Positions 1-64,000 of a stretch of 64,000 bases of DNA are shown here, piece after piece. The notes below the pieces were generated by a model, which was not told the origin of the DNA, searched no databases, and was given only the letters and a program-made list of their open reading frames with translations. The stretch is from Tubulanus polymorphus (lineage: Eukaryota > Animalia > Nemertea), in NCBI RefSeq assembly GCF_964204645.1, contig NC_134034.1, positions 7,352,914 to 7,416,913 on the forward strand, in the 5' to 3' direction. The position numbers were made by a program, and so were the translations under genes. Positions within the stretch are counted from its first letter, which is position 1; every line of letters begins with the position of its first letter.

Positions 1-857
1 AAATTTAAATGTTGGATCAACACTGATTGGATGGAAGTCTATAGGATCTGTGCAAAAGAAACCTATATCCTCAGCCTGCTGTGGTGTAAAGAGTACAACA
101 TTTAAATTCGGACAAACCTCAATACTCTGTATAAAATCAGCTAGTTCACCACTCGCCAATTCCATCATGGCTGCAAGTTCATCTTCTTCATTGCAGTGAT
201 GAACCTGTCTCGCGTTATGCTTTATTTTATAGGCTGATGCCAAGGTTGGCACGTCTGCCAGGCCATCCGCTTCAGAGAGAGGTGTCATGACAGCTTCTCT
301 TGGAGACACACCAACTAACTTATCTTTAACTTTATTAATAACTTATGGCTTGATTCTAGTATAAGGCCTCTTACTTTTTTTGCTGTTGCCATGTGGTCGA
401 ACGATGATTGGGTGGGGCTCACCATCAAAAGCATATGATATGAGTGCAGTGTCATTTACAGTCTTTCCCTGATTGTTGACAAAATAAACAATTTTCTTAG
501 AAAAATCAGGATAGTCGGCATGTCTATAATAAATACGGACAATATGGTAATTGTCGCCAGAGCTACCCAAAGATAATTTTCTTTTAGACGTTATAGTGAT
601 AGTATCAACTTGTTTTCTGACTGTCATTGTAGACTTGCCTTTATGTTCGTAAACACCATTGCTGTCACATTTTAATTCTTTCAAAGGTACATTCTCCAAA
701 TCAATAAGGAAGAACACACTGTGACAAATATTGGCTGGCACTTTTTTACACTTTTTTTCGCTTTTCTTATGGCGAAGAACATTTCATTGATTGTGTGGTC
801 TTTCTTACCATCGAAAAATATTGGTAACTGTTCATCACCCTTGTAATACCGGTATGT
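1..857 (-). pseudogene. Mutator/MULE-like transposase exon, N-terminal half; runs off the window
   Basis: After the acceptor ttttcag at 858 it reads TYRYYKG..., with a frameshift near 741. It then gives YAFDGEPHPIIVRPHGNSKK..PYTRIKP, an in-frame TAA at 343-345 (probably TCA), and ...FCTDPIDFHPISVDPTFKF. PHGN and the D-x-T-F first catalytic Asp are typical of invertebrate MULE-like transposases. Confidence 0.65.
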
Positions 858-1909
858 CTGAAAAGAAAAATATTTATAAAACAACAAGCAGTCTATCGCG
901 TGATATAGCTCCGCTGCTTGTTAGATGGCCTTGATCCATATCGATGTGAAGAAATAAGTCCCACCCACAGGGGTCGCCCCTAGAGAACATTCATAGCAAA
1001 TTCATATCGATTTGAAGAAATAACAGTCCCAACGACAGGGCAAATGAGAAAAACAGCCCTCTTATTGGAGGTTCCATAGAAAATTCATAGCATTTGGAAT
1101 TGAAGGACTAGTAGGGAATTGATTGAATATATTCAGCCTAGTGAAGGAAAAATATTTGAGTTCAGTAGAAATAAGTCATAACGATTCAGAAACGAAACAT
1201 ACCTGGTCGTTTGCACTACTGTCATCTTCATTTGAATCTTGTTCAACATCTGATATGACATGAATAACTGGTGAACATCTTGAAAAAAAGTGTTACATTA
1301 AGTACTAGGTGTCAAAGATTTGAGGAAGGCAATAAAAATGTGTGGAATCAAAGAGTTATAATTGGGTAACAGATTGACTGAACTCAACCTGGATGGAATA
1401 AATAATACAACATACTGCATGACTATCATGATTTCGGCAAGATTATTGGTTAAAATAATGCATAATTATACTGTATTGTTCACTGGTTACAGCCACTGTT
1501 ACCACAGCCAATTTTCTTGGGGAAATATATATGGTTTCACCAATAAACAGAAAACAGTCACGTTAATACACATACACCTACCCTGAAATCGAGTTGCCAT
1601 CATCAGAGTCAGATATAATTATGGTGTCACGCTTGGATGAGTCCGATAATCTTACCATATCAGTGCATTTTGTTGAGACAGAATTTTCTCTGAGTTCACG
1701 AGACAATTCTGAAGCTTGAACATCACTGCGAAACAACAAAAAGAGATGTACGGTACTGGTATTATAGATATTGACAGCTCAAATATAAATAAATATAAAT
1801 ATAAATTTGTAGTGTCTCTGGAAGAAACATGTACATACCAATGATGGCATGCTGAAAATATCGTACTGTCGGAAAGACAGATGAATTGACGCAAACTTCA
1901 AAATCTTAC

Positions 1910-2023
1910 CTTTCCCCGGACAGTTCTTCCATGTAATAGTCTAAGTGGGTCACCTGATGATCTGTCATTTCCTGGCGAGTGGCACACACAAAGCTGCACA
2001 TCTTGCATCTAAATCGACCTCCA
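1910..2023 (-). CDS. Exon encoding a C2H2 zinc finger
   Basis: Bounded by tttcag and gtaag; reads FRCKMCSFVCATRQEMTDHQVTH (C-x2-C-x12-H-x3-H). Confidence 0.7.
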
Positions 2024-3085
2024 CTGAAATAATTTAAATTTTTCATAATGCAAAATTTTACTTTTTCAATGTAACTACAGAAGATTCAGCTTAACTTGAA
2101 TCAATTTGTACTTACGGTTTTCATTCGAGTTAGCTGATTTTATGGTAGAATAATAATTATATGTTTAAATGTTTTACGAATCTATTCAAGTTTGCACAAT
2201 AATTGAGTTTGCTGGACTCTACTGTATTTGATTGTAATGAGATTGTTGAGTGCGAATGTTTTGATTGTGTGGGTGTTCAAAGTGACTCTTGCAACAAGCT
2301 GTTGGCTTTCATGGGTGCCTTTCAAATTGATCTAGTAACATTGATAAATAAACATATGTACTACCGTAACTACTTCAGGCTAGATCTGTACCTGATTCAA
2401 ATACTTACTTGTTCCCTTTTCCTGTTTTCTGCTTTTTATTATAGATTTTTCTCTTATCTTGTAATGATGAATACTGAAATGAATTTAGTTTAGCATATTA
2501 TATTACTACAATCAGATAAAAATTGTCTTCTACAGCGTTCTATCATAGGTTTAGTCAGCCAGCTAATTTAGTGACTCCTTTGCTTTAATCATCATCAGAT
2601 TTCGGTGAGGAGCCATAGTTGACTGCACCTAAATCAGACCATAAGGTGACATAGGGGGTCCTTTAGGACTGGCCTACTACATATCTACAATTTTCATTTG
2701 ATCTATAACCGTTTATTAACAGAATGAACCATTAATAGAAACTCACATTTCGTTTTCTGATGTTTATGTCCAAATCTTCGGACTCCACGTTGATACCAGA
2801 CATCTGGAGCTTGATCGTCGGAGTTATTACTGACCAGATATGTAGACTCTTGAGCCCGAATTTTGGTATATTCTATACCAGATGGATCACTATCCTGTTA
2901 AAATTAAACGACTTTATTAAGCGATTGGCTAACACTTTTTAAATCAACAAAAGTGAGCTAATGAATTGAAACAGGTTCTACGTGGCTGAAAACGCTTCTT
3001 TCAAGACAACATCGGTAATAAACAGACAGAACTAAATATCAACGCTGTTTATTAGTTAACTAACTACGAAACTTGGTACACTTAC

Positions 3086-6035
3086 ATTATGCACTACATA
3101 AAAAAGAAGGAACGATTCTTTCGAGATGTCCATTTTTCTCATATCAACCAAATCCACCTAAAATAGTATAATCTCGCAAAATTATTGATGCGCACAATGA
3201 CCGAACGTTTAACCCATACTGATCCTGTCAAGCGAGTAATTGGATTAGAATCCTCGAGGTATATGTTGTTGGTTATTTTCTACATCCAGACAGTGGGAAC
3301 AAAATTAAGTTATTACGTCAAACGCCAGAATAAAAACAATAGTTACTGTTTTTTGAATCTACATTGTGGGTGTATACACTAGTAGTATTGTCATCAGTGG
3401 TGCTGAGCCGATTGAAAGTTACTCAACTTTAAGTTTCTTTCATTACGATTCAAAATGTGGTTGAATACTAGAATATTAACTGTGGTAAATCTTGGAAAGA
3501 TGAATGTTGAAAGATATGGATAAATACCTGTTCATCATCAGCTGTGAACCAGCGGCCAATATATTCCACCACTGTTCGATAATGGCCAGACTTTGTTGAT
3601 TGACCGTCATGGAGTGCGACACTCTTCAATTTATATCTCTTCTGAAATTTTTTTCTTTATTTATAAAATGCTGTATGTGCAATGGGAATGATCCGGCTTT
3701 CTGGGTTCATGGTCTTCATGACATTTTCAACCCTAATTCCATGACCGGGGGCACAGCACAGTTATTCAGTTTAAACGGGCATATGTGTTTCTAGAAAATT
3801 GAGTATGAGTGTACAGAAACTTACTAAACTTTCCCCGATTCTAGCTTCTAAGCCAACTGGAGGGTAGATACTATGTCCTAACCTAATAGGCGATCGTGAA
3901 GAGACATCAAATGTGTACCTGAAAGTAAATAGTAATATGATAAAATAATTGATGCACATTTAAAATGAAGCTAGTTCCAATGTAAGTCCCATAAATTAAT
4001 AGAGCTTCATCTAGATACATCGTCCACATATTATCTGTGCACGTATACACTAGTGGTTTAGTTACATTTTGCAGCATCACAAAATTATGATTTCTCATTG
4101 GTAAACTCCGGGACCGGGGAGCTGTTTGGCGTATTAATAATATAATCACAAAGCATAGCAAGCAGAAAATAATACGATAGAATACCATATAATTAATATA
4201 CATCTATTATGTATATTTTTATGTATATTTATGTATATATTATGTTTATGTATATATAATTTTCAGTTGTATTTTCATGTAAAAGTTATCATATTATGAT
4301 GAACACCAGCCAGCTAAAAATATAAAATTTCGTATGATTTTCCACCTAACTTGTGTAGGCAAGCACATCAAAATCCAGGATGTCAGTGCATAATATGTAC
4401 TTTTCATTTGAACATTCATGTAGTTTTTTTTGTCCTAAAGATATAGAAAAGATATAGAACTTCAGTTACCTCTTTAAATGTAGGACTAAATATTTCTCGT
4501 CTCCAATAAACTGTCTGCTTTGAACTGCTGTCTTGGATTCACACCTGAAATTAATTGAACATAGGAATAACTTCATCAAAAGCGAGGGATTTTTGGGGAC
4601 TTACTCCAATTGATCTTTAATCTACATGGAGGTTCTGTTCAACTTACTGGCAACAATTGAAATTCAACCTCTCCTTCGCTCCAAACAGTTTCAGTGCCTG
4701 AGGCACATCAGTAATAGAAGTGCCATTTGTATAATCCTTTAAAAAATGCAAAATCATGTTTGTGTATATTATGTTAGAGTAGTCAGTAATTTCTTTCTAC
4801 TTCCATGGGCTAGCCGAAAAGACCAACAACTATCATTTATCAAACCCAAACCAATGGATAAAAGATATGACCTATGACTGTTAGGAATTTCATAGGGTCA
4901 TGCTTAGGTCATATTTATGTAGGCCTACTGTATAATAAAAACATATAAAAGAAAAACAAAATACTTGTATTTTAATATGAAAACTCACCAAGCAAGGCAG
5001 AGAAACTATATTCGAGCCGTCATGTATTACAGACTTCTCCCCACACTGATCACAGGATGCTAGAAATAATCCATGATCAATGTTAAGTTACAAAAAATGA
5101 ATTGTTAAAACATTCTTCCAGTATTGTGATGAAGTCATGTTATATTACATTTAAAACTTACTGATTTGTCGCCAGTTGGTTAGGAACATTTCAAATAATG
5201 ACCTGCAATAGGCATTAAAGATTATACATGCATTTCTGAATCAATTAATAGAGCCACAAGATATTCAGTCTAAAATGGGAAAAACAGTTTATTCAGTTTA
5301 TTTCAGAAAATTTAATTTTTAGGAACATGTAGGTTAGTGTGGTAATAGCAAAGCATAGGTAAGAAAGGGCTTGCCTCGTTTATACACATTCCCTTATCTG
5401 GACCAGAAATAATGTAGGTGTAGTGATTTTTCAATGTAAAAACTGAATCCATAAAACCTCATCAAACTTACGGATCCTCTTCTTTCAGTTTTTTCATTAG
5501 TCCCTGAAAAAACTCCTCAGCGTCTTGTTGATGGAATTGGTCACCATCTGGGATAATATCTGAAACATATGACCGGAAGTGTTCACACACTAATACAGGC
5601 AAAAATTTAAGCTTATGAAATGTGGCACATTGGATTTTTATTTTTGCAAACACTTTTACAAACAATTTTAATTTGTGATAGAGCTAAACTTGTTGTATAT
5701 TAAGTTTAAATTACCTTCTATATGAATAAACAACTCATCATTATTGCCCTCAAAGGCATTTCCAAGCATGCACCTATAACACGTATCTTTAAAACCTGCA
5801 ACAAAGAAATAGATCTGTATGGTTTATAGTTAAATATGTCTTTTTATGGGGCCTAAACTGGTTATCAAGCTCCAAGGAGGGTTAGGTTCACGTTTTATAA
5901 CTTACACTCATTCACAAAAGTATGTTGGGTAATCTTGTTTCGAAATTCAGTTAAGCCCCGTAGGCACTGCACAATCGAATTTAGGTAACAGCTAGAGCTG
6001 TTATAGTTGAATAATGGTATCGGAGACTCCATCAT
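3086..6035 (-). CDS. Spliced ubiquitin-specific protease (peptidase C19) domain, 10 exons
   Basis: Exons 6035-5906, 5795-5715, 5589-5472, 5202-5162, 5059-4989, 4736-4648, 4544-4470, 3918-3825, 3641-3528 and 3158-3086 are all GT-AG and phase-compatible. Motifs: Cys box NYNSSSCYLNSIVQCL, QQDAEEF, CDQC and CCQC, LVLHLKRY, His box YKLKSVALHDGQSTKSGHYRT..WFTADD, and SFLLFY (needs one base removed from the T6 run at 3133-3138). Confidence 0.85.
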
Positions 6036-6916
6036 CCTGAATTTCTGAAAGACATAATATATTATGATTTAATTGTATCATAGAGCACAACATAGCAAAA
6101 ATACTGGTAGGCCTAGGCCTGAAAAAAAGTTCTTTGGAGTAAGAAAACGTAGTTTGAATTTGAATCTATAAAAATAAAGCTTTTTGCGTCGAATTTATTT
6201 TTCTATTTAAGGAAAAAAATGATGATTCACAGGACTTAGAAAATTTTCAGTGATATAGCATCCCGCTACCGCGTCTTGTAGGCCTATCTAAGTTCTACCA
6301 TCTCTGTATTCAGATATGGCCCTTAACAGCCCATTATGATACTCAAAAAGGGTATGGTAGGGCTGTTTTTGCATCGGGTGGTTGGTTGTAACTACTCATA
6401 GGCCTATATATAAGTCATAGCATGAAACGAGTTAAATCGGTACCCCACCTGTCATCCCAGACCAGGTACCGTATGATCGCCATGCCTCATTCAATTCTTC
6501 ATAAATTCTACCAAACATTCATTTATATTCATAAACTTGTCTTATAAAGTACCGGTACCTTTCGTCCTTATTTATTAAATCAACAATCAATATCAATCAA
6601 CATTGATTGAATATGAATCATTACTGATCAACCATTGATTAGCCCATTTTTTTATTAACGGGCGGGTAGACCTGAGACCATGATCATATGATTTATATAT
6701 TATCAGGTGTAAAGACATACTTACATATACGAAATTATGCAATTTTTGAGAATCAACGTGTAAAAAAGTATAAAAAAACGATCCACAAAACGTGCGCTAT
6801 ACTATTTCGTAAAATTGTATCGTGTCAGATGTATTAATTTTTTTTTGTCACCGGGCCGGGACTTCGCATGAGCTGGAGTCCGCAATCTCGAGAATTTCAG
6901 GGGAGCATTAATTATA

Positions 6917-9739
6917 TAAGCAAATAAGTACTACTGTCCAACATGTAATATCAATGTAGATAAATCTCAAAAAGCAAGACACAATAAAACTAAAACACAT
7001 TTAGAGAATAAATTGAAACTAGAATATAAAGATGATATATTAGAAACTAAATTAGATTAATGAAAGAATGAAAAAGAAACATACAAATGTGATACATGTA
7101 ATCAATCATTCAGTGATAAAAGATATTATAAAGAACATTTAAAATCTATAAGTCATATTAGAAATAAGAATAATGATATTTTAGGTGAAGATTATTTTGA
7201 TAAAGATAATGATAAGAAACAGAAGACAATTAAAAGCATAAAAAATAAATCAAACAATAAAAGACCATACATGGAAGATGTAAGAAAATATATTAATTCA
7301 TTAGATAATAAAAAAGATATAGAGATAACCGAAGCATTTAAAAGTGATATTGGCCCAGCAGCTATTGAGTTTAAATTTCATAAAGGAAAAACATTAGAAG
7401 AAAATAAAAAACATTTAGAAAATATGAAAGAAATAATAAAAATAATAACTGATGTTGAATATCCTGAAATTAGTATATCTTCTAAAGTTAAATTCATAAA
7501 ATCTGAAGATAAACCAATATATAATATAAATTCTCATTCACAACATATTATATCTAAACAACATATAGATGATAAATTAGATAAATGTTATAATGAAGTA
7601 AAAACTAAAATAGAAGAGAAATATTTTGAAGGATCTGGTTTAATATTTGATGAGATAATATTTATGACTTTACATGTTTATAACACAAAATATAATAAGT
7701 TAACTAAATCAAAACCAATTGATGAAAATAATGTATCATATTATAAAGAACCAAATATTGAAGCATCGAGTTATATTAAACTACCATTTAAAACTAATGC
7801 TGTAATAAATGTACAAAATGAAGATGATAAATGTTTTCTATGGGCTATAATAAGTTGTTTACACCCAACAGAAGATATTACACATAGTTTTAGATTAACT
7901 CATTATAAACCATTTGAAAATAATTATAAGATAGATAAGTATCCTGTTAGAATTAAAAACATCCCAAAAATAGAAAGAGATAATAATATAAAGATAAATG
8001 TATTTGATTTAATCAAATTACCAAATACAAAAGGTAACAACATAAAACATTATACATTAGAACCTTTATACCTATCAAAAGATTATGATTTAAACGATGT
8101 TATAGATATACTATATTATGAGAATCATTATATGTGGATTAAACAAATCGATTTATTTTTTAAATCAGAAAATGATCACCATAAAATATATCTTTGTAGA
8201 AAATGTTTACATAAATTCAGTAATGAAAGTACATTATTAAATCATAAACAATTATGTGAAAATCATGATTATTGTAAATTAGTTTTACCAAATGAAAAAG
8301 ATAAAATATTAGAATTCAAAGAATATGATTACAAAAATAAAGTACCATTTGTAATATATGGAGATTTTGAATCATTAAATAAAGAATTAACTGATCAAGA
8401 TAGAAAAGAAATATATTATAAAAGAAAGAAATTAAATTCTAATGAAAATGATTTTTCAGATGAACCACCAAAAACAAATATAATTAAAAAGATTCATCAA
8501 TCAGCTGCTGCTTTCGGGTTATACATTAAATCTGATTATCCAGAACTAATTGAAAGTGAATATTATCATTATAGAAATGAAAATGTTATCAATCATTTTT
8601 GTGACCTATTAATTGAATATGAAATAAGATTTAGTAAATTATTGAATACAAATATAGAAATTATAATGACAGAAGAAGATAAAGAAGAATTTGCGTTTGC
8701 AGATAAATGTTATTATTGTGAAAAGATATTTAATTATAAAGATAAAAAAGTAAGAGACAATTTTCATTTGAATGGAAAGTTTAGAGGCGCCGCACATGAG
8801 AATTGTAACTTACAAGCTAAGAAAATTAACTTTGTACCAGTTATATTTCATAATCTATCAGGATATGATGCACACTTATTCATAAAACAGTTATGCCATA
8901 AAATAGAAGAAATCAATAATGAAATAGAAATATTAAATTCAAATAGATCAAAAGATAAAATACCAACTTATAAATTTAGAATGTTAGCTAAAACATCTGA
9001 GAATTATATATCATTCCAATTTGGTTGCCTAAGATTTATAGATTCATATAGATTTTTAAATAGTTCATTAGATAACTTATCAAAATCATTAGTTGATGAT
9101 GAATTAAAAATATTAAAGCAACATTACCCAAATAATGATGATTTTCAATTAATGAGATATAAAGGAGCAATTCCATATTCATTTTATAAATCACATAATG
9201 ATTTCAATATAACTGAATTATTGAAAGAACAATTCTATGATGGATAAAAAAATGAATATGTTAAAGATGAAGTCTATAATAGAACATCGAATATTTGGAA
9301 TCATTTCAAAATAAAAAATCATGGACAATTAGTAGATTTATATTTAAAATCAGATGTATTATTATTAACCGATATATTCGAAAGGTTTAGAGATGTAAAC
9401 CTAAAATATTTCAATATTGATCCATGTCATTGTTATTCATCACCAGGTTTAACATGGGATTGTGGATTAAAATTTACAGATATAAAAATGGATTTGTTAA
9501 CAAATATAGATCAATTACTATTATTTGAAAAATCTATAAGAGGAGGAGTTTCAGGTGTATTAGGGGATAGATATTTCAATGTAAATGATAACCCCGGATA
9601 TAAGTTATTATATATAGATGCAAATAATTTGTATGGTTGGGCAATGATGGAACCACAACCTTATGGAGTATTTGAATTAACTGAAGTTTTACAGAATGAA
9701 AATAATGATAAATTTGATTGGAAGAAAAGAAAGTATTAG
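6917..9739 (+). pseudogene. Protein-primed DNA polymerase B, N-terminal two thirds (element A)
   Basis: Two N-terminal C2H2 fingers (YYCPTC..RH..TH; KCDTC..EHLKSISH), OTU-like NEDDKCFLW..HYMWI, ExoI YGDFES, ExoII FHNLSGYD, ExoIII YLKSDV, pol motif A YIDANNLYGWAM. Interrupted near 7060 and 9245; truncated near 9735 before motifs B and C. Confidence 0.92.
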
Positions 9740-10178
9740 ATTTTTAAAAAGTGAGAGTTCTGATAGAATAAAGATAAGGTTGTCTAATAGTGAAAAACAT
9801 AAATTTATGGTAAAAAAACCTATAGCTAAACTGTTAGGAATTCTTCCAGATAGATCTTTTACAAATATTGACGCTACTACACCAAACTTAATACCTTACA
9901 CACACTTTTATATTTATTGCAATTTAATCGATCCTACAAAAACATTCGAAGCAACTAAAGATATAACTTGTAATTCTGGTTTACTAAACATTTTACCATT
10001 GAAGAATGTTAAAGAATTTGGAACGCAAATAAATTATAATTTAACAGAATGTGATTTCAAACCATGCATTCCTCGTTTTAATAATTTTAGATTAGAAATT
10101 AGAAATCATAATGGATACTTAATTGATTTAAATAATTTCCCTGTAATTTATGAATTAGTTATAAGATGTAGAGAGTAA
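9738..10178 (+). pseudogene. Minor capsid (penton-like) protein, C-terminal part, fused by deletion to pPolB
   Basis: Homologous to 37476-38264 (HFYIYCNLI..LLNILP..LIDLNNFPVIYEL). Confidence 0.65.
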
Positions 10179-10196
10179 TTTTTTTTCGCTATATAA

Positions 10197-10538
10197 ATGA
10201 ATATAACTGTTGGACCGAGTATATGTTTTGGGTTTGATTTTAAACATGGTAAAGAAATGAGAATTAAACTAAATGATGTAATTACTGATATAAAAAGTAA
10301 ATCATTTAACAATGCATCAATGATTGATAAAGAAAATTATAATATAGAAAAAGTAATTGATTTAATTAAAACGCCTTTAGAATATTATGAATTAAATGCA
10401 GATGGAATTATTGAAGATATCAAAAACATATTATCCAAAATATATGATAATCATCAAAGTAGTAATGAAATAAATGTTGAATTAATCATAAATAAGTTAA
10501 CTAAATATTTTGATGATAGTAATTTCTTTGATAAATAA
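10197..10538 (+). CDS. Polinton hypothetical protein, 113 aa
   Basis: ORF with TAAATG start context; homolog at 37119-37459. Confidence 0.7.
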   Translation: MNITVGPSICFGFDFKHGKEMRIKLNDVITDIKSKSFNNASMIDKENYNIEKVIDLIKTPLEYYELNADGIIEDIKNILSKIYDNHQSSNEINVELIINKLTKYFDDSNFFDK

Positions 10539-10759
10539 ATGAGTGATAATAAGTGGATAATAACTGGATTATATAATGGCGCATTACTATCAGTTGGAAC
10601 TGTTGGTTATTCAATGGTATTAAAAAAGTATTTAAAATGGGAAGTGTTAATGTTGATAGATTTGATTTAATTGATATCTTAAAATTAACATTAGCAGTTA
10701 CTTTATCTAATTTAACTATTGATTATTTGGAAAAACAAAAATATATTCCTCCCATATAA
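10539..10759 (+). pseudogene. Small hydrophobic Polinton protein, frameshifted
   Basis: One base shorter than the intact 73-aa homolog at 36897-37118. Confidence 0.7.
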
Positions 10760-10784
10760 ATGCATAATTTTTTTTGCTAAATAA

Positions 10785-11207
10785 ATGGCTTCTGCAATTA
10801 TAACTATTATAGGATCGGCAATTGTTAACGCTTTAGCATTTACTGGTGGCGGATATTTATTTAAGCATATTGATAAAAATAGTTCATTAGGAGAACAAAG
10901 AAGACATAACTTAGCATTAGAGAAATACAATAAAGCAGCAGAAGAATATAGAGAAAAAAGACAAAACTATATGGATTATATTAACAAGGAATTATATGAT
11001 CAGAAGATTTCACATAGAGATTTTCAATCAGTTTATGATGCAATGAGTTTATATAACGCGGTAATCAATAAAGAAAAATTACATCTATACAAACCTAAAT
11101 TATCAGATTATTATACCCCAAGTAAAGAACAACAGAAATATGAAATAATTTGGATTTTAGGCGGAACTGTTATTGTTATATTTGTTGCTTATAAGTTTAC
11201 TAATTAG
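10785..11207 (+). CDS. Polinton conserved membrane-associated protein, 140 aa
   Basis: Hydrophobic N- and C-termini; 6 aa differences from 36450-36872. Confidence 0.8.
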   Translation: MASAIITIIGSAIVNALAFTGGGYLFKHIDKNSSLGEQRRHNLALEKYNKAAEEYREKRQNYMDYINKELYDQKISHRDFQSVYDAMSLYNAVINKEKLHLYKPKLSDYYTPSKEQQKYEIIWILGGTVIVIFVAYKFTN

Positions 11208-11229
11208 TAATTTTTTTTTTGCTAAATAA

Positions 11230-11658
11230 ATGGATGATAAAGTTGATTATATTGATATTATTCCTCATGATATAAATAAAACTAAATTTAAAACATATTT
11301 AGAAAAACAAATATTAGAAAGTGACTTAAAGATAAAAAAGAAAAAATATTTAAAAAGTAAAATTATATATTATTTGATTATAAGTGGTTCGGTTACAATT
11401 AGTTCTGTAATAACATTTCTAGCAATATTCAGTCCATTAACGCCTTTAGCTATATCAATTGGTGTGTTAGGATTAAGTTCAAGTGTTTTAACCGGTATAA
11501 GTTCAAAATTAAATATAAAAAGTAATAAAGAAAAAATTAAAACTAATATAAAAGAAATTAATAAATTAAAGAATACACTAGATTATATAATAAGTTTAAA
11601 TGGTCATATAACAGTTGAAGAACAAGATAAATTATTAAAAGAATTAATAAATTATTAA
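11230..11658 (+). CDS. Polinton protein with two predicted transmembrane segments, 142 aa
   Basis: Central hydrophobic hairpin; homolog at 35996-36430. Confidence 0.75.
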   Translation: MDDKVDYIDIIPHDINKTKFKTYLEKQILESDLKIKKKKYLKSKIIYYLIISGSVTISSVITFLAIFSPLTPLAISIGVLGLSSSVLTGISSKLNIKSNKEKIKTNIKEINKLKNTLDYIISLNGHITVEEQDKLLKELINY

Positions 11659-11674
11659 TTTTTTAGTTATATAA

Positions 11675-13090
11675 ATGGCAGATAGTTTTCCAAAAGCTTT
11701 CCAATATAATAAATCAATTAAATATAATATTCCAGCAATAGATTTTAATAAAGATATTACATATAGAAATGAAGTTTTAGATTCATTAACTAATTTAGAA
11801 ATTTATGTTACTGAAACTAATAATTTTAATGCAAAGATGGAAAATATATTTCATGTATATTTAATTAATTTTAAAAAATTGAAAGATGAAAAACAATGGT
11901 TATTAAAATCTAATATGAAGTATTCGCAGAACCAATTAAATTTTGCTGTTTATTGTGCAACAACAGGTTGTGGAGTTAGTTGGAATGATCATTTGAATAA
12001 TTCTAAATATAAATTAATTCAAAGTTTATTTAGATTTCATACATACTTTCAAATCAGAATAATATTAAATGAATTAGAGTGCGCTTTACCAGGATCTAGG
12101 TATTTTAAAGAATTAGATAATAATATTAATTCATCAAAGTTTTATAAAATTTGTAATGAATTTAATATAGATATAAATAATTCTGATTTTAGAACAAAAA
12201 TTGGAACAATAAGATCACTTCCTTGCCCTAAAAAGATTGCAGAATATTGTGCACTTCCCATACCATCTAATAGTTTTTATAATATCTATAATAATAAATT
12301 AGGTTATGGTAAAATAGAAACTAAGGATTTAGAAACATTGAATTTCAATAAATTACCGACATTTTATGATAATTTAAAACAAGAAAACAATAATGGTTGG
12401 GTTTATTTCATTTTAGAAAATAATGAAGGTTTTACTAAAGCCGGAATACAAAGAATAAATCAATCAATTAGAACTTATTTGATATGTATTTTAGGTGCGA
12501 AAGTTGAAAAAAGATCCCCAATAATTGGAAATTTGAATACATCATTCGATACACAAAAACAATTTAAAGTTTTATTTGAAGATTCCATACATAATGATAA
12601 AAATAGATCGATTCCAGAAAACATTGTAAGATATCAAAATTATTTAGATAAATCACATTTTAGATTAAATTATTGTATAGGCCCTAATCTATTAATTATT
12701 TCTAATGATTTAGTATTGAAGATGGGAAATATAACTGGTTATAATAATCTATTTAAAACTGCAACAATAAATAATTCATTTGGATTGAATGATATAGATA
12801 AAAAGATTATTACTGCTCCAAAATTAATGGAAGGTGTAAAAAATAAAAAACACATTCAATCAACAGAAACTAAAACTAATGATATCAAATTAAATAATGA
12901 TTCTAAAATAAAAGATTATAATACATCAGAAAATGGTGCCGTACGGCACCCACACGGTGATATAAAAACTGATAATATTCAACATGATATAATTAAAACT
13001 AATGATGATAATGAATCCCATGAAAATACTAAATTAGCTATAACTTGTATAGGAATTGTAATCGGATGATTATCATATTTTAAATTTTAA
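11675..13090 (+). CDS. Polinton conserved hypothetical protein with C-terminal hydrophobic anchor (late premature TGA at 13067)
   Basis: QNQLNFAVYCATTGCG and FRFHTYFQIR motifs; near-identical homolog at 34600-35979. Confidence 0.75.
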
Positions 13091-13106
13091 TTTTTTTATT
13101 ATGTAA

Positions 13107-14567
13107 ATGGCAGAAGGTGGGGAAGATATTCCATTGAATCCTTTTGGTGATGAACCCGGTATAAGTGATGAACCACAACCTGATTTTAATGAAACTAATA
13201 TTGATAATGATGATGAATCAGCATATAATTCTAATTTAGCAGATAGTGGTTCTAAAGTCCCATCAACAGAAGAAAATGATAGAAGAATTAGATCGAGAAT
13301 ACCTACTGAAAATTTAGACCCAGGTTTAGAAAGAGAAAATTTAGAAAATTATGAATTTATGTATGAATTTCAACATGTATTTAAAGAATCTGGATATAAT
13401 ATAAATGATAGAGGCGCTAGACTTTTAGTACAAGACTTAAAGGTTTTAGATGGTGAATATTATTATCATTTGAAAGATGATTATTATATTGATATCTCTT
13501 AAAAAAAACAAAACAAAATATTAGCAGAATCAACTTTGCTTAAGTCTGACTCATTACTATCTAGAATTAAGATAATAAGAAATAGTAATGAAATAGAAGA
13601 TGTAACACAAGAAGAAATTATTAAAAATGAAAGAGTATTTAAACAAAGAATTAATGAATTATTTGAAACAATCAAAGATAATCCAGAAACAGAAACAACT
13701 TCTGAACAGAATAAAACTTCCAAAAATAGTAAACTTAAATCAAATAAAGTTCAAATTGAAAAACTTTTACCGAATGGATTAATTGATGCAACAGATCAAG
13801 AATTAAAAGATTTAGATATATTTTCTGATAAAGCAATTAGAGAGAGTATTAGTATAAGAAATGCATCTGATAAAATTGCGCATGATAAAAGTATAAGAGA
13901 TTTTAAAATTAGAACTTTAGAAAAAGAATTAACTGATAAAAATAAAGAAATAGAACAATTAAAGTCTGATTTAGATCATCAAGTAATTGATGAAATAGAA
14001 TATAGGCAAAAAGAATTACGTTTAGAAAAAGAAAAAGATGATTTAGAATATAACATAGAATTACAAAAAGAAGAAATTAAATTATTATTAAAATCATATG
14101 ATTATAATATTAATAGATTACAAGATGTTTTTAAAAGATATCTAATAAAACCAGATTCTGACATATCATTGAAAGATAGAATTAGATTATTATTTAAGTT
14201 AGAAGGAATAACAATTCTTTCAATTCTAACAGCTGTAACTATGTTATTTACAACAATTGGTTTAGCTATATCAAATGCTTTGAAATCTACTCCTACTCCC
14301 AATAAACCAGATAAACCCCCAGGTAATAATTCTATACAAGATAAAGTTAAGGATGGTTTAAAGAAATTAGCAAAATATTTATGGGAACTATCTAAAAAAT
14401 CTGCTGCAGCATTGCCAGGAATTATTGCATCAATTGTTGGTTTTATATTGAAATCTGCAGGAAACATTATTAACTTTGCTGCTGAACATATTATTTTATT
14501 TTTAATTACAGTTGTAAGTGCTATTATTTTTGGGTTAGTAAATATGATATCAAAAAATATCAAGTAA
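13107..14567 (+). pseudogene. Acidic/coiled-coil protein with C-terminal transmembrane segments, frameshift near 13500
   Basis: The 131-aa and 343-aa ORFs together align with 33152-34583. Confidence 0.75.
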
Positions 14568-14607
14568 ACATGATCAAAAATAAATAATTAATTTTTTTGT
14601 TAAATAA

Positions 14608-15855
14608 CTGAGTGGGAGTTATATCAATCCTTCTAAGAATCATAGAAGATCTAATGCTATTAAAGCAGAAAGATCTCATCATATAATTACTAATAACCCT
14701 TCTAATATTAATCCTGATGAAACTTTATATATTAGAATCCGTCGATTAACACAAAATACTTTTTACGTTCCAAATAGTATTTATTTATCAGCTGATATAA
14801 AAGTAATCGGTAATAATAATAATTATGTTGTTGATAATGTTGGAAGATATTTGATTAAAAAGTTAACAATAAAGATTGGTCCAGAAACAGTTTTCTCATT
14901 AGATGATTATAATTTATTCATGCATTATAAAGATTTATGGTTAACTAAAGAAAATAGAAATAATATGATATTTCAAGGAATCCAATCAGAAAACCAAAAT
15001 AAATTAAGATCAGGAGCTAATGACGCAATAGTAACTCGCACCGCAGATAATTTGATAAAAAAGATTTATGGAAGCAAATATAAAATTCCATTAGACTTTG
15101 AATTGATAAATAACAATGCACCTTTATATAAATATGCAATTCAAGAAGATGTTACATTCGAAATAACATTTGCTCCTGTAAATGAAATTGTATTATCTAG
15201 CGTTGTTAAAGATATGAGTTATAAATTATCGAATATATGTTTGGAATATGACACAGTAACTGATGAAAATATTTCAAGTATAATTCAAACTCAATACAAT
15301 CAAGGATTTTCATTATTATATGATTATATTGATAAATTTAAAACCGTAACTATTAATGCAAATGATGAAATTATTAATGAGAATATTAACTTCCCAAGAA
15401 GATCTATTAAAGGTATATTAATATTTTTTACCATTGCAACATATACTAATGGTGCAATACAGGTAGATAATTATTATAACCCTGAAATAACAAAAGTAAA
15501 AATAACTATCGAAGGAATAGCAAATAAAATATTTTGTCAAGGAATGAGAATGATAGATCAATGGCCAGAAATTAGAAAACATTTTATGAATGAAAAAGTA
15601 AAATCATCTGAAAATTGTAATATTAATCAAATTGATTATTATACCGGTAATAAATATGCATTATGGTTAGATTTTAGAACAACAGAGGATAATTCATAAC
15701 ATGGTTCTGGAAAAAAACTACAAAACACTAAAGTTGGAATACAATTATTCATGACAAAGAATAAAGGAATCAAAAATTTTAAAATGCACATTTATATTAT
15801 ATCTGACGCGCAATTAAATATTGTAAATTCACAATTAGATAGTGTTATGTATTAA
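14608..15855 (+). pseudogene. Major capsid protein (element A); start codon mutated to CTG, stop at 15697
   Basis: 415 codons colinear with the intact ORF at 31884-33131. Confidence 0.75.
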
Positions 15856-15887
15856 AATTTTAACTTTAATAAAAATATATATAATAA

Positions 15888-16664
15888 ATGGAAGGAGGTA
15901 AAGTATATAAACATATTCCATACATCGATACACATGAAAATAATGATGGTTTATATTATGTAATACCTTGTAATATAGCTTTGATATTTGATCCTATTTT
16001 CAAAATTTATAAAACTAAACTAATACATATCGATAATAATAAAGGTGGTGTTGTTGATAATTTAAGTAATGTAATTGATAATAATGTAATACCTTCTACA
16101 TCTAATAATGTAATACCTTCTACATCTAATAATGAAATAATATTAAATATTAGTGAAAATAGAAATTATTGTGATTATTGTAAAGGTGAATTTTCAAACG
16201 CCCCATCAAATTGGAATAAACATATGAATACAAAGGTACATATTACTAATGTTATAGAACGTGTTGGTTTAAGAGAATTTATAGAACACCCATTTAGATA
16301 TGTTACAAAGTTTGTTTCAAATAAAAAAGTAAATGGTTAAGAATTATATGAAGATTTTTTATTAGCAACACCTAATAAAGATGAATTAGATTTAACTGAT
16401 GCTAATGAAATATTAGGATCAAACACTGTAAATGAAATATTAGGAGCAAACACTAATAAAGATTCTATGAAACATAAAGTAGAAAATAATGATAACTTTG
16501 ATTGGATGAATAAGTTTAACAATGAAACAACTATTGATGATGCGGTAAAAAGGGCGAAGAATAAGTATAAAAATAAAACAACTATTGATGTAGATTCGGT
16601 AGAGCATTTGAATAAATTGTTAGGGCCTGATAGTGAATTGGAGAGTGATAGTGGAAGTGATTAA
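15888..16664 (+). CDS. Element A-specific ORF(s) with a C2H2 finger and acidic tail, probably one frameshifted gene
   Basis: TAAATG start; YCDYCKGEF..WNKHMNTKVH; internal 24-bp duplication (NNVIPSTS twice). Confidence 0.55.
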
Positions 16665-16744
16665 GATATTAATTATATTTAACTCAAATGATAATATTAG
16701 TTGAAAATTGTATAAAATAATAGTAAATAAAAAAGGGGGTTTTA

Positions 16745-16822
16745 AGTATTTAAGGTATTTAAGGTATCTAATACATATCTAATACATATCTAATACATAT
16801 CTAATACATATCTAATACATAT
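16745..16822. repeat. Short tandem repeats: GTATTTAAG x2-3 and TATCTAATACA x5
   Basis: Directly visible between convergent genes. Confidence 0.9.
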
Positions 16823-16912
16823 TATTTGAAAATACCTTAAATTATATTTCTTTTTTAAATTTATGTTGAAACCTCAGTAATAATAAATAATCTTTATTAT
16901 TTTCAAACTTAT

Positions 16913-17539
16913 TCATATATTTGTTGAATTTTTTGAATATTTATATTCATATTGAAATTGTAGTCTCAGTAATAATTTTGAACCTTTATTATTCTTTAAT
17001 TTATTCATATATTCATCATGTAATTCAGTAGGTATAATTTGATTTTCTTCCAATGATTGTTGCATAGATTTTTTATCTTTGTTATGAAATAAAACTAGAA
17101 ATCTTATATTCTCCCTAAAGTCTTTAACAATTGAATTATATTTTTGATTTAAAACCCATGTTGTTATCCCAAAATGTCATCCAGAGAAAGCTAGATAACA
17201 TAACTCACTTTCTCTCACTTTTGATTCATGTAAATTAGCGCAATCATCTATAATGAATAATGTATTTGATCCTTTATAAGTATCAATTGCTATTTTTATA
17301 AAATTATCTAAATTTTCTTTTACTGTTTTAGGATCTAATATAATAAACTTTTTTATCTTAACTATATCTCTATTATATGTTTTATTCATTTCATAAGTAG
17401 GACAAAATAATATTATATTATCAAAATGATTCTTATAAATAGTTTCTAACACGTCTAATATGAAATGTGTTTTACCACAATTGGTTACTCCAGTTATTAA
17501 CATATTATGCGGTTCAAATATAAATAAATCTTTATTCAT
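16913..17539 (-). pseudogene. A32/FtsK-HerA-like packaging ATPase (element A)
   Basis: Walker A GVTNCGKT and Walker B LFIIDD; the Arg of the GRH motif is replaced by TGA at 17177-17179. Confidence 0.88.
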
Positions 17540-18137
17540 TCATTCTTTTAATTTTACTAGATAAAATCCATTCATTAAATTTATCATCGTATCCTTTATA
17601 TTTCACCAAAGAATACTTTTTTTCCTTTAAGAGTTTTTGTTTTCAATACTTTTTCTATTTTGTATTCTATTTCATCTGGATTTGGTACAAGTGATAATTC
17701 TTGTTCATAGAAATAACCTAATATTTCTTCATCTTTTAGATCTTCCAATTTATAAACAAATGGTTTAGTTAATATTATCTTTTTAATCTTAAATATTTCT
17801 TCAGTAAAATTAGGAGTATAACCTTTATAAAATGTTTTTCGATATTTAGAAATTCTAACATGTTTTCCTATCTTAAATTTAGGTTCACCGAAATCATGCG
17901 TAACAATCGCTCCATATAAATTATTCCAAACTATTTCTGAATTATCTTCTTCTCTAGCCTGTATGGGTTTCATATTTATAGAACTATGTTTAGAATTATT
18001 ATAACCTTTCACTAAATCATCTAACACATCGATATATTTATATGTTTCATTAGCAGTAAAGTATTTCCACATTCTAGTTTTCAATGTTTTATTAAATCTT
18101 TCTATAATAGATGCTTTTTTATCTGAGTGTGTTGAAA
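17533..18137 (-). pseudogene. Retroviral-type integrase, C-terminal half with chromodomain (element A)
   Basis: IERFNKTLK catalytic Glu, YNNSKHSSI, and a frameshifted chromodomain YKIEKVLK..VKYKGYDDKFNEWI. Confidence 0.88.
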
Positions 18138-18447
18138 AAACAACTACAATCATACAGTCAAAAATCTGTTACATGTTATTATAAGAGAGTGCTTCATTTG
18201 AATATTGATCAATCAAACAGGTGTTGCACAACGTTGTTGTTATATTGGATAGCTAGCAGTTACATAATAAGCACGCAGTACATACAACACACACAGGCCA
18301 GTTAGCCGGCATTGAACTACCACGTTTTCATTGGTTGCTGAAAGCGAGGTTTATTTAAATTAGCTCGGCCGTGACGACAGGAGGATAGTCATCATTCTCT
18401 CTCGTGATTAAAAGGAATATTTCAATGTTTTTACGGTAAGTTTTAGC

Positions 18448-18736
18448 AAAACCACCCGACTTGACTCGCAGAGTTTTTAGGGGATAAGCATCCCGTTATT
18501 GAGAGGCGCCACGAGATACCTATCCCCAAGCATTTCTACTTACACCCCTGTGGACCACGCTTCACCAATTCTCCTTCAATGGTTGACAGGAAACACATTA
18601 TATTAAAGGCGCCTAATGCATTTCCTATCAACCCCTTACCCCCGAAAGGAGGATCGAAAGTCGAAACTGAAGGAGAACCACGGAGGGTGGACAAAGGTGC
18701 ATTTTCGAAATGCCCCTGCAAGCCAAGCCCGGCGGC
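18448..18736 (-). ncRNA. Candidate structured Pol III ncRNA, copy 1 (unknown family)
   Basis: Same as 28168-28456; TATATAA at 18767-18761. Confidence 0.7.
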
Positions 18737-19206
18737 ACTCCAGTGGTTGAATGAATTGCATTATATACTTAGCTAAAACACCTAAGTAAATGTTGCTGGT
18801 GCTAAAAAAATATGTGAAATTTGAAATTATAAATTATTCCGAATGAAAAGAATATAAGAATGAAAACTGATAAATGAATTATGGATTTTTAACTTAATTA
18901 TGATATAATTTTTAATCAAATTAGTAATCAATTACTATGTTAATTGATTAACAAATTCAAATTCAAATTCAAATATTCATTTTAGCATACTCAGTGCTAT
19001 CATCTTTAAATTTAAGAAAAAACTAATAATAAGAAACGACTGTAATACAATATTCAAGTAAAAACAAAATAAATTAATAAAAATAATGAATATCTAGAAT
19101 CCGAAATGACTTATCTGGACAATTTAATTGCTCCGCATAGATAGACAAAAGTAGTGAGATATTCAATTAATTAAAAAAATTATTTTTTTTGCTTTTTTCT
19201 AAAATA

Positions 19207-19560
19207 TTAATCCATTTTCTTTATTATCAATTTTGGAATTTCAGAAGTATTTTCATTTTTGATAGCAGTTGTTTCAGAATTATTAATATCATGAATTTTA
19301 TTTGATTTCTTATACCAATTACGCCCAATCAAAATGAATACAATTACAAATCCAACTGTAAAATATAGACATTTATCAAATATTCTATCATTAGAAGGAT
19401 TAGAAATAACAATATTTTCACTATTTTTATTAACATTTTTATTACTTATTTTTTCTTTTACAGCTTTTTTATATTCTTGTGATTTAATTCCTAATTGTCG
19501 AGACCATTCAATTTGTTTCTGTGATCTCGGTTTTTTCTTCACTTCTTCCACCTCGCTCAT
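19207..19560 (-). CDS. Polinton single-pass membrane protein, 117 aa (copy of 28900-29280)
   Basis: Basic N-terminus, one hydrophobic segment, TAAATG start. Confidence 0.65.
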   Translation of the reverse strand: MSEVEEVKKKPRSQKQIEWSRQLGIKSQEYKKAVKEKISNKNVNKNSENIVISNPSNDRIFDKCLYFTVGFVIVFILIGRNWYKKSNKIHDINNSETTAIKNENTSEIPKLIIKKMD

Positions 19561-19904
19561 TTATTAGAGAAATATTTTTACTTTCAATATTTGAAAATGT
19601 TATAACCCCAGTTGATAATAATGTCATATATCCACCTAATTGAAATGATAAATATCCAATCCATTTATTTAATTCAGTCATAACTAAATAATCATCCCCA
19701 AAGTTTTGAAATTTCCAAATGTTAGTTCAGAAAGAACATAACAAAAAGCAAAAAGCATACACCGACAGAACGCAAAAGTTCTAAATACTGACGGGGCCGG
19801 AAAAGGTAGAAAAACGATTACAGTACCTTTTCACGACTCCGGAGCCAGACCACTATTCGCCAGTTCGACAGGCCCCCAATTTGTTACACGTTTGAAACAA
19901 ATCT

Positions 19905-20293
19905 CGGCGCAGATGCGGAATTAGCTAGAAGTGAAATAGGGTTCAAAAATCAGTCTGCACTTCAGAATATCGAAGTGAAGTTGAATCATTTGACTGCAGA
20001 ACAAGCTAATGATATAAAGTCGTTGATCAGTGAATTTTCACATTTATTTACAGATAAACCTGGGTGAACCTCGTTGGTTTATCACGATGTGGATGTAGGG
20101 GATGCCGATCCGATTAAACAGCATCCCTACAGGTTAAATCCCGAAAAGGCGGGAATTGTTGACAACGAAGTTGGGGATATGAAACGTCTGGACGTAGCTG
20201 AGCGGAGCGATTGTGAGTGGAGCTCGCCGTGCCTATTGGTTCCTAAAAGTAATGAAAAGTGGCGATTTGTAACGGATTATCGTAAGGTAAATG
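19905..20293 (+). mobile_element. Gmr1-like Gypsy pol, 5' part of RT (interrupted by element B)
   Basis: Reads KLNHLTAEQ..HDVDVGDADPIKQHPYRLNP..WSSPCLLVPK..RFVTDYRKVN and continues at 44798. Confidence 0.88.
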
Positions 20294-20462
20294 AGTAATT
20301 GGGAAAGTAGGCTTTCATACCAGAGGTCGAAGGTCGACCACTCATCACCACAAGTAATTTTTTTTCCTTATAAATGGGGGAGAATGAACACCAACCAGAA
20401 AATAATAATGTTAATAAAAATCAATATTATTGCACATATTGTAAAAAATACATCGATAAATC
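20294..20462 (+). repeat. Left terminal inverted repeat of element B
   Basis: Reverse complement of 44629-44797 with one visible mismatch (TGT versus CGT). Confidence 0.95.
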
Positions 20463-20558
20463 AAATAAACCTTACATGGAAAATGTTAGAAATTATATTG
20501 ATTCACTAGAAATAAAAGATACAATTGAAATTTTAGAAATATTACGTAGTAAAATTGT
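20374..20558 (+). pseudogene. Duplicated, internally deleted 5' end of pPolB
   Basis: MGENEHQP..DKS joined to NKPYMENV..RSKI, matching 44717-44629 and 44348-44252. Confidence 0.9.
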
Positions 20559-20724
20559 GACACACATAAACAGTGAGTGCGCGTAACAACAGCTGCGCGT
20601 GTGTTAACTGTACCTGGATAAATAGATGCTGTGAGGCTTGGGTGAGAACGGTTAATAGCGTGTTTGTTATATACAGGGGAAGAAATCCCCACTCATCACC
20701 ACAAGTAATTTGTTTTCCTTATAA

Positions 20725-21051
20725 ATGGGAGATAGAAAAGCATTCTTAGCAACAATAAATAACAGAATAAAACCAGCAAAAAAACAATTTGAAATAAAAA
20801 AGTTAGTTGATTTTACAAAAGAAATTGAACATAAAATATTGAAATTAGAAAAGATAAAAACTAAATATGGAGAGAAAGTATCAGCTAATTTAAGCTACTG
20901 TAATGTTAGTACATCACGAGAATTTAAAGTGTTTTTACCCGATAAATGGGTTTCATTGAGTACAGAGGAATTGAAAGATTTAGTAGGATTTAAAATAATA
21001 TATCATGAGAAAAATGAAGATGGTCATCATGATTTAGAAATTGTTGATTAA
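20725..21051 (+). CDS. Polinton 108-aa protein, possibly OB-fold/ssDNA-binding
   Basis: Intact ORF behind a partial TIR copy; TKYG..VFLP pattern with alternating hydrophobic strands. The function is an inference. Confidence 0.6.
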   Translation: MGDRKAFLATINNRIKPAKKQFEIKKLVDFTKEIEHKILKLEKIKTKYGEKVSANLSYCNVSTSREFKVFLPDKWVSLSTEELKDLVGFKIIYHEKNEDGHHDLEIVD

Positions 21052-21124
21052 ATAAAAAATAAAAATAAATATAGCTGCAAAGCAGCGATAACGGGTTTTC
21101 TGCACAGTCTTAGAATCCTGTTCA

Positions 21125-21350
21125 ACGGTGGATTTCAACAAAGCATTTGATAAGGCTCAACATCAGCCATTACTAAACAGTATCAATGATAGGTCGCCCA
21201 AATGGCTCAGCAGTTATCTCTGAACGGAAACTTGTAACCGAAATCAACGGAACGCCTCATCTTGGAATGAGACGGTCTAACTAGTGGAGTCACGCAAGGT
21301 AGTATCCTAAGTCGTCTTCTGTTTAATCTCCTGACAAATGACATACACAG
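21125..21350 (+). pseudogene. Degenerate non-LTR (CR1/L2-like) reverse transcriptase relic
   Basis: VDFNKAFDK..WLSSYL..SGVTQGSILSRLLFNLLTNDI. Confidence 0.75.
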
Positions 21351-21435
21351 TTATCCAAAATATACCAGACCGAGTAAATTTCCAAAACAACCTTAACACA
21401 CTGTTCGACCAAAAACTTAATGTTCCGACAAAACC

Positions 21436-21732
21436 ACGGGCGACAAAACCAAAATTATGAATCGTCGCGGGTGACAAAACCAAAATATTGAATTGTCACG
21501 GGTGACAAAACAAAAATAATGAATTGTCGCGGGCGATAAAACCAAAATAATGAATTGTCGTGGGCGATAAAACCACAATAATGAATTGTCGCGGGCGTTA
21601 AAACCAAAATATTGAATCGTCGCGGGCGATAAAACCAAAATAATGAATTGTCGCGGACGGCAAAAACAAAATAATGAATTTTTGCGTGCGACAAAACCAA
21701 AATAATGAGTTGTCGCGGGCGATAAAACCAAA
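21436..21732. repeat. 31-bp satellite, first block
   Basis: Unit AAAACCAAAATAATGAATTGTCGCGGGCGAY, about 9 copies. Confidence 0.97.
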
Positions 21733-23149
21733 CTAGGGGTCCAGGGACACCATGCTCACTTGGGAAGTGGTTTCAAATGCTCAACTATCTAACAATTTAA
21801 ATACATAACGCCCTCTAGTGACCATATACAAAAACCAATGACCTTGAAACCCACCACAATCATAGAACATGTGAGCAGCTATGATTTTGTAATTGATTGT
21901 GATAACAAAATATGCCTCGTTACCAATTTAATATGGAAATACTAAGTTATTCTACTATTCAACGCCCTCTGGTGACCATATGCAAAACCCAATGACCTTG
22001 AAACTCACCACAATCGTAGTACATGTCATGAAATACAATTTTGCAATTGATCATAGTAACAAAATATGCCTAGGTACCAATCTAATAAGGAAATACTAAG
22101 CCATTCTACTATTCAGCGCCCCCTGGTGACTATATAGAATAACTAATGTCCTTAAAAACTCACCACAATCATAGACGATGTCATGAACTACAACTTAACA
22201 ATGGATCATGGTAACAAACTATGCCTAGGTACCAATCTAATAAGGAAAAACTAAGCTTTTCTACTATTCAACGCCCCCTGGTGACTATATGGAATAACTA
22301 ATGTCCTTAAAAACTCACCACAATCATAGACGATGTCATGAACTACAACTTTGCAATTGATCATGGTAACAAAATATGCCTTGGTACAAATATAATATAG
22401 CGATACTAAGTTATTGTATTATTCAACGCCCCCTGATGGCCACATACGAAAACCAATGACCTTGAAACTCACCAAAATCATAGAACACGTTATGGGCTAC
22501 AACTTTACAATTGAATATAGTAACACAATATGCTTAGGTATCAATTTAATGTGGAAAAACTTTTTCCCACCTACGAATGAGTACTGATGACACCAAGATG
22601 GCCGCCAATTGCGTCATAATTGGCTGATCAAAAATACCTGTCCCAGGTATAAAACATCCCTCTCTAAAGAATACCCATCAGCAATTGCAATGAGAAATGG
22701 CAAACCAGTAGGAAGCTACAGGACCTAGAATTCTGGCCAAAATTGACATTTTTGGGCACTAAAAAGGTCATAGGACGGCCATCTTGAGTCAGATCGACCC
22801 ATTTTTCTTATGCTGATGGGCCTTTGGTAGATTCAAATATAAACGAAAGATCAAGGTAATTGATCAAAGCGTCTTCAAAATTTCCCACGAAAACTTCGAA
22901 AATGTTTAAAAAGTGCTGATTATGGCAAACAACAATGGCTGCCAGTCGACCATCTTGAATCTGACAGGGCTAGTTTTTGGGCTGACGATGTGTCTAGGGT
23001 AGATACATGTTTACACCAAATATCAAGACATTACCTTGAAGCGTCTTCAAAACTTCCCAAAATAACTGGATTCCGTCTATGGACGGACGGACGGACGAAA
23101 AGTGAACGCAATAGCCCGCTGGGACTAAAGTCCCAAGTGGACTGAAAAA
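21730..23149 (+). mobile_element. Non-autonomous Helentron/HINE-like element inserted in the satellite
   Basis: Inserted in an A-run without TSD; contains about 154-bp tandem repeats (21808-22555), a (GGAC)n microsatellite and the terminal hairpin TGGGACT-AA-AGTCCCA. A related end lies inverted at 59986-60050. Confidence 0.6.
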
Positions 23150-26100
23150 GAATTGTCGCGGGCGACAAAACCAAACTAATGAATTGTCGCGGGTGATAAA
23201 ACGAAAATATTGAATTGTCACGGGCGACAAAACCAAAATAATGAATTTTCGCGGGCGATAAAACCGTAATAATGAATTGTCACGGGCGATAAAACCAAAA
23301 TAATGAATTATCGCGGGCGACAAAACCAAAATAATGAATTATCGCGGGCGATAAAACCAAAATATTGAATTGTCGCGGGCGACAAATCAAAAAAAAAATT
23401 GTCGCGGGCGACAAAACCAAAAAAAATTGTCGCGGGCGACAAAAACAAAATATAAAACCAAAATAATGAATTGTCGCGGGCGATAAAACCGTAATAATGA
23501 ATTGTCGCGGGCGATAAAACAGAAATAAAGAATTATCGCGGGCGACAAAACCAAAATGATAAATTATCGCGGGCGATAAAACCAAAATATTGAATTGTCG
23601 CGGGCGCCAAAACCAACAAAAAAATTGTCGCGGGCGCCAAAACCAAAAAAAAAATTGTCGCGGGTGACAAAAACAAAATATAAAACCAAAATAATGAATT
23701 GTCGCGGGCGACAAAACTAAAAAGAAGGATTGTCGCGCGCGACAAAACCAAAATAATGAATTGTCGCTGGCGATAAAACCAAAATAGTGAAATGTCGCAG
23801 GCGATAAAACCGGGACAAAAAAAAAATTGTCGAGTGCGATAAAACCAAAATTATGAATTGTTGCGTGTGACAAAACCAAAACAATGAATTGTCGCAGGCG
23901 ATAAAACAAAAATAATGAATTGTCGCGGGTGATAAAACCAAAATATTGAATTGTCGCGGGCGACAAAACCAAACTAATGAATTGTCGCGGGTGACAAAAC
24001 CAAAATAATGAATTGTCGCAGGCGATAAAACCAAAATAATGAATTGTCTCGGGCGACAAAAACATAATATTTAATTGTCACGTGCGATAAAACCAAAATA
24101 ATGAATTTTCGCGGGCGACAAAACCAAAATAATGAATTGTCGCGGGCGACAAAACCAAAATAATGAATTGTTGCGGGTGATAAAACCAAAATAATTATTT
24201 GTTGCGGGCGACAAAACCAAAATATTGAATTGTCGCGGGCGACAAAAAAAAAATTAAACCAAAATAATGAATTGTTGCGGGCGACAAAAACAAAATATAA
24301 AACCAAAATAGTGAATTGTCGCGGGCGACAAAACCAAAATAATGAATTGTCGCTGGAGATAAAACCAAAGTAATGAATTGTCGCGGGCGATAAAACCAAA
24401 ATATTGAATTTTCGCGGGAGACAAAACAAAACTAATGAATTGTCGCGGGCGACAAAACCAAAAAAGAATTGTCGGGGCGACAAAACCAAAATAATGAATT
24501 GCCGCGGGCGACAAAACCAAAATGGTGAATTGTCCAGGGGACAAAACCAAAATGGTGAATTGTCGTGGGCGACAAAACCAAAATAATGAATTGTCGTGGG
24601 CGATAAAACCAAAATAATGAAGTCGCGGGCGACAAAACCAAAATAATGAATTGTTGCGGGCGATAAAACCAAAATAATGATTTGTTGCGGGCGACAAAAC
24701 CAAAATATTGAATTGTCGCGGGCGACAAAAAAAAAATTAAACCAAAATAATGAATTGTCGCAGGCGACAAAAACAAAATATAAAACCAAAATAGTGAATT
24801 GTCGCGGGCGACAAAACCAAAATAATGATTTGTCGCTGGAGATAAAACCAAAGTAATGAATTGTCGCGGGCGATAAAACCAAAATATTGAATTTTCGCGG
24901 GAGACAAAACCAAACTAATGAATTGTCGCGGGCGACAAAACCAAAAAAGAATTGTCGGGGCGACAAAACCAAAATAATGAATTGCCGCGGGCGACAAAAC
25001 CAAAATGGTGAATTGTCCAGGGGACAAAACCAAAATGGTGAATTGTCGTGGGCGACAAAACCAAAATAATGAATTGTCTTGGGCGATAAAACAAAAATAA
25101 TGAATTATCACGGGCGATAAAACAAAAATATTGAATTGTCGCGGGCGATTAAACCAAAATATTGAATTGTCGCGGGCGACAAAACCAAAAAAAGATTGTC
25201 GCGGGCGACAAAAACAAAATATAAAACCAAAATAATGAATTGTGGCGGGCGATAAAACCGTAATAATGAATTGTCGCGGGCGATAAAACAGAAATAAAGA
25301 ATTATCGCGGGCGACAAAACCAAAATGATAAATTATTGCGGGCGATAAAACCAAAATATTGAATTGTCGCGGGCGACAAAACCAAAAAAAAAATTGTCGC
25401 GGGCGCCAAAACCAAAAACAAAATTGTCGCGGGCGACAAAAACAAAATATAAAACCAAAATAATGAATTGTCGCGGGCGACAAAACTAAAAAGAAGGATT
25501 GTCGCGGGCGACAAAACCAAAATAATGAATTGTCGCTGGCGATAAAACCAAAATAATGAATTGTCGCAGGCGATAAAACCGGGACAAAAAAAAAATTGTC
25601 GAGGGCGATAAAACCAAAATTATGAATTGTCGCAGGCGATAAAACCAAAATAATGAATTGTCGCGGGCGATAAACCCAAAATATTGAATTGTCGTGTGCG
25701 ACAAAACCAAAATATTGATTTGTCGCGGGTGACAAAACCAAATTAATGAATTGTCGCGGGCGATAAAACCAAAATAATCAATTGTTCCGGGCGATAAAAC
25801 CAAAACAATCAATTGTCACTGCTGATAAAACCAAAATATTGAATTGTCGCGAGCGACAAAACCAAAATATTGATTTGTCGCGGGTGACAAAACCAAATTA
25901 ATGGATTGTCCCGGGCGATAAAACCAAAACAATGAATTGTCGCGGGCGATAAAACCAAAAAATTGAATTGTCGTGGGCGACAAAACCAAAATACTGATTT
26001 GTCGCGGGTGACAAAACCAAATTAATGAATTGTCGCGGACGATAAAACCAAAATATTTAATTGTCGCAGGCGATAAAACCAAAATCTTGAATTGTCGCGG

Positions 26101-26446
26101 GCGACAAAACCAAAATATTGAATTGTTGCGGGCGACAAAACCAAACTAATGAATTGTTGCGGGCGATAAAACCAAAATAATGAATTGTCGCGGGCGATAA
26201 AACCGCGACAAAAAAAAAAAATTGTCGCGGGCAATAAAACCAAAATAATGAATTGTCGCGTGCGACAAAACCAAAATAATGAATTGTCGCGGGCGATAAA
26301 ACCAAAATAATGAATTGTCGCGGGCGATAAAACCAAAATATTGAATTGTCGCGGGTGACAAAACCAAATTAATGAATTGTCGCGGGCGATAAAATCAAAA
26401 TAATGAGTTGTCGCGGGCGATAAAACCGAAATAATGTTTTGTCGCG
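23146..26446. repeat. 31-bp satellite, main block (about 105 units) with higher-order duplications
   Basis: Same unit; variant blocks recur at offsets 483 and 1769. Confidence 0.97.
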
Positions 26447-26544
26447 TTATTTCAGTTTTGTGGTTTTGTCATAATGTCGCCCTCATTTGCATATACGTGT
26501 TTTTTTTTACACATGGCCCTTATCAGCCACCATACTAAAGCCTT

Positions 26545-26891
26545 AAGGTCGCGTAAAACTCGATAAACACTTCAAGCGACACAGCGAACGATCTCCTTTC
26601 CCCTACAGCGAACGCTTAACCTAGTAGAGGCTACTAGCCTATGTAGGCCTATGTATATGCGTAGGCCTAACATCCGGACAGATTGGTCGTAGGCCTATTG
26701 AATTTAACAACCCACCTAAATATCGTAAATTTTGTTTTGAAGTTCAATCCAATGAGTCCGTTAATAAACGCAACAATTGTACTGTGTTTGTTTGATACAG
26801 TAAAGCTCAGTACCGCCTAAAGCCGCGTCAAACTCGATAAACACTTCAAGCGACACAGCGAACGATCCCTTTCCCCCACAGCGAACGCTTA
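26545..26891. repeat. Two direct repeats of about 72 bp
   Basis: AAACTCGATAAACACTTCAAGCGACACAGCGAACGATC.. at about 26555 and 26830. Confidence 0.85.
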
Positions 26892-28167
26892 CTCCGAATG
26901 TCAAGTGAGTCCAGCATACGGATAGGAGTGTGTTATATACTTGTATTTAGTAAATAACTTGTGCATTTGACAATGATCGGTATGTACTGTAGGAAATATA
27001 GAGTATTGATGGTATTGATATAGAGGTTGAAGCCCGCGGCCGAATAAAGTAATATATTCTTTTATTTTGATACCTCGTCGACATAACAGCTTTTCTCCGC
27101 TATATCTCTTCGGCGTGTTTAGTTTAGGCCTACGATTCCCCGGTACACTAAAGATTTATCTTAGTAAATACACGGTTAATTCGGTGAAGAAAAATAGGTA
27201 TTGTTATACTAACTCCTTGAAACCCGCAGCCAAATCACTGGTAGTAATAAATTAATTTGTACTCGATTTGATTCTCATGATGAGGAGAAACAGGCAGCTG
27301 ATCCCCGGAACGACGATGTAGTAACACACGTCGATTCGTCGATGTTTACGGCTCGACAGTGCTTTTAAAATCTAAAGTAGTAAATTTCCAGTGTATCGGT
27401 AATATGATTTGATGAGGAAAATGGGCTATTGTTAAAATCACTGTTTGAAGACCGCGACTGAATTTGAAGTCTGCGGCAATAAATTAGTTCATTTATACTT
27501 GAATTGATAATCGAAGTGACAGTCGGCCTGCGGGTTGATTTCGGTTTGACGATTCGAAAAACATGTCGCCCCATTGAATGGGGCTAAATTTTCGATGTTT
27601 ACGGCCCGACAGCGCATTTGTAACGATGATTCGTGAAAAAACACGAGGGCTATTTGTAGATCTCAGTGAGCTGAACGATATTATATGGATTGTATATGAA
27701 ACAGTGGTAAGGTAACAAAGCCTATGTTCTTTTGGTAAAAATAGTGTGGAAGAAAATAATAATAATAATAATCACGCGGATATCAATAGGGTTTTCTGTG
27801 AAATAACAGAAAACCCTAATGAATATCTAGAATCCAAAATGACCTTAGTCGTTTTATAAACAACTACAATCATACAGTCAAACATCTGTTACATGTTATT
27901 ATAAGAGAGTGCTTCATTTGAATATTGATCAATCAAACAGGTGTTGCACAACGTTGTTGTTATATTGGATAGCTAGCAGTTACATAATAAGCACGCAGTA
28001 CATACAACACACACAGGCCAGTTAGCCGGCATTGAACTACCACGTTTTCATTGGTTGCTGAAAGCGAGGTTTATTTAAATTAGCTCGGCCGTGACGACAG
28101 GAGGATAGTCATCATTCTCTCTCGTGATTAAAAGGAATATTTCAATGTTTTTACGGTAAGTTTTAGC

Positions 28168-28456
28168 AAAACCACCCGACTTGACTCGCAGAGTTTTTAG
28201 GGGATAAGCATCCCGTTATTGAGAGGCGCCACGAGATACCTATCCCCAAGCATTTCTACTTACACCCCTGTGACCCACGCTTCACCAATTCTCCTTCAAT
28301 GGTTGACAGGAAACACATTATATTAAAGGCGCCTAATGCATTTCCTATCAACCCCTTACCCCCGAAAGGAGGATCGAAAGTCGAAACTGAAGGAGAACCA
28401 CGGAGGGTGGACAAAGGTGCATTTTCGAAATGCCCCTGCAAGCCAAGCCCGGCGGC
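28168..28456 (-). ncRNA. Candidate 289-nt structured Pol III ncRNA (unknown family), copy 2
   Basis: GC-rich island. The 5' and 3' ends pair (19 of 20 bp); internal 20-bp, 17-bp and 14-bp helices are complete only with G-U pairs on the minus strand. Starts at G 31 nt after TATATAA and ends at the first TTTT. Confidence 0.72.
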
Positions 28457-28480
28457 ACTCCAGTGGTTGAATGAATTGCA

Positions 28481-28522
28481 TTATATACTTAGCTAAAACA
28501 CCTAAGTAAATGTTGCTGGTGC
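28481..28522 (-). promoter_or_regulatory. TATA box (28487-28481) and possible PSE-like element near -66
   Basis: Spacing equals that of U6-type Pol III promoters; the PSE match (GCACCAGCAACATTTACT) is weak. Confidence 0.5.
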
Positions 28523-28899
28523 TAAAAAAATATGTGAAATTTGAAATTATAAATTATTCCGAATGAAAAGAATATAAGAATGAAAACTGATAAATGAATT
28601 ATGGATTTTTAACATAATTATGATATAATTTTTAATCAAATTAGTAATCAATTACTATGTTAATTGATTAACAAATTCAAATTCAAATTCAAATATTCAT
28701 TTTAGCATACTCAGTGCTGTCATCTTTAAATTTAAGAAAAAACTAATAATAAGAAACGACTGTAATACAATATTCAAGTAAAAACAAAATAAATTAATAA
28801 AAATAATGAATATCTAGAATCCGAAATGACTTATCTGGACAATTTAATTGCTCCGCATAGATAGACAAAAGTAGTGAGATATTCAATTAATTAAAAAAA

Positions 28900-29280
28900 T
28901 TATTTTTTTTGCTTTTTTCTAACATATTCATCCATTTTCTTTATTATCAATTTTGGAATTTCAGAAGTATTTTCATTTTTAATAGCAGTTATTTCAGGAT
29001 TATTAATATCATGAATTTTATTTGATTTCTTATACCAATTACACCCAATCAAAATGAATACAATTACGAATCCAACTGTAAAATATGAATATTTATCAAA
29101 TATTCTATTATCAGAAGGATTAGAAATAACAATATTTTCACTATTTTTATTAACATTTATATTACTTATTTTTTCTTTTACAGCTTTTTTATATTCTTGT
29201 GATTTAATTCCTAATTGCCGAGACCATTCAATTTGTTTCTGTGATCTCGGTTTTTTCTTCACTTCTTCCACCTCGCTCAT
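28900..29280 (-). CDS. Polinton single-pass membrane protein
   Basis: ORF with TAAATG start and one hydrophobic segment. Confidence 0.7.
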   Translation of the reverse strand: MSEVEEVKKKPRSQKQIEWSRQLGIKSQEYKKAVKEKISNINVNKNSENIVISNPSDNRIFDKYSYFTVGFVIVFILIGCNWYKKSNKIHDINNPEITAIKNENTSEIPKLIIKKMDEYVRKKQKK

Positions 29281-29818
29281 TTATTATAGAAATATTTTTA
29301 CTTTCAATATTTGAAAATGTTATAACCCCAGTTGATAATAATGTCATATATCCACCTAATTGAAATGATAAATATCCAATCCATTTATTTAATTCAGTCA
29401 TAACTAAATAATCATTTTTTAAATCGGAATATAATCTATTTTCATCTTCAATTGGTAGTATATAATTACATAATTTACTATAACCTTTTACTACATTTTC
29501 TGATATCGCGTCATTAATTCTAGCTGTTCTCGCGGCTTCATAAATCTTAAATAATCTAATAATTTCATCTGATTTCATTGTATCTAATTCATTATAAGTT
29601 AAATTTTTACGGACAAAATTTTTACATTTTCCAGATGCTATTAATATTTCTAATTGATGTTTACAGTAAAGATAATATTCATAATTATTATTTGTTGTAA
29701 CATTATTTAAAACACCATCATCTGGAATTAATTTGTTTTCTGTTATTCCTAAATCATCTAAAGTTTTTTCAATTGGAACATCACCATTTTTAGATTTTAT
29801 TTTCTTTTCACCTACCAT
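29228..29818 (-). CDS. Polinton hypothetical protein, 196 aa
   Basis: ORF with T7-GTTATA-TAAATG start context. Confidence 0.7.
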   Translation of the reverse strand: MVGEKKIKSKNGDVPIEKTLDDLGITENKLIPDDGVLNNVTTNNNYEYYLYCKHQLEILIASGKCKNFVRKNLTYNELDTMKSDEIIRLFKIYEAARTARINDAISENVVKGYSKLCNYILPIEDENRLYSDLKNDYLVMTELNKWIGYLSFQLGGYMTLLSTGVITFSNIESKNISIINERGGRSEEKTEITETN

Positions 29819-29849
29819 TTATATAACAAAAAAATTATTTGTGATGTTG

Positions 29850-30115
29850 CAACTACTAGAATTCAACTAGAATGTAACTAGAATTCAACTAGATTAACAA
29901 GCTAGTTGAAATATTGTTATTTTTGTTTATTTCTTGTTAAATCTAGTTGATTTTTGTTCCAACTACCAATAACTAGAATTCAACTAGAATGTAACTAGAA
30001 TTAAACTAGATTAACAAGCTAGTTACAATATTGTTAAATTCTAGTTGAATTCTAGTTACAACTACCAATAACTAGAATTGTAACTAAATATGTAATTGAT
30101 TAACAAACTAATTGA
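29850..30115. repeat. Degenerate 11-bp repeats (AACTAGAATTC) in both orientations
   Basis: Visible directly; includes a duplicated block of about 55 bp. Confidence 0.85.
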
Positions 30116-30165
30116 ATTTAAATAAATTCATATTTAAATGGGTGTTGTAATCTAAATAGTAATTT

Positions 30166-30726
30166 TTATCTTTTAATATTTTTCAACTTATCCATATATT
30201 CATTATGTAAATCATGTGGAATAATATCATTTTCCTCAAGTGCATTTTTCATCGATTTTCTATCTTTATTGTAGAAAAAAACTAGAAATCTAATGTTTTC
30301 TCTAAAGTCTTTAACAATTGAATTATATTTTTGATTTAAAACCCAAGTTGTTATCCCAAAATGTCTCCCGGAGAAAGCTAAATAACATAACTCACTTTCT
30401 CTAACTTTTGAATCATGTAAATTTGCACAATCATCTATGATAAATAATGTATTTGATCCTTTATAAATATCAATTGCTATTTTTATACAATTATCTAAAT
30501 TTTCTTTTACTGTTTTAGGATCTAATATAATAAATTTATTATTTCTAGTAATATTTCGATCATAAGTTTGATTAAATTCATATGTTGGACAAAATAATAC
30601 TATATTATCAAAATAGTTTTTATAAACAGTTTCTAATAAATTTAATATAAAATAAGTTTTTCCACAATTTGTTACACCAGAAATTAACATATTATGAGGC
30701 TTAAATATGAATAATTCCTTATTCAT
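30166..30726 (-). CDS. A32/FtsK-HerA-like DNA packaging ATPase
   Basis: GVTNCGKT, LFIIDD, SGRH, VLNQ. Confidence 0.92.
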   Translation of the reverse strand: MNKELFIFKPHNMLISGVTNCGKTYFILNLLETVYKNYFDNIVLFCPTYEFNQTYDRNITRNNKFIILDPKTVKENLDNCIKIAIDIYKGSNTLFIIDDCANLHDSKVRESELCYLAFSGRHFGITTWVLNQKYNSIVKDFRENIRFLVFFYNKDRKSMKNALEENDIIPHDLHNEYMDKLKNIKR

Positions 30727-31853
30727 TTATATATTTTTAATTTTACTTGATAATATCCATTTATTGAATTTATTTGGCCATCCAACCCATTTTACTAAAG
30801 AATATTTTTTCTTTTAATAGTTTTTGTTTTTAATACTTTTTCAATTTTATATTCTTGTTCTAGATTTTCAGTAGTTAAACTTAATTCTTCTTCGTAAAAG
30901 TAGCCATCAACTTCTTCACCATCTAAATCTTCTAATTTATAGACATATGGTTTTGTTGTTATTACCTTTTTTATTTTATATATTTCTCTAGTAAAATTTC
31001 GATCGTATCCTTTATCAAATATCTTTTTATACTTAGAAATTCTAACATTTTGACCAACTTTAAATTTAGGTTCACCAAAATCATCTACAAGAAATACTCC
31101 ATATAAATTATTCCAAACAATTTCAGCATTTTCAGGTTTTCTAGCATCAATAGGTTTCATTCCAATAGAAGAATGATAAGAATTATTATAACCTTCTATC
31201 AATTTTGGTAAAACATCAATCCATTTTAAAGTATTATTTGCTGTAAAATATTTCCACATTCTTGTTCTTAATGTTCTATTAAATCGTTCAACAACTGCTG
31301 CTTTTTTATCTGATTTTGTTGAAAAATATTTAATATTATGATTATCTAAGAGCTCATGAACAAGTGAATTATCAAACTCTTTTCCATCATCAAATTGTAT
31401 TTTTTCTGGTTTTAGTTTATCATCCGAAAGAAATTTTCTTAAAACATTTGATGTTTGTACAGCATCTTTTCTATAAAGTGGGAAGCTCCATACATAACGA
31501 CTAAAAATATCAATTATATTCAATAACCACCAATAATCATCATTATCTTTCGTAACATTTTTCATATCAATTAAATCTCCTTGCCACTGTTGATCTACAT
31601 AACTTACCATAGTTTTACGAGTTTTATATTTTCTAACAATTTTTTTATGTGTTGTGTATGTTGGTTGTTCTAACATAAATTCATTTATATCTTTATATTT
31701 AACTAAATTGTGTGGGATTATCTTATCTAATTTATCTTGTTTTACTTTACACCATATATTTTTAGTAGAAGGATAAGCAACCGAACTCTCAGGGTTGTAA
31801 TATAAATTTCTTAAATATTGTTCTTTAGTATTAGGAGTTTTTTTACCTCCCAT
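30727..31853 (-). CDS. Retroviral-type (rve) integrase with C-terminal chromodomain
   Basis: DDE residues in WQGDLID, QFDDGKEF and VERFNRTL; the chromodomain LVKWVGWPNKFNKWI follows a frameshift in an A-run near 30810. Confidence 0.93.
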
Positions 31854-31883
31854 TTATATATCGTTAATTTTAACTTTATATTT

Positions 31884-33131
31884 CTAATATTGAATACTAT
31901 CTAACTGTGAATTTACAATATTTAATTGTGCGTCAGATATAATATAAATGTGCATTTTGAAATTTTTGTCTCCTTTTTTCTTTTTCATGAATAATCGTAT
32001 TCCATCTTTAGTGTTTTGTAATTTCTTCCCAGAACCATGTAATGAATTATCCTCTGTTGTTCTAAAATCTAACCATAATGCATATTTATTACCGGTATAA
32101 TAATCAATTTGATTAATATTACAATTTTCAAATGATTTTACTTTTTCATTCATAAAATGTTTTCTAATTTCTGGCCATTGATCAATCATTCTCATTCCTT
32201 GACAAAATATTTTATTTGCTATTCCTTCGATAGTTATTTCAACTTTTGTTATTTCAGGATTATAATAATTATCTACCTTTATTGGACCATTAGAATATGT
32301 TGCAATGGTAAAAAATATTAATATACCTTTAATAGATCTTCTTGGGAAGTTAATATTCTCATTAATTATTTCATCATTTGCATTAATAGTTACAGTTTTA
32401 AATTTATCAATATAATCATATAATAATGAAAATCCTTGATTGTATTCAGTTTGAATTGTGCTAGCAATATTTTCATTAGTTACTGTGTTATATTCTAAAC
32501 ATATATTCGATAATTTATAACCCATATCTTTAACAACGCTAGATAATAAAATTTCATTTACAGGAGCAAATGTTATCTCAAATATAATATCTTCTTGAAT
32601 TGCATATTTATATAAAGGTGCATTGTTATTTATCAATTCAAAGTCTAATGGAATTTTATATTTGCTTCCATAAATCTTTTTAATCAAATTATCTGAGGCA
32701 CGAGTTACTATTGCGTCATTAGCTCCTGATCTTAATTTATTATGGTTTTCCGATTGAATACCCTGAAATATCATATTATTTCTATTTTCTTTAGTTAACC
32801 ATAAATCTTTATAATGCATAAATAAATTATAATCATCTAATGAGAAAACTGTTTCTGGACCAAACTTTATAATTAATTTTTTAATCAAATATCTCCCAAC
32901 ATTATCGACAACATAATTATTATCATGACCAGTTACTTTTATATCGGCTGATAAATAAATACTGTTTGGAACATAAAAAGTATTTTGTGTTAATCTAGGA
33001 ATTCTAACATATAAAGTTTCATCGGGATTAATATTTGAAGGGTTATGAGTAATTATATGATGTGATCTTTCTGCTTTAATAGCATTAGATATTCTAGAAA
33101 TCTTAGAGGGACTTATATAACTCCCACTCAT
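31884..33131 (-). CDS. Major capsid protein (double jelly-roll, inferred), 415 aa, intact
   Basis: Size, beta-strand-rich pattern, position beside integrase and ATPase, and strong conservation with element A. Confidence 0.75.
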   Translation of the reverse strand: MSGSYISPSKISRISNAIKAERSHHIITHNPSNINPDETLYVRIPRLTQNTFYVPNSIYLSADIKVTGHDNNYVVDNVGRYLIKKLIIKFGPETVFSLDDYNLFMHYKDLWLTKENRNNMIFQGIQSENHNKLRSGANDAIVTRASDNLIKKIYGSKYKIPLDFELINNNAPLYKYAIQEDIIFEITFAPVNEILLSSVVKDMGYKLSNICLEYNTVTNENIASTIQTEYNQGFSLLYDYIDKFKTVTINANDEIINENINFPRRSIKGILIFFTIATYSNGPIKVDNYYNPEITKVEITIEGIANKIFCQGMRMIDQWPEIRKHFMNEKVKSFENCNINQIDYYTGNKYALWLDFRTTEDNSLHGSGKKLQNTKDGIRLFMKKKKGDKNFKMHIYIISDAQLNIVNSQLDSIQY

Positions 33132-33151
33132 TTATTTAACAAAAAAATTAA

Positions 33152-34583
33152 TTATTTATTTTTGATCATGTTTACTAAACCAAAAATAATAGCACTTACA
33201 ACTGTAATTAAAAATAAAATAATATGTTCAGCAGCAAAGTTAAGAATATTCCCAGCAGATTTCAATATAAAACCAACAATTGATGCAATAACTCCTGGCA
33301 ATGCTGCAGCAGATTTTTTAGATAGTTCCCATAAATATTTTGCTAATTTCTTTAAACCATCTTTAACTTTATCTTGTATAGAATTATTATCATTCGGGGG
33401 TTTATCCGGTTTATTGGGAGTAGGAGTAGATTTCAAAGCATTTGATATTGCTAAACCAATTGTTGTAAATAACATAGTTACAGCTGTTAGAATTGAAAGA
33501 ATTGTTATTCCTTCTAATTTAAATAATAATCTTATTCTGTCTTTTAAATATTTCAGAATTTGGTTTAATCAACAAATCTTTAAAAATAACTTTTAATCTA
33601 TTAATATTATAATCATATGATTTTAACAATAATTTAATTTCTTCTTTTTGTAATTCTATGTTATATTCTAAATCATCTTTTTCTTTTTCTAAACGTAATT
33701 CTTTTTGCCTATATTCTATTTCATCAATTACTTGATGATCTAAATCAGACTTTAATTGTTCTATTTCTTTATTTTTATCAGTTAATTCTTTTTCTAAAGT
33801 TCTAATTTTAAAATCTCTTATACTTTTATCATGCGCAATTTTATTAGATGCATTTCTTATACTAATAATTTCTCTAATTGCTTTATCAGAAAATATATCT
33901 AAATCTTCTAATTCTTGATTTGTTGCATCAATTAATCCATTCGGTAAAAGTTTTTCAATTGGAACTTTATTTGATTTAAGTTTACTATTTTTGGAAGTTA
34001 TATTCTGTTCAGAAGTTGTTTCTGTTTCTGATTTCTTTTTGATTATTTCAAACAATTCATTAATTCTTTGTTTAAATACATCTATATTATCATCTATTTC
34101 TTTTTGTGTAACATCAGTTATTTCATTACTATTACTTATTATTTTAATTCTATCTGGTTTTAATTTTTCTAAAGTTGATTCTGATAATATTTTATTTTTA
34201 TTATTTTTATAAGTGATATCAATATAATAATCACCTTTCAAACGATAATAACATTTACCATTATCTAAAAATTTTAATTGATCTGCTAAAAGTCCAACGT
34301 CTTCATCATTTATGTTAAGTTTAGATTTTTCAATTAAATCTTCTAATTTAGGTATTTTGTTTAAATTATCTAAATCTTGTTTTACTAAATCTGGGTCTAA
34401 ATTTTCAGGATTTAATTGTGATTCAGCATTTTTAATATAATCAGGCATATTTAAATTATTATTATATTCTGGCTCATTACCATCATTAAAACTTGTTTCA
34501 TCAAAATCAGGTGGTTGTTCATCAGTTATACCAGGTTCATCAAAATTATCCATTCCAATATCTTCTCCACCTTCTACATCCAT
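33152..34583 (-). pseudogene. Acidic/coiled-coil protein with C-terminal transmembrane segments, frameshift near 33550
   Basis: The 354-aa and 107-aa ORFs align with 13107-14567. Confidence 0.75.
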
Positions 34584-34599
34584 TTATATAATAAAAAAA

Positions 34600-35979
34600 T
34601 TAAAATTTAAAATATAATATTCCTCCAATTACAATTCCTATACAAGTTATAGCTAATTTAGTATTTTCATGGGATCTATTATCATTATCAGTTTTAATTA
34701 TATCATGTTGAATATTATCAGTTCTTATATCTTCTGATGTATTGTAATCTTTTATTTTAGAATCATTATTTAATTTAATATTCTTAGTTTTAGTTTCAGT
34801 TGATTAAATGTGTTTTTTATTTTTTTCACCTTCCATTAATTTTGGAGCAGTGATAATCTTTTTATTTATATCATTCAATCCAAATGAATTATTTATTGTT
34901 GCAGTTTTAATTAGATTATTATAACCAATTATTTTTCCCATCTTTAATACTAAATCATTAGAAATAATAAATAGATTAGGACCTATACAATAATTTAATC
35001 TAATATGTGATTTATCTAAATAATTTTGATATCTTACAATGTTTTCTGGAATCGATCTATTTTTATCATTATGTATGGAATCTTCAAATAAAACTTTAAA
35101 TTGTTTTTGTGTATCGAATGATGTATTCAAATTTCCAATTATCGGCGATCTTGTTTCAACTTGCGCACCTAAAATACATATCAAATAAGTTCTAATAGAT
35201 GGATTTATTCTTTGTATTCCGGCTTTAGTAAAACCTTCATTATTTTCTAAAATGAAATAAACCCAACCATTATTGTTTTCTTGTTTTAAATTATCATAAA
35301 ATTTCGGTAATTTATTGAAATTTAATGTTTCTAAATCCTTAGTTTCTATTTTACTTTTATTATTATAGATATTATAAAAACTATTAGATGGTATGGGAAG
35401 TGCACAATATTCTGCAATCTTTTTAGGGCAAGGAAGTGATCTTATTGTTCCAATTTTTGTTCTAAAATCAGAATCATTTATATCTATATTAAATTCATTA
35501 CAAATTTTATAAAACTTTGATAAATTAATATTATTATCTAATTCTTTAAAATATCTTGATCCTGGTAATGCACACTCTAATTCATTTAATATTATTCTGA
35601 TTTGAAAGTATGTATGAAATCTAAATAAACTTTGAATTAATTTATATTTAGAATTATTCAAATGATCATTCCAACTAATTCCACAACCTGTTGTTGCACA
35701 ATAAACAGCAAAATTTAATTGATTCTGCCAATACTTCATATTAGATTTTAATAACCATTGTTTTTCATCTTTCAATTTTTTAAAATCAATTAAATATACA
35801 TGAAATATATTTTCCATCTTTGCATTAAAATTATTAGTTTCAGTAACATAAATTTCTAAATTAGTTAATGAATCTAAAACTTCATTTCTATATGTAATAT
35901 CTTTATTAAAATCTATTGCAGGAATATTATATTTAATTGATTTATTATATTGGAAAGCTTTTGGAAAACTATCTACCAT
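34600..35979 (-). pseudogene. Polinton conserved hypothetical protein, premature TAA at 34804
   Basis: Homolog of 11675-13090; the frame continues to the hydrophobic tail. Confidence 0.75.
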
Positions 35980-35995
35980 TTATTTAATAAAAAAA

Positions 35996-36430
35996 TTAAT
36001 AATTTATTAATTCTTTTAATAATTTATCTTGTTCTTCAACTGTTATATGACCATTTAAACTTATTATATAATCTAGTGTGTTCTTTAATTTATTAATTTC
36101 TTTTATATTAGTTTTAATTTTTTCTTTATTACTTTTTATATTTAATTTTGAACTTATACCAGTTAAAACACTTGAACTTAATCCTAACACACCAATTGAT
36201 ATAGCTAAAGGTGTTAATGGGCTGAATATTGCTAAAAATGTTATTACAGAACTAATTGTAACCGAACCACTTATAATCAAATAATATATAATTTTACTTT
36301 TTAAATTTTTTTTCTTTTTTATCTTTAAGTCACTTTCAAATTCTAATATTTGTTTTTCTAAATATATTTTTAATTTAGTTTTATTTATATCATGAGGAAA
36401 AATATCAATACTATCAACTTTATCTTCCAT
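35996..36430 (-). CDS. Two-TM Polinton protein, 144 aa
   Basis: Homolog of 11230-11658. Confidence 0.78.
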   Translation of the reverse strand: MEDKVDSIDIFPHDINKTKLKIYLEKQILEFESDLKIKKKKNLKSKIIYYLIISGSVTISSVITFLAIFSPLTPLAISIGVLGLSSSVLTGISSKLNIKSNKEKIKTNIKEINKLKNTLDYIISLNGHITVEEQDKLLKELINY

Positions 36431-36449
36431 TTATTTAGAAAAAAAATTA

Positions 36450-36872
36450 CTAATTAGTAAACTTATAAGCAACAAATATAACAATAACAGTTCCACCTAA
36501 AATCCAAAGTATTTCATATTTCTTCTGTTCTTTACTTGGGGTATGATAATCTGATAATTTAGGTTTGTATAGATGTAATTTTTCTTTATTGGTTACCGCG
36601 TTATATAAACTCATTGCATCATCAACTGATTGAAAATCTCTATGTGAAATCTTCTGATCATATAATTCTTTGTTAATATAATCCATATAGTTTTGCCTCT
36701 TTTCTCTATATTCTTCTGCTGCTTTATTGTATTTCTCTAATGCTAAGTTATGTCTTCTTTGTTCTCCTAATGACCTATTTTTATCAATATGTTTAAATAA
36801 ATATCCACCACCAGTAAATGCCAAAGCGTTAACAATTGCCGATCCTATAATAGTTATAATTGCAGAAGCCAT
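36450..36872 (-). CDS. Polinton conserved membrane-associated protein, 140 aa
   Basis: Homolog of 10785-11207. Confidence 0.8.
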   Translation of the reverse strand: MASAIITIIGSAIVNALAFTGGGYLFKHIDKNRSLGEQRRHNLALEKYNKAAEEYREKRQNYMDYINKELYDQKISHRDFQSVDDAMSLYNAVTNKEKLHLYKPKLSDYHTPSKEQKKYEILWILGGTVIVIFVAYKFTN

Positions 36873-36896
36873 TTATTTAGTAAAATAATTACGCAT

Positions 36897-37118
36897 TTAT
36901 ATGGGAGGAATATATTTTTGTTTTTCCAAATAATCAATAGTTAAATTAGATAAAGTAACTGCTAATGTTAATTTTAAGATATCATTTATATCAAATCTAT
37001 CAACATTAACACTTCCCATTTTGAATACTTTTTTTAATACCATTGAATAACCAACAGTTCCAACTGATAGTAATGCGCCATTATATAATCCAGTTATTAT
37101 CCACTTATTATCACTCAT
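36897..37118 (-). CDS. Small hydrophobic Polinton protein, 73 aa
   Basis: Intact ORF; homolog at 10539-10759. Confidence 0.75.
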   Translation of the reverse strand: MSDNKWIITGLYNGALLSVGTVGYSMVLKKVFKMGSVNVDRFDINDILKLTLAVTLSNLTIDYLEKQKYIPPI

Positions 37119-37459
37119 CTATTGATCAAAAAAATTACTATCTTCAAAATATTTAGTTATCTTAGTGATGATTAATTCAACATTTATTTTATTACTAGTT
37201 TCATTTGTATATATTTCAATTATTATTTTTTTAATATCATCGATGATAAAATCTTCATCTAATTCATAAAATCTTAAAGATTCTCTAATTTCTAATTTCT
37301 AGTTTCTTTATCTATTGTTTTTTCATACTTAAATGTTGTTTCATTAGAAAATGCAATATTTTTGATTTGTGTAATTGCATCATTAATGTTAAATTTCATT
37401 TCTTTCTCACGTTTAAAATCAAACCCAAAACATATACTCGGTCCAACAGTTATATTCAT
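37119..37459 (-). pseudogene. Homolog of the 113-aa protein, frameshifted
   Basis: Identical N-terminus MNITVGPSICFGFDFK. Confidence 0.7.
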
Positions 37460-37475
37460 TTATATAGTGAAAAAA

Positions 37476-38264
37476 TTACTCTTTACATCTTATAACTAAT
37501 TCATAAATTACAGGAAAGTTATTTAAATCAATTAAATAACCATTATGATTTCTTATTTCTAATTTAAAATTATTGAAATGTGGAATACAAGGTTTGAAAT
37601 CACATTCAGTTAAATTATAATTTATTTGAGTTCCAAATTGTTTGACATTTTTTAATGGTAAAATATTTAATATACTAGAATTACAAATTGTATCTTTAGT
37701 TGCTTCAAATGTTTTTGTTGGGTTAATTAAATTGCAATAAATATAAAAATGTGTAAAAGGTATTGAGTTTGATATACCGTATATGTTTCCAATAATAAGT
37801 TTATTTGGAGGAATTCCTAACAGTTTAGCAAAAGGTTTTTTTACTGCGTAAGCATGTCTTCTTAACATAAATGAATCAGGACTAATATTTTCATCATCAA
37901 ACTTTACTTTAATTTTATTAGAGCTCTCACTTTTTATGAATTTAATATTAAATTTAGAATCACTACCTAACATAATCCGAGCTTTTCTATTAATTTCTTG
38001 CGCTAATGTTTCTAAATTATATAATCCTGGTGTAATCATAAGTTGAAAATTATTATTACTACGTTTATCAAGAATAAAAAAGCTTCTATGTTCATAAGTT
38101 TTATCTTATATATTGTAAAATGAGTTACATAAACTTATATTTACTAATTTTAAATCAACACAATTCTTAAATTCTCTATCTAATTGAACTAGTAAATTAT
38201 GTGATTTATAATTTGTAAGTTTTCTAGAATCAACATATATTCTGTATTCTTTTAATTCTACCAT
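37476..38264 (-). pseudogene. Minor capsid (penton-like) protein, about 262 aa, one in-frame stop at 38106-38108
   Basis: N-terminus MVELKEYRIYVDSR..LLVQLDREF, PGLY motif and C-terminal FYIYCNLI..ILP pattern typical of Polinton minor capsids. Confidence 0.65.
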
Positions 38265-38331
38265 TATTTATCACATAAAAAAATTACCGCTCATCACTAA
38301 AATTAATTTTAACAAAATTTTTCCTTAATAA

Positions 38332-39647
38332 ATGGATGAGAAGATAGCATGCGAAATTTGTGGTGAACTTCTAAGAAAAAGTAATATGGCTCGACATATG
38401 AAAAAACATGATGAAAATTATAAACCCCCTAAAATAAACTGCCCAAAATGTAATAAATTATTCTCAAGAAATTATGTTAAAAAACATTCAGAGAAGTGTA
38501 GAATTAATGGCGCAACGGCTAATGTTGATAGTAATGAAAGTAATAGTAATTCTGCCGAAGTTGAACCTGAAGTTATTTGGAAAAGACCTTTCTTATTCTA
38601 TGATACGGATAATATAAAAGATCATTTCTGCGAGCCTTGTCGAATAAAATATAACCCTGAAAATATAGAAGATTGGGAGAATCATCAATTTCGTAAAGTA
38701 CATATAGATAAAATTTCTAATAAATTTGAAACTGAATTTAATGAAAGAAAAAATAATTTATTAGAAAAAATAAAATATGAGAAAACGTTACCAGATAATA
38801 GAGAAACAGTTGAAAAGTTAGAAAAACAATATAATGAATTAACAAGAAAAACATATTATTGTAAATATTGTAAATTGATTATTACAACAAGTAATTCAAA
38901 TCTACATAATAGAACATTAAAACATAAAGAAAACGTAAGAAAATACCAAGAGCTTAATGAAGATCTATTACCAATAAATTATAAACGAAAATGTCCACAA
39001 TGTAGTTATGCGACCTTAAGACAAGAAGGTACTGTGTTATTTTGTGTTGATTGTGGGTGGCAAAAGAATTTATGGGGTGAAGAAAAAACTAGAAATTTTC
39101 TCATAGATCCAAAATTAAATTATCTAGATGAAATTTTTAAAATATTTTCTATAGAAGATCATACACCAGAATATATGCAATGGCTTGAAAAAATGAAAAT
39201 AATAGAAAATAAAAATGGCGAAATAACTAAAAAAGATATTATAAATACAATTATTCCGTCAACATTTAACACAAAACAAAAGAAAATGTATTTATATTTA
39301 TTATTTTTAACGATTATTATGAAAAACCTAAATTAACAGTAGAAGATATGGAAAATATAAAAAAAAATATTCAAACAAATATTAATGTATCATTTGGAAA
39401 ATAGAATAACAGATTCAATAAATTATGAATTCTTTTTAAATAAGATTGTAAATTATTTAAACCTAGATATTATAATTCCATTTGACGAATTAACAAACAA
39501 AAAGAAACAAAGAGAGCGAGATGAAATGTGGAACAAGATGGAACTTTATTTAAATGAAAAAATGGAATGGAAGAAGAACCTAAACAATTAAATGAAAATG
39601 AAGAAGCCAATAGTGATTTCGAGTTTGATGATATAGATCCATTTTAA
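38332..39647 (+). CDS. Multi-zinc-finger protein fused to a poxvirus A2/VLTF-3-like late transcription factor domain (homopolymer frameshifts near 39306, 39363 and 39560)
   Basis: Four C2H2/C2HC fingers, then CPQC-x13-CVDC, RNFLIDPKLNYL, KPKLTVEDMENIKKIF, SINYEFFLNKI and DEMW. These match my recollection of vaccinia A2 (CSGC-x13-CIFC, SNFHVSNKLIHL, TINYSFFLDKI). Confidence 0.75.
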
Positions 39648-42600
39648 TAACCATAAGGTAATGTTTTTATACCATCATCTAAAATATGCCTTTTATCATC
39701 AAATGGATTTAAACTAGTTTTTTCAACTTCATTAATGTACATTTCATGATCTTCTGATCTTAAACAATTCATTTTGTGTTTCATTACAATTGATTTATAT
39801 AAACACTTTATATAATCTTGAAATTCTATATGTTTATCAACCACATGTTTTGTTATTCCTTTTAACTTTTTAGCTTCATGATCTTTTGTTCTGTAACTAT
39901 ACATTTTACTTCTTATCCCAACAAATTCAATCATTTCATCACCCCCTAATTCATCTTTAAATTTACCAGGAATCTTTTTATTATCATTGCTAAATAGTTC
40001 ATGATCTTTGGGATAATTGCTAAAATCAAAATAATGTTTTAATGTTTTTAAGTCTTTTGTTATATCATTTGTCTTGATTTTTAGTATGTAACTGTCGGTA
40101 TTTTTTTGGATTAATGGGAACCCAGAATTGAATGTTCCATCATCTGTTGATAAATCATAAACATAGTCAGTTGGGTTATATATTTCAAATAAATCTTTAA
40201 CTTCTTCTGTTAATTCTTTTTCTACATGCCTTAAATTAAAACAATTTGGTTTAGATTTGATTAATTCTATATTCATATTAAATCCTAATGAACTGCATAA
40301 TATATTCAATCCTGATATAGCAACTTTTCCTTTTTGAGCAAAGGATATTGTTTTGCGGTTTTGGAAACTTTTTGAACCATCTGCGGCATAGAATCCAATG
40401 AAGAACCACTTTCTTAAATTATTTTTTGCATTCAATACATAATCTGGAACTATCTTTTCTTTTGTTGAAGTATTACTTTTCACTATTGCATGAATATAGA
40501 ATTCATCATTATATTTTGTAGCAAAATCTTTAGGATTATTTACAAATATTCTATAAACCGCGGATGATTTCATATGATCCATGATTCTAAATGTTTTATA
40601 TGAATAAACTTCTTCGCAGAATTTCTTTATTCTTTCTAATAATTTCAAATCTTGATTGCATAAATACCAACGATATTGAGTGCGATTAACATAATTATAC
40701 ACACCTGCTGAACCATCACCCATGAAAAATCCTTTGATAAAATATTCTTTTTCTTCTAATGTTTCAGGTTCTATATTATAAATATTATCAATAATTTCAT
40801 CAAATGACATATGATTCATTCTTTGGAAAAATCTTTTATGTAATAATTCATCTCCAATTTTTATATCAGTTGGTTTTATTTCATCACCATTTCGTTTAAT
40901 TAAACTATGATCTTCTGTAACATCTACAAATCCTAATTTAGTTCTAACTCTATAGATTTTCTTATTTGTTTTATGCCTAATAATATTCTTTAATTTTTTC
41001 CATCCATTTCTTGTCCAAACATCCATTAAACCATTTATTTGTATTAATTCTTTTTCTCCATATGAAATATAACATTCATTTTGTTTTGGAATTATTTCTG
41101 AAATTCTTCTTATCAATATTTTATTATTACATTTTAATAATATTGGGGTGTCAGCTGTTACAGGATCGAAATATAATATTTCAATATGCTTTTCCCCAAA
41201 AAGTGGTTGTAAAACAATATAATAAAAATCATACATTAATAATTTTGATACTTCTAAAACAGTCGAACCAATAAATATAGGTTTATTAAATTTCATTGAT
41301 GTTCTTTTTAATTTAACTGCTGTTAAATAATCTTCAAATCTTTTATTTCCTAAATGTCTATGACTTGATTGTAGGTGTCTTAATCTTTCAGAATTATTTA
41401 CTAATTCAATATCATTTCTATTTCTAATATTTTCGCATGTTTTACCATAAAAACTATTATTCATTAATTTGAAGAAATCTTTTTCAAAATCTGTTTTTGA
41501 TATGGTTCTCTATTGAGTATTGAAATCTATATATTTTTCTAACCACTTCGATTGATTAAATTCAATATATTTATGTACTTTCTTTAATTTCATTCCTTGT
41601 TTTAGATAAAATTTTAACATTCTATAATGAACAATATAATTGTATTTACTATTTTGAGTAAGTATTAATTTTTCTGTAAAAACATGATCTTTCGGTTTTA
41701 TTTTCTTCTGGTATTCACTTAAATAACTATCATCTACAGTTAAATGTTCTGGGCAATAAGGTAAGTTTCTTGTTTTAAACTTTATATTTTCAGGATATTC
41801 TAAATCAACTACAAAGAAATAACCAATTGGTGCTTCATCTTTTAAACTCGCAATTGCGCTTTCCCAATCAGTTTTATCACCATTTTCAACTTCTGTTAAT
41901 ATAAAACTTTTATATGGTTGAGGTTTCATCATTGCCCAACCATATAAATTATTGGCGTCAATATATAATAATTTATATTCATCATTTGCTTTAAAATATC
42001 TATCTCCCATAACACCACTAATTCCACCTCTAATTGATTTTTCAAATAATAAAACCATATCTGGTTCTTTTAATAAATCTAATTCTACATTTGTATATTT
42101 TAAACCACATTGCCAGGTTAAACCAGGACTAGAGTAGCAATAACAAGGATCAACATTAAAATGATTCAAATTAACTTCTCTAAATTTTTCAAATATGTCA
42201 GCCAATATCATAACGTCTGATTTTAAATATAAATCAACTAATTCACCATGATTTTTCATCTTAAAATGGTTCCAAATATTTAATGTTCTATTAAACACTT
42301 CGTCTTTCACATACTCCTCTTTTAATTGATCATAGAATTGATCTTTTAATAATTCTGTTACATTAAAATCATTGTGTGTTTTATAAAATGAATAAGGAAT
42401 TGCGCCTTTATATCTCAATAATTTAAAATCTTGTTCATTTGGATAATAATATCGAGTTATAACAAAATCATTATCAACTAAACTTTTTGATAAATTATCT
42501 AATGAACTTGCTAGAAATCTATAAGAATCTAAAAATCTAATGCAACCAAATTGAAATGAAATATAATTTTCAGATGTTTTAGCTAATAGTTTAAAATCAT

Positions 42601-44717
42601 ATTTTCTTACATTTGCTTCATTCATAGCATTCATTATATTCTTCTATTTCTTGATTAATTGCGCCAAATTTTCCCGATAATTTTTTTATAAATAGATGGG
42701 TATCATATCCTGATAAATTATGAAATAATATTGGTACGAAATTTACTTTTTTAGCTGGTAAATTGCAATCTTCATGAGCAGCTCCACGATATTTTGAATT
42801 CAAATGATCATGATCTCTAACTCTTTTATCAAATGAATAAAAACGTTTTTCACAATAACAACAATGAGTTGCATAATTAAAATCAATTTCATCTTCTTTT
42901 GTCATAACTATTCTTTTATTTTTGTTTAATAATTTTGCAAAATCACTTTCTAATTCAATCATTTTATCACAAAAATCATTAACTACATTTTCACCTCTAA
43001 AAGAAATATATTGACTTTCATATAATTCAGGATAATTTGATTTTATATAAATTCCATAAGCAGCAGCTCTTTGATGAACTTTTTTAATTGTATTTATAAT
43101 TGGTGGGTCTTGTATTGTGTCTTCATTTAATTCATTTCCTTTATCCATTGATTTTAATAATTGCTTTTTGTTATATATTTCTTTTCTATCTTGATTAGTT
43201 AATTCTTTATTCAATGATTCAAAATCCCCATAAATTACAAATGGAACAATATTCTTAAATTTATGATTAGTAAATTTCAATTTATAATCTTTTTCTGTTG
43301 GCATTATTAATTTACAAAAATCTTTATTATCACATAATTCTTTATGTTTTAGTAACGCATTCTCAGTCATAAATTTAGATAAACATTTTCTACATAGATA
43401 AATTTTATTATGATGATCACTTTCTGTTCTAAAGAATAAATCAATTTGTTTTAACCACATATAATGTTCATTTTCATCTTTTTTGTAATATAACAAATCT
43501 ATAGCATTTTCATCATCATAATATTCTGTTAAATATAAAGCTTCCAATGTATAATCTTTAATATTTTCACCTTTTGTCTTTGGTAATTGCATTAATTCGA
43601 ATACATTTTTTTTTAAATTATTAACTTTTTCTATTTTAGGAATCATTTTCATAGTTACTGGATATTGATCAATTTTATATAATGTTTCATATTTCCGGTA
43701 ATTTGTTATTCTAAAACTATGCGTCATATCTTCTGTTGGGTGTAAACAACTAATAATTGACCATAGAAAACATTTATTATCTTCATTTTGAATATTTATT
43801 ACTGCTTTTGTTGTAAATGGTAATTTAATATAAGATGATGCTTTAATATCCTTTTCTGTTGTAAAGTTTGAATCATTTTTAAACATTTTATTACTTTTTG
43901 ATGTTTTATTCCTTTTTGTATTATAAACATTTAAATCTAAATATATAATTTCATTCAATGTTGAGCCAGAACCCTCAAAATATCTTTCTTCAATATGACG
44001 TTTAAATTCATTAAATATTTTTTCTAACTTCTCTTTTATTTGTGTTTTTGAAATTATTTCTTCAGAGAGTGTTTGAATATTATAATCCATTTTATCTTCT
44101 GACTTTAAAAAACTTACTTTCCCAGAGATACTAATTTTTGGATATTCAACATCTGTTATCAAATCTAGTATTTTTTCTATTATTTCACTAAATTTGCTAT
44201 AATCTTCTATTGTTGTTCCTTTAAAAAATCTAAATATAATAGCTGCAGGACCAATTTTACTACGTAATGTTTCTAAAATTTCAATTGTATCTTTTATTTC
44301 TAGTGAATCAATATAATTTCTAACATTTTCCATGTAAGGTTTATTTGAAATGGATTTAGTTTTTGAAGTTGATTTTTTTACTTGTTGAGGTTTATTATCA
44401 AAATATTCTGGTCCTAAAACATTTTTATTTAAATTTTTATAATGTTTTTGTGATTCGAGATGTCTATTATAATTCCTTTTTATTATAAATTCATTACAAA
44501 CTTCACATTTTATTTCATCCACATTCATATTTTCTAATCGTTCTTTTCTTTCATTGGAATTTTTTGGAGTTTCAAAATCTATTACATTTTTTATATGATT
44601 TGCAGATTTTTCATGTCGTGATTTTTGGGATTTATCGATGTATTTTTTACGATATGTGCAATAATATTGATTTTTATTAACATTATTATTTTCTGGTTGG
44701 TGTTCATTCTCCCCCAT
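39644..44717 (-). CDS. Protein-primed DNA polymerase B with intein (one frameshift near 42625, one stop at 41510)
   Basis: Zn fingers, OTU-like NEDNKCFLW..HYMWL, ExoI-III, RDHDH..RGAAH..CN insert, motif A YIDANNLYG, motif B KLMNNSFYGK, motif C YFD/TDS split by the intein, then RSKMY and KLKGI. Confidence 0.95.
40100..41164 (-). mobile_element. Intein with LAGLIDADG homing endonuclease in pPolB motif C (355 aa, in frame; residue 1 is Pro in this copy)
   Basis: Block A (S/P)VTADTPILL, block B VDVTEDHSL, endonuclease motifs IKGFFMGDG and FIGFYAADG, block F YVYDLST, block G LIQKN followed by +1 Thr (TDS). Confidence 0.95.
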
Positions 44718-44797
44718 TTATAAGGAAAAAAAATTACTTGTGGTGATGAGTGGTCGACCTTCGACCTCTGGTATGAAAGCCTACTTTCCCAATTACT
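44629..44797 (-). repeat. Right terminal inverted repeat of element B; contains the pPolB promoter motif and start codon
   Basis: Reverse complement of 20294-20462. Confidence 0.95.
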
Positions 44798-45768
44798 TAA
44801 ATGCTGTCACTAAAACCGATTCATTTCCAATGCCACGGATCGATGATTTAATTGATAGAATTGGCAACGCAAAATTTGTGTCAACATTTGATTTGACAAA
44901 AGGTTACTGGCAGGTTCCGCTCACTGATCGTGCAAAAATGATTTCGGCCTTTGTTACTCCAAATGAGTTGTTGCAGTATAAAGTTATGCCCTTTGGCATG
45001 AAGAACTCCGCTGCTACGTTTCAGAGGCTAATGAATAGGGTCACTGAAGATTTAGAGTCTACGTATGTGTATTTAGACGATATCGTTTTGGAGGCGGATG
45101 CCTGGGATGATCATCTGACCCAAATTCGTGCTTTCGTCAAATCAACGGCTTTCGTCAAGCCTATACTTGATTTTCCTCAGCCACCTGATAAACGATCATT
45201 AATGCATTTCTTGGGTATGGCTTGTTTTTATCGGAAATTCTGTAGAAATCTAGCTCAAATTACTGCTGTTTTAACTGATTTGTTTAAAAAAGAGGTGAAA
45301 TTTGAATGGACACAGCAGTGTAGTAACGCGTTCGAATCTGTGAAGTCCATGTTGGCAGCTAGTCCTGTATTGCGAGCACCTGATTTTAATAGTCAATTTC
45401 GGCTAAGTATTGATGCTAGCGACAACGGGGCTGGTGCTGTTCTTACTCAGAGTGATAAGGATGGGGTTGAACATCCCGTCTGTTTCTTTTCAAAGAAGTT
45501 CAACTCTGCACAAAAGATTTATTCTACTATTGAAAAGGAGTGTCTCGCGCTGGTACTGGCTGTTGACCATTTCGAGATTTATGTGAGTACCGGGAGATTT
45601 CCTGTAGTCGTATTTACTGATCAGGATCCTTTAGTGTTTTTAAGCAGGATGAAAAATAAAAACAGGAGATTGATGTGTTGGAGTCTGTACCTACAGGAAT
45701 ATAACTTGGATATCCATCACATTCGCGGATCTAAGAATGTGATAGCTGATACATTGTCGCGGGTGTAA
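44798..45768 (+). mobile_element. Gmr1-like Gypsy pol, remainder of RT plus RNase H
   Basis: NAVTKTDSFPMPRIDD, FDLTKGYWQ, MPFGMKNS, YLDD, DAS, YSTIEKE, and NVIADTLSRV followed by a stop with no downstream integrase; short internal deletion near 45140. Confidence 0.92.
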
Positions 45769-45921
45769 CTAGTTAACTCGATGTATAGTCTCTAGAAGTG
45801 TTGAAGTTATTTTTGTAATAGACCGTTAATATTGGGAAAAGCTGTATGAATTTACAATTTGATAATTCTGTTAAAACTTTGATTATTTGAGTTCCCCACA
45901 ACTCAACTTTTGTAAGGGGCT

Positions 45922-46200
45922 TGTTACCTGGTATTATATTGTAAGAGTTGTATTGTACTGCCTGGCTGACTTGCATTTCCAGCAGTGGTTCACTGGTTTA
46001 ATCCAGCTGTCACAGTTTGTGCCTCCTTAATGCCTGCTTATATATATATACCACTGCTGGGCTTGTATTAGTCAGTCAGACCTAGGCCGTTCCTGGAACT
46101 ATTAAAGTGTCGCGCTGTTTTATAGCCGTTGTTGGCAGTTTCTTGTTAGCTTGGACGTTTACTCCACATCTGAGGATTTGTCTTTGACCCGCGTGTAACA
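45922..46200 (+). repeat. Probable 3' LTR of the Gmr1-like element
   Basis: TGTTAC...GTAACA ends, preceded by purine tract AAGGGG; internal TATA run and ATTAAA. Confidence 0.65.
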
Positions 46201-47565
46201 ACGGGATAAAGCAAAACAACAATATCTCCCCATACTTCCGTTTTTCTTTATATAGAAAGTAGTCGGGAGTATCATGAAGTAACAGCGTGATTCTTTCACC
46301 AGCCGCATAATTAATGCAACCCATCGTTCCGACCAAATACGGTTCCGTCTATTCTTAAGTTTATAAAAAGACTTCTGAATGTTTGCCAGATATCGCAGCA
46401 GAAGAACCGAGAAAGAATTATTTTTAAACCAGGCTGATTTATGGTCAGCGCTGATAGATCAAAGCATCAAACAACAACCTGCTTACTACATCTTACTACG
46501 TTTGTTGTCTGAAACCATTAATAACCACCAACCCATTCAGGAAATCAACATTACAAACATTTTATAGCTTCTACGAAATCTTGCTGCGGATCATCACTCC
46601 CCATCCAGCTTAAATTTCGTCCCGAAATTTTGGATTTAGACCAACTCATGTAAATCACGCCGAAACCTCCCTAGACAGATCCTGAAAAAGAACATCAATA
46701 AAAAACACAATTCATGCTATACGAGTAAATGTTTAAAGTTCAATCACAACAACGCGTATTAAAGTTCAGGATACCCAATCGGAAAAAGTACATTGAGACC
46801 GCTGTCTCCGCACACTAAACAATGAAAAAGTCAAGCACAAAACACAGTTCACAGTTTGAGTTTGAAATTCACCGCGAAGTGACGCAATAGCTACCAGCCG
46901 CAACAAGGTACGTCATGGACGGACGAATGACGTCATCCACCGCAGTTCCTCGCAGTGCGTGATAGTGCGGCAAAACGCATTCATGTTCAGCTGATACTTG
47001 CTCGCTATTCATAGACGCTATAGTACTACGGTTACTCTATCGGAGTCTTTTCTCCACAGTTAATATAGAAACGGAACAGTAATGTATTATCACTATCAGG
47101 GGGGTACCCGTCAACATCTATTGCGGTTGACAGAAGAAGGCATTCTTCCATCGTAGTGCTGTCATATCTCGACGGTCTCATCTTCACACATCCGATAAGG
47201 GTAACTTACAATCAAATAAAAACACAGAGATTATATAACAATTACGTAACGACAACCACTCTGACTACAGATAATAAACACTGCAAATTATTGATATTAC
47301 GGCGAAAAGCCAATACCACAACAATTAAACTATAATCACTTCTTATTCATGGTTGTCTTTATCTCTCGTTAATTAAAACTTCCATAGTACTTATTCAATA
47401 TAGTTATATTCCATTATCCTATAATAACAACTTTCCGATAACTTTGCAGGACATATGCATCCCAATCCAACTACTAATTAGATTATACTTACGTCAAATT
47501 CAATTTCAACCAGGAGTGCATCCGAGCACCCCTGTCAAAAATAGCTATTCTTGGATAGCTTCCAA

Positions 47566-48610
47566 CTATTGTTCTGAGTACAAATATGGGTACAGCCTAC
47601 TGGCATCAGCCAAAAGCGAATTCCTGGGAATCCCCAGCGAGTAGTCTGGTGGCGAGAGATCGTCACCAGGAGGAGCTGTGAGTGCCAGTACCCCGGGCCC
47701 ACGTTCAGTTCGGGCAACATCATCTATTACAACGATCTCGGGCTCCACGGACGAAACTGTCAGCTGAGTCGCTTCTCGTAACTCCGTGCTAAAAGAACGA
47801 TACACTGCGACAACCACTACCTTACTCGGAACCGATACGAGCTGTCTCATCGTGAAAAGACTAACCCGTAGGGGCACCGAGCAAGACGTCGGCAGATTGT
47901 ACATCGTTCCTTGCGAACAAGTCAGTTGCTTAGTCCGCCAGGTTAAGTTCAAGCGGGCGACTCCACAAATGACCCGTAATGCAACCTTAGTGAGAGCTGG
48001 AGGTTCAAAACGACATCTCGTTTCGCAACCGGACAATGTTAGTAGAGGCAAGTCCAATGTCTGAATTCCATTCTTAAGCCTTATGGCTAGCCTAACCGGA
48101 TATTTTCCCGGTGAACAAGGTGCAGGCAAACAGTGTCGGCACCTGTAGCACATAGCACGCAATAAAGGTCTGAGAACAGGACGAAATCGACGCGCACATT
48201 TTTAGCCATGACAACTTCCCGGATGACTATATTATTCCAGCCCCCTTGCTTTAAATCATGAATAGCGGGGTGAGCAGTCACCATGGCCTCAGCGGTCGGA
48301 AGGAGTCCTGCCCCCAGAATTGATAAGGAACCTTGAATTTAGTGTCCACCGTAGCCACTTTTGACCAGTTATTAGGCTGTAGGCGATGCGCCTCACGAAA
48401 CATTTCCAAATAGCCGGAGCAGTGAGAACGAAGTTCTGGCTGGACAAGAGAACAGCGTAGCCGCAAGCCTTTACTCAGGGGGTCATTAACAACTAGCCGC
48501 GGTATAGCGAACGTGTGAAACCAGACACCATAGTTTGGCCTCAAGACCGTCGAGGGCATCAGACAATAGGCCGACGACCATATGGCCACCAAGATTACGA
48601 CAATTTGCAT
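47566..48610 (-). pseudogene. Envelope-like ORF relic of a second Gypsy element
   Basis: Signal-peptide-like MQIVVILVAIWSSAYC followed by RPNYGVWF; Cys-rich, frameshifted; lies directly after pol. Confidence 0.5.
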
Positions 48611-49790
48611 CCTGAAAAATAGGGATAGCAAGAATCAGTAACCTCGAAACCACGTACTAGTCGTCTCTTTCTCGACGTCTCTTCTTTATTTTTACGAGTT
48701 TTTCGCTTCACTTTAGCGGTATGGTCATCCCAATAGACTCGAATGATTTCAGGAGGCAGGTTGTCGGCTGGCTCAAACGTGTTCTCATTATCGTCATAGC
48801 CAACCCATTTTATAAGATATTTCAGAATGCCTTTCTCTTTTTTGTGACGAATCACTCGTTCTACGTGATAGATTGGCTAAACCGGCCTTTCTTAGTCATC
48901 TGGTGTAAGGGGGCCGCAATAGTGCTGTAACCTTTACAAAAACGCCGATAATAATTGGTGAACCCCAGAAAACTTCGTAGTTCTTAAAGTTAGTTAAAGT
49001 CGTGGGAACAGGCCATTCCTGTACGGCTGCTACCTTTTCCGGGTCAGTAGCAATGCCATCCCTGGATATACGATGTCCCAAGAAGTCAATGGTTTTGACC
49101 GCGAACCGACATTTCTTGGGGTTTAAGCGAAGGCCTGACTCACGAAACCGATCAAATATTCGGGCCAAATGATTTAAATGGCTATAAAATGAGTCCGAGT
49201 AGCAGATTATATCGTCCAAATATACCAAACAAAATTTTCCAACCAGGTCTCTTAGCAAACCACCGGTCAACCTTTGAAAGGTAGATGGCGCCGATTTTAG
49301 ACCAAATGGGAGTACCTTAAATTCCAAAAGAGACGACTGGGTTATGAAAGCAGTTTTTTCTCTACTGGCCTCATCGACCTCAACTTGCCAGTAGCCACTT
49401 AGAAAATCAAGTGAGCTGAAGAATGTGGGTGCTGCTTGCCCAACTTGAGCCAAGAGATCATCGATTCTAGGCAGGGGGAAGGAGTCCGAACGAGTGACCG
49501 CATTCAATCCCCGATAGTCAACACAGAATCTCCACTTGACTTCACCATCCGGGCTCTTTTTTCGTACGAGAACTACTGGGGCGGCCCATGGGCTAGTACT
49601 ATGCTGTACTACTCCCATGTCCAACATCTGTTTCACATGAGTGTTCGATGACATCTTGCATGGCTGGAGAGGCTCTATAAGGCCTTTTCCGAATCGGAGC
49701 TGCGTCCCCTGTGTCAATGACGTGCTTGACTAAGTCGGTTTTGCCAAGTTCGTCCGGCGATGTCCCTGTATGAGCGGATGAGTTCTAAAA
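48595..49790 (-). mobile_element. Second Gypsy pol relic: RT joined by deletion to an integrase chromodomain
   Basis: SPWAAPVVLV..WRFCVDYR..LPFGLKSAP..YLDD; then [22 protein letters not shown]. Confidence 0.9.
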
Positions 49791-52144
49791 GTTTCACATT
49801 TTGTGATGGTGAAAGGTCCGAGTTTGACACTACTGCTAAAATATATTTTTAGTTTTATCTCAAGGTGCAAGATCTGACCTTCATTAACCATCCGCATGTA
49901 TCAAATGACCGAAGTATACATCCTCTTTCGATAAGAAAATAAAAAGCCTGTCAATATTCATCGATATAACGTACAAATACCGGGTTTTTATTTAACAAAT
50001 TTTTCATATTTTTCAAATAGACAGTTTCTCCATTATAAAATTATCAATATACAAATTCCATATGTCTGACTTTCCAAAAGCTCGGAAATCTGAAAAGACG
50101 TATGCAAATAAAATATATATTTACGGACAAATATTATATATGTTGTGGCTAGAACTATGTATCAATTACAAAATTACTTAATATCTATGAATAACATTAA
50201 ACCTTCGAAACAAGCATACGTTCTTTTAAAAATTAAATTGTTTGGTTGAAGTACACGAATAATCTAAACTATACGATCAACGGTGATTATCACGCAAATA
50301 AAATTAAATATCAATTAAGTGAATTTATTATGCGGATATTACCTATTCGATCTAGGTCATCATCACGTAAATACTGTCGAGCCAAGTGCCTTATTTCGTC
50401 CTTGCATCCCTTCTCAAATGCACCACGTACTCGCAGGCCAACTCCACTCCACCACCGGCAACGTCACGGCCATGCGGAATCCTTCTGAATCGAGCTTGAC
50501 CTGTAAAAACTACATTCTGCGTATAAAAACTGAAAATTTAAATGAAATCAAGCTATTTAAGACACATTCTTTACAGATGAAGTTTTGTGCGGAAGTTAAC
50601 ATTCGAAAGTACTACAACTTATTTCGGTTGTTCAACAATGGAACACGGCAAAAAGTTTTTCAAAGATTCAATGAAAATCCAAGTAACAAAACTTACCAGT
50701 ATATTTTTCCCACGTAACCAGCATCGATGGCTTGCCAAAAAACTTTACATAAATTGGCGGGAACTCTGCCGACTGTTTTCCTTTCGATTGAACGAACGGT
50801 TTGGGATAGTCTTCTACCATTGCCTTCTCGCGTTACTGTCTCGCGTAAAAATGCTGGAATATTGTCTAAGCTTGGCATTTTTACTATCATCGCATACGGG
50901 TCAAACACATTTCCGTGATCCTTCATTACGTCCATAGGAATTTCCGACGACGGGCGAACTTAAAAGAGGTGATACCCTTTCACTGACCATTTTACTCTAA
51001 TTACTGACATCGTGATATCTGGATAAAATCTGCTCCAGCGTTCGCCGCGAGCTCTTCTTTTATACCACACATCACACAATAGTTTACCAGTTTCCACATT
51101 TTCATGAAAACTAAAGTTTGTAGTTTCCTTGCAGTTTTCCATGTAGTTTCAAGTAAACTCTAGCCTGTAGCACGTGTAAGATATCATCGAAGTTTGCAAC
51201 AAACAACAAACATTTTCGAAACAATTTGTGATACATTGTATGTATATATTTATTACATAAAGTACAGGTATACAGAAAGAACATAATTTATACTGTTGCC
51301 ATCAGGAATTCTGTACATTTATATCTAATTCTTTCTTCTGGCCTGGAATGGAACAATGAGATGAATTTTATCGGTGCAGATACACAAATGTATGCCAGCA
51401 GAAGCGATGATGTCATAATAGGGACTCCCATTGAACTATGCACTATAAATAGCACACTGTAAAACTATCTACGCAAAAACGCCGTTTCTAGCGATGTAGT
51501 TTTAAAAATTCTAACAGCCGAAAACGGCGGAAATGGCGTTTTTTTTAAGAACAAGCCAAAAATGGCAGAAAACGCCGATTTCGGCTGAATTGGCAGAAGC
51601 AGTTTAAAACTGAGTAATCCAAAAACGGCTGATTCTGCCGTTATAGAATAAGCCGTTTTTGGAAAGTGTTCCTGACTGTTAATTCGATACTTACAGCAAT
51701 TAATGCCTTTTCTTCGGTCTTTAAATTTCCTTTTGTTTGCTGTTTACATTTATGATTCATAGATAATCAGCTGATTTACTGTAATCAATCATTCCAGTGC
51801 GATTGTGATATTGTTACGCCCCAAGTGAGAATACAACCCAAGTTGAAATATAGTTGCATCTAAAATCCGAACTCCGCTACGACTGAAACGCTGATGTGTT
51901 AGTTAGTTAGTTAGATGGCGCCAGCTACCGGTGCAAAAATAGGCAAGGCTCGGATTTATCCTTTTTCCACCAGGTTTTTGAACTGATCAAAACAGTAAGC
52001 TCATATCGATATGAAATCTTTAATTAACTAAAATTCACACCATTCATTCTATATTTAAACTTGACATGAGTGGACATTATTCAATGATGTGGTTGTAGTA
52101 GCCAATTTGCTCTCTCACTCGTCACACGACGGCTAATGCATTCA

Positions 52145-52709
52145 AAATATCACGGAAATAAAGTTTCGATAAACAATTGGTCGTTAAGAATCATTATCAG
52201 ACGGTCGTCACGCTTTACTTTATAAAATCACAAGGGATGAAACGCCTTCAGAGTTGTGCCAGCCAGAAAGCTGGGACAGTCACGTGACATTCTGATGATG
52301 TCATCACATTTAAAACTTTAACATGAAAAGTTAACATATCCACAGACCGATATCAATTGTCAGATTATGATTCATATGAAATTAATAACTTATAAAGAAT
52401 AAATTATGATCAAATATATAATTCATAGAAAAAAATGCATTTGAATGTAAGTTATTCTCAAATATTTTTCGTATCATAGTTTCCATCTTAGATGCTTCGG
52501 GTTTGCATTCATTCAAATAAGAAGCGCGACTGTCACGTGACTGTCCCAACTTTCTGGCTGGCACGAAATGAACTGCGTTTCATCCCTTGTTATTTTATAT
52601 AGTAAAGCGTGACGACTGTCTGACGATGATCCTTAACGACCAATTGTTTATCGGAACTTTATAGCGGATAAATAAACAATATAAACACAAGGTATTTCCG
52701 TGATATTTG
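52145..52709. mobile_element. MITE/foldback element with inverted repeats of about 130 bp
   Basis: 52160-52289 is the imperfect reverse complement of 52531-52660. Confidence 0.8.
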
Positions 52710-52820
52710 GAATTTATTCGTAGTTCATATTTAGCGCCATTCTCGCGAGATTATCTAAAACCCAGAAATAAAATCCAAGCCCATCGCCAAACCCCTGTGC
52801 CAGAAAGTACTGGCAGTGGA

Positions 52821-53033
52821 GGTAAAAGTGCAGATCCGCACCTCTCATGATTGACGCAATAATCTGCTGAATTACAGAATCCCGGCTAAAATCTTTCTAG
52901 TGAAGATTGTGATATCTTATGATTAGCCAGTGGCAACGTACTGAATTGCTGATGACATTGAATCTGAAACAATGATATTTAATGAAATTGATTGAACCGC
53001 TTACGCGGAGAGGTGCGGATCTGCGCTTTTACT
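52821..53033. mobile_element. MITE with 25-bp TIRs and 8-bp TSD GCAGTGGA, nested in another foldback (52800-53283)
   Basis: GTAAAAGTGCAGATCCGCACCTCTC / GAGAGGTGCGGATCTGCGCTTTTAC; TSD at 52813 and 53034. Confidence 0.75.
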
Positions 53034-53851
53034 GCAGTGGACCTTAAACATTGATTTGTAATCCATTCTTCGCTTTCCAAAAAGTCTTCATGGAAAGGGG
53101 TTCATGAGAGAAAAGAGACTCCATGATTTGAAAGTTTAAAAATGTTTCCATGCCTACCAACTGAAGTTTGGTGTGTAACCCCTTTCAGTGAAGACTTTTT
53201 GGATATCCTTCAATAAAGTGAAGAATGGATTAAAAATCAATGTTTTAGGTCCACTGCCAATGCTTTCTTGTCCTAATAAGACTTGTTTCAGGTATGTACC
53301 ACCAAAACTGACTGAGCTAAGCCACCTGATATGCTCTCAAGTCGAGTTGAAATAGACATTAGTCTGAATACCAGTCGTTACGGTTCCCTACAACGACGGC
53401 TAGGTACTAGACTACACAACAGCGAACTCCAGTCCGTCGTCAGTTTTTTGGTTGGAGCATAGAACTATGGTTGGAGATTGATATTTTGCCAATGCGGCGG
53501 TATTATTTCAGGAATAATAAGATATAGGCCTACTAATAAGATATACGACGTAAAATATAATCTATGTTTAGGGTTAGGGTTTCGATAGGGTCCAGGTTAG
53601 GGTGAGGTTTTTATTAGGGTCTGATTTACCCCTAGGGATAGGGTTAGGGAAAGGTGAGGCTATATGTTGTCAAAACTTACAGCTGGATTGCGAAAACCTC
53701 GGTGGGTCTATTGGGAATACGTTACGCTCGCAATTTGCTGGTCCGGGTTTGAATCCTGCTCATGCTCATATTTTCTCTAGGTAACTCTGTTCTCCGCACC
53801 TTTCTTCAATTTTCTCGGTAAAGGTCTTGGTAAACATTTTGACCTGATAAA

Positions 53852-54178
53852 GGTCTTATTAGAACCAGAAAGGACTGGCAGTTGACCTAAAACATCAAGT
53901 TTAAATCCACCCTTCACTTTACTGAAGGATATCCAAAAATGTGTGCATTGAAATGGGTTAAAAAGAGGAAAGAGACTCCATGATGTGAAAGTTTAACAAT
54001 ATGTTTTTATGCCTACCAACTGAAGTTTGGTATGTAGGCATGGAAACGTTCGAGTCAATTTTCTCTTTTCAAACCCATTCAATGAAGACTATTTTGATAT
54101 CCTTCAATACAGTTCAAAATGGATAAAAAATCATATGTTTTAGGTCAATTGCCAGTCCTTTCTGGTCCTAATAAGACC
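53852..54178. mobile_element. Foldback MITE, same family as 52800-53283
   Basis: GGTCTTATTAG..ACTGGCA..GACCTAAAACAT inverted at both ends; shared core AGAGACTCCATGAT..CCTACCAACTGAAGTTTGG. Confidence 0.8.
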
Positions 54179-54245
54179 GGTTCAAGTCCAGGTTAGCGTG
54201 GACTAGTTCACACAAAGAAATATTTAAAAAAAGGAGTAATTCAGC

Positions 54246-56628
54246 CGGTTCCTGAACTTCGCTGAAAAAGCTGAAACACTGAAAAGCTGAAACGCTGAAA
54301 TAAAAACGCTGAAATTTCAGGGAATTTCCGAAAAACGCCGAAATTTCAGGGAATTCCCGAAAAACGCTGAAATCGTGCTAGGTACCAACAATACACGTTT
54401 TGAAATATTTTCCGGGCCGGTGTCCGCTGCCGAGTCCTGAACCGTGTTTTAGTCTCTACCTTCGGTTACAGAGACACGCATGGACAGTATGTGTGGAGTA
54501 TACTTTTAGAGGGCCACTTGTTGGACAAATTAATTCGCTTGAAATCCGGATTTTTAATGCATACAGGCAGCATAATGAGGAAAACCCATTCACAAACCGT
54601 GCAAGCCAACTTAAACACTATGCTCAATATTCCCTGCAAGACGCAAAATATCTTATTTGAACGTTCATGTATAAAACATGGAGCAACTTTTCTTTTGTCA
54701 ACACGTTGATGGGCGACGGACTATGTCACTATGGTATTCTCTGAAGGAGGTAAATTAAATTTGACAGCTAGTTATATAAATGATGCAGCTTTTGGACAAA
54801 AGGGATCTAACTAAATTTCTTTTTAATTCACTGTGGAATGGAATGGAATGGATTGACGCCAATGGCATGCAGTAGGCCCCTACGTATGGGTCATACTGAT
54901 TAGCGTCAACCAATTAATCTAAATCGGGCTAACCATTCAACAACTGTGAATAATTTATTTGCTGTGGCGTGATAATAATTAGTTTTTTTGAAGAAATGAC
55001 ATACCAACTGTTAGAAAAATGTACCGATTCTTATTTTTAGACTACTACTGAATCTATAAAAGGAGGAGTCATAGACAAAGTTGATTTGCTTAGCTGGTGA
55101 CACTTCTTGTCAAGTACATCATCTCAAGTACTGGGTGTTTTGTAAGTTTAATTTCAGTATTTATTTACTAAGTGCTGTTCTCTCGGACCTCAGTGCTTTC
55201 AAACTAGGCCCACCCCATAGGCTATATAGTCCAGGGTGTATTAGCCACTATTCTTTTATATCCGACTAAAATGCACCTTTTTCTATTTTTAGATTCAGGC
55301 TTAGAATGTGCAAATTTTTTGAGATACTGAGAAATCAGATGGCACCAGTAAACTTCAACTGCGAAATTTGCAGCAGGATAGCTGAACGACACAATTTTTA
55401 AAAATAAAATGGCTATTCGAATGCTATTTCAATTATAACTTGATTCAACCAGAGAGAAATAAGTCAATTGCGGATGTACAGTACACCCACTTTTCTTCCC
55501 TGTTTCCTGGTACCAAATTTTTAGTCTTAAGCTAAGCGATATTCTAAGGTATACTAGTGGATTTCATTAGAATATGAAGCAATGGAACCAGAATTCTAGT
55601 TAAGCGAACTATTGATTCTGATATAATGTAAGAACTGATTTCCTTTGTATACTCTTGCAGAATGTGTTATGTATTATTTCAAGCTGTTAAATAATATAGT
55701 TAGACAAATGTCCAATTATTGGATCTTTCTTGTTGACTTGTTTAATTTTGTGAGTTAAGAGTTCCAGTCAATCCACAATGTGCAGTGCCTAGCCTTCATC
55801 TACACTAAAGCCATGCCTGTGTATGGGAAAAAAATATCGTTCGACTCCTATAGGCCAGACACATCAAAGCATGCAATACATTGCAGATAGTAGTCTCCGG
55901 CAAGTCGAAAGAGAAAGTAAACCAGGTTTTACCCCGTACCCTACCCGGGAACAAAGACACTTAAAGATTCCTTCCTCCTTGTAGAAATTGTAGAAATATG
56001 GCACCCAATTGTAGCAATGCTAAGTACAGTATACTATGACGGTTGAACCTTTCTTAACGAATTTCAATGACACCGAAAATAGAATCAAAATAATCATTAG
56101 TTCCATGCTAGCACTTAATTTGGGTTATCAGGTTCAGCCTGATAACCCAACTGTACTTTCAACTGTACTTTCAATCAGCTACTACTTGTATGAGACTTGG
56201 CAATGATAAGTTGCAAGAAATCACCAAACATAAGAAAAAATATTGTGAATTAATATTACTGTGATTAAGAATTTATTCAAATGAAGTGATAACTTCATTG
56301 TTAGATCGTACCGGTATATGCACATAAAACTATGGCAAAAAACACATCTAACAATCCACGCAATCCGCAATCGATCAAGTCGATCATGACGACGACCTTC
56401 GGGCATGTCTCTGTAACCGAAGGTAGAGACTAAAACACGGTTCAGGACTCGGCAGCGGACACCGGCCCGGAAAATATTTCAAAACGTGTATTGTTGGTAC
56501 CTAGCACGATTTCAGCGTTTTTCGGGAATTCCCTGAAATTTCGGCGTTTTTCGGAAATTCCCTGAAATTTCAGCGTTTTTATTTCAGCGTTTCAGTGATT
56601 CAGCTTTTTCAGCGAAGTTCAGGAACCG
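54246..56628. mobile_element. Non-autonomous Mutator-like DNA transposon
   Basis: Near-perfect TIRs of about 230 bp (54246-54479 and 56403-56628) and a 9-bp TSD TAATTCAGC (54237 and 56629). Confidence 0.88.
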
Positions 56629-56813
56629 TAATTCAGCTGTTGTGCACTCAGCTTTCTACCCACATACAGACAAACTGGCATATGACAAAAAATCTTTCAA
56701 AGAGTTATTTGGCTACAAACTTTGCGTTTTTTACTGACATACTAACAAACCGACATACTCATAGCCTCTCGATCCAGCCACGGGTAATTCAGGGACAAAC
56801 CCTGTCCCTCGAC

Positions 56814-57478
56814 ACACAGCACCTCGATCCCAGCCACTTTATATAGGCCTAAGGGTAATCTACGCGACACAGCACCTCGATCCCAGCCACTTTGTATAAG
56901 GGTAATCCACGCGTCACACAGCACCCCGATCCCAGCCACTTTATATAGGCCTAAGGGTAATCTACGCGACACAGCACCTCGATCCCAGCCACTTTGTATA
57001 AGGGTAATCCACGCGCCACACAGCACCTTGATCCCAGCCACTTTATATAAACCTAAGGGTAATCCACGCGTCACACAGCACGTCGATCCAAGCCACTTTG
57101 TATAAGGGTAATCCACGCGTCACACAGCAGCTCGATCCAAGCCACTTTGTATAAGGGTAATCCACGCGTCACACAGCACCTCGATCCCAGCCACTTTATA
57201 TAAGGGTAATCCACGCACCACACAGCCCCTCAATCCTTGCCACTTTGTATTAGGGTAATCCACGCGTCACACAGCACCTCGATCCAAGCCACTATGTATG
57301 AGGGTAATCCACGCGTCACACAGCACCCCGATCCCAGCCACTTTATATAAGGGTAATCCACGCACCACACAGCCCCTCGAAATCCTAGCCACTTTATATA
57401 AGGGTAATCCACGCATCACACAGCACCTCGATCCTAGCCAGTTTGTATAAGGGTAATCCAAGCGTCACACAGCACCTC
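56814..57478. repeat. 49/54-bp minisatellite, about 13 copies
   Basis: Unit CACAGCACCTCGATCCCAGCCACTTTGTATAAGGGTAATCCACGCGTCA. Confidence 0.95.
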
Positions 57479-58214
57479 TGTCTTCCGAGTCAGAGAACTC
57501 CTGTCCCAGGGATGTTACCCACGCAGATCCTGACCGCAAGGATTTTGACGAATTTTCTTGGAGGCAGGTCCCATCCCGCATCCGGGTTCCAGGAAGTCGT
57601 CGCCTTGGTTTCCACCATCCGAATTGACCACTTCCTGTTCACCATTAACGTTTGACCGACCGCCTTTGGGCTCGTTCGCTACCAGTTTCAGCACCGGTGG
57701 ATAGTCCGTTTTACACGCTCATTCAAAAGGTTTTATGCAAACATGGCGCCACCATGCCTAAACCTCGTAAGTCCGCGGAACAGATACCGCCTCCAAGGAG
57801 GATGCTCACGCTCTTGACGAGTCATCTGTGGTGGCAGCCGAGTTGATGTGTATTGATAAATACGGGTCCAGGACCGGCCGACTGTGCTTACCTATCCCCC
57901 GCTGGAGTCGGGCCCCCAAGCCGGGAAAGTTTCTCTCTCTGGCTGAGCCACCTATCGACGGTTTAAGAACATCCTATGGACCCTGCATGAATAGAATTAT
58001 CTAGTTCCTAGGTCAGTGACTCGTGTGATTTTACTGGCTGTCAATGCTCAAATCAACATGATTCTGGCAGCAAGATCCTCGCTGATTAGGGAAATCCAGC
58101 CGATGGGAAGAGATCGTCCAGAACCTCAAAATTACACAGCCAAATTGGAGAAATGTGCTCCCTTCACCAGTAAATGAATTGAGATTAAATGATTGTTAAC
58201 AAATTGAACATGTA

Positions 58215-58420
58215 CACTATCACTACAACATGTTTACAGTGCTTAAGGCCTCGGGAGGCTTACGCACTGTGACAGACATGTCCTTTCTCAGCGAGCATCT
58301 AGTTTCGCATGACCTCACCAAAACAGGTTTCAGACGCTTCTTCCTGGCAATGGGTGGATCCAGACTTGTTCAGGTGCCAAATCCACCCCAAGTCGCGTCG
58401 CTACCTCCGGGTCATCTAGC
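58215..58420 (+). pseudogene. DIRS-like reverse transcriptase relic
   Basis: MFTVLKASGGLRTVTDMSFL and, in another frame, IHPKSRRYLR. Confidence 0.5.
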
Positions 58421-60206
58421 ACTTGTTTAAAATCACAAAATGGCAAGCCCATACTTAGTACATCTTCCTAGTCAAAAGATATATTTGATTTTCTTCTGTA
58501 TTCTTACAGAGATGTTTCGCAGTTGAAGGATGGTGATTTGGTTAATTTGCTAAATAAAAATCGTGAATATCTAGGCAGCATTTTCCAAAGCTAAGCATTA
58601 TTTTTTTCTCAACCTTTTTCGTACTGCTCTTCTGTTCTCCATATTTTGACAGGTTTGGACCTTTTGAATAAAGACTGGTGATTGATTTATTTGATCTCAA
58701 AAATTTGTGATCTCAAAAATTTAAAAAAATTGTTGATTACTTCGAATAATACATCACATTAGTAGAGATCACCTTCGCATGTTATAAGTATACATTGCCC
58801 ATAGCAATTATATTAAACTTGATATGAACTATGATTTCAGATTTTATGTGGACATCCTAATGATCATAAAGCAGGAGGAAAGAAAAGGTGTAAGTATAAA
58901 TAATGGGCCATATTTGCTGAATGTATCACAAGACCAAACTACAGTGCCAGTCAGTAGTTGAGGTTTTATTGATGTTGGTATCTCCGTGCGCTGATAATTT
59001 TCTGTTTGAATGGTCTAAAGGTTATCTTGGTAAATGAAACAATAACGTTGCTCACGCATGATAAACCCCGAAAGTATAGCACTTCTGCTGCACTTACAGC
59101 ATAAGTTACAGTAGTTTAGGGATATCTATTTTAATTGACCTTCCAAATAAAACATGTTGTATCTACCAATCGAATGAATAAAAGGGGCCCATTTTAAGAT
59201 GAAAAAATACCCACAAGAAGCAAAATTTTCAATTCAATCATGATAAAGCCCATTTTTGGAAGGATCATTTGCTAGTTCTTTATATGTGATGAATTGTTTT
59301 GTCTAAGTTTGTTATAGCCAGGTTCCACTGTAACTACATGTAGATTTTGATCTAATATGTTCATGTTTAAATGGATCTCTTACAGTGAACTTGACGTACC
59401 AGGTACCATATCAACTGTACAGCAACAATTAGTGTGACCTAATTGTGAAACTTTTAACTGATATATATTGTCAGATGCACATGAAGGTACGTATGACTAA
59501 TCATAGGAAAATACATGTACATGAGTATCATCTTTAAAATTTTGAAATATTTTTGTGTCTTCCAGTAGGCCAATATGGATTATGTTTTTCGTGTGCTTCT
59601 TCCTGAGACACTCATTATAATATATATGGAGGTTCATGGAATCACTCATGATAAAGCCGAGGAGCAAATGGTTGAACTTCATAGCAATGAAGATGATTGT
59701 TTAAGGTGGCTGCAAGTGGAAATCATTATGTGATGTTTATTGTTTTCTGTAGAGTGTATTCAAAATCAGTCATTTACTTCAATCATGGGAATATTTTGAG
59801 GTATTGAAAGGGCGCTTACTAAAATTGAAATTAGATTGTTTTTACAAAATAGAATTAGATTTTATGCGGTTTCGGATATTTAGATAAGACCTGTTAATAA
59901 ACCCTTTGTTTTACGGTAACTGTTAATTGGTACCGTAATTATTATGTTGAAAAATGATAAATGGTAAGTGTTAAAAGGTTTTCTCATTTTTAGCTAAACT
60001 GGGACTTAAGTCCCCGTGGGCTATTGCATTCACTTATCATCCGCTTGACTGTCCTAAAACTGAGCCTGTTGGAATCAAGATGACAGTCGCCGCAATCAAC
60101 GCTTTTTACACATTTTATCAATGAAAATTTTGAAGCAAATCGATCAATTATCTTGAACTATATGAGTCCCCCTGTACCCATCAGCATTAGAAGAATTGGG
60201 TCAATT

Positions 60207-60766
60207 CAGGGGCGTAGCCACCTAAAATGCAATGGTGCGACAATTCAGAGCGCACATCCAAACGAGTGCCGAAGGCGCGATGTCTAGAAGGGGGGTTTCG
60301 GGAATTTTGAACATTAAAACGTCTGAAATGCGTTCTGATGGCTATGAGAGCTCATATTTGAATAATTTTTTTCTAGGTAGTATAATGCCTCTAAGGTTAT
60401 CTTTGGCCTAGGGACGGATCCAGATGTTTCACCATTTCAGAGTGGTTTCTGAGTTCTGCTGAACTGGAAGGGCAACTATATCATAGCACAAAACGGGGGA
60501 CCTGGGGCACTCCCCCAGAAAATTTAGATTTTTCAAGTTTCTGAGATGCAATCTTTAAGCATATTTGGGGCATAAAGTCTATCCCCCTTGAAGTTAATTA
60601 TTTTCGTTTAGATTCATTTAGACAATTTTCTATACTACTTCCAGAATACTTGCCCGGAATAAAACATTCATCTTAGAACAAGAGCCTGTCAAAATCACGA
60701 ACTAGAAAAATAGAAGGGCAAACCTGAGTACCCCTCGATATAAGTGGTAGGCTGGATCTGCCCTTG
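60207..60766. mobile_element. Degenerate hAT-like MITE fragments
   Basis: CAGGGGCGTAGCC start; AGGGACGGATCCAG / CTGGATCTGCCCTT inverted pair. Confidence 0.45.
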
Positions 60767-62307
60767 ACCATTGATGAATAGTAAACTAATGTTAGCTTAT
60801 TGTACATCAATACCGGTACTCTCAGAATTTTTTTGGTCGAATCCCTTATTATGGTCCATTTTTCATGAACAACAAACACCTACAGAATCAGGTTTCTTTT
60901 TAACGTTTTCATTACACTTTGATGTGTTGTCTTGATGCCTTTCCTAGGGGCATCGTATAATTTTTATGGACTTTTGCTTTACCGAAGTCCAGTTTTGCTC
61001 ATGTATGACACGTGCCTCCATTGGTACAAAATTACTTGCGAAAGAAGCTTAGTTTCTCATCTGAACTTTCAAAATGTTCAATGTTGTAATAATCTCTAAC
61101 CCTCCTGCACAACCCTCCTGTAAGGTTTGTTAGCACTCTACAGCCGGTAAGTCTTAATAAATCTTCTTGAAAGTTTGTGTATGAGTTGGAACAGGTAAGA
61201 GGTGATATTGAAAATGGTGATCTATCAGCTAGATGATATGTCCAACATGACAGCCATGTCTGCCATATTGAATTTTTCATGGGCACCATACAGCCTGCCA
61301 ACCTATATTGATTTCCTTGACCCTGGTGTATTAGCAGGTAAGAGGTCTACCCCTATTAAAATTGGTGACCACCAATTGTCTAATATTGCTGCTATATTAT
61401 CCAATGTATGATTTTCTTCATATTCAATAATCATTAGCACTGTCACATGTTATATATACCTGTGGAAATCTGTGACTACTGAGTATACTCTACACCAGGA
61501 GAGTTGAAAATTTGAATACATTATTACGTATTAGTCAATTTTTATGAAAATCATGTTATGTATTGATAATGATGTTAAACGGCCATTTGTCTACATGGTA
61601 TATATTGATTCCCCTATGTAGATTCAGTTATTTTCGATTTGAGGAATTTCTATCGACCTAAGGTACATGTATATCGTACATAGTTTAAAATGACCCTTGT
61701 GTGAAAGATTAATTTTGTGCTGTAATTATCGACAGTGTCGGAATATTCATTATTGCCATACCGCGTAACAACCATTGTGAGTATAGATTATTTCTGTTGC
61801 ATGGCATTAATCATATGTCTACAGATTTTGTGCATATTTACATGTCAATAAAGATATTTTCAATTAAGACCATAGCGTTGTGTTTCCATTGCTGAAAAGG
61901 AATAGGATCGATTCGATGCAGCATACTTGATTACTTATATGACTAGGGCCAACATATGTAAAATTCCCCGACATAAATTTCCGAAGTTCACGTTATCGTA
62001 TTGGGTTTTAGTTCAACATTTTAGTTGAGTAGTTTATGCATGTATAGTTTTGACTGGAAGACAACACCGTTGGGCGAATATCTCAAATATATAGAAGGAA
62101 AAATATCGAATTGTGTTCGGCCCAGACTGCAGATCGATTCCTATGTACTGTCAAGGCTTCTAATGCAATATCTCGAGGCCCCCACATCGCTGCTGCAGAC
62201 CAGATCTTTGATGCAGAGCCCAACATACGAATGACCTTTTCAGCCCTACACATACATATATCTGGCATTCTATCATATCATTTAATGATAATTACTGAAG
62301 TACTCGA

Positions 62308-64000
62308 CAACCACTTTTTGGGGAAAAGCATATTGAAATATTATATTTTGATTCTGTAACAGCTGACACCCCAATATTATTAAAATGTAATAATAAAATA
62401 TTGGTAAGAAGAATTTCAGAAATAATTCCAAAACAAAATGAATGTTATATTTCATATAGTGAAAAAGAATTAATACAAATAAATGGATTAATGGATGTTT
62501 GGACAAGAAATGGATGGAAAAAATTAAAGAATATTATTAGGCATAAAACAAATAAGAAAATCTATAGAGTTAGAACTAAATTAGGATTTGTAGATGTTAC
62601 TGAAGATCATAGTTTAGTTAAACGAAATGGCGATGAAATAAAACCAACTGATATAAAAATTGGAGATGAATTATTACATAAACGATTTTTCCAAAGAATG
62701 AATCATATGTCATTTGATGAAATAATTGATAATATTTATAATATAGAACCCGAAACATTAGAAGAAAAAGAATATTTTATCAAAGGATTTCTCATGGGTG
62801 ATGGTTCAGCAGGTGTGTATAATAATGTTTGGGGTAATTAATATTGTTGGTATTTATGCAATCAAGACTTAAAATTATTAGAAAGAATTATAAAATTCTG
62901 TGAAGAAGTTTATTCACATAAAACATTTAGAATCATGGATGTTATGAAATCAACAGCAGTTTATAGAATACTTGTAAATAATCCTAAAGATTTTGCTATA
63001 AAATATAATGATGAATTCTATATTCATGCAATAGTGAAAAGTAATACTTCAACAAAAGAAAAGATAGTTCCAGATTATGTATTAAATGCAAAAAATAATT
63101 TAAGAAAGTGGTTCTTCATTGGATTCTATGCCGCAAAACAATATCCTTTGCTCAAAAAGGAAAAGTTGCTATATCAGGATTGAATATATTATGCAGTTCA
63201 TTAGGATTTAATATGAATATAGAATTAATTAAATCTAAACCAAAATGTTTTAATTTAAGGCATGTAGAAAAAGAATTAACAGAAGAAGTTAAAGATTTAT
63301 TTGAAATATATAACCCAACTGACTATGTTTATGATTTATCAACAGATGATGGAACATTCAATTCTGGGTTCCCATTAATCCAAAAAAATACCGACAGTTA
63401 CATACTAAAAATCAAGACAAATGATATAACAAAAGACTTAAAAACATTAAAACATTATTTTGATTTTAGCAATTATCCCAAAGATCATGAACTATTTAGC
63501 AATGATAATAAAAAGATTCCTGGTAAATTTAAAGATGAATTAGGGGGTGATGAAATGATTGAATTTGTTGGGATAAGAAGTAAAATGTATAGTTACAGAA
63601 CAAAAGATCATGAAGCTAAAAAGTTAAAAGGAATAACAAAACATGTGGTTGATAAACATATAGAATTTCAAGATTATATAAAGTGTTTATATAAATCAAT
63701 TGTAATGAAACACAAAATGAATTGTTTAAGATCGGAAGATCACGAGATGTACATTAATGAAGTTGAAAAAACTAGTTTAAATCCATTTGATGATAAAAGG
63801 CATATTTTAGATGATGGTATAAAAACATTACCTTATGGTCATTAAAACATAAAATCAATATCATCATAATCGAAATCACTATTGGCTTCTTCATTTTCAT
63901 TTAATTGTTTAGGTTCTTCTTCCATTTCATTTTTCTCATTTAAATAAAGTTCTATCTTGTTCCACATTTCATCTCGCTCTCTTTGTTTCGTTTTGTTTGT
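62308..64000 (+). mobile_element. Element C: third Polinton copy starting abruptly inside pPolB; runs off the window
   Basis: Near-identical to the reverse complement of about 39493-41209; includes the pPolB C-terminus (to 63845) and the 3' end of the convergent VLTF-3-like gene (63842-64000, minus strand). Confidence 0.93.
62353..63389 (+). pseudogene. Second intein allele: Ser1 intact, endonuclease disrupted
   Basis: Reads YFD/SVTADT; TAA at 62839; a 28-bp deletion near 63135 removes DGSKSFQNR; ends LIQKN/TDS. Confidence 0.93.

Follow-up and report, generated by a model that had tools for sequence, protein, structure and literature searches.

Poxvirus-type start motifs in an animal-integrated Polinton family suggest transcription by a cytoplasmic helper virus

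We propose that a Polinton family integrated in the genome of the nemertean Tubulanus polymorphus is a satellite clade, probably transcribed by a cytoplasmic helper that uses poxvirus-type intermediate and late promoters. The most likely helper would be a poxvirus or a close relative, and less likely an asfarvirus-like virus. The copy in the window (the whole 64,000-nucleotide stretch that was analyzed) is a decayed integrated member of this family, of which the species has many copies. An earlier note on this DNA had counted three independent signals of a pox-like helper; we reduce these to one discriminating signal, the promoter, since the VLTF3-like gene and the intein are not specific to poxviruses.

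Animal Polintons are ordinarily regarded as autonomous nuclear elements, and we know of no particle or trigger established for them. With a poxvirus promoter code that runs through the clade, helper dependence could be tested cheaply for some Polintons. If the proposal is true, unseen pox-type viruses are predicted in the hosts, and the model of integrated, inducible virophages based on mavirus would extend from protists to animals.

Results

Poxvirus-type promoter motifs throughout the clade

Nearly all genes of the element had been described as starting in a T-tract, a spacer, and TAAATG, and the counts bear this out. TAA|ATG is found at 13 of 15 window starts (0.066 being expected per start; p 4e-14) and a 14th reads TAAATA, while a T-run of at least 4 is present at 12 of the 15 starts and, in 11 of these, ends 5-7 nt before TAA. 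T frequency is maximal at -12 and -13 from the A of ATG (88% and 83%), i.e., 9-10 nt before TAAAT. In vaccinia late promoters, likewise, a spacer of 5-7 bp separates the T core from TAAAT(G/A) (PMC5294985), and a T is conserved 10 nt upstream; vaccinia intermediate promoters are A-rich upstream (PMC11980589). Thus, the window motif agrees with the late consensus, as the earlier note had stated, a consensus that is vaccinia's and may not be that of the actual helper. A second, A-rich class of promoters in the element resembles the intermediate class. In contrast to vaccinia, these promoters, which also lie over the start codon, belong to a 17-kb integrating element without an RNA polymerase.

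Close relatives show TAA|ATG at 29 of 33 starts (17 close loci), a figure that includes 14 of 18 starts in loci of about 29-44% GC, and the motif is still present in relatives of 40-44% GC. Distant relatives that share the gene set have it at 7/151 starts; the AT-rich ones among them show TAA|ATG at 7/33 and AAA|ATG at 17/33 (Fisher p 7e-8). TAA|ATG starts also occur in four distant loci, which counts against the satellite reading. Orthologues retain their promoter class: in 4/4 elements the major capsid protein and the 196-aa gene have T-rich promoters (6-7 T in -17..-11), the ATPase promoter has 2-3 T in 4/4 elements, and that of the ZnF408 gene has 0-2 T in 3/3. The class of the penton and integrase promoters differs between relatives, another point against the satellite reading. 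In vaccinia, A32 and A2 belong to the intermediate genes, in line with the satellite reading; the capsid homologue D13 is intermediate too, which makes the class match imperfect (PMC11980589). Late promoters of African swine fever virus (ASFV) are likewise bipartite, with a T-rich core and TATA at the start (PMC5294985), and beside these the many window starts that read TATATAAATG also count against the satellite reading. The full motif is found ahead of terminal genes without an upstream neighbor as well. Its TAA is not the stop codon of an upstream gene, and translational coupling as the origin of TAAATG was ruled out, the upstream stops being about 20-30 nt off. Being clade-wide, correctly spaced, of two classes, and mostly missing from AT-rich outgroups, the promoter argument is stronger than the earlier note had put it.

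Structure and decay of the window copy

The element occupies positions 20294 to 44797 and interrupts a Gypsy reverse transcriptase (RT) gene exactly there, the RT frame breaking off at the left junction (FVTDYRKVN) and continuing at the right one (NAVTKTDSFPMPRIDD). Its terminal inverted repeats (20294-20469 and 44622-44797) are 176 nt long and 98% identical, both ends begin with AGTAAT, and identical 6 bases border the element on each side. Repeats beginning with AG and a 6-bp target-site duplication are diagnostic of Mavericks/Polintons, as are the double jelly-roll capsid with an A32 ATPase and the protein-primed type B DNA polymerase (pPolB) with an RVE integrase, the last two both broken in this copy. 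Pfam matches were obtained for the ATPase (E 2e-13), the integrase (PF00665; E 3e-10), and pPolB (PF03175; E 7e-12). A Pfam scan of 18 ORFs in the element detected no RNA polymerase, and the adenain-like protease of group 1 Mavericks/Polintons was found neither in these 18 nor in a set of 29 ORFs that included 28 from relatives. By gene content only, the element appears to fall nearer group 2. Fold searches ranked giant-virus capsids above virophage capsids, and the virophage pair of a virophage-type capsid and a maturation protease was not found. One family-conserved gene we tentatively take to be the single jelly-roll penton from its size and an N-terminal motif; a PDB profile search with it was blank. 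Some relatives carry an SF1 helicase instead of pPolB. The capsid, the VLTF3 of relative L061, and protein P0121 had no relative among viral contigs.

Table 1. Features of the integrated element and its borders (window positions)
Feature	Position	Strand	Remarks
Left target-site duplication copy	20288..20293	+	6 bp, within Gypsy RT gene
Left terminal inverted repeat	20294..20557	+	Leads into inverted, internally deleted copy of polymerase 5' end
Terminal gene	20725..21051	+	108 aa; TAAATG start; 71% identity to L001 gene
Non-Polinton DNA	21070..27850 (limits approximate)	no strand	LINE-like fragment, satellites, other sequence
Candidate structured RNA	28150..28470	-	~330 nt; strongly folded (z -11.7 over 28140 to 28500)
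Conserved ORF	28900..29280	-	126 aa; A-rich promoter class
Conserved ORF	29228..29818	-	196 aa; T-rich promoter class
Palindromic 11-bp repeat region	29850..30125	no strand	Separates ATPase and 196-aa gene
A32-like packaging ATPase	30121..30726	-	Premature stop close to end; A-rich promoter class
RVE (retroviral-type) integrase	30730..31853	-	Frameshift close to 3' end
Major capsid protein	31884..33131	-	Double jelly-roll; intact; T-rich promoter class
Family-conserved gene	33152..34583	-	~485 aa; split by frameshift
Family-conserved gene	34615..35979	-	~440 aa; premature stop
Three small conserved ORFs	35996..37118	-	144, 140, and 73 aa; T-rich promoter class
Putative penton	37476..38264	-	Family-conserved; one internal stop
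Zinc-finger protein fused to zinc-ribbon/helical VLTF3/A2-like domain	38332..39634	+	Frameshifted; 40% identity to intact P0241
Protein-primed DNA polymerase B	39644..44717	-	Three pieces; T-rich promoter within right inverted repeat
Intein	40100..41164	-	355 aa; LAGLIDADG endonuclease; motif C (pol-c site)
Right terminal inverted repeat	44622..44797	-	
Right target-site duplication copy	44798..44803	+	Gypsy RT continues beyond

About 6.8 kb inside the element is foreign, including a LINE-like fragment recognized by eye, a 31-bp satellite (21437-21732 and 23150-26446), and a 155-bp satellite (21807-22561). Judged against intact relatives, seven genes are broken by stops or frameshifts: pPolB, the VLTF3-like gene, the putative penton, the ATPase, the integrase, and two conserved ORFs. 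Hence the description of a complete Polinton with capsid genes and no RNA polymerase holds for the ends, the target-site duplication, the capsid, and the missing RNA polymerase but not for completeness, and such a broken copy could not serve as a defence alone.

A VLTF3-like gene of weak identity

For the A2/VLTF-3-like factor announced in the earlier note, the C-terminal piece alone matched Pfam Pox_VLTF3 (PF04947; E 4e-5), at 24 bits and so below the cut-off of 25. The only intact orthologue found, P0241, gave no match in the Pfam VLTF3 search and had no relatives among prokaryote genomes. A fold search returned six named VLTF3/late-factor proteins in the top 24, cowpox first, none of them significant, and the predicted model is poor (pLDDT 51). 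The VLTF3 profile found nothing significant in the PDB, and a search of NCBIfam gave no match. With the N-terminal part, a word-based search gave no match and an Atlas search yielded leads all under 0.9, in Nucleocytoviricota clusters. We therefore regard the A2/VLTF-3 identity of the gene as weak. Compared with vaccinia A2, the domain is very divergent and fused behind zinc fingers.

VLTF3 is conserved throughout Nucleocytoviricota, including mriyaviruses and medusavirus, both without RNA polymerase (PMC11253617, PMC8400408), and was previously reported from coral polintoviruses (PMC11131425). Relative L061 possesses VLTF3 and lacks TAAATG starts. Since VLTF3 occurs both in viruses without their own RNA polymerase and in this promoter-less relative, it does not discriminate between readings. 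The L061 protein has no detectable similarity to the window gene, so we take it as a separate acquisition. Furthermore, a satellite relying on the late factors of its helper should not need to own one, which speaks against the satellite reading.

A pol-c intein that points away from poxviruses

The polymerase does carry the motif-C intein claimed for it, with Hint and LAGLIDADG matches and insertion at YxD|TDS; the D|TDS site, the splicing and LAGLIDADG domains, and homology to known pol-c inteins identify the pol-c allele. Its first residue is altered in the window copy. Among the best 120 matches, 112 carry an intein at the motif C site, mimivirus is the only virus species named, and no poxvirus carrier is present. 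The intein shares with the pol-c inteins of mimivirus and archaeal PolB (PMC549080) the YGD|TDS-type site, the LAGLIDADG domain, and, in relatives, the Ser/Asn/Thr junctions, with 38% identity to mimivirus, but it differs in residing in a protein-primed polymerase and in a separate clade. In the phylogeny, which the earlier note had suggested, it groups most closely with inteins carried by other protein-primed polymerases, in a separate clade with those of three other pPolBs; two intein carriers tested were pol-delta-like, which also points away from poxviruses. A PDB search with the intein gave nothing significant. A C-extein tree contained no starred branch and did not separate intein-bearing from intein-free polymerases. 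The intein is absent from all 8 related loci spanning motif C, including L007, where the TAAATG promoter is present. The intein is the giant-virus pol-c allele, shared among Polintons, and points away from poxviruses; such an allele would have entered protein-primed polymerases and then moved between Polintons. The VLTF3-like gene, the pol-c intein, and a deoxynucleoside kinase gene that L001 carries behind the same TAAATG-type promoter suggest gene traffic with large DNA viruses.

A folded RNA candidate

The ncRNA mentioned in the earlier note corresponds to a candidate that folds into a branched rod of 124 pairs (21 of them G-U), with two hairpin loops that each have GGCGCC at the start and AAUA at the end. 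A near-identical copy lies at 18420-18780, with 2 differences between the copies, both at unpaired sites. Covariance models of Rfam 15 gave nothing near the gathering score, no match was found in 80 related loci, and 2 pattern matches in viral contigs were dismissed as chance. The candidate contains neither a canonical A box nor a canonical B box for Pol III. We speculate that it might act as a dsRNA decoy or a multimerizing RNA.

Discussion

The alternative that fares best, to which we grant a modest chance, is a nuclear virus that is autonomous and has a late switch of its own: host RNA polymerase II would transcribe the element and its own VLTF3-like factor would recognize the T-tract/TAAAT box, in the manner proposed for the VLTF3-bearing, polymerase-less mriyaviruses and medusavirus. 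The element has such a gene, integration requires the nucleus, positions 28040-28080 contain a CCAAT box and an AT-rich box, and mriyaviruses, which encode VLTF2/3 and lack RNA polymerase, are inferred to be nuclear (PMC11253617), medusavirus being alike (PMC8400408). However, a motif lying over the start codon, with intergenic gaps of only 20-30 nt, leaves no space for a scanned 5' UTR; moreover, the vaccinia spacing is copied, and L061 has VLTF3 without the motif. Sense-strand AATAAA, undepleted at ~5 per kb, should cut Pol II transcripts, but clade ORFs and controls are alike undepleted and we dropped this as a sign of cytoplasmic transcription, together with U5NU (TTTTTNT) depletion, which equals general homopolymer depletion and is shared by controls.

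It is improbable, in our view, that the motifs are relics of an ancestral satellite of a pox-type virus and that present copies are ordinary transposons or all decaying. Each of the three copies in the window is either broken or partial and no helper has been recognized to date, but several of the window copy's breaks are mostly missing from raw reads of a different individual, which join the terminus to many different flanks (521 reads, agreement 0.36). Relatives whose capsids are 50-78% identical also have intact motifs. Still less probable is a feature of translation or composition (an A-rich start context and an in-frame stop against polycistronic read-in, with T-runs as terminators or AT drift): TAAATG is literally a stop plus a start, AT-rich distant relatives favor AAAATG, and T-runs are frequent just downstream of the upstream gene's stop, but their 5-7 nt spacing is fixed also where no upstream neighbor exists, and the GC-richer relatives retain the motif with gene-specific classes.

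Under the helper-dependent satellite reading, the family would be switched on only in infected cells; infection would mobilize an integrated copy, and linear DNA would reach the cytoplasmic factory. The helper polymerase would start within TAAAT, so that mRNAs, like those of vaccinia, would have a slipped poly(A) leader and nearly no templated 5' UTR. The first promoters to fire would be the A-rich ones (those of the ATPase, the 126-aa gene, the zinc-finger genes, and partly the VLTF3-like gene); the VLTF3-like factor might then steer or compete for late transcription at the T-rich promoters of the capsid, polymerase, and small virion genes. Progeny DNA would be packed into the element's own capsid and re-integrate. 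The intein would be a passenger that was acquired a single time, from a polymerase of the giant-virus type, and that homing then carried from Polinton to Polinton.

Known Mavericks/Polintons (Polintoviricetes), including adintoviruses (PMC8502044) and coral polintoviruses (PMC11131425), share the terminal repeats, 6-bp duplication, pPolB, RVE integrase, A32 ATPase, and double jelly-roll capsid, and VLTF3 homologues in a subset. The family described here differs in the protease not found, the two-class pox-type start motif, the pol-c intein, and the folded RNA candidate; promoters, inteins, and a helper are unmentioned in the main text of the coral study (PMC11131425). As the earlier note had stated, mavirus shares its helper's late promoter and integrates; once integrated, it can also be induced (10.1101/068312). 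Endogenous mavirus-like elements (Lavidaviridae, in Cafeteria) also resemble the family in RVE integration, pPolB, and the lack of an RNA polymerase, the promoter match being here to the vaccinia consensus. Unlike the present family, known from sequence, mavirus has a protist host, the helper CroV with a TCTA motif, a virophage-type capsid, and demonstrated induction and host protection, whereas the window element has its own VLTF3-like gene. Polinton-like viruses do occur in entomopoxvirus occlusion bodies (PMC11296320), in line with the link to entomopoxviruses given in the earlier note. These small double jelly-roll viruses, one of them integrated in an insect genome, were proposed as poxvirus hyperparasites; the likeness is by description, and they differ in carrying an adenain protease and a tyrosine recombinase or no integrase. 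The main text of that study mentions neither promoter, TAAAT, VLTF, intein, nor transcription (PMC11296320).

A far-reaching version would make this widespread animal-integrated clade endogenous virophages of poxvirus-type viruses, with a copied promoter code, an own late factor that captures the helper's transcription, a twin-kissing-loop RNA, and infection-driven amplification. Such elements would give an animal an inducible defence against poxviruses that is inherited, and would mark a lineage of invertebrate poxviruses still to be discovered; taken whole, we consider this version unlikely. As a lead, the element was ~25-fold deeper, relative to flanking host DNA, in sequencing run X1 than in two other runs. 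The X1/X5 depth ratio had a median of 114 (42-516) at 25 element sites versus 4.1 (2-20) at 13 flank sites, where X1 depth is the sum of contig depths in a run of unknown type and the excess is spread over several variants.

The element and its relatives

The limits that the earlier note gave the element proved exact: inverted repeats bound it, AGTAAT begins both ends, a 6-bp duplication stands on either flank, and a Gypsy reverse transcriptase frame is interrupted at the left junction and continues from the right one. The sequence duplicated at the target site is TAAATG, which is probably chance. The element has the capsid gene claimed for it, of the double jelly-roll type (model pLDDT 87; the top PDB match has E 1e-16 and TM about 0.6), along with an A32 ATPase, an RVE integrase and a pPolB, and the 18 element ORFs scanned gave no match to an RNA polymerase, nor to a protease. 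One gene is a putative penton, so labelled for its size and an N-terminal motif. The description "complete Polinton" did not hold, since, judged against intact relatives, seven of its genes are broken by stops or frameshifts, and it contains about 6.8 kb of satellites and other DNA. A palindromic array between the ATPase and 196-aa genes can fold on either strand (z about -7) and is possibly an origin or protein-binding site.

For the capsid there are 920 homologues. Of 240 metagenomic loci, the best 80 share the element's gene set and span 20% to 60% GC, and thus served as controls for the promoter claim. An intergenic module of ~85 bp with short inverted ends recurs in the family, flanked by different genes among relatives; part of it is found again beyond the RNA candidate described below. 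A GC-rich relative (L032) with the element's capsid cassette has an SF1 helicase where pPolB would be.

Coordinates of features in the window and in related metagenomic loci (L)
Feature	Position	Strand	Description
Polinton element	20294-44797		Main copy
Inverted repeats	20294-20469; 44622-44797
Target-site duplication	20288-20293
VLTF3-like gene	38332-39634		Zinc fingers, zinc ribbon, helical domain
Structured RNA candidate	28140-28500	minus	-160.8 kcal/mol, z -11.7
CCAAT and TTTAAAT boxes	28040-28110
Palindromic array	29850-30125		11-bp ACTAGAATT-type repeats
~85-bp module	28799-28883; 27819-27845; L001 2433-2517
Second copy	7118-19695	inverted	More deleted, chimeric; 73-90% identical
Third partial copy	62276-64000		Intein and polymerase C-terminus; 95%
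Zinc-finger gene after capsid	15888-16340; L002 2461-3687; L003; L005
Deoxynucleoside kinase	L001 10340-10981	minus	Pfam dNK E 2e-31
SF1 helicase	L032 9276-11516	minus
HNH-like endonucleases	L002 5568-6083; L007 3289-4023
VLTF3-like gene of L061	L061 5082-5579
TIR-bounded element	54246-56628		Non-autonomous, about 2.4 kb
Tandem array	56813-57478		49-bp unit

Gene starts resemble poxvirus promoters

The claim that nearly all the genes start at TAAATG was borne out: TAA directly precedes ATG at 13 of the 15 window starts (p 4e-14), and the other two read TAAATA and TAGATG, the latter being TAAATG in its orthologues. Counting only starts of six genes that align near the N-terminus, and with some loci near-duplicates, the motif occurs at 29/33 starts in 17 close loci (L060 being placed among them via a short segment) and at 7/151 in distant loci; distant loci below 40% GC have it at 7/33 and AAA before ATG at 17/33. 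Thymine peaks 9-10 nt upstream of TAAAT. Vaccinia forms slipped 5' poly(A) leaders. Its late promoters comprise a T core, a 5-7 bp spacer and TAAAT(G/A), with a conserved T 10 nt upstream, and its intermediate promoters are A-rich (PMC5294985, PMC11980589). Both kinds, T-rich late-like and A-rich intermediate-like, are present in the element. Among hand-picked starts from the window and three relatives, the capsid, 196-aa, ATPase and ZnF408 genes each keep their class, and the integrase and penton do so less strictly. The motif thus points to pox-type or asfarvirus-type transcription, as late promoters of ASFV are also bipartite, with poxviruses the best match. Codon-shuffle tests of AATAAA and TTTTTNT did not discriminate.

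The zinc-finger gene after the capsid, missing from the main copy, has an A-rich promoter in every case. In the close relative L001, a deoxynucleoside kinase gene is preceded by a T-rich TAAATG promoter. TAAATG is likewise the start of two HNH-like endonuclease genes, which suggests that genes entering these elements pick up the promoter. Among the mostly openly available papers listed, no title or abstract opening reports pox-type promoters in animal Polintons; supplementary promoter tables could bear on this novelty.

A VLTF3-like gene is not proof of a helper

We accept with good confidence that the A2/VLTF3-like product named in the earlier note belongs to the VLTF3 family, and the formal matches fell short: Pox_VLTF3 aligned to the C-terminal piece only (E 4e-5, 24 bits vs a cut-off of 25), and a fold search with a poor model (pLDDT 51) gave no significant match. 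Six of the top 24 non-significant fold matches are named VLTF3 or late-factor proteins (in rank order cowpox, marseillevirus, pandoravirus, two entomopoxviruses and pithovirus). P0241, the one intact orthologue among 1.84 billion representatives (40% over 339 columns), lacks a Pfam VLTF3 match.

The gene cannot serve as proof of a cytoplasmic helper, because VLTF3 is kept where RNA polymerase is absent, in mriyaviruses (PMC11253617) and medusavirus (PMC8400408), and is found in coral polintoviruses (PMC11131425) and in L061, a relative of 47% GC in which no start is TAAATG and whose VLTF3-like gene is unrelated to the window's.

A clade of satellites transcribed by a helper is the best reading, and we hold it to be probable. 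An autonomous Pol II switch is unlikely but carries some weight. That the signals are a relic seems quite improbable, and a TAAATG motif unconnected with promoters is the least credible. Heritable defence, which would require intact copies, induction and helper inhibition, is doubtful.

The intein is probably a homing passenger

The motif-C intein reported in the polymerase was confirmed (355 aa at YxD/TDS). This is the mimivirus site, pol-c (PMC549080). Among the 120 best of 562 matches, 112 carry an intein at pol-c, nearly all matches beyond the three best are RNA-primed family B polymerases, and mimivirus is the one match named to a virus species. The three best (62, 49 and 47%) belong to protein-primed polymerases and group with the window's intein in one clade (SH-aLRT 100) of a quick tree from which 8 matches with unparsed junctions are absent. 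Two tested carriers are nearest pol delta, with poxvirus chains in the PDB, which we take to be vaccinia E9, appearing only near E 1e-3. None of the 8 related loci that span motif C has the intein, and a contig of run X1 lacks a net 1065 bases at this point, as many as the intein contains. Its patchy presence and giant-virus-type carriers argue that it is a homing passenger from giant-virus-type polymerases, and not the pox signal it was taken for. Intein invasions of polinton pPolBs have been suggested in general terms (PMC11071308); none of the listed titles and abstract openings on Polintons and inteins describes the pol-c allele in a Polinton.

A structured RNA candidate

None of 100 shuffles reached the fold energy of the RNA candidate (124 pairs, 21 of them G-U); nearly the same stretch on the plus strand gave z -3.5. 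Its two copies are the most stable 300-nt windows in the whole 64 kb. Both hairpin loops start with self-complementary GGCGCC and end with AAUA, which suggests that they might kiss or form a repeated protein site; there are precedents for kissing loops. It had no Rfam match and no homologue among the 80 related loci, and is assigned to the element from its position, downstream of the 126-aa gene in both copies. Adjoining it, CCAAT and TTTAAAT boxes within the element may serve as a promoter for host Pol II.

Further copies and copy number

Two further partial copies lie in the window, at 7.1-19.7 kb and 62.3-64.0 kb. The second copy adjoins the Gypsy flank, and in it 18138-19695, 98.7% identical to 27858-29415, stands in for the 5' half of the integrase. 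The third copy's intein retains the N-terminal nucleophile position lost in the main copy. In X5, an unrelated DNA run from another individual, depth over the element is 205-364 reads in 12 of 15 bins and greater in the other three, vs 16-27 in the flank bins of lowest depth, and at the right end 521 reads run on into differing flanks, which makes the family multicopy. Several of the main copy's breaks are not seen in most X5 reads. Relative to flanks, the element is ~25-fold deeper in X1, whose run type is not on record and whose contig depths are sums, than in X5 or X2; this is a lead, not support, and is compatible with the element replicating as an episome or being highly expressed in one sample. 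Outside the Polinton, the window also holds a non-autonomous TIR-bounded element and a tandem array.

Follow-up and report, generated by a model that had tools for sequence, protein, structure and literature searches.

Here, we describe a predicted structured RNA of 289 nt (28168-28456, minus strand) located within a Polinton of the nemertean Tubulanus polymorphus. The window analysed is a stretch of 64,000 nt (NC_134034.1, positions 7,352,914 to 7,416,913) that carries Polinton sequence in several pieces, and all coordinates refer to it unless another locus is named. The piece holding the RNA, Polinton copy B (20294-44797, minus strand), has mismatch-free terminal inverted repeats of 146 nt whose ends begin AGTA, is flanked by the same 6 bases on both sides, and is inserted into a Gypsy RT gene, the two halves of which form its flanks. 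Polintons typically end in inverted repeats starting with AG and are bordered by a 6-bp target duplication. An earlier note on this DNA had placed the RNA inside a Polinton, and it does lie between the inverted repeats at 20294 and 44797 with their 6-bp target duplication.

With Polinton hallmarks taken from parts of PMC11161782, the genes of copy B (all on the minus strand) were assigned as a protein-primed PolB (39644-44717) broken into three ORFs, with a PF03175 match on 41510-42634 (E 7e-12) and an intein/LAGLIDADG insert; a double jelly-roll major capsid protein (31884-33131; model pLDDT 85) whose best matches are iridovirus and PBCV-1 capsid proteins (E 2e-16); a retrovirus-like (rve) integrase (30795-31853; PF00665, E 3e-10); and an A32-like packaging ATPase (30166-30726; PF04665, E 2e-13). 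Two conserved ORFs of 196 and 126 aa with no Pfam family (28900-29818) lie directly upstream of the RNA, the 126-aa ORF stopping 444 nt before it. No Ulp1-family protease was matched among 20 proteins, a subset of the ORFs, scanned against Pfam. On the other side of the RNA, host-type DNA (approximate limits 21100-27780), made up of a LINE-like scrap, 31-bp and 155-bp satellites and high-depth repeats, is probably a later insert in copy B. The 31-bp satellite is present in about 107 copies at 23150-26446 and, together with the 155-bp satellite, falls within 21437-26446. A second, more distant Polinton copy (7118-18139) is 73 – 90% identical. Eight related Polinton loci (among them L001, L003-L006 and L008), all partial, were retrieved from metagenomes through an alignment of the 196-aa ORF, at 52 – 70% protein identity; in two of them (L003 and L005), as in the copy at 7118-18139, the integrase and ATPase are inverted relative to the capsid gene.

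Several further features of the element and its surroundings were recorded. The PolB intein with its LAGLIDADG domain (40101-41172) is also found in the fragment at 62307-64000 and is absent from the relative L004 (3524-3530). Zinc fingers of the U1/matrin type (PF06220), which can bind RNA, occur at 38332-39336 and at the PolB N-terminus; the zinc-finger protein may be a partner of the RNA, although the L001 contig has a comparable gene and lacks the RNA. Long AT-rich palindromes occupy spacers in the window (29855-30060 and 27779-27827), in L003 (3001-3120), L005 (3541-3660) and L008 (808-1020), with sequences that differ between relatives. Giant viruses and virophages have 3'-end or termination hairpins, and by analogy these palindromes may be such hairpins. 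An 85-nt non-coding motif (28799-28883) is 84% identical to L001 2433-2517, where it lies between other genes, in opposite orientation and with a different inverted repeat closing it. A 27-nt part of the motif is repeated at 27817-27843, and the motif may be a further small element, structured or regulatory. In the folding scan of the window, the tiles ranking next after those of the RNA belong to a palindromic repeat pair at 52781-54230 that looks like a MITE-type DNA repeat.

Fold and twin hairpins

For 28168-28456, the computed folding energy of the minus strand is -150.3 kcal/mol (z -12.97), a stability equalled by none of 200 dinucleotide shuffles, versus -91.7 kcal/mol (z -4.42) for the plus strand, and with DNA folding parameters the values are -59.9 for the minus versus -42.8 for the plus strand. 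Among 880 tiles of 290 nt covering both strands of the whole window, the two lowest energies are those of this stretch and of its second copy (below). G+C content is 50%, versus 22% in the 443 nt upstream and 23% in the gene block of the element. In the computed fold 75% of the RNA is paired, with 20 G-U among 108 pairs; its five long helices contain 19 G-U pairs versus one true mismatch, and the longest Watson-Crick run is 10 pairs. A coding explanation was dropped, the only overlapping ORFs being of 20 – 65 codons. The asymmetry between strands, the z of -13 and the G-U-rich helices support the earlier proposal of selection on a single-stranded fold, and the stretch is very probably a selected single-stranded structure.

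The predicted RNA forms a three-way junction of a terminal stem, a long arm and hairpin H2. The 5' strand of the terminal stem (28434-28456) pairs with 28171-28193 in 22 pairs (6 of them G-U) over 23 positions, with one mismatch and a short U overhang at the 3' end. Hairpin H1 (28301-28353; 53 nt, 20 pairs) tips a 40-pair arm and exposes a 13-nt loop, GGCGCCUUUAAUA, at 28321-28333, and its paralogue H2 (28200-28247; 17 pairs) exposes a 14-nt loop, GGCGCCUCUCAAUA, at 28217-28230. Two small hairpins at the junction below H1 (28359-28384) contain UUUCG words and are less certain, with mean pair probabilities of 0.7 – 0.8. Helices that the earlier note had drawn by hand recur in this fold: the terminal stem (19 of 20 pairs, 4 G-U) at RNA positions 2-21, the hairpins 28353-28301 (20 of 20 pairs, 3 G-U) and 28247-28200 (17 of 17 pairs, 3 G-U), the stem 28399-28386/28300-28287 as 15 pairs (28400-28386/28300-28286), the stem CACCUUUGU/ACAGGGGUG within an 11-pair helix, and the small hairpins, at their lower pair probability.

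Both hairpin loops read GGCGCC...AAUA, with 12 of 14 loop letters kept between them, and GAUAGG is common to both hairpins near the base of the 5' arm. No letter shuffle out of 5000 scored as high as the H1-H2 alignment, and only 2 did among 20,000 shuffles in which H2 stays a perfect hairpin; the stems alone are only marginally alike (score reached by 634 of 20,000 shuffles), so the paralogy rests mostly on the loops. Pairs were counted in an ungapped register on the shared GAUAGG, since MAFFT misaligned the two hairpins, and of the 17 pairs compared 8 are identical, 3 are changed on one side, 6 on both sides and none is broken. The arms have thus been rewritten while pairing and loops were kept.

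The hexamer GGCGCC is its own complement, and its two loop copies are the sole fully unpaired ones among the four palindromic hexamers of the RNA, so that both of the two long-hairpin loops present a self-complementary hexamer. A shared palindromic hexamer arose in two independent loops in 0.02% of draws; if the H1 and H2 loops share descent, the relevant figure is 11%, the chance of a palindromic hexamer in one 13-nt loop. Each loop would pair equally well with itself or with the other (6 pairs, -14.1 kcal/mol as a free duplex), and because all three loop pairings give the same 6-pair duplex, an intramolecular kiss and a multimer look alike in the sequence. The hexamer is invariant among the copies seen. 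The paralogous hairpins with their identical palindromic loops, missed like the second copy in the first reading, are the most informative feature of the locus.

Transcription signals and family searches

Upstream of the stretch, TATATAA (28481-28487, minus strand) lies at -31 to -25, the position given in the earlier note, and is the sole TATA-type site in 443 AT-rich upstream bases. From the terminal stem and the TATA spacing, we infer that the RNA begins at G28456. Its first T4 run (28168-28171, minus strand; RNA positions 286-289) stands in a G/C context and is a candidate Pol III terminator. The earlier observation that the first TTTT falls at the 3' end of the stem with none inside is right as to position, seven TTT runs stopping at three, and is weak by itself, since 26% of 5000 shuffles are also free of an inner TTTT. 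No intragenic box A or B was found in the RNA above shuffle level: against the consensus sequences, the best A box has 2 mismatches (3 at the expected place) and the best B box 1, at its first letter, as in shuffles. The layout proposed in the earlier note is accordingly Pol III-like (TATA, T4, no A/B boxes), and its label 'U6-type' draws on the TATA and the missing boxes only. The sequence CTTACCGTAA (28151-28160, minus strand), just past the terminator, resembles the human U6 PSE; it has no TATA at the usual distance, some copies skip the DNA behind the RNA, and the likeness is probably due to chance. By position, a PSE would lie at 28503-28522 (minus strand; -66 to -47), and PSEs diverge between species (PMC1761439 and bioRxiv 2023.01.09.523328, each in part).

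The protein genes of the element carry a different signal. Of 15 ORF starts listed, 14 end in A-ATG-type words, most of them TAAATG, after an A/T-rich run, and in the 30 nt before most ORFs of 20374-44717, TAAATG or a near match to it follows a T-rich run. This start motif recalls the poxvirus late promoter, and by that analogy it would hint at transcription by a helper virus; PMC11296320 makes no mention of the promoter motif sought. No such motif precedes the RNA, which points to a transcription system other than that of the protein genes. Taken from these sequence features, the RNA is likely to be a Pol III transcript.

The earlier statement that the RNA belongs to no known family agrees with an Rfam search, which returned nothing at gathering score in the window and nothing below E 2.3 in the region; on two sub-regions searched at E up to 10, only chance matches appeared. 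None of the Rfam families for 7SK, SRP, RNase P/MRP, Y or vault RNAs scores on the RNA, and ARAGORN detected no tRNA. Apparent likenesses to the SRP RNA start, ribozyme cores and a tRNA primer site were dropped, none having an Rfam score or a longer match. A tRNA- or 7SL-derived SINE was also rejected: internal promoter, poly-A tail and tRNA head are lacking, and the depth of the RNA is not far above that of the element, a weak comparison. Searches by blastn against phages and plasmids gave no match; scans for the loop motifs gave 6, 1 and 0 hits in viral sequences and 5 in prokaryotes, all of them lacking the H1/H2 fold; and a scan for bacterial promoters and terminators stayed at chance level.

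Copies, variants and related loci

The second copy of the RNA (18448-18736, minus strand) is identical at 287 of 289 positions and has the same fold and energy, both differences falling in a poorly paired bulge. It lies within a duplication of 1558 nt (18138-19695 and 27858-29415, 98.7% identical) that is fused into the more distant Polinton copy; identity between the window copies is 99.5% over the whole non-coding kilobase and is not confined to the RNA, and the second copy is not independent evidence.

Four sequencing runs were compared with 26500-32500; the three that match belong to a single study, in which two share a sample, and may include the source of the window. The fourth, presumed to be RNA, gave no coverage of the stretch, and among runs recorded as RNA none contains it; neither result bears on expression. 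The matching runs are DNA-like, with spacers and host repeats covered alike. In one run, a contig with 2 differences over 28118-28479 has a depth of 174, and near-identical gene contigs have depths of 101 – 264; in another, the RNA contig has a depth of 621 and near-identical gene contigs 554 – 672. Bins over the host-type DNA at 26500-27705 are about 10 times deeper than the RNA. As the depth of the RNA is about that of the element's genes, the RNA appears to travel with the element rather than being a far commoner repeat, an argument that is weak because contig depth is not copy number. The second of these runs also contains a 95% variant, a contig with 12 differences and 1 gap over 28273-28496, and an 83% variant, with 35 differences and 4 gaps over 28142-28351; this suggests that sister copies carry diverged versions of the RNA. 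Variant places were seen at RNA positions 176, 178, 183 and 184, all with pairing probability below 0.4; two are those between the window copies and two are among the best-supported read variants (40 of 351 variant rows), and the cluster may reflect 2 – 3 events. None of the 15 joints listed lies inside the RNA, and four skip 90 – 143 nt just past its 3' end.

None of the eight related Polinton loci, five of which reach more than 1.1 kb past the anchor gene, contains an RNA homologue or a GC-rich fold by blastn (best E 0.11), fold scan or GC content. A hairpin-rich tile in L006 was dropped, as it lies within coding sequence. The 196-aa ORF alignment found no locus among viral contigs, and the capsid protein or its alignment found nothing in viral contigs and prokaryote genomes. 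Where the window element has the RNA, L001 (10340-10981, minus strand) has a deoxynucleoside kinase gene (PF01712, E 2e-31). The RNA occupies a swappable, variable cargo site, and its absence from all eight partial relatives indicates that it is accessory cargo of one lineage.

A candidate decoy RNA and its alternatives

The reading we tentatively prefer, with a probability of roughly 0.4, is that the RNA, a non-coding Pol III product and accessory cargo of the element, serves as a dsRNA decoy rich in wobble pairs, in the manner of VA RNA, and that a loop-loop kiss locks it. Host RNA polymerase III would transcribe the 289-nt RNA from the upstream TATA-type promoter, and the exported RNA would use its 22-pair terminal stem and U overhang to bind Dicer or a sensor of dsRNA. 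Its wobble-broken helices would engage the host dsRNA machinery without triggering it, so that the decoy would counter host RNA silencing or dsRNA sensing. The two GGCGCC loops may kiss intramolecularly and lock a compact shape; by a rough count, made without a model, H1 on its 40-pair arm would fold back by its 20 pairs to reach the 17-pair H2. Since the promoter is host-type, unlike the element's own gene motif, the RNA could come from a silent integrated element, as EBERs do in latency.

Host type 3 Pol III genes (U6, 7SK, RNase P/MRP RNA) have a TATA near -30, a purine start and a T-run end, and 7SK and MRP RNAs are about 300 nt long with paired ends. The Polinton RNA is like them in TATA, purine start, T-run, length and paired ends; it differs in having no Rfam similarity and in sitting in a mobile element. 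The comparison with VA RNA and EBERs drawn in the earlier note serves as a working analogy, through wobble-rich stems, paired ends and a U tail, and does not extend to membership, given no Rfam match, no intragenic boxes and nearly twice the length. The adenovirus VA RNAs I and II belong to a virus from the same broad lineage as Polintons, one with protein-primed PolB and double jelly-roll capsid, and they share with the Polinton RNA 5' and 3' ends paired in a terminal stem, a four-U terminator, wobble-rich helices and a three-way junction (PMC6599070 and PMC7589676, in part). A loop-loop contact is shown in VA-I, where this pseudoknot anchors the shape of the RNA, and is predicted here (PMC6599070, in part). 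VA RNAs are about 160 nt long versus 289 nt and use boxes A and B versus an upstream TATA; the Polinton RNA moreover has no match to the Rfam VA model and has two paralogous hairpins with the same palindromic loop. The GGGU-ACCC tetrastem in the central domain of VA RNA (PMC7589676, in part) is found here only in reverse order, in the second-best fold and with two letters changed in the second copy.

In excerpts of PMC6599070, VA RNAs are described as interfering with Exportin-5, Dicer, ADAR, OAS and PKR, and wobble pairs, common to VA RNA, EBER1 and nc886, as lowering sensor activation. The G-U-rich helices of the Polinton RNA, with one mismatch and runs of at most 10 pairs, support a decoy because the same pattern is described there for the pseudo-activators VA-I, EBER1 and nc886. 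EBV EBER1/2 and the MHV68 TMERs are viral Pol III-type RNAs that can be made in latency; the EBERs have an upstream TATA-like box, as here, but EBERs and TMERs have intragenic type 2 boxes and TMERs a tRNA head, neither of which was found in the Polinton RNA (PMC8223928, in part). BocaSR is another VA-like Pol III-type RNA of a DNA virus, but according to parts of PMC11194592 it has an intragenic promoter, is nuclear, pairs with the genome end and serves DNA replication, and no such complementarity was found here; despite its VA-like shape, BocaSR has no inhibitory effect on PKR, so function does not follow from form.

The palindromic loops also suit a self-assembling scaffold without decoy activity, in which GGCGCC loops pair between molecules into dimers, rings or chains for replication or packaging of the element. 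Each loop could pair as well with itself as with its partner; a palindrome, in contrast to a loop that is only complementary to another, permits intermolecular pairing; and conservation is higher in the loops (12 of 14 letters) than in the stems. Precedents are retroviral dimerisation signals, phage phi29 pRNA and BocaSR. The phi29 pRNA is a loop-linked multimer with a self-complementary hexamer in a hairpin loop. The same hexamer-in-loop likeness extends to the MMTV PBS palindrome, where GGCGCC supports dimer contacts in the RNA (PMC4264320, in part), and to the loop-linked multimers GOLLD, ROOL and OLE (PMC12286853, in part), whereas here two such loops, with predicted pairing, occur in one small stand-alone RNA of a DNA element. 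Against a scaffold, related elements with the same capsid, ATPase and integrase have no RNA in the contigs seen, which makes the RNA no core part of packaging, and complementarity to the rest of the element is at chance (2 shared 11-mers, null mean 2.2). A32-type motors are not known to require RNA, and we consider such a scaffold unlikely. Slightly less likely still is the broader proposal that Polintons, as endogenous relatives of adenoviruses, encode their own Pol III RNAs, of which this one, driven by an snRNA promoter, would assemble through its twin kissing loops into dimers or rings for replication, packaging or sensor sequestration; phage pRNA or the ornate RNA multimers of bacteria would then have a eukaryotic counterpart.

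No greater weight than to the scaffold is given to a small-RNA precursor, from which Dicer or Drosha would cut guides of about 22 nt out of H1, H2 or the terminal stem. With 53 nt and 20 pairs, H1 is of precursor size, as is the terminal stem (22 pairs and a U overhang); BLV Pol III miRNAs, TMERs and mivaRNAs are precedents, and terminal strands of VA RNA are diced and loaded (PMC6599070, in part); but H1 and H2 keep their loops and rewrite their arms, the opposite of guide selection, H2 has only 17 pairs, and a tRNA-like leader is absent. The RNA might instead be a passenger acquired by the element, from a family of host RNA genes or SINE-like units not yet described, and we hold this doubtful to a similar extent. 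Its GC content of 50% versus 23% for the element, its variable cargo site beside several kb of host-type DNA inside the element, and a gene-external promoter in host snRNA style fit such an origin; set against it are the lack of any scoring Rfam family, of A/B boxes, poly-A tail and tRNA head, a depth about one tenth that of the neighbouring host-type repeats and matching the element contigs (weak evidence), and diverged versions, which suggest that the RNA has long resided in the element. A host origin would be compatible with use by the element. The least probable of the alternatives is a cis-acting structure, either a 3' UTR or 3'-end signal of the upstream same-strand mRNA or a fold of the displaced DNA strand in protein-primed replication: the last ORF on the strand of the RNA ends 444 nt upstream of it, spacer palindromes occur in the element and its relatives, and the minus strand also folds better with DNA parameters. 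Those palindromes, however, are AT-rich and nearly strand-symmetric, whereas the RNA fold is branched, GC-rich and G-U-laden; exact bracketing by a TATA at -31 and a T4 run would be needless for a cis element, and the RNA lies kilobases from either terminus.

Polintons have been described as protein-coding elements, and no report of a Polinton non-coding RNA gene was found at the level of titles in the open-licence literature. The words noncoding, non-coding and hairpin never occur in the adintovirus paper PMC8502044, nor does noncoding in bioRxiv 2023.08.22.554363. The TATA layout and the twin palindromic loops are particular to this Polinton RNA. The viral Pol III RNAs treated in the cited parts of PMC8223928, PMC7589676 and PMC11194592 have intragenic promoters, the EBERs with added upstream elements; the Polinton RNA, if made, would use a gene-external promoter where those compared use intragenic ones. 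It would then be a small RNA with twin palindromic loops that is tractable at the bench within weeks, and VA-like RNAs would have arisen twice independently in the lineage of Polintons and adenoviruses. Such an RNA would give Polintons an RNA tool that could act from the integrated state, and would indicate which dsRNA defences target DNA elements in hosts where the vertebrate interferon system may be absent.

Follow-up and report, generated by a model that had tools for sequence, protein, structure and literature searches.

We identified, in a damaged Polinton-type element of the nemertean Tubulanus polymorphus, a gene in which four zinc fingers are fused to a domain that, by its sequence, belongs to the VLTF-3 family, the family of vaccinia virus late transcription factor A2. 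Most genes of the same element start at a poxvirus-style TAAATG motif. We propose that the element is provirophage-like and is transcribed by a poxvirus-like helper, with the finger-fused factor favoring the element's own genes, and give this reading a probability of about one half. The main interest lies in the pairing of an apparently rebuilt poxvirus-type late factor with element-wide poxvirus-type starts, rather than in the frameshifts that interrupt the gene.

Results

A Polinton-type element with a single plus-strand gene

The 64-kb window, the whole stretch of DNA analyzed, holds three damaged Polinton-type copies: A, B and the start of C (Table 1). Copy B has the protein-primed B-family polymerase (pPolB) and rve integrase that mark Polintons/Mavericks, together with a packaging ATPase and a major capsid protein, the last by feature similarity only: the candidate had no Pfam match and no PDB sequence match, and its feature-similarity clusters include Preplasmiviricota and carry capsid Pfams on 10–14% of members. 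No maturation protease was matched by Pfam among the ORFs scanned, and a search for AGTAGT-type ends at copy B found none, the copies being truncated and interrupted. The element ORFs that were scanned yielded no RNA polymerase. The VLTF-3 gene is the single plus-strand gene of copy B and lies tail-to-tail with pPolB; the two stop codons overlap in TTAA in copy C (63842–63845), as a preliminary description of this DNA had stated, and also in copy B (39644–39647). Copy A has lost the VLTF-3 gene through a deletion (9721–9810) that fuses the middle of pPolB to the gene beyond VLTF-3. Between A and B, pPolB is 73% identical and the structural genes are 90% identical, a contrast hinting at module exchange.

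Table 1. Coordinates of the features discussed, numbered from the first nucleotide of the window.
Feature	Position	Strand	Remarks
Copy A	~7–18 kb		damaged Polinton-type element
Copy B	~29–44.7 kb		mostly minus strand
Copy C	62.3–64 kb		element start only; window end cuts off the rest
A32-type packaging ATPase	30166–30726	−	PF04665, E 1.8e-13
rve integrase	30795–31853	−	PF00665, E 2.7e-10
Probable major capsid protein (double jelly roll)	31884–33131	−	feature score 0.98
Post-replicative promoter-like site, poxvirus type	38318–38334	+	T-run before a TAAATG that overlaps the start codon
334-aa ORF	38332–39336	+	four fingers, zinc ribbon, first half of helical VLTF-3 domain; out of frame past break 1
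Fingers 1 (C2H2) and 2 (C2HC), adjacent pair	38350–38499	+	residues 7–26, 37–56
Finger 3 (C2H2, widely spaced)	38629–38703	+	residues 100–124
Finger 4, U1/matrin type	38851–38946	+	residues 177–198; zf-U1 34.1 bits, cut-off 22
CxxC-x13-CxxC zinc ribbon	38992–39054	+	residues 221–241; spacing as in chordopoxvirus A2
Bridging stretch	39270–39404	+	second frame; short, open; bridging helix
Break 1	39304–39308	+	T run; frame change; 186/236 reads differ in length
Break 2	39359–39367	+	A run; 139/253 reads differ in length
76-aa piece	39361–39591	+	second half of VLTF-3 domain; PF04947 E 3.6e-5
Break 3	39557–39562	+	A run; at two adjacent positions, 50 and 35 of ~129 reads have another length
Acidic tail and stop	39558–39647	+	shifted frame
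pPolB (protein-primed B-family polymerase), copy B	39644–44717	−	three pieces; two N-terminal fingers; intein
3' end of VLTF-3 gene, copy C	63842–64000	−	open through acidic tail; cut at window end

Several other features of the window were recorded. An intein with a LAGLIDADG endonuclease lies in the copy B pPolB (~40103–41164, minus strand), directly before the TDS catalytic motif, and the same intein is present in copy C (~62300–63390, plus strand); at the first codon of the intein, nearly all reads disagree with the window copy. PMC11161782 mentions endonuclease insertions in the pPolBs of polintons. Between the ATPase gene and the gene that follows it, short imperfect repeats of palindromic character with AACTAG units occupy 29850–30125. 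A 1.56-kb direct duplication of 98.7% identity (18138–19695 and 27858–29415) encloses a 31-bp tandem array (~21400–26500), and pieces of an LTR-retrotransposon reverse transcriptase (44746–45768 and 48896–49654) adjoin the pPolB start of copy B.

Three breaks in a gene of a multi-copy family

The 334-aa and 68-aa pieces of the preliminary description were recovered in one frame, the second being 76 aa from stop to stop, 68 aa from its own ATG, and containing the INYxFFLxKI motif (39418–39447). The bridging stretch and the acidic tail lie in another frame, and the former matches residues 426–477 of the unbroken homolog P0002 (pairwise E 1e-7). Two homopolymer frameshifts had been proposed and both fall at runs, but the count is three, the break before the tail having been missed; the acidic tail reported for copy C is indeed open in the minus-strand reading. 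The domain tests below were run on the separate pieces or on unbroken homologs.

Illumina reads from another sample of the same species (1.9 Gb read) cover fingers and domain at an even depth of ~200–300, with no common length difference in 38332–39303. Even, high depth together with the length differences at the breaks indicates that the gene belongs to a multi-copy family, that its fingers and domain stay together, and that most copies lack the breaks. Real decay is somewhat more likely than sequencing error as the source of the breaks, because the window copy has ~10 substitutions of its own over 1.45 kb, the copy B pPolB has a stop-codon break as well (41510–41512), and of the 27 non-triplet indels that distinguish A from B only 2 fall in runs of at least 5. 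All three breaks do lie in homopolymer runs, as assembly errors would. Selection among the copies gives a weak signal, with 9 of the 21 listed shared differences silent as compared to 24% expected (P 0.04). Just upstream of the gene, read depth doubles (38148–38271) and 321 reads run into other sequence at 38265. Related subfamilies thus have this divergent intergenic region in common, and their gene in the VLTF-3 slot is either another one or much diverged.

The helical domain belongs to the VLTF-3/A2 family

The 76-aa piece scored 24 bits against PF04947, just below the cut-off of 25. The unbroken homologs gave no PF04947 row in the Pfam scan, probably through loss at the HMMER filter or too great a divergence, and PF08792 (A2L zinc ribbon) did not match the window protein. 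The ribbon lies N-terminal to the helical domain, as the family requires. In an Atlas feature search, 30 of 30 matches were in PF04947 clusters (top 0.93, with recognition below the threshold of the tool).

Scanning viral contigs for the motif gave 120 loci. Ten of them encode full-length proteins of 224–228 aa and 7 encode partial proteins of this type; the four of these that were tested are A2 (PF04947 and PF08792). A profile of the element-type domain aligned end to end with 10 of 10 full-length chordopoxvirus A2 proteins at 45–54 bits, as compared to at most 15 bits for the other motif carriers. With the shared motif masked, the pox A2 proteins still reached 22–30 bits against at most 17.7 bits for seven giant-virus VLTF3 proteins (L122–L128, found in 6 of 22 records), in a comparison whose pox set was chosen by that motif and which holds no entomopox, asfar or egovirus sequences. 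HHalign matched the element-type domain to pox at 97.5% (E 5e-12) and to giant viruses at 91.4% (E 9e-7), probabilities that are rough since the pox-versus-giant-virus control failed (0.7%). In the tree, the path to pox is 6.3 and that to the nearest giant-virus row 6.7; the three groups are unrooted with long branches, two near-identical pox rows were left out, and the set was free of entomopox, asfar and egovirus rows.

These sequence comparisons place the domain in the VLTF-3/A2 family as an anciently diverged member, which bears out the preliminary assignment on profile, HHalign and Foldseek evidence alike. It aligns with A2 nearly gap-free over ~190 residues at ~20% identity, keeping the ribbon cysteines, the NYxF[FY]LxxI motif and the terminal Trp; the ribbon spacing and motif to which the preliminary description had pointed are thus common to A2. 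The domain leans toward the poxvirus type over the giant-virus type in its profile scores. The match had been called close and is in fact distant, and in the tree the pox path is hardly shorter than the other.

Poxvirus A2 (PF04947 Pox_VLTF3 with PF08792) also resembles the element factor in predicted fold. Unlike A2, the element factor has ~220 extra N-terminal residues with the four fingers, an acidic tail, and an integrated carrier in which no RNA polymerase was found. Giant-virus VLTF3 proteins belong to the same family by HHalign and Foldseek and have N-terminal extensions too (369–462 aa). Unlike the x13 ribbon of the element, those with a plain ribbon (5 rows) have a spacing of 14 and an NFLSYxY motif, and giant-virus proteins score lower than pox A2 against the element-type profile.

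The predicted fold is a zinc ribbon with one cyclin repeat

A model of the domain built from an alignment that held pox rows reached pLDDT 72. With Foldseek it matched cowpox VLTF-3 at TM 0.60 (E 1.5e-5, pox rows being in the alignment), and 5 of the 8 rows at E<=0.001 are named VLTF3, from pox, entomopox and giant viruses; Tetraselmis virus VLTF3 came third, with an E-value in the same range as pox. The model of the homolog P0003, made without pox rows, was poor (pLDDT 48); among the matches of this low-confidence model, cowpox VLTF-3 nevertheless came fourth (E 6e-3), and 8 of the 50 rows listed were late-factor entries. The preliminary description had named the lack of a profile or structural match to A2/VLTF-3/TFIIB-like proteins as refuting it; a profile match to A2 and fold matches to VLTF3 and, as given next, to TFIIB-like proteins were found.

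Neither Foldseek against PDB nor a PDB sequence search gave a match at E<=0.001, and no solved VLTF-3 structure was found. Among solved chains, the 31 best rows for the domain model are all cyclin-fold by title (Z 5.0–6.7 over ~90 residues, modest values below 8 though the class is uniform), and comprise cyclins, TFIIB/TFB, Rb-pocket and Orc6 proteins. The domain is accordingly predicted to consist of a zinc ribbon and a single cyclin fold, like the first half of TFIIB. TFIIB has two cyclin repeats as compared to one in the model, and no PDB sequence match to TFIIB reached E<=0.001, so the likeness is best taken as a claim about how the protein may work and not about family membership. We found no report of A2 as TFIIB-like in a search that had most subscription papers and supplements outside its scope, and such a reading may already be published. 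To our knowledge, VLTF-3 is a universal but structurally unsolved giant-virus marker.

The finger fusion is conserved

A sequence search of 1.84 billion representatives gave three matches, two of them real: P0002 (697 aa, 39% identity to the 334-aa ORF) and P0003 (446 aa, 27%). Both are unbroken, and both hold four fingers, ribbon and helical domain within one chain, so the fusion is conserved. The four fingers named in the preliminary description are borne out by these homologs and by residues 7–198 of the window protein, where finger 1 matches Pfam zf-C2H2 at 26.5 bits (cut-off 25.2); finger 3 of a homolog is above the cut-off for zf-C2H2_jaz. Fingers 3 and 4 are far apart and of the U1/JAZ type, and may therefore bind RNA or protein instead of DNA.

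The third match, P0004, was dropped as a repetitive chance match. The locus of the P0003 gene (L001, 1,662 bp) has no neighbor gene. Word-based homolog searches gave nothing beyond the known homologs, scans of viral contigs for close relatives with the gene pieces, the pPolB end and P0002 were empty, and tblastn against phage gave no match. U1-like C2H2 fingers also occur at the pPolB N-terminus (44421–44717, minus strand) and at 6900–7270 and 15888–16340 (plus strand), which includes a small gene of copy A. In pairwise comparison they resemble the fingers of the VLTF-3 protein only weakly (E 2e-4 to 0.06), and the fingers look like a module reused by the element.

Most element genes start at poxvirus-style motifs

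Twelve of the 14 copy B genes start at TAAATG; the other two starts are changed or missing and were left out of one test (there 12/12). The background is 4.8% of other ATGs and 6.2% of first ATGs in short spurious ORFs, giving a probability of ~3e-13 for 12 of 14 by hand calculation. A T lies ten bases before TAAAT in 11 of these 12 starts, mostly within a T-run, and the 17 sites in the window that combine T-run and TAAATG are all within elements. Six listed copy A starts agree, although they are not independent of B, and the P0003 gene also starts at TAAATG. In control loci the motif opens 15/42 starts for pox and 4/22 for giant viruses. It also opens 24/227 starts (11%) in other, unrelated viral loci, and this frequency of an AT-rich motif tells against the start-motif argument. 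The coding strands show no clear depletion of TTTTTNT, except perhaps in pPolB (5 vs 10).

Vaccinia late promoters consist of a T-run and a TAAATG consensus that includes a T at −10, and intermediate promoters are an A-rich variant, according to PMC11980589; PMC5294985 agrees. With TAAATG, upstream T-run and T at −10, the element starts match the late consensus. The sequence before TAAATG is A-rich instead of T-rich at the ATPase (30726, minus strand), the integrase (31853, minus strand) and small genes at 29280 (minus strand) and 15888 (plus strand). These stretches resemble poxvirus intermediate promoters, while capsid, pPolB and others carry the T-run; a two-step expression cascade is possible on this pattern. 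We found no report of pox promoters in Polintons or of the finger fusion, most subscription papers and supplements lying outside the search.

Discussion

VLTF3 genes in small integrating DNA viruses are already published. They are reported from coral polintoviruses (PMC11131425, citing Krupovic and Koonin 2016), MELD viruses (PMC8502044) and Zephyr PLVs (10.64898/2026.06.19.733378), where they are linked to giant viruses or mimivirus, unlike the pox lean here; PMC11253617 states, to the contrary, that VLTF3 is undetected outside Nucleocytoviricota. The terms "zinc finger" and "late transcription" are absent from the coral polintovirus and adintovirus texts, figures and supplements aside.

The nearest parallel in lifestyle is the virophages. 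Mavirus, Sputnik and Guarani carry the late promoter of their helper before most or all genes, as described in PMC6723459, and copy B likewise has a helper-type motif before most genes. Mavirus also has an integrase and pPolB, like the element, and its wake-up by the late factor of its helper is proposed there. Unlike the case of the virophages, the putative helper here is poxvirus-like, with none known, and the element carries its own late factor. PLVs from entomopoxvirus occlusion bodies (PMC11296320) are small integrating viruses proposed to be poxvirus parasites, and resemble the element by that lifestyle proposal; the words promoter, VLTF and transcription do not occur in the main text of that paper.

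Because poxvirus-style starts are combined with an element in which no RNA polymerase was found, we infer that the RNA polymerase of a helper is probably borrowed. The integrated element would stay silent until RNA polymerase, capping and the remaining late factors (equivalents of A1 and G8) arrive with the helper. The element's factor would then be expressed from its own TAAATG promoter, the fingers would tether it to element DNA or RNA, and the intact factor would join the late initiation complex of the helper, biasing it toward element promoters. More tentatively, and at somewhat less than even odds, the family may be a widespread, high-copy endogenous "poxvirus virophage", all of it wired to post-replicative promoters, that captured the A2 of a helper long ago and rebuilt it with fingers to hijack late transcription. 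Against the main reading stand the similar tree distances, the low identity to A2, the third rank of Tetraselmis virus VLTF3 in Foldseek and the pox sequences in the alignment behind the better fold model.

Since A2 already comes with the helper, a second copy might equally act as a competitor. It is possible, though we think it unlikely, that the finger-fused factor of a helper-dependent element mainly competes with helper A2 and throttles the helper's late genes, to protect the host or divert resources. Promoter and family evidence are the same for this as for a factor that favors the element. Helper A2 would suffice for TAAATG promoters, making the element copy redundant as a plain activator; the factor has diverged far from A2 and gained fingers and an acidic tail; and the doubled depth and divergent reads upstream suggest that the slot behaves as accessory cargo. 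A general block would, however, harm the element itself, whose capsid and polymerase genes have late-type starts, and the ribbon cysteines, motif and terminal Trp are kept, as in a working factor. The preliminary description had the factor redirecting or blocking helper late transcription; the promoter motifs, to which it had not referred, independently favor the link to a helper, and on sequence the two actions are indistinguishable.

Host Pol II starts 25–30 nt from its TATA element. This distance bears on an account that we hold to be just as doubtful, in which there is no helper, a TFIIB-like factor brings host Pol II in the nucleus to the T-run/TAAATG starts, and the fingers give DNA specificity. 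The modeled ribbon and cyclin fold would suit such a factor, and a phycodnavirus without RNA polymerase keeps VLTF3 and is presumed to use host Pol II (PMC12085832), which also weighs against the need for a helper. The Pol II spacing, however, could not be accommodated, since the motif overlaps the ATG, and the motif agrees with the late consensus of vaccinia, including the T at −10. Because the gene of the factor itself has such a start, another activator would be needed first, and fingers 3 and 4, distant and of the U1/JAZ type, are unlike a tandem DNA-reading array. Least probable of all is that gene and start motifs are relics of a free-living ancestor, the gene now a passenger in a family that spreads as a transposon: all three window copies are damaged, copy A lacks the gene and the selection signal is weak, but the even read depth without common length differences over 38332–39303, the two unbroken homologs at below 50% identity and the retention of the start motifs argue against it.

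How Polintons are transcribed without an RNA polymerase of their own, and whether they need a helper, is a long-open question, and a captured late factor together with element-wide pox-style starts makes the helper question directly testable. Further gains are A2 variants that diverged in nature and, for the fold, the hypothesis of ribbon plus cyclin repeat. If the "poxvirus virophage" reading is true, an undiscovered poxvirus-like virus of Tubulanus polymorphus would be indicated, and VLTF-3 would prove to be a one-repeat TFIIB.

Follow-up and report, generated by a model that had tools for sequence, protein, structure and literature searches.

The PolB intein of Mimivirus (R322), as presented in the accessible part of PMC549080, is 351 aa long, starts with Ser, ends with Asn, is followed by Thr at position +1, and contains a LAGLIDADG domain. 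In these features it resembles the intein described here, which is located in the protein-primed family B DNA polymerase (pPolB) of a Polinton. The PolB inteins of large DNA viruses also have the same site as the Polinton inteins, xxD|TDS in the database relatives. However, the giant-virus host protein is a PF00136 polymerase, whereas here it is the PF03175 protein-primed polymerase of an integrating, 24-kb nuclear element. The archaeal inteins TliVMA, PhoVMA, PI-PkoII, and PI-PfuI and the yeast PI-SceI share the two-domain fold with our model of the insert, but they are only 10 to 17% identical to it in structural alignments and sit in cellular host genes.

Inteins of microbial eukaryotes are, like the one in our sequence, found in nuclear DNA, some of them in integrated viral-type polymerases (the Anaeramoeba study PMC10710043 and the survey PMC5784728, accessible parts). 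In the text available, PMC10710043 reports that some algae and a labyrinthulomycete have PolB inteins of the viral type on nuclear scaffolds, and the intein hosts given in the two papers are fungi, algae, amoebozoans, choanoflagellates, and large DNA viruses. The words Polinton, Maverick, animal, and metazoa do not occur in the accessible text of PMC10710043, and no animal or Polinton host is named in the host table of PMC5784728 as available. As far as these published surveys are accessible, they assign inteins to microbes, plastids, and large DNA viruses, and not to animal chromosomes or Polintons.

A nuclease inserted in a Polinton pPolB has likewise been described: pPolB2 proteins contain HNH and VSR domains (10.1101/2023.08.22.554363; PMC11071308). 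According to the accessible text, these are fused domains with no Hint domain reported, whereas the insert analyzed here is a complete intein in the catalytic motif, for which exact empty alleles exist. A single sentence in the available part of PMC11071308 suggests that the HNH/VSR insertions of pPolB come from intein invasions, and the main text of Jeong et al. (10.1101/2023.08.22.554363) contains no occurrence of intein, Hint, or LAGLIDADG. No Hint-type intein of a Polinton or an animal nuclear genome is described in the accessible parts of PMC12220804, PMC3671162, PMC13768754, and PMC5718144. We found none in a Polinton pPolB or an animal nuclear element elsewhere in the literature available, while the extended data of Jeong et al., other supplements, Repbase, InBase, and subscription papers could hold some. 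In the preliminary description of the locus, too, an intein is not counted among the standard Polinton features.

An intein in the polymerase gene of an integrated Polinton

The window (the whole stretch of DNA analyzed, 64,000 nt) contains a whole Polinton copy of 24.5 kb at positions 20294 to 44797 (minus strand). It is bounded by terminal inverted repeats of 176 bp (98% identity; 20294 to 20469 and 44622 to 44797) and by a 6-bp target duplication (20288 to 20293 and 44798 to 44803), both of which are part of the definition of Polintons/Mavericks. The flanks of the element join into a single Gypsy reverse transcriptase (RT) frame, so the element was inserted in a Gypsy RT gene. Together, the repeats and the duplication within this gene identify the locus as integrated eukaryotic chromosomal DNA. 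Further Polinton hallmarks are the pPolB gene (39644 to 44717, minus strand; PF03175, E 7e-12), a retroviral-type integrase (30795 to 31853, minus strand; PF00665, E 3e-10), and an A32-like packaging ATPase (30166 to 30726, minus strand; PF04665, E 2e-13). A 415-aa ORF (31884 to 33131, minus strand) is a likely candidate for the double jelly-roll major capsid protein. It had no Pfam, NCBIfam, or PHROG match; its Atlas neighbors (0.97 to 0.98) include some with capsid Pfam families on 10 to 14% of their members, the recognition score being below the threshold. No match to a protease family, which a maturation protease would be expected to give, was detected among the scanned ORFs, several short ORFs lying outside the scan.

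The ORF at 41464 to 39644 (minus strand) reads IEILYFD, then 355 aa, then TDSYILK, and thus its pPolB motif C is split. The insert corresponds exactly to positions 41164 to 40100 (minus strand), is 1,065 nt long, and is in frame. The point from which it would be removed is motif C of the close, empty relatives P0169, P0171, and P0172 (HIEIMYFD|TDSYILKIK). The GC content of the insert (0.256) is similar to that of the host gene (0.246), which fits a long residence.

The N-terminal Hint half comprises approximately residues 1 to 115 (40820 to 41164, end approximate, minus strand; TIGR01445 at residues 2 to 88, and strands of the model) with block A (xVTADTP) and block B (VTEDH). It is followed by a two-repeat LAGLIDADG endonuclease domain (approximately residues 136 to 313; 40226 to 40759, minus strand) with a fold matching I-DmoI. 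The motifs GFFMGDG (residues 145 to 151) and GFYAADG (residues 257 to 263) both contain acidic catalytic residues, and an Asp is at the catalytic position in each of block C (40712 to 40747) and block E (40376 to 40411; both minus strand). The C-terminal Hint strands (40100 to 40204, minus strand) contain block F (VYD337) and block G, with a Lys-Asn end followed by Thr+1. Apart from the first position, the residues of a class 1 intein are all present: T83 and H86 of block B, D337 of block F, the terminal N355, and Thr+1. The intein N-terminus model TIGR01445 scored 30.9 bits (cutoff, 24.5) and the LAGLIDADG_3 model PF14528 scored 31.6 (cutoff, 22.5); PF14890 scored 28, which is under its cutoff of 35.8, and the C-terminal model TIGR01443 did not match the insert. 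A sequence search of the PDB gave PI-PkoII as the top match (E 4e-6).

An AlphaFold2 model built on an 86-row alignment had a mean pLDDT of 94.1 and a pTM of 0.93. The top five Foldseek matches of this model in the PDB were the archaeal homing-endonuclease inteins 7qsu, 2cw7, 7qss, 7qst, and 1dq3 (E 2e-16 to 5e-12; TM 0.52 to 0.66); mini-inteins matched the Hint part and I-DmoI the middle. The predicted fold is therefore Hint plus LAGLIDADG. We rejected a Hint domain of the hedgehog type or of the bacterial intein-like type, because the endonuclease is nested, the insert ends in Asn before Thr, and exactly empty alleles exist. We conclude that the insert is an intein of a known kind, one that occupies PolB motif C and contains a LAGLIDADG endonuclease; for its host class, the Polinton pPolB, we found no such intein described in the literature available.

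According to the class 1 mechanism given in the accessible part of PMC7765530, Cys, Ser, or Thr is needed as the N-terminal nucleophile. The first residue of the copy at 40100 to 41164 is Pro, and so the block A nucleophile is absent from it. Among 98 delimited inteins including this one, 97 begin with Ser, and in raw reads of the same species (X6, see below) 251 of 296 differ from the copy at the first codon. Furthermore, its pPolB gene is broken into three ORFs: comparison by tblastn with P0169 and P0044 located a frame change near 42633 to 42667 and a stop at 41510 to 41512. Pro1 and the broken polymerase mark this copy as a decayed, nonfunctional member of its family. A second intein copy lies in a 5'-truncated pPolB fragment (62353 to 63389, plus strand). 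It begins with Ser, but its frame is interrupted by a stop at codon 163, 28 nt are missing from it, and its endonuclease is broken. The two copies are 38 substitutions apart, with 15, 5, and 18 at the first, second, and third codon positions.

In the preliminary description, a 355-aa in-frame insert in motif C with two LAGLIDADG motifs had been recognized as a homing-endonuclease intein, and the ORF translation, the empty relatives, the PF14528 score, and the predicted structure bear this out. The claim that all splicing blocks are there holds for B, F, G, and Thr+1 and fails for the block A nucleophile of this copy. Its placement in a Polinton protein-primed polymerase is likewise correct for the element, with its integrase, ATPase, and inverted repeats, although the host gene is broken. 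The Lys-Asn end, which had been pointed out as a departure from His-Asn, is indeed present, but as a special feature it had to be rejected, since it is the commonest ending in the family (46 of 98 delimited inteins, versus 29 of 98 with His-Asn). A penultimate His is found in 6 of the 10 full-length Polinton inteins; this residue is a common but not obligatory assistant in class 1 inteins.

Filled and empty alleles in the same species

Raw whole-genome shotgun reads of the same species (X6) were compared with the window; approximately 12% of the run was read, at 85% likeness. These reads, which come from a single-species run, cover the element and its flanks alike. Four of them and one X1 contig skip a net 1,065 nt at the joint. 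Against the second copy, a skip of 1,037 nt was seen in 35 reads from 24 starts, and 10 more reads skip 1,037 nt with other letters at the joint. Since these net skips equal the lengths of the two inteins, filled and exactly empty alleles are present in one library. The reads thus reveal a multicopy family in which some alleles are without exactly the intein. In line with this, the depth of X6 was 132 to 258 over the intein and 287 to 463 over the seven nearest extein-only bins.

A survey for empty-site alleles had been proposed, and such alleles exist. The empty site deduced by joining the flanks of the window copy is, however, not that of every allele: in some, Thr-Asp-Ser is retained although 4 of the first 9 bases downstream are different. 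Such differences could reflect a diverged subfamily, a conversion tract, or resistance.

At 57700 to 64000, the depth over the Polinton piece was approximately 150-fold in X1 contigs and approximately 12-fold in X6 reads, relative to the low flank bins. The flank bins at 57.7 to 62.2 kb are all repeats, and so these values are relative depths and not copy numbers. The excess may be an artifact of summed contig depth or may come from extra Polinton DNA in the sample. The share in a marine metagenome (X5) was 0.06, which is too small to name a habitat.

The Polinton inteins form one old family

Relatives of the insert included 42 proteins of near length, 276 longer proteins (120 of them among the matches listed), and 2,120 representatives at E 0.001 or better (150 of them among the matches listed). 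A Polinton pPolB extein was matched by 22 of the 302 relatives among the matches listed. In two word-index searches, P0044 was the top match (62% identity), and P0045, P0046, P0047, P0049, P0052, and P0053 followed at 40 to 49%; most other matches, at approximately 30 to 42%, were polymerases of the PF00136 family that are of the giant-virus or the phage type. P0044, P0045 (136 member sequences), P0047, P0052, and P0053 are open, full-length proteins with both pPolB and intein.

The top BFVD matches to the insert were PolB proteins of a phycodnavirus, a pandoravirus, a marseillevirus, and a megavirus (E 4e-31 to 2e-19). Among viral contigs, the top intein matches were giant-virus metagenome-assembled genomes (MAGs), with up to 41% identity to the window intein; none of the best 80 of 515 matches exceeded this value, and a pattern scan of the viral contigs detected relatives of neither P0044 nor the capsid ORF. 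Named phages gave two weak intein matches (26 to 27%), and in prokaryotic genomes the best matches over most of the length were at most 35% identical (10 loci).

A quick intein tree was calculated from 86 of 104 delimited inteins, the 18 shorter than 320 or longer than 460 aa being dropped, and a careful one from 40 chosen rows. The 10 full-length Polinton inteins formed one long-stemmed clade in both (SH-aLRT 100; 100/100). This clade meets giant-virus inteins and three PolB inteins of T4-like phages in a polytomy (node support, 95/90), and thus giant viruses and T4-like phages are not separable as the donor. All 10 Polinton inteins keep both endonuclease Asp residues and blocks B and G at identities of 41 to 90%. 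The S/TxxH/N pattern is also kept in all 10, Pro1 of the window copy being the exception. Many database copies are shortened in the endonuclease domain, and short inteins of 219 to 285 aa occur among the non-Polinton relatives.

For the exteins, the region upstream of the site was searched, and the best 120 of 3,465 pPolB matches were used. Of these, 3 are filled (the query included) and 98 are empty; 19 remained unscored by the pattern and were left out. An intein is thus found in just 2 of the 119 nonquery rows among these best matches. An extein tree calculated with FastTree (113 rows, of which 15 are filled and 98 are empty; with a long-branch warning), in which the filled rows were mostly picked through the intein search, shows filled polymerases scattered among empty ones. 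Parsimony needed 13 changes for the 15 filled rows, similar to shuffled labels (62 to 79 of 500 were as low), and this fits repeated gain and repeated exact loss alike. The nearest rows to the window pPolB, P0171, P0169, and P0172, are all empty. Furthermore, over 1,089 aa the filled P0045 shares 92% identity with P0175, which is empty.

The comparison of intein and extein trees, proposed in the preliminary description, gave a twofold answer. Deep intein groups largely mirror the extein tree (the window with P0044; P0045 with P0046; P0049 with P0009, P0052, and P0053), which fits long vertical descent. The P0047 intein, in contrast, is 41 to 49% identical to the other Polinton inteins but sits in an unalignable polymerase: by BLASTP, the P0047 polymerase (PF03175) gave an E value above 1 against four of five others and no match to the fifth. 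Judged by eye, this polymerase may be of the VSR-bearing type. Although P0047 is a single long-branch sequence with a weak place in the intein clade (85/54), we infer at least one later jump of the intein into a distant pPolB type. A source among large DNA viruses had also been proposed. The kinship with viral PolB inteins in BFVD, in the MAGs, and in the tree agrees with it, but the insert is a member of an old family over several Polinton lineages and not a one-off gain by the window element.

The wider intein family also occurs in type II topoisomerases, with two inteins in P0048, and in an ADP-ribosylglycohydrolase. The nonpolymerase inteins of this set (P0048, P0156, P0159, and P0069) are mostly located at D|TD sites, which look like motif C of PolB. 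One close relative of the Polinton pPolB, P0170, is labeled Sulfurimonas in UniRef and is probably a misbinned eukaryotic contig.

Proposed life cycle and rival explanations

The reading that we favor, and consider likely, is that of a LAGLIDADG intein in the motif C of Polintons, the intact copies of which splice, restore the polymerase, and home into intein-free sites of sister Polintons. Because the insert splits a catalytic motif, carriers with an open frame would need splicing for an active polymerase site. Class 1 splicing is suggested by Ser1, Thr and His of block B, the terminal Asn, and Thr+1. An acyl shift at Ser1, aided by the block B residues, would be followed by transfer to Thr+1 and Asn cyclization, releasing the intein and leaving motif C whole. 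The freed endonuclease would then cut sister Polintons at their empty motif C, and with a filled copy as the template for repair, the intein would spread among the Polinton copies in one nucleus. The evidence for homing is indirect, while the presence/absence polymorphism is seen directly in the sequence. The long retention of the endonuclease fits repeated homing. The family would go back to one ancient gain, with the PolB of a large DNA virus, at the homologous site, as the source. In short, this is probably a self-splicing, homing intein lineage of Polintons that was taken once from a large DNA virus.

A history in which the intein still splices but no longer homes, being an ancient vertical passenger that was repeatedly and exactly lost when filled alleles recombined with empty copies, appears unlikely to us. 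Such a history would agree with the broadly parallel deep groupings of inteins and exteins, the rarity of filled alleles among close polymerases, the endonuclease-shortened database copies, and the changes just downstream of the site in some empty alleles, which may resist cutting. However, idle endonucleases usually decay to mini-inteins, whereas here both LAGLIDADG Asp residues and the whole domain are kept in all 10 full-length members across identities of 41 to 90%, and the P0047 case needs a lateral move. Still less probable is a weapon that cuts the motif C DNA of a coinfecting large DNA virus or a competing Polinton to the benefit of its carrier. The nearest relatives occupy this site in the PolB of giant viruses, and the motif shows conservation at the protein level. 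However, giant viruses have YGD|TDS as flanks and Polintons a variable xxD|TDS, the element at 20294 to 44797 has no known helper virus, and ordinary homing into sister Polintons accounts for all observations alone. Cutting of the polymerase gene of a helper virus is the less likely activity.

A real intein in nonanimal DNA, whether from contamination, a free virus, or a protist genome, would be a routine extension of the viral and protist inteins. The window has no host gene that fixes the taxon (2 of 38 flank ORFs have a Pfam match, both from retroelements), and named animal pPolB proteins share just 37 to 38% identity with the window ORF: in the best 120 polymerase matches, bivalve proteins are the only eukaryotic ones with a name. 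This explanation is nevertheless highly improbable. The element, with its inverted repeats and 6-bp duplication, splits a Gypsy RT in frame amid satellites and retroelements, and raw reads of a single-species run span element and flanks. Moreover, the matches in prokaryotic genomes and viral contigs stay at or below 35 and 41%, respectively; these low identities and the integration make a free-virus or prokaryotic origin unlikely. The concern about contamination was thus settled in favor of integrated eukaryotic DNA, with an animal as the likely host. On balance, we hold an animal host to be likely and see only a small chance for a nonanimal eukaryote. A LINE RT fragment near 21280 to 21350 resembles, in our judgment, the CR1/L2 type of animals.

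Returning to the homing lineage that we prefer, we lean, by a modest degree, toward the wider view that the Polintons of several animals have long-lived, splicing, homing-competent inteins of their own, derived from large DNA viruses and spreading across copies and polymerase types in animal nuclei. To our knowledge, inteins have been held to be absent from animal chromosomes. If the view is correct, animal chromosomes would contain a gene drive that works by protein splicing and arose naturally, as well as a genetic record of Polintons and large DNA viruses sharing cells. The intein would imply an exchange of DNA between a Polinton and a large DNA virus in a single cell in the past, and intact carriers would depend on protein splicing for their replication. 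With filled and empty alleles in one library, homing, conversion tracts, and resistance become measurable from sequence alone. Intein-bearing pPolB genes look 350 aa too long and are without a contiguous motif C, and thus annotation can misjudge them. The intein also directly supports the guess, published in the accessible part of PMC11071308, that inteins invaded Polinton polymerases.

Surroundings and composition of the element

The element is surrounded by satellites, retroelements, and further pieces of Polintons. At 48598 to 49729 (minus strand), a Gypsy-like RT precedes a fragment of a chromodomain. A 31-bp satellite of approximately 6 kb (21400 to 27800) lies within the Polinton boundaries. 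A direct duplication of 1,558 bp (98.7% identity; 18138 to 19695 and 27858 to 29415) consists of noncoding repeat DNA joined to Polinton genes. Inside the element, a zinc-finger ORF (PF06220; 38332 to 39336, plus strand) is convergent with pPolB. The inverted repeat (44622 to 44797/20294 to 20469) extends over the beginning of the pPolB ORF, and the same upstream motif is used again by a second ORF at 20725.

Another Polinton, which differs in part from the main element, is found at 6900 to 18137. As an empty allele it is uninformative, since its pPolB ends near 9730, before motif C. Its structural genes are 90% identical to those of the main element, while its pPolB is approximately 73% identical at the DNA level and is followed by an inverted ATPase/integrase piece at 79%. 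This mosaic suggests module swapping.
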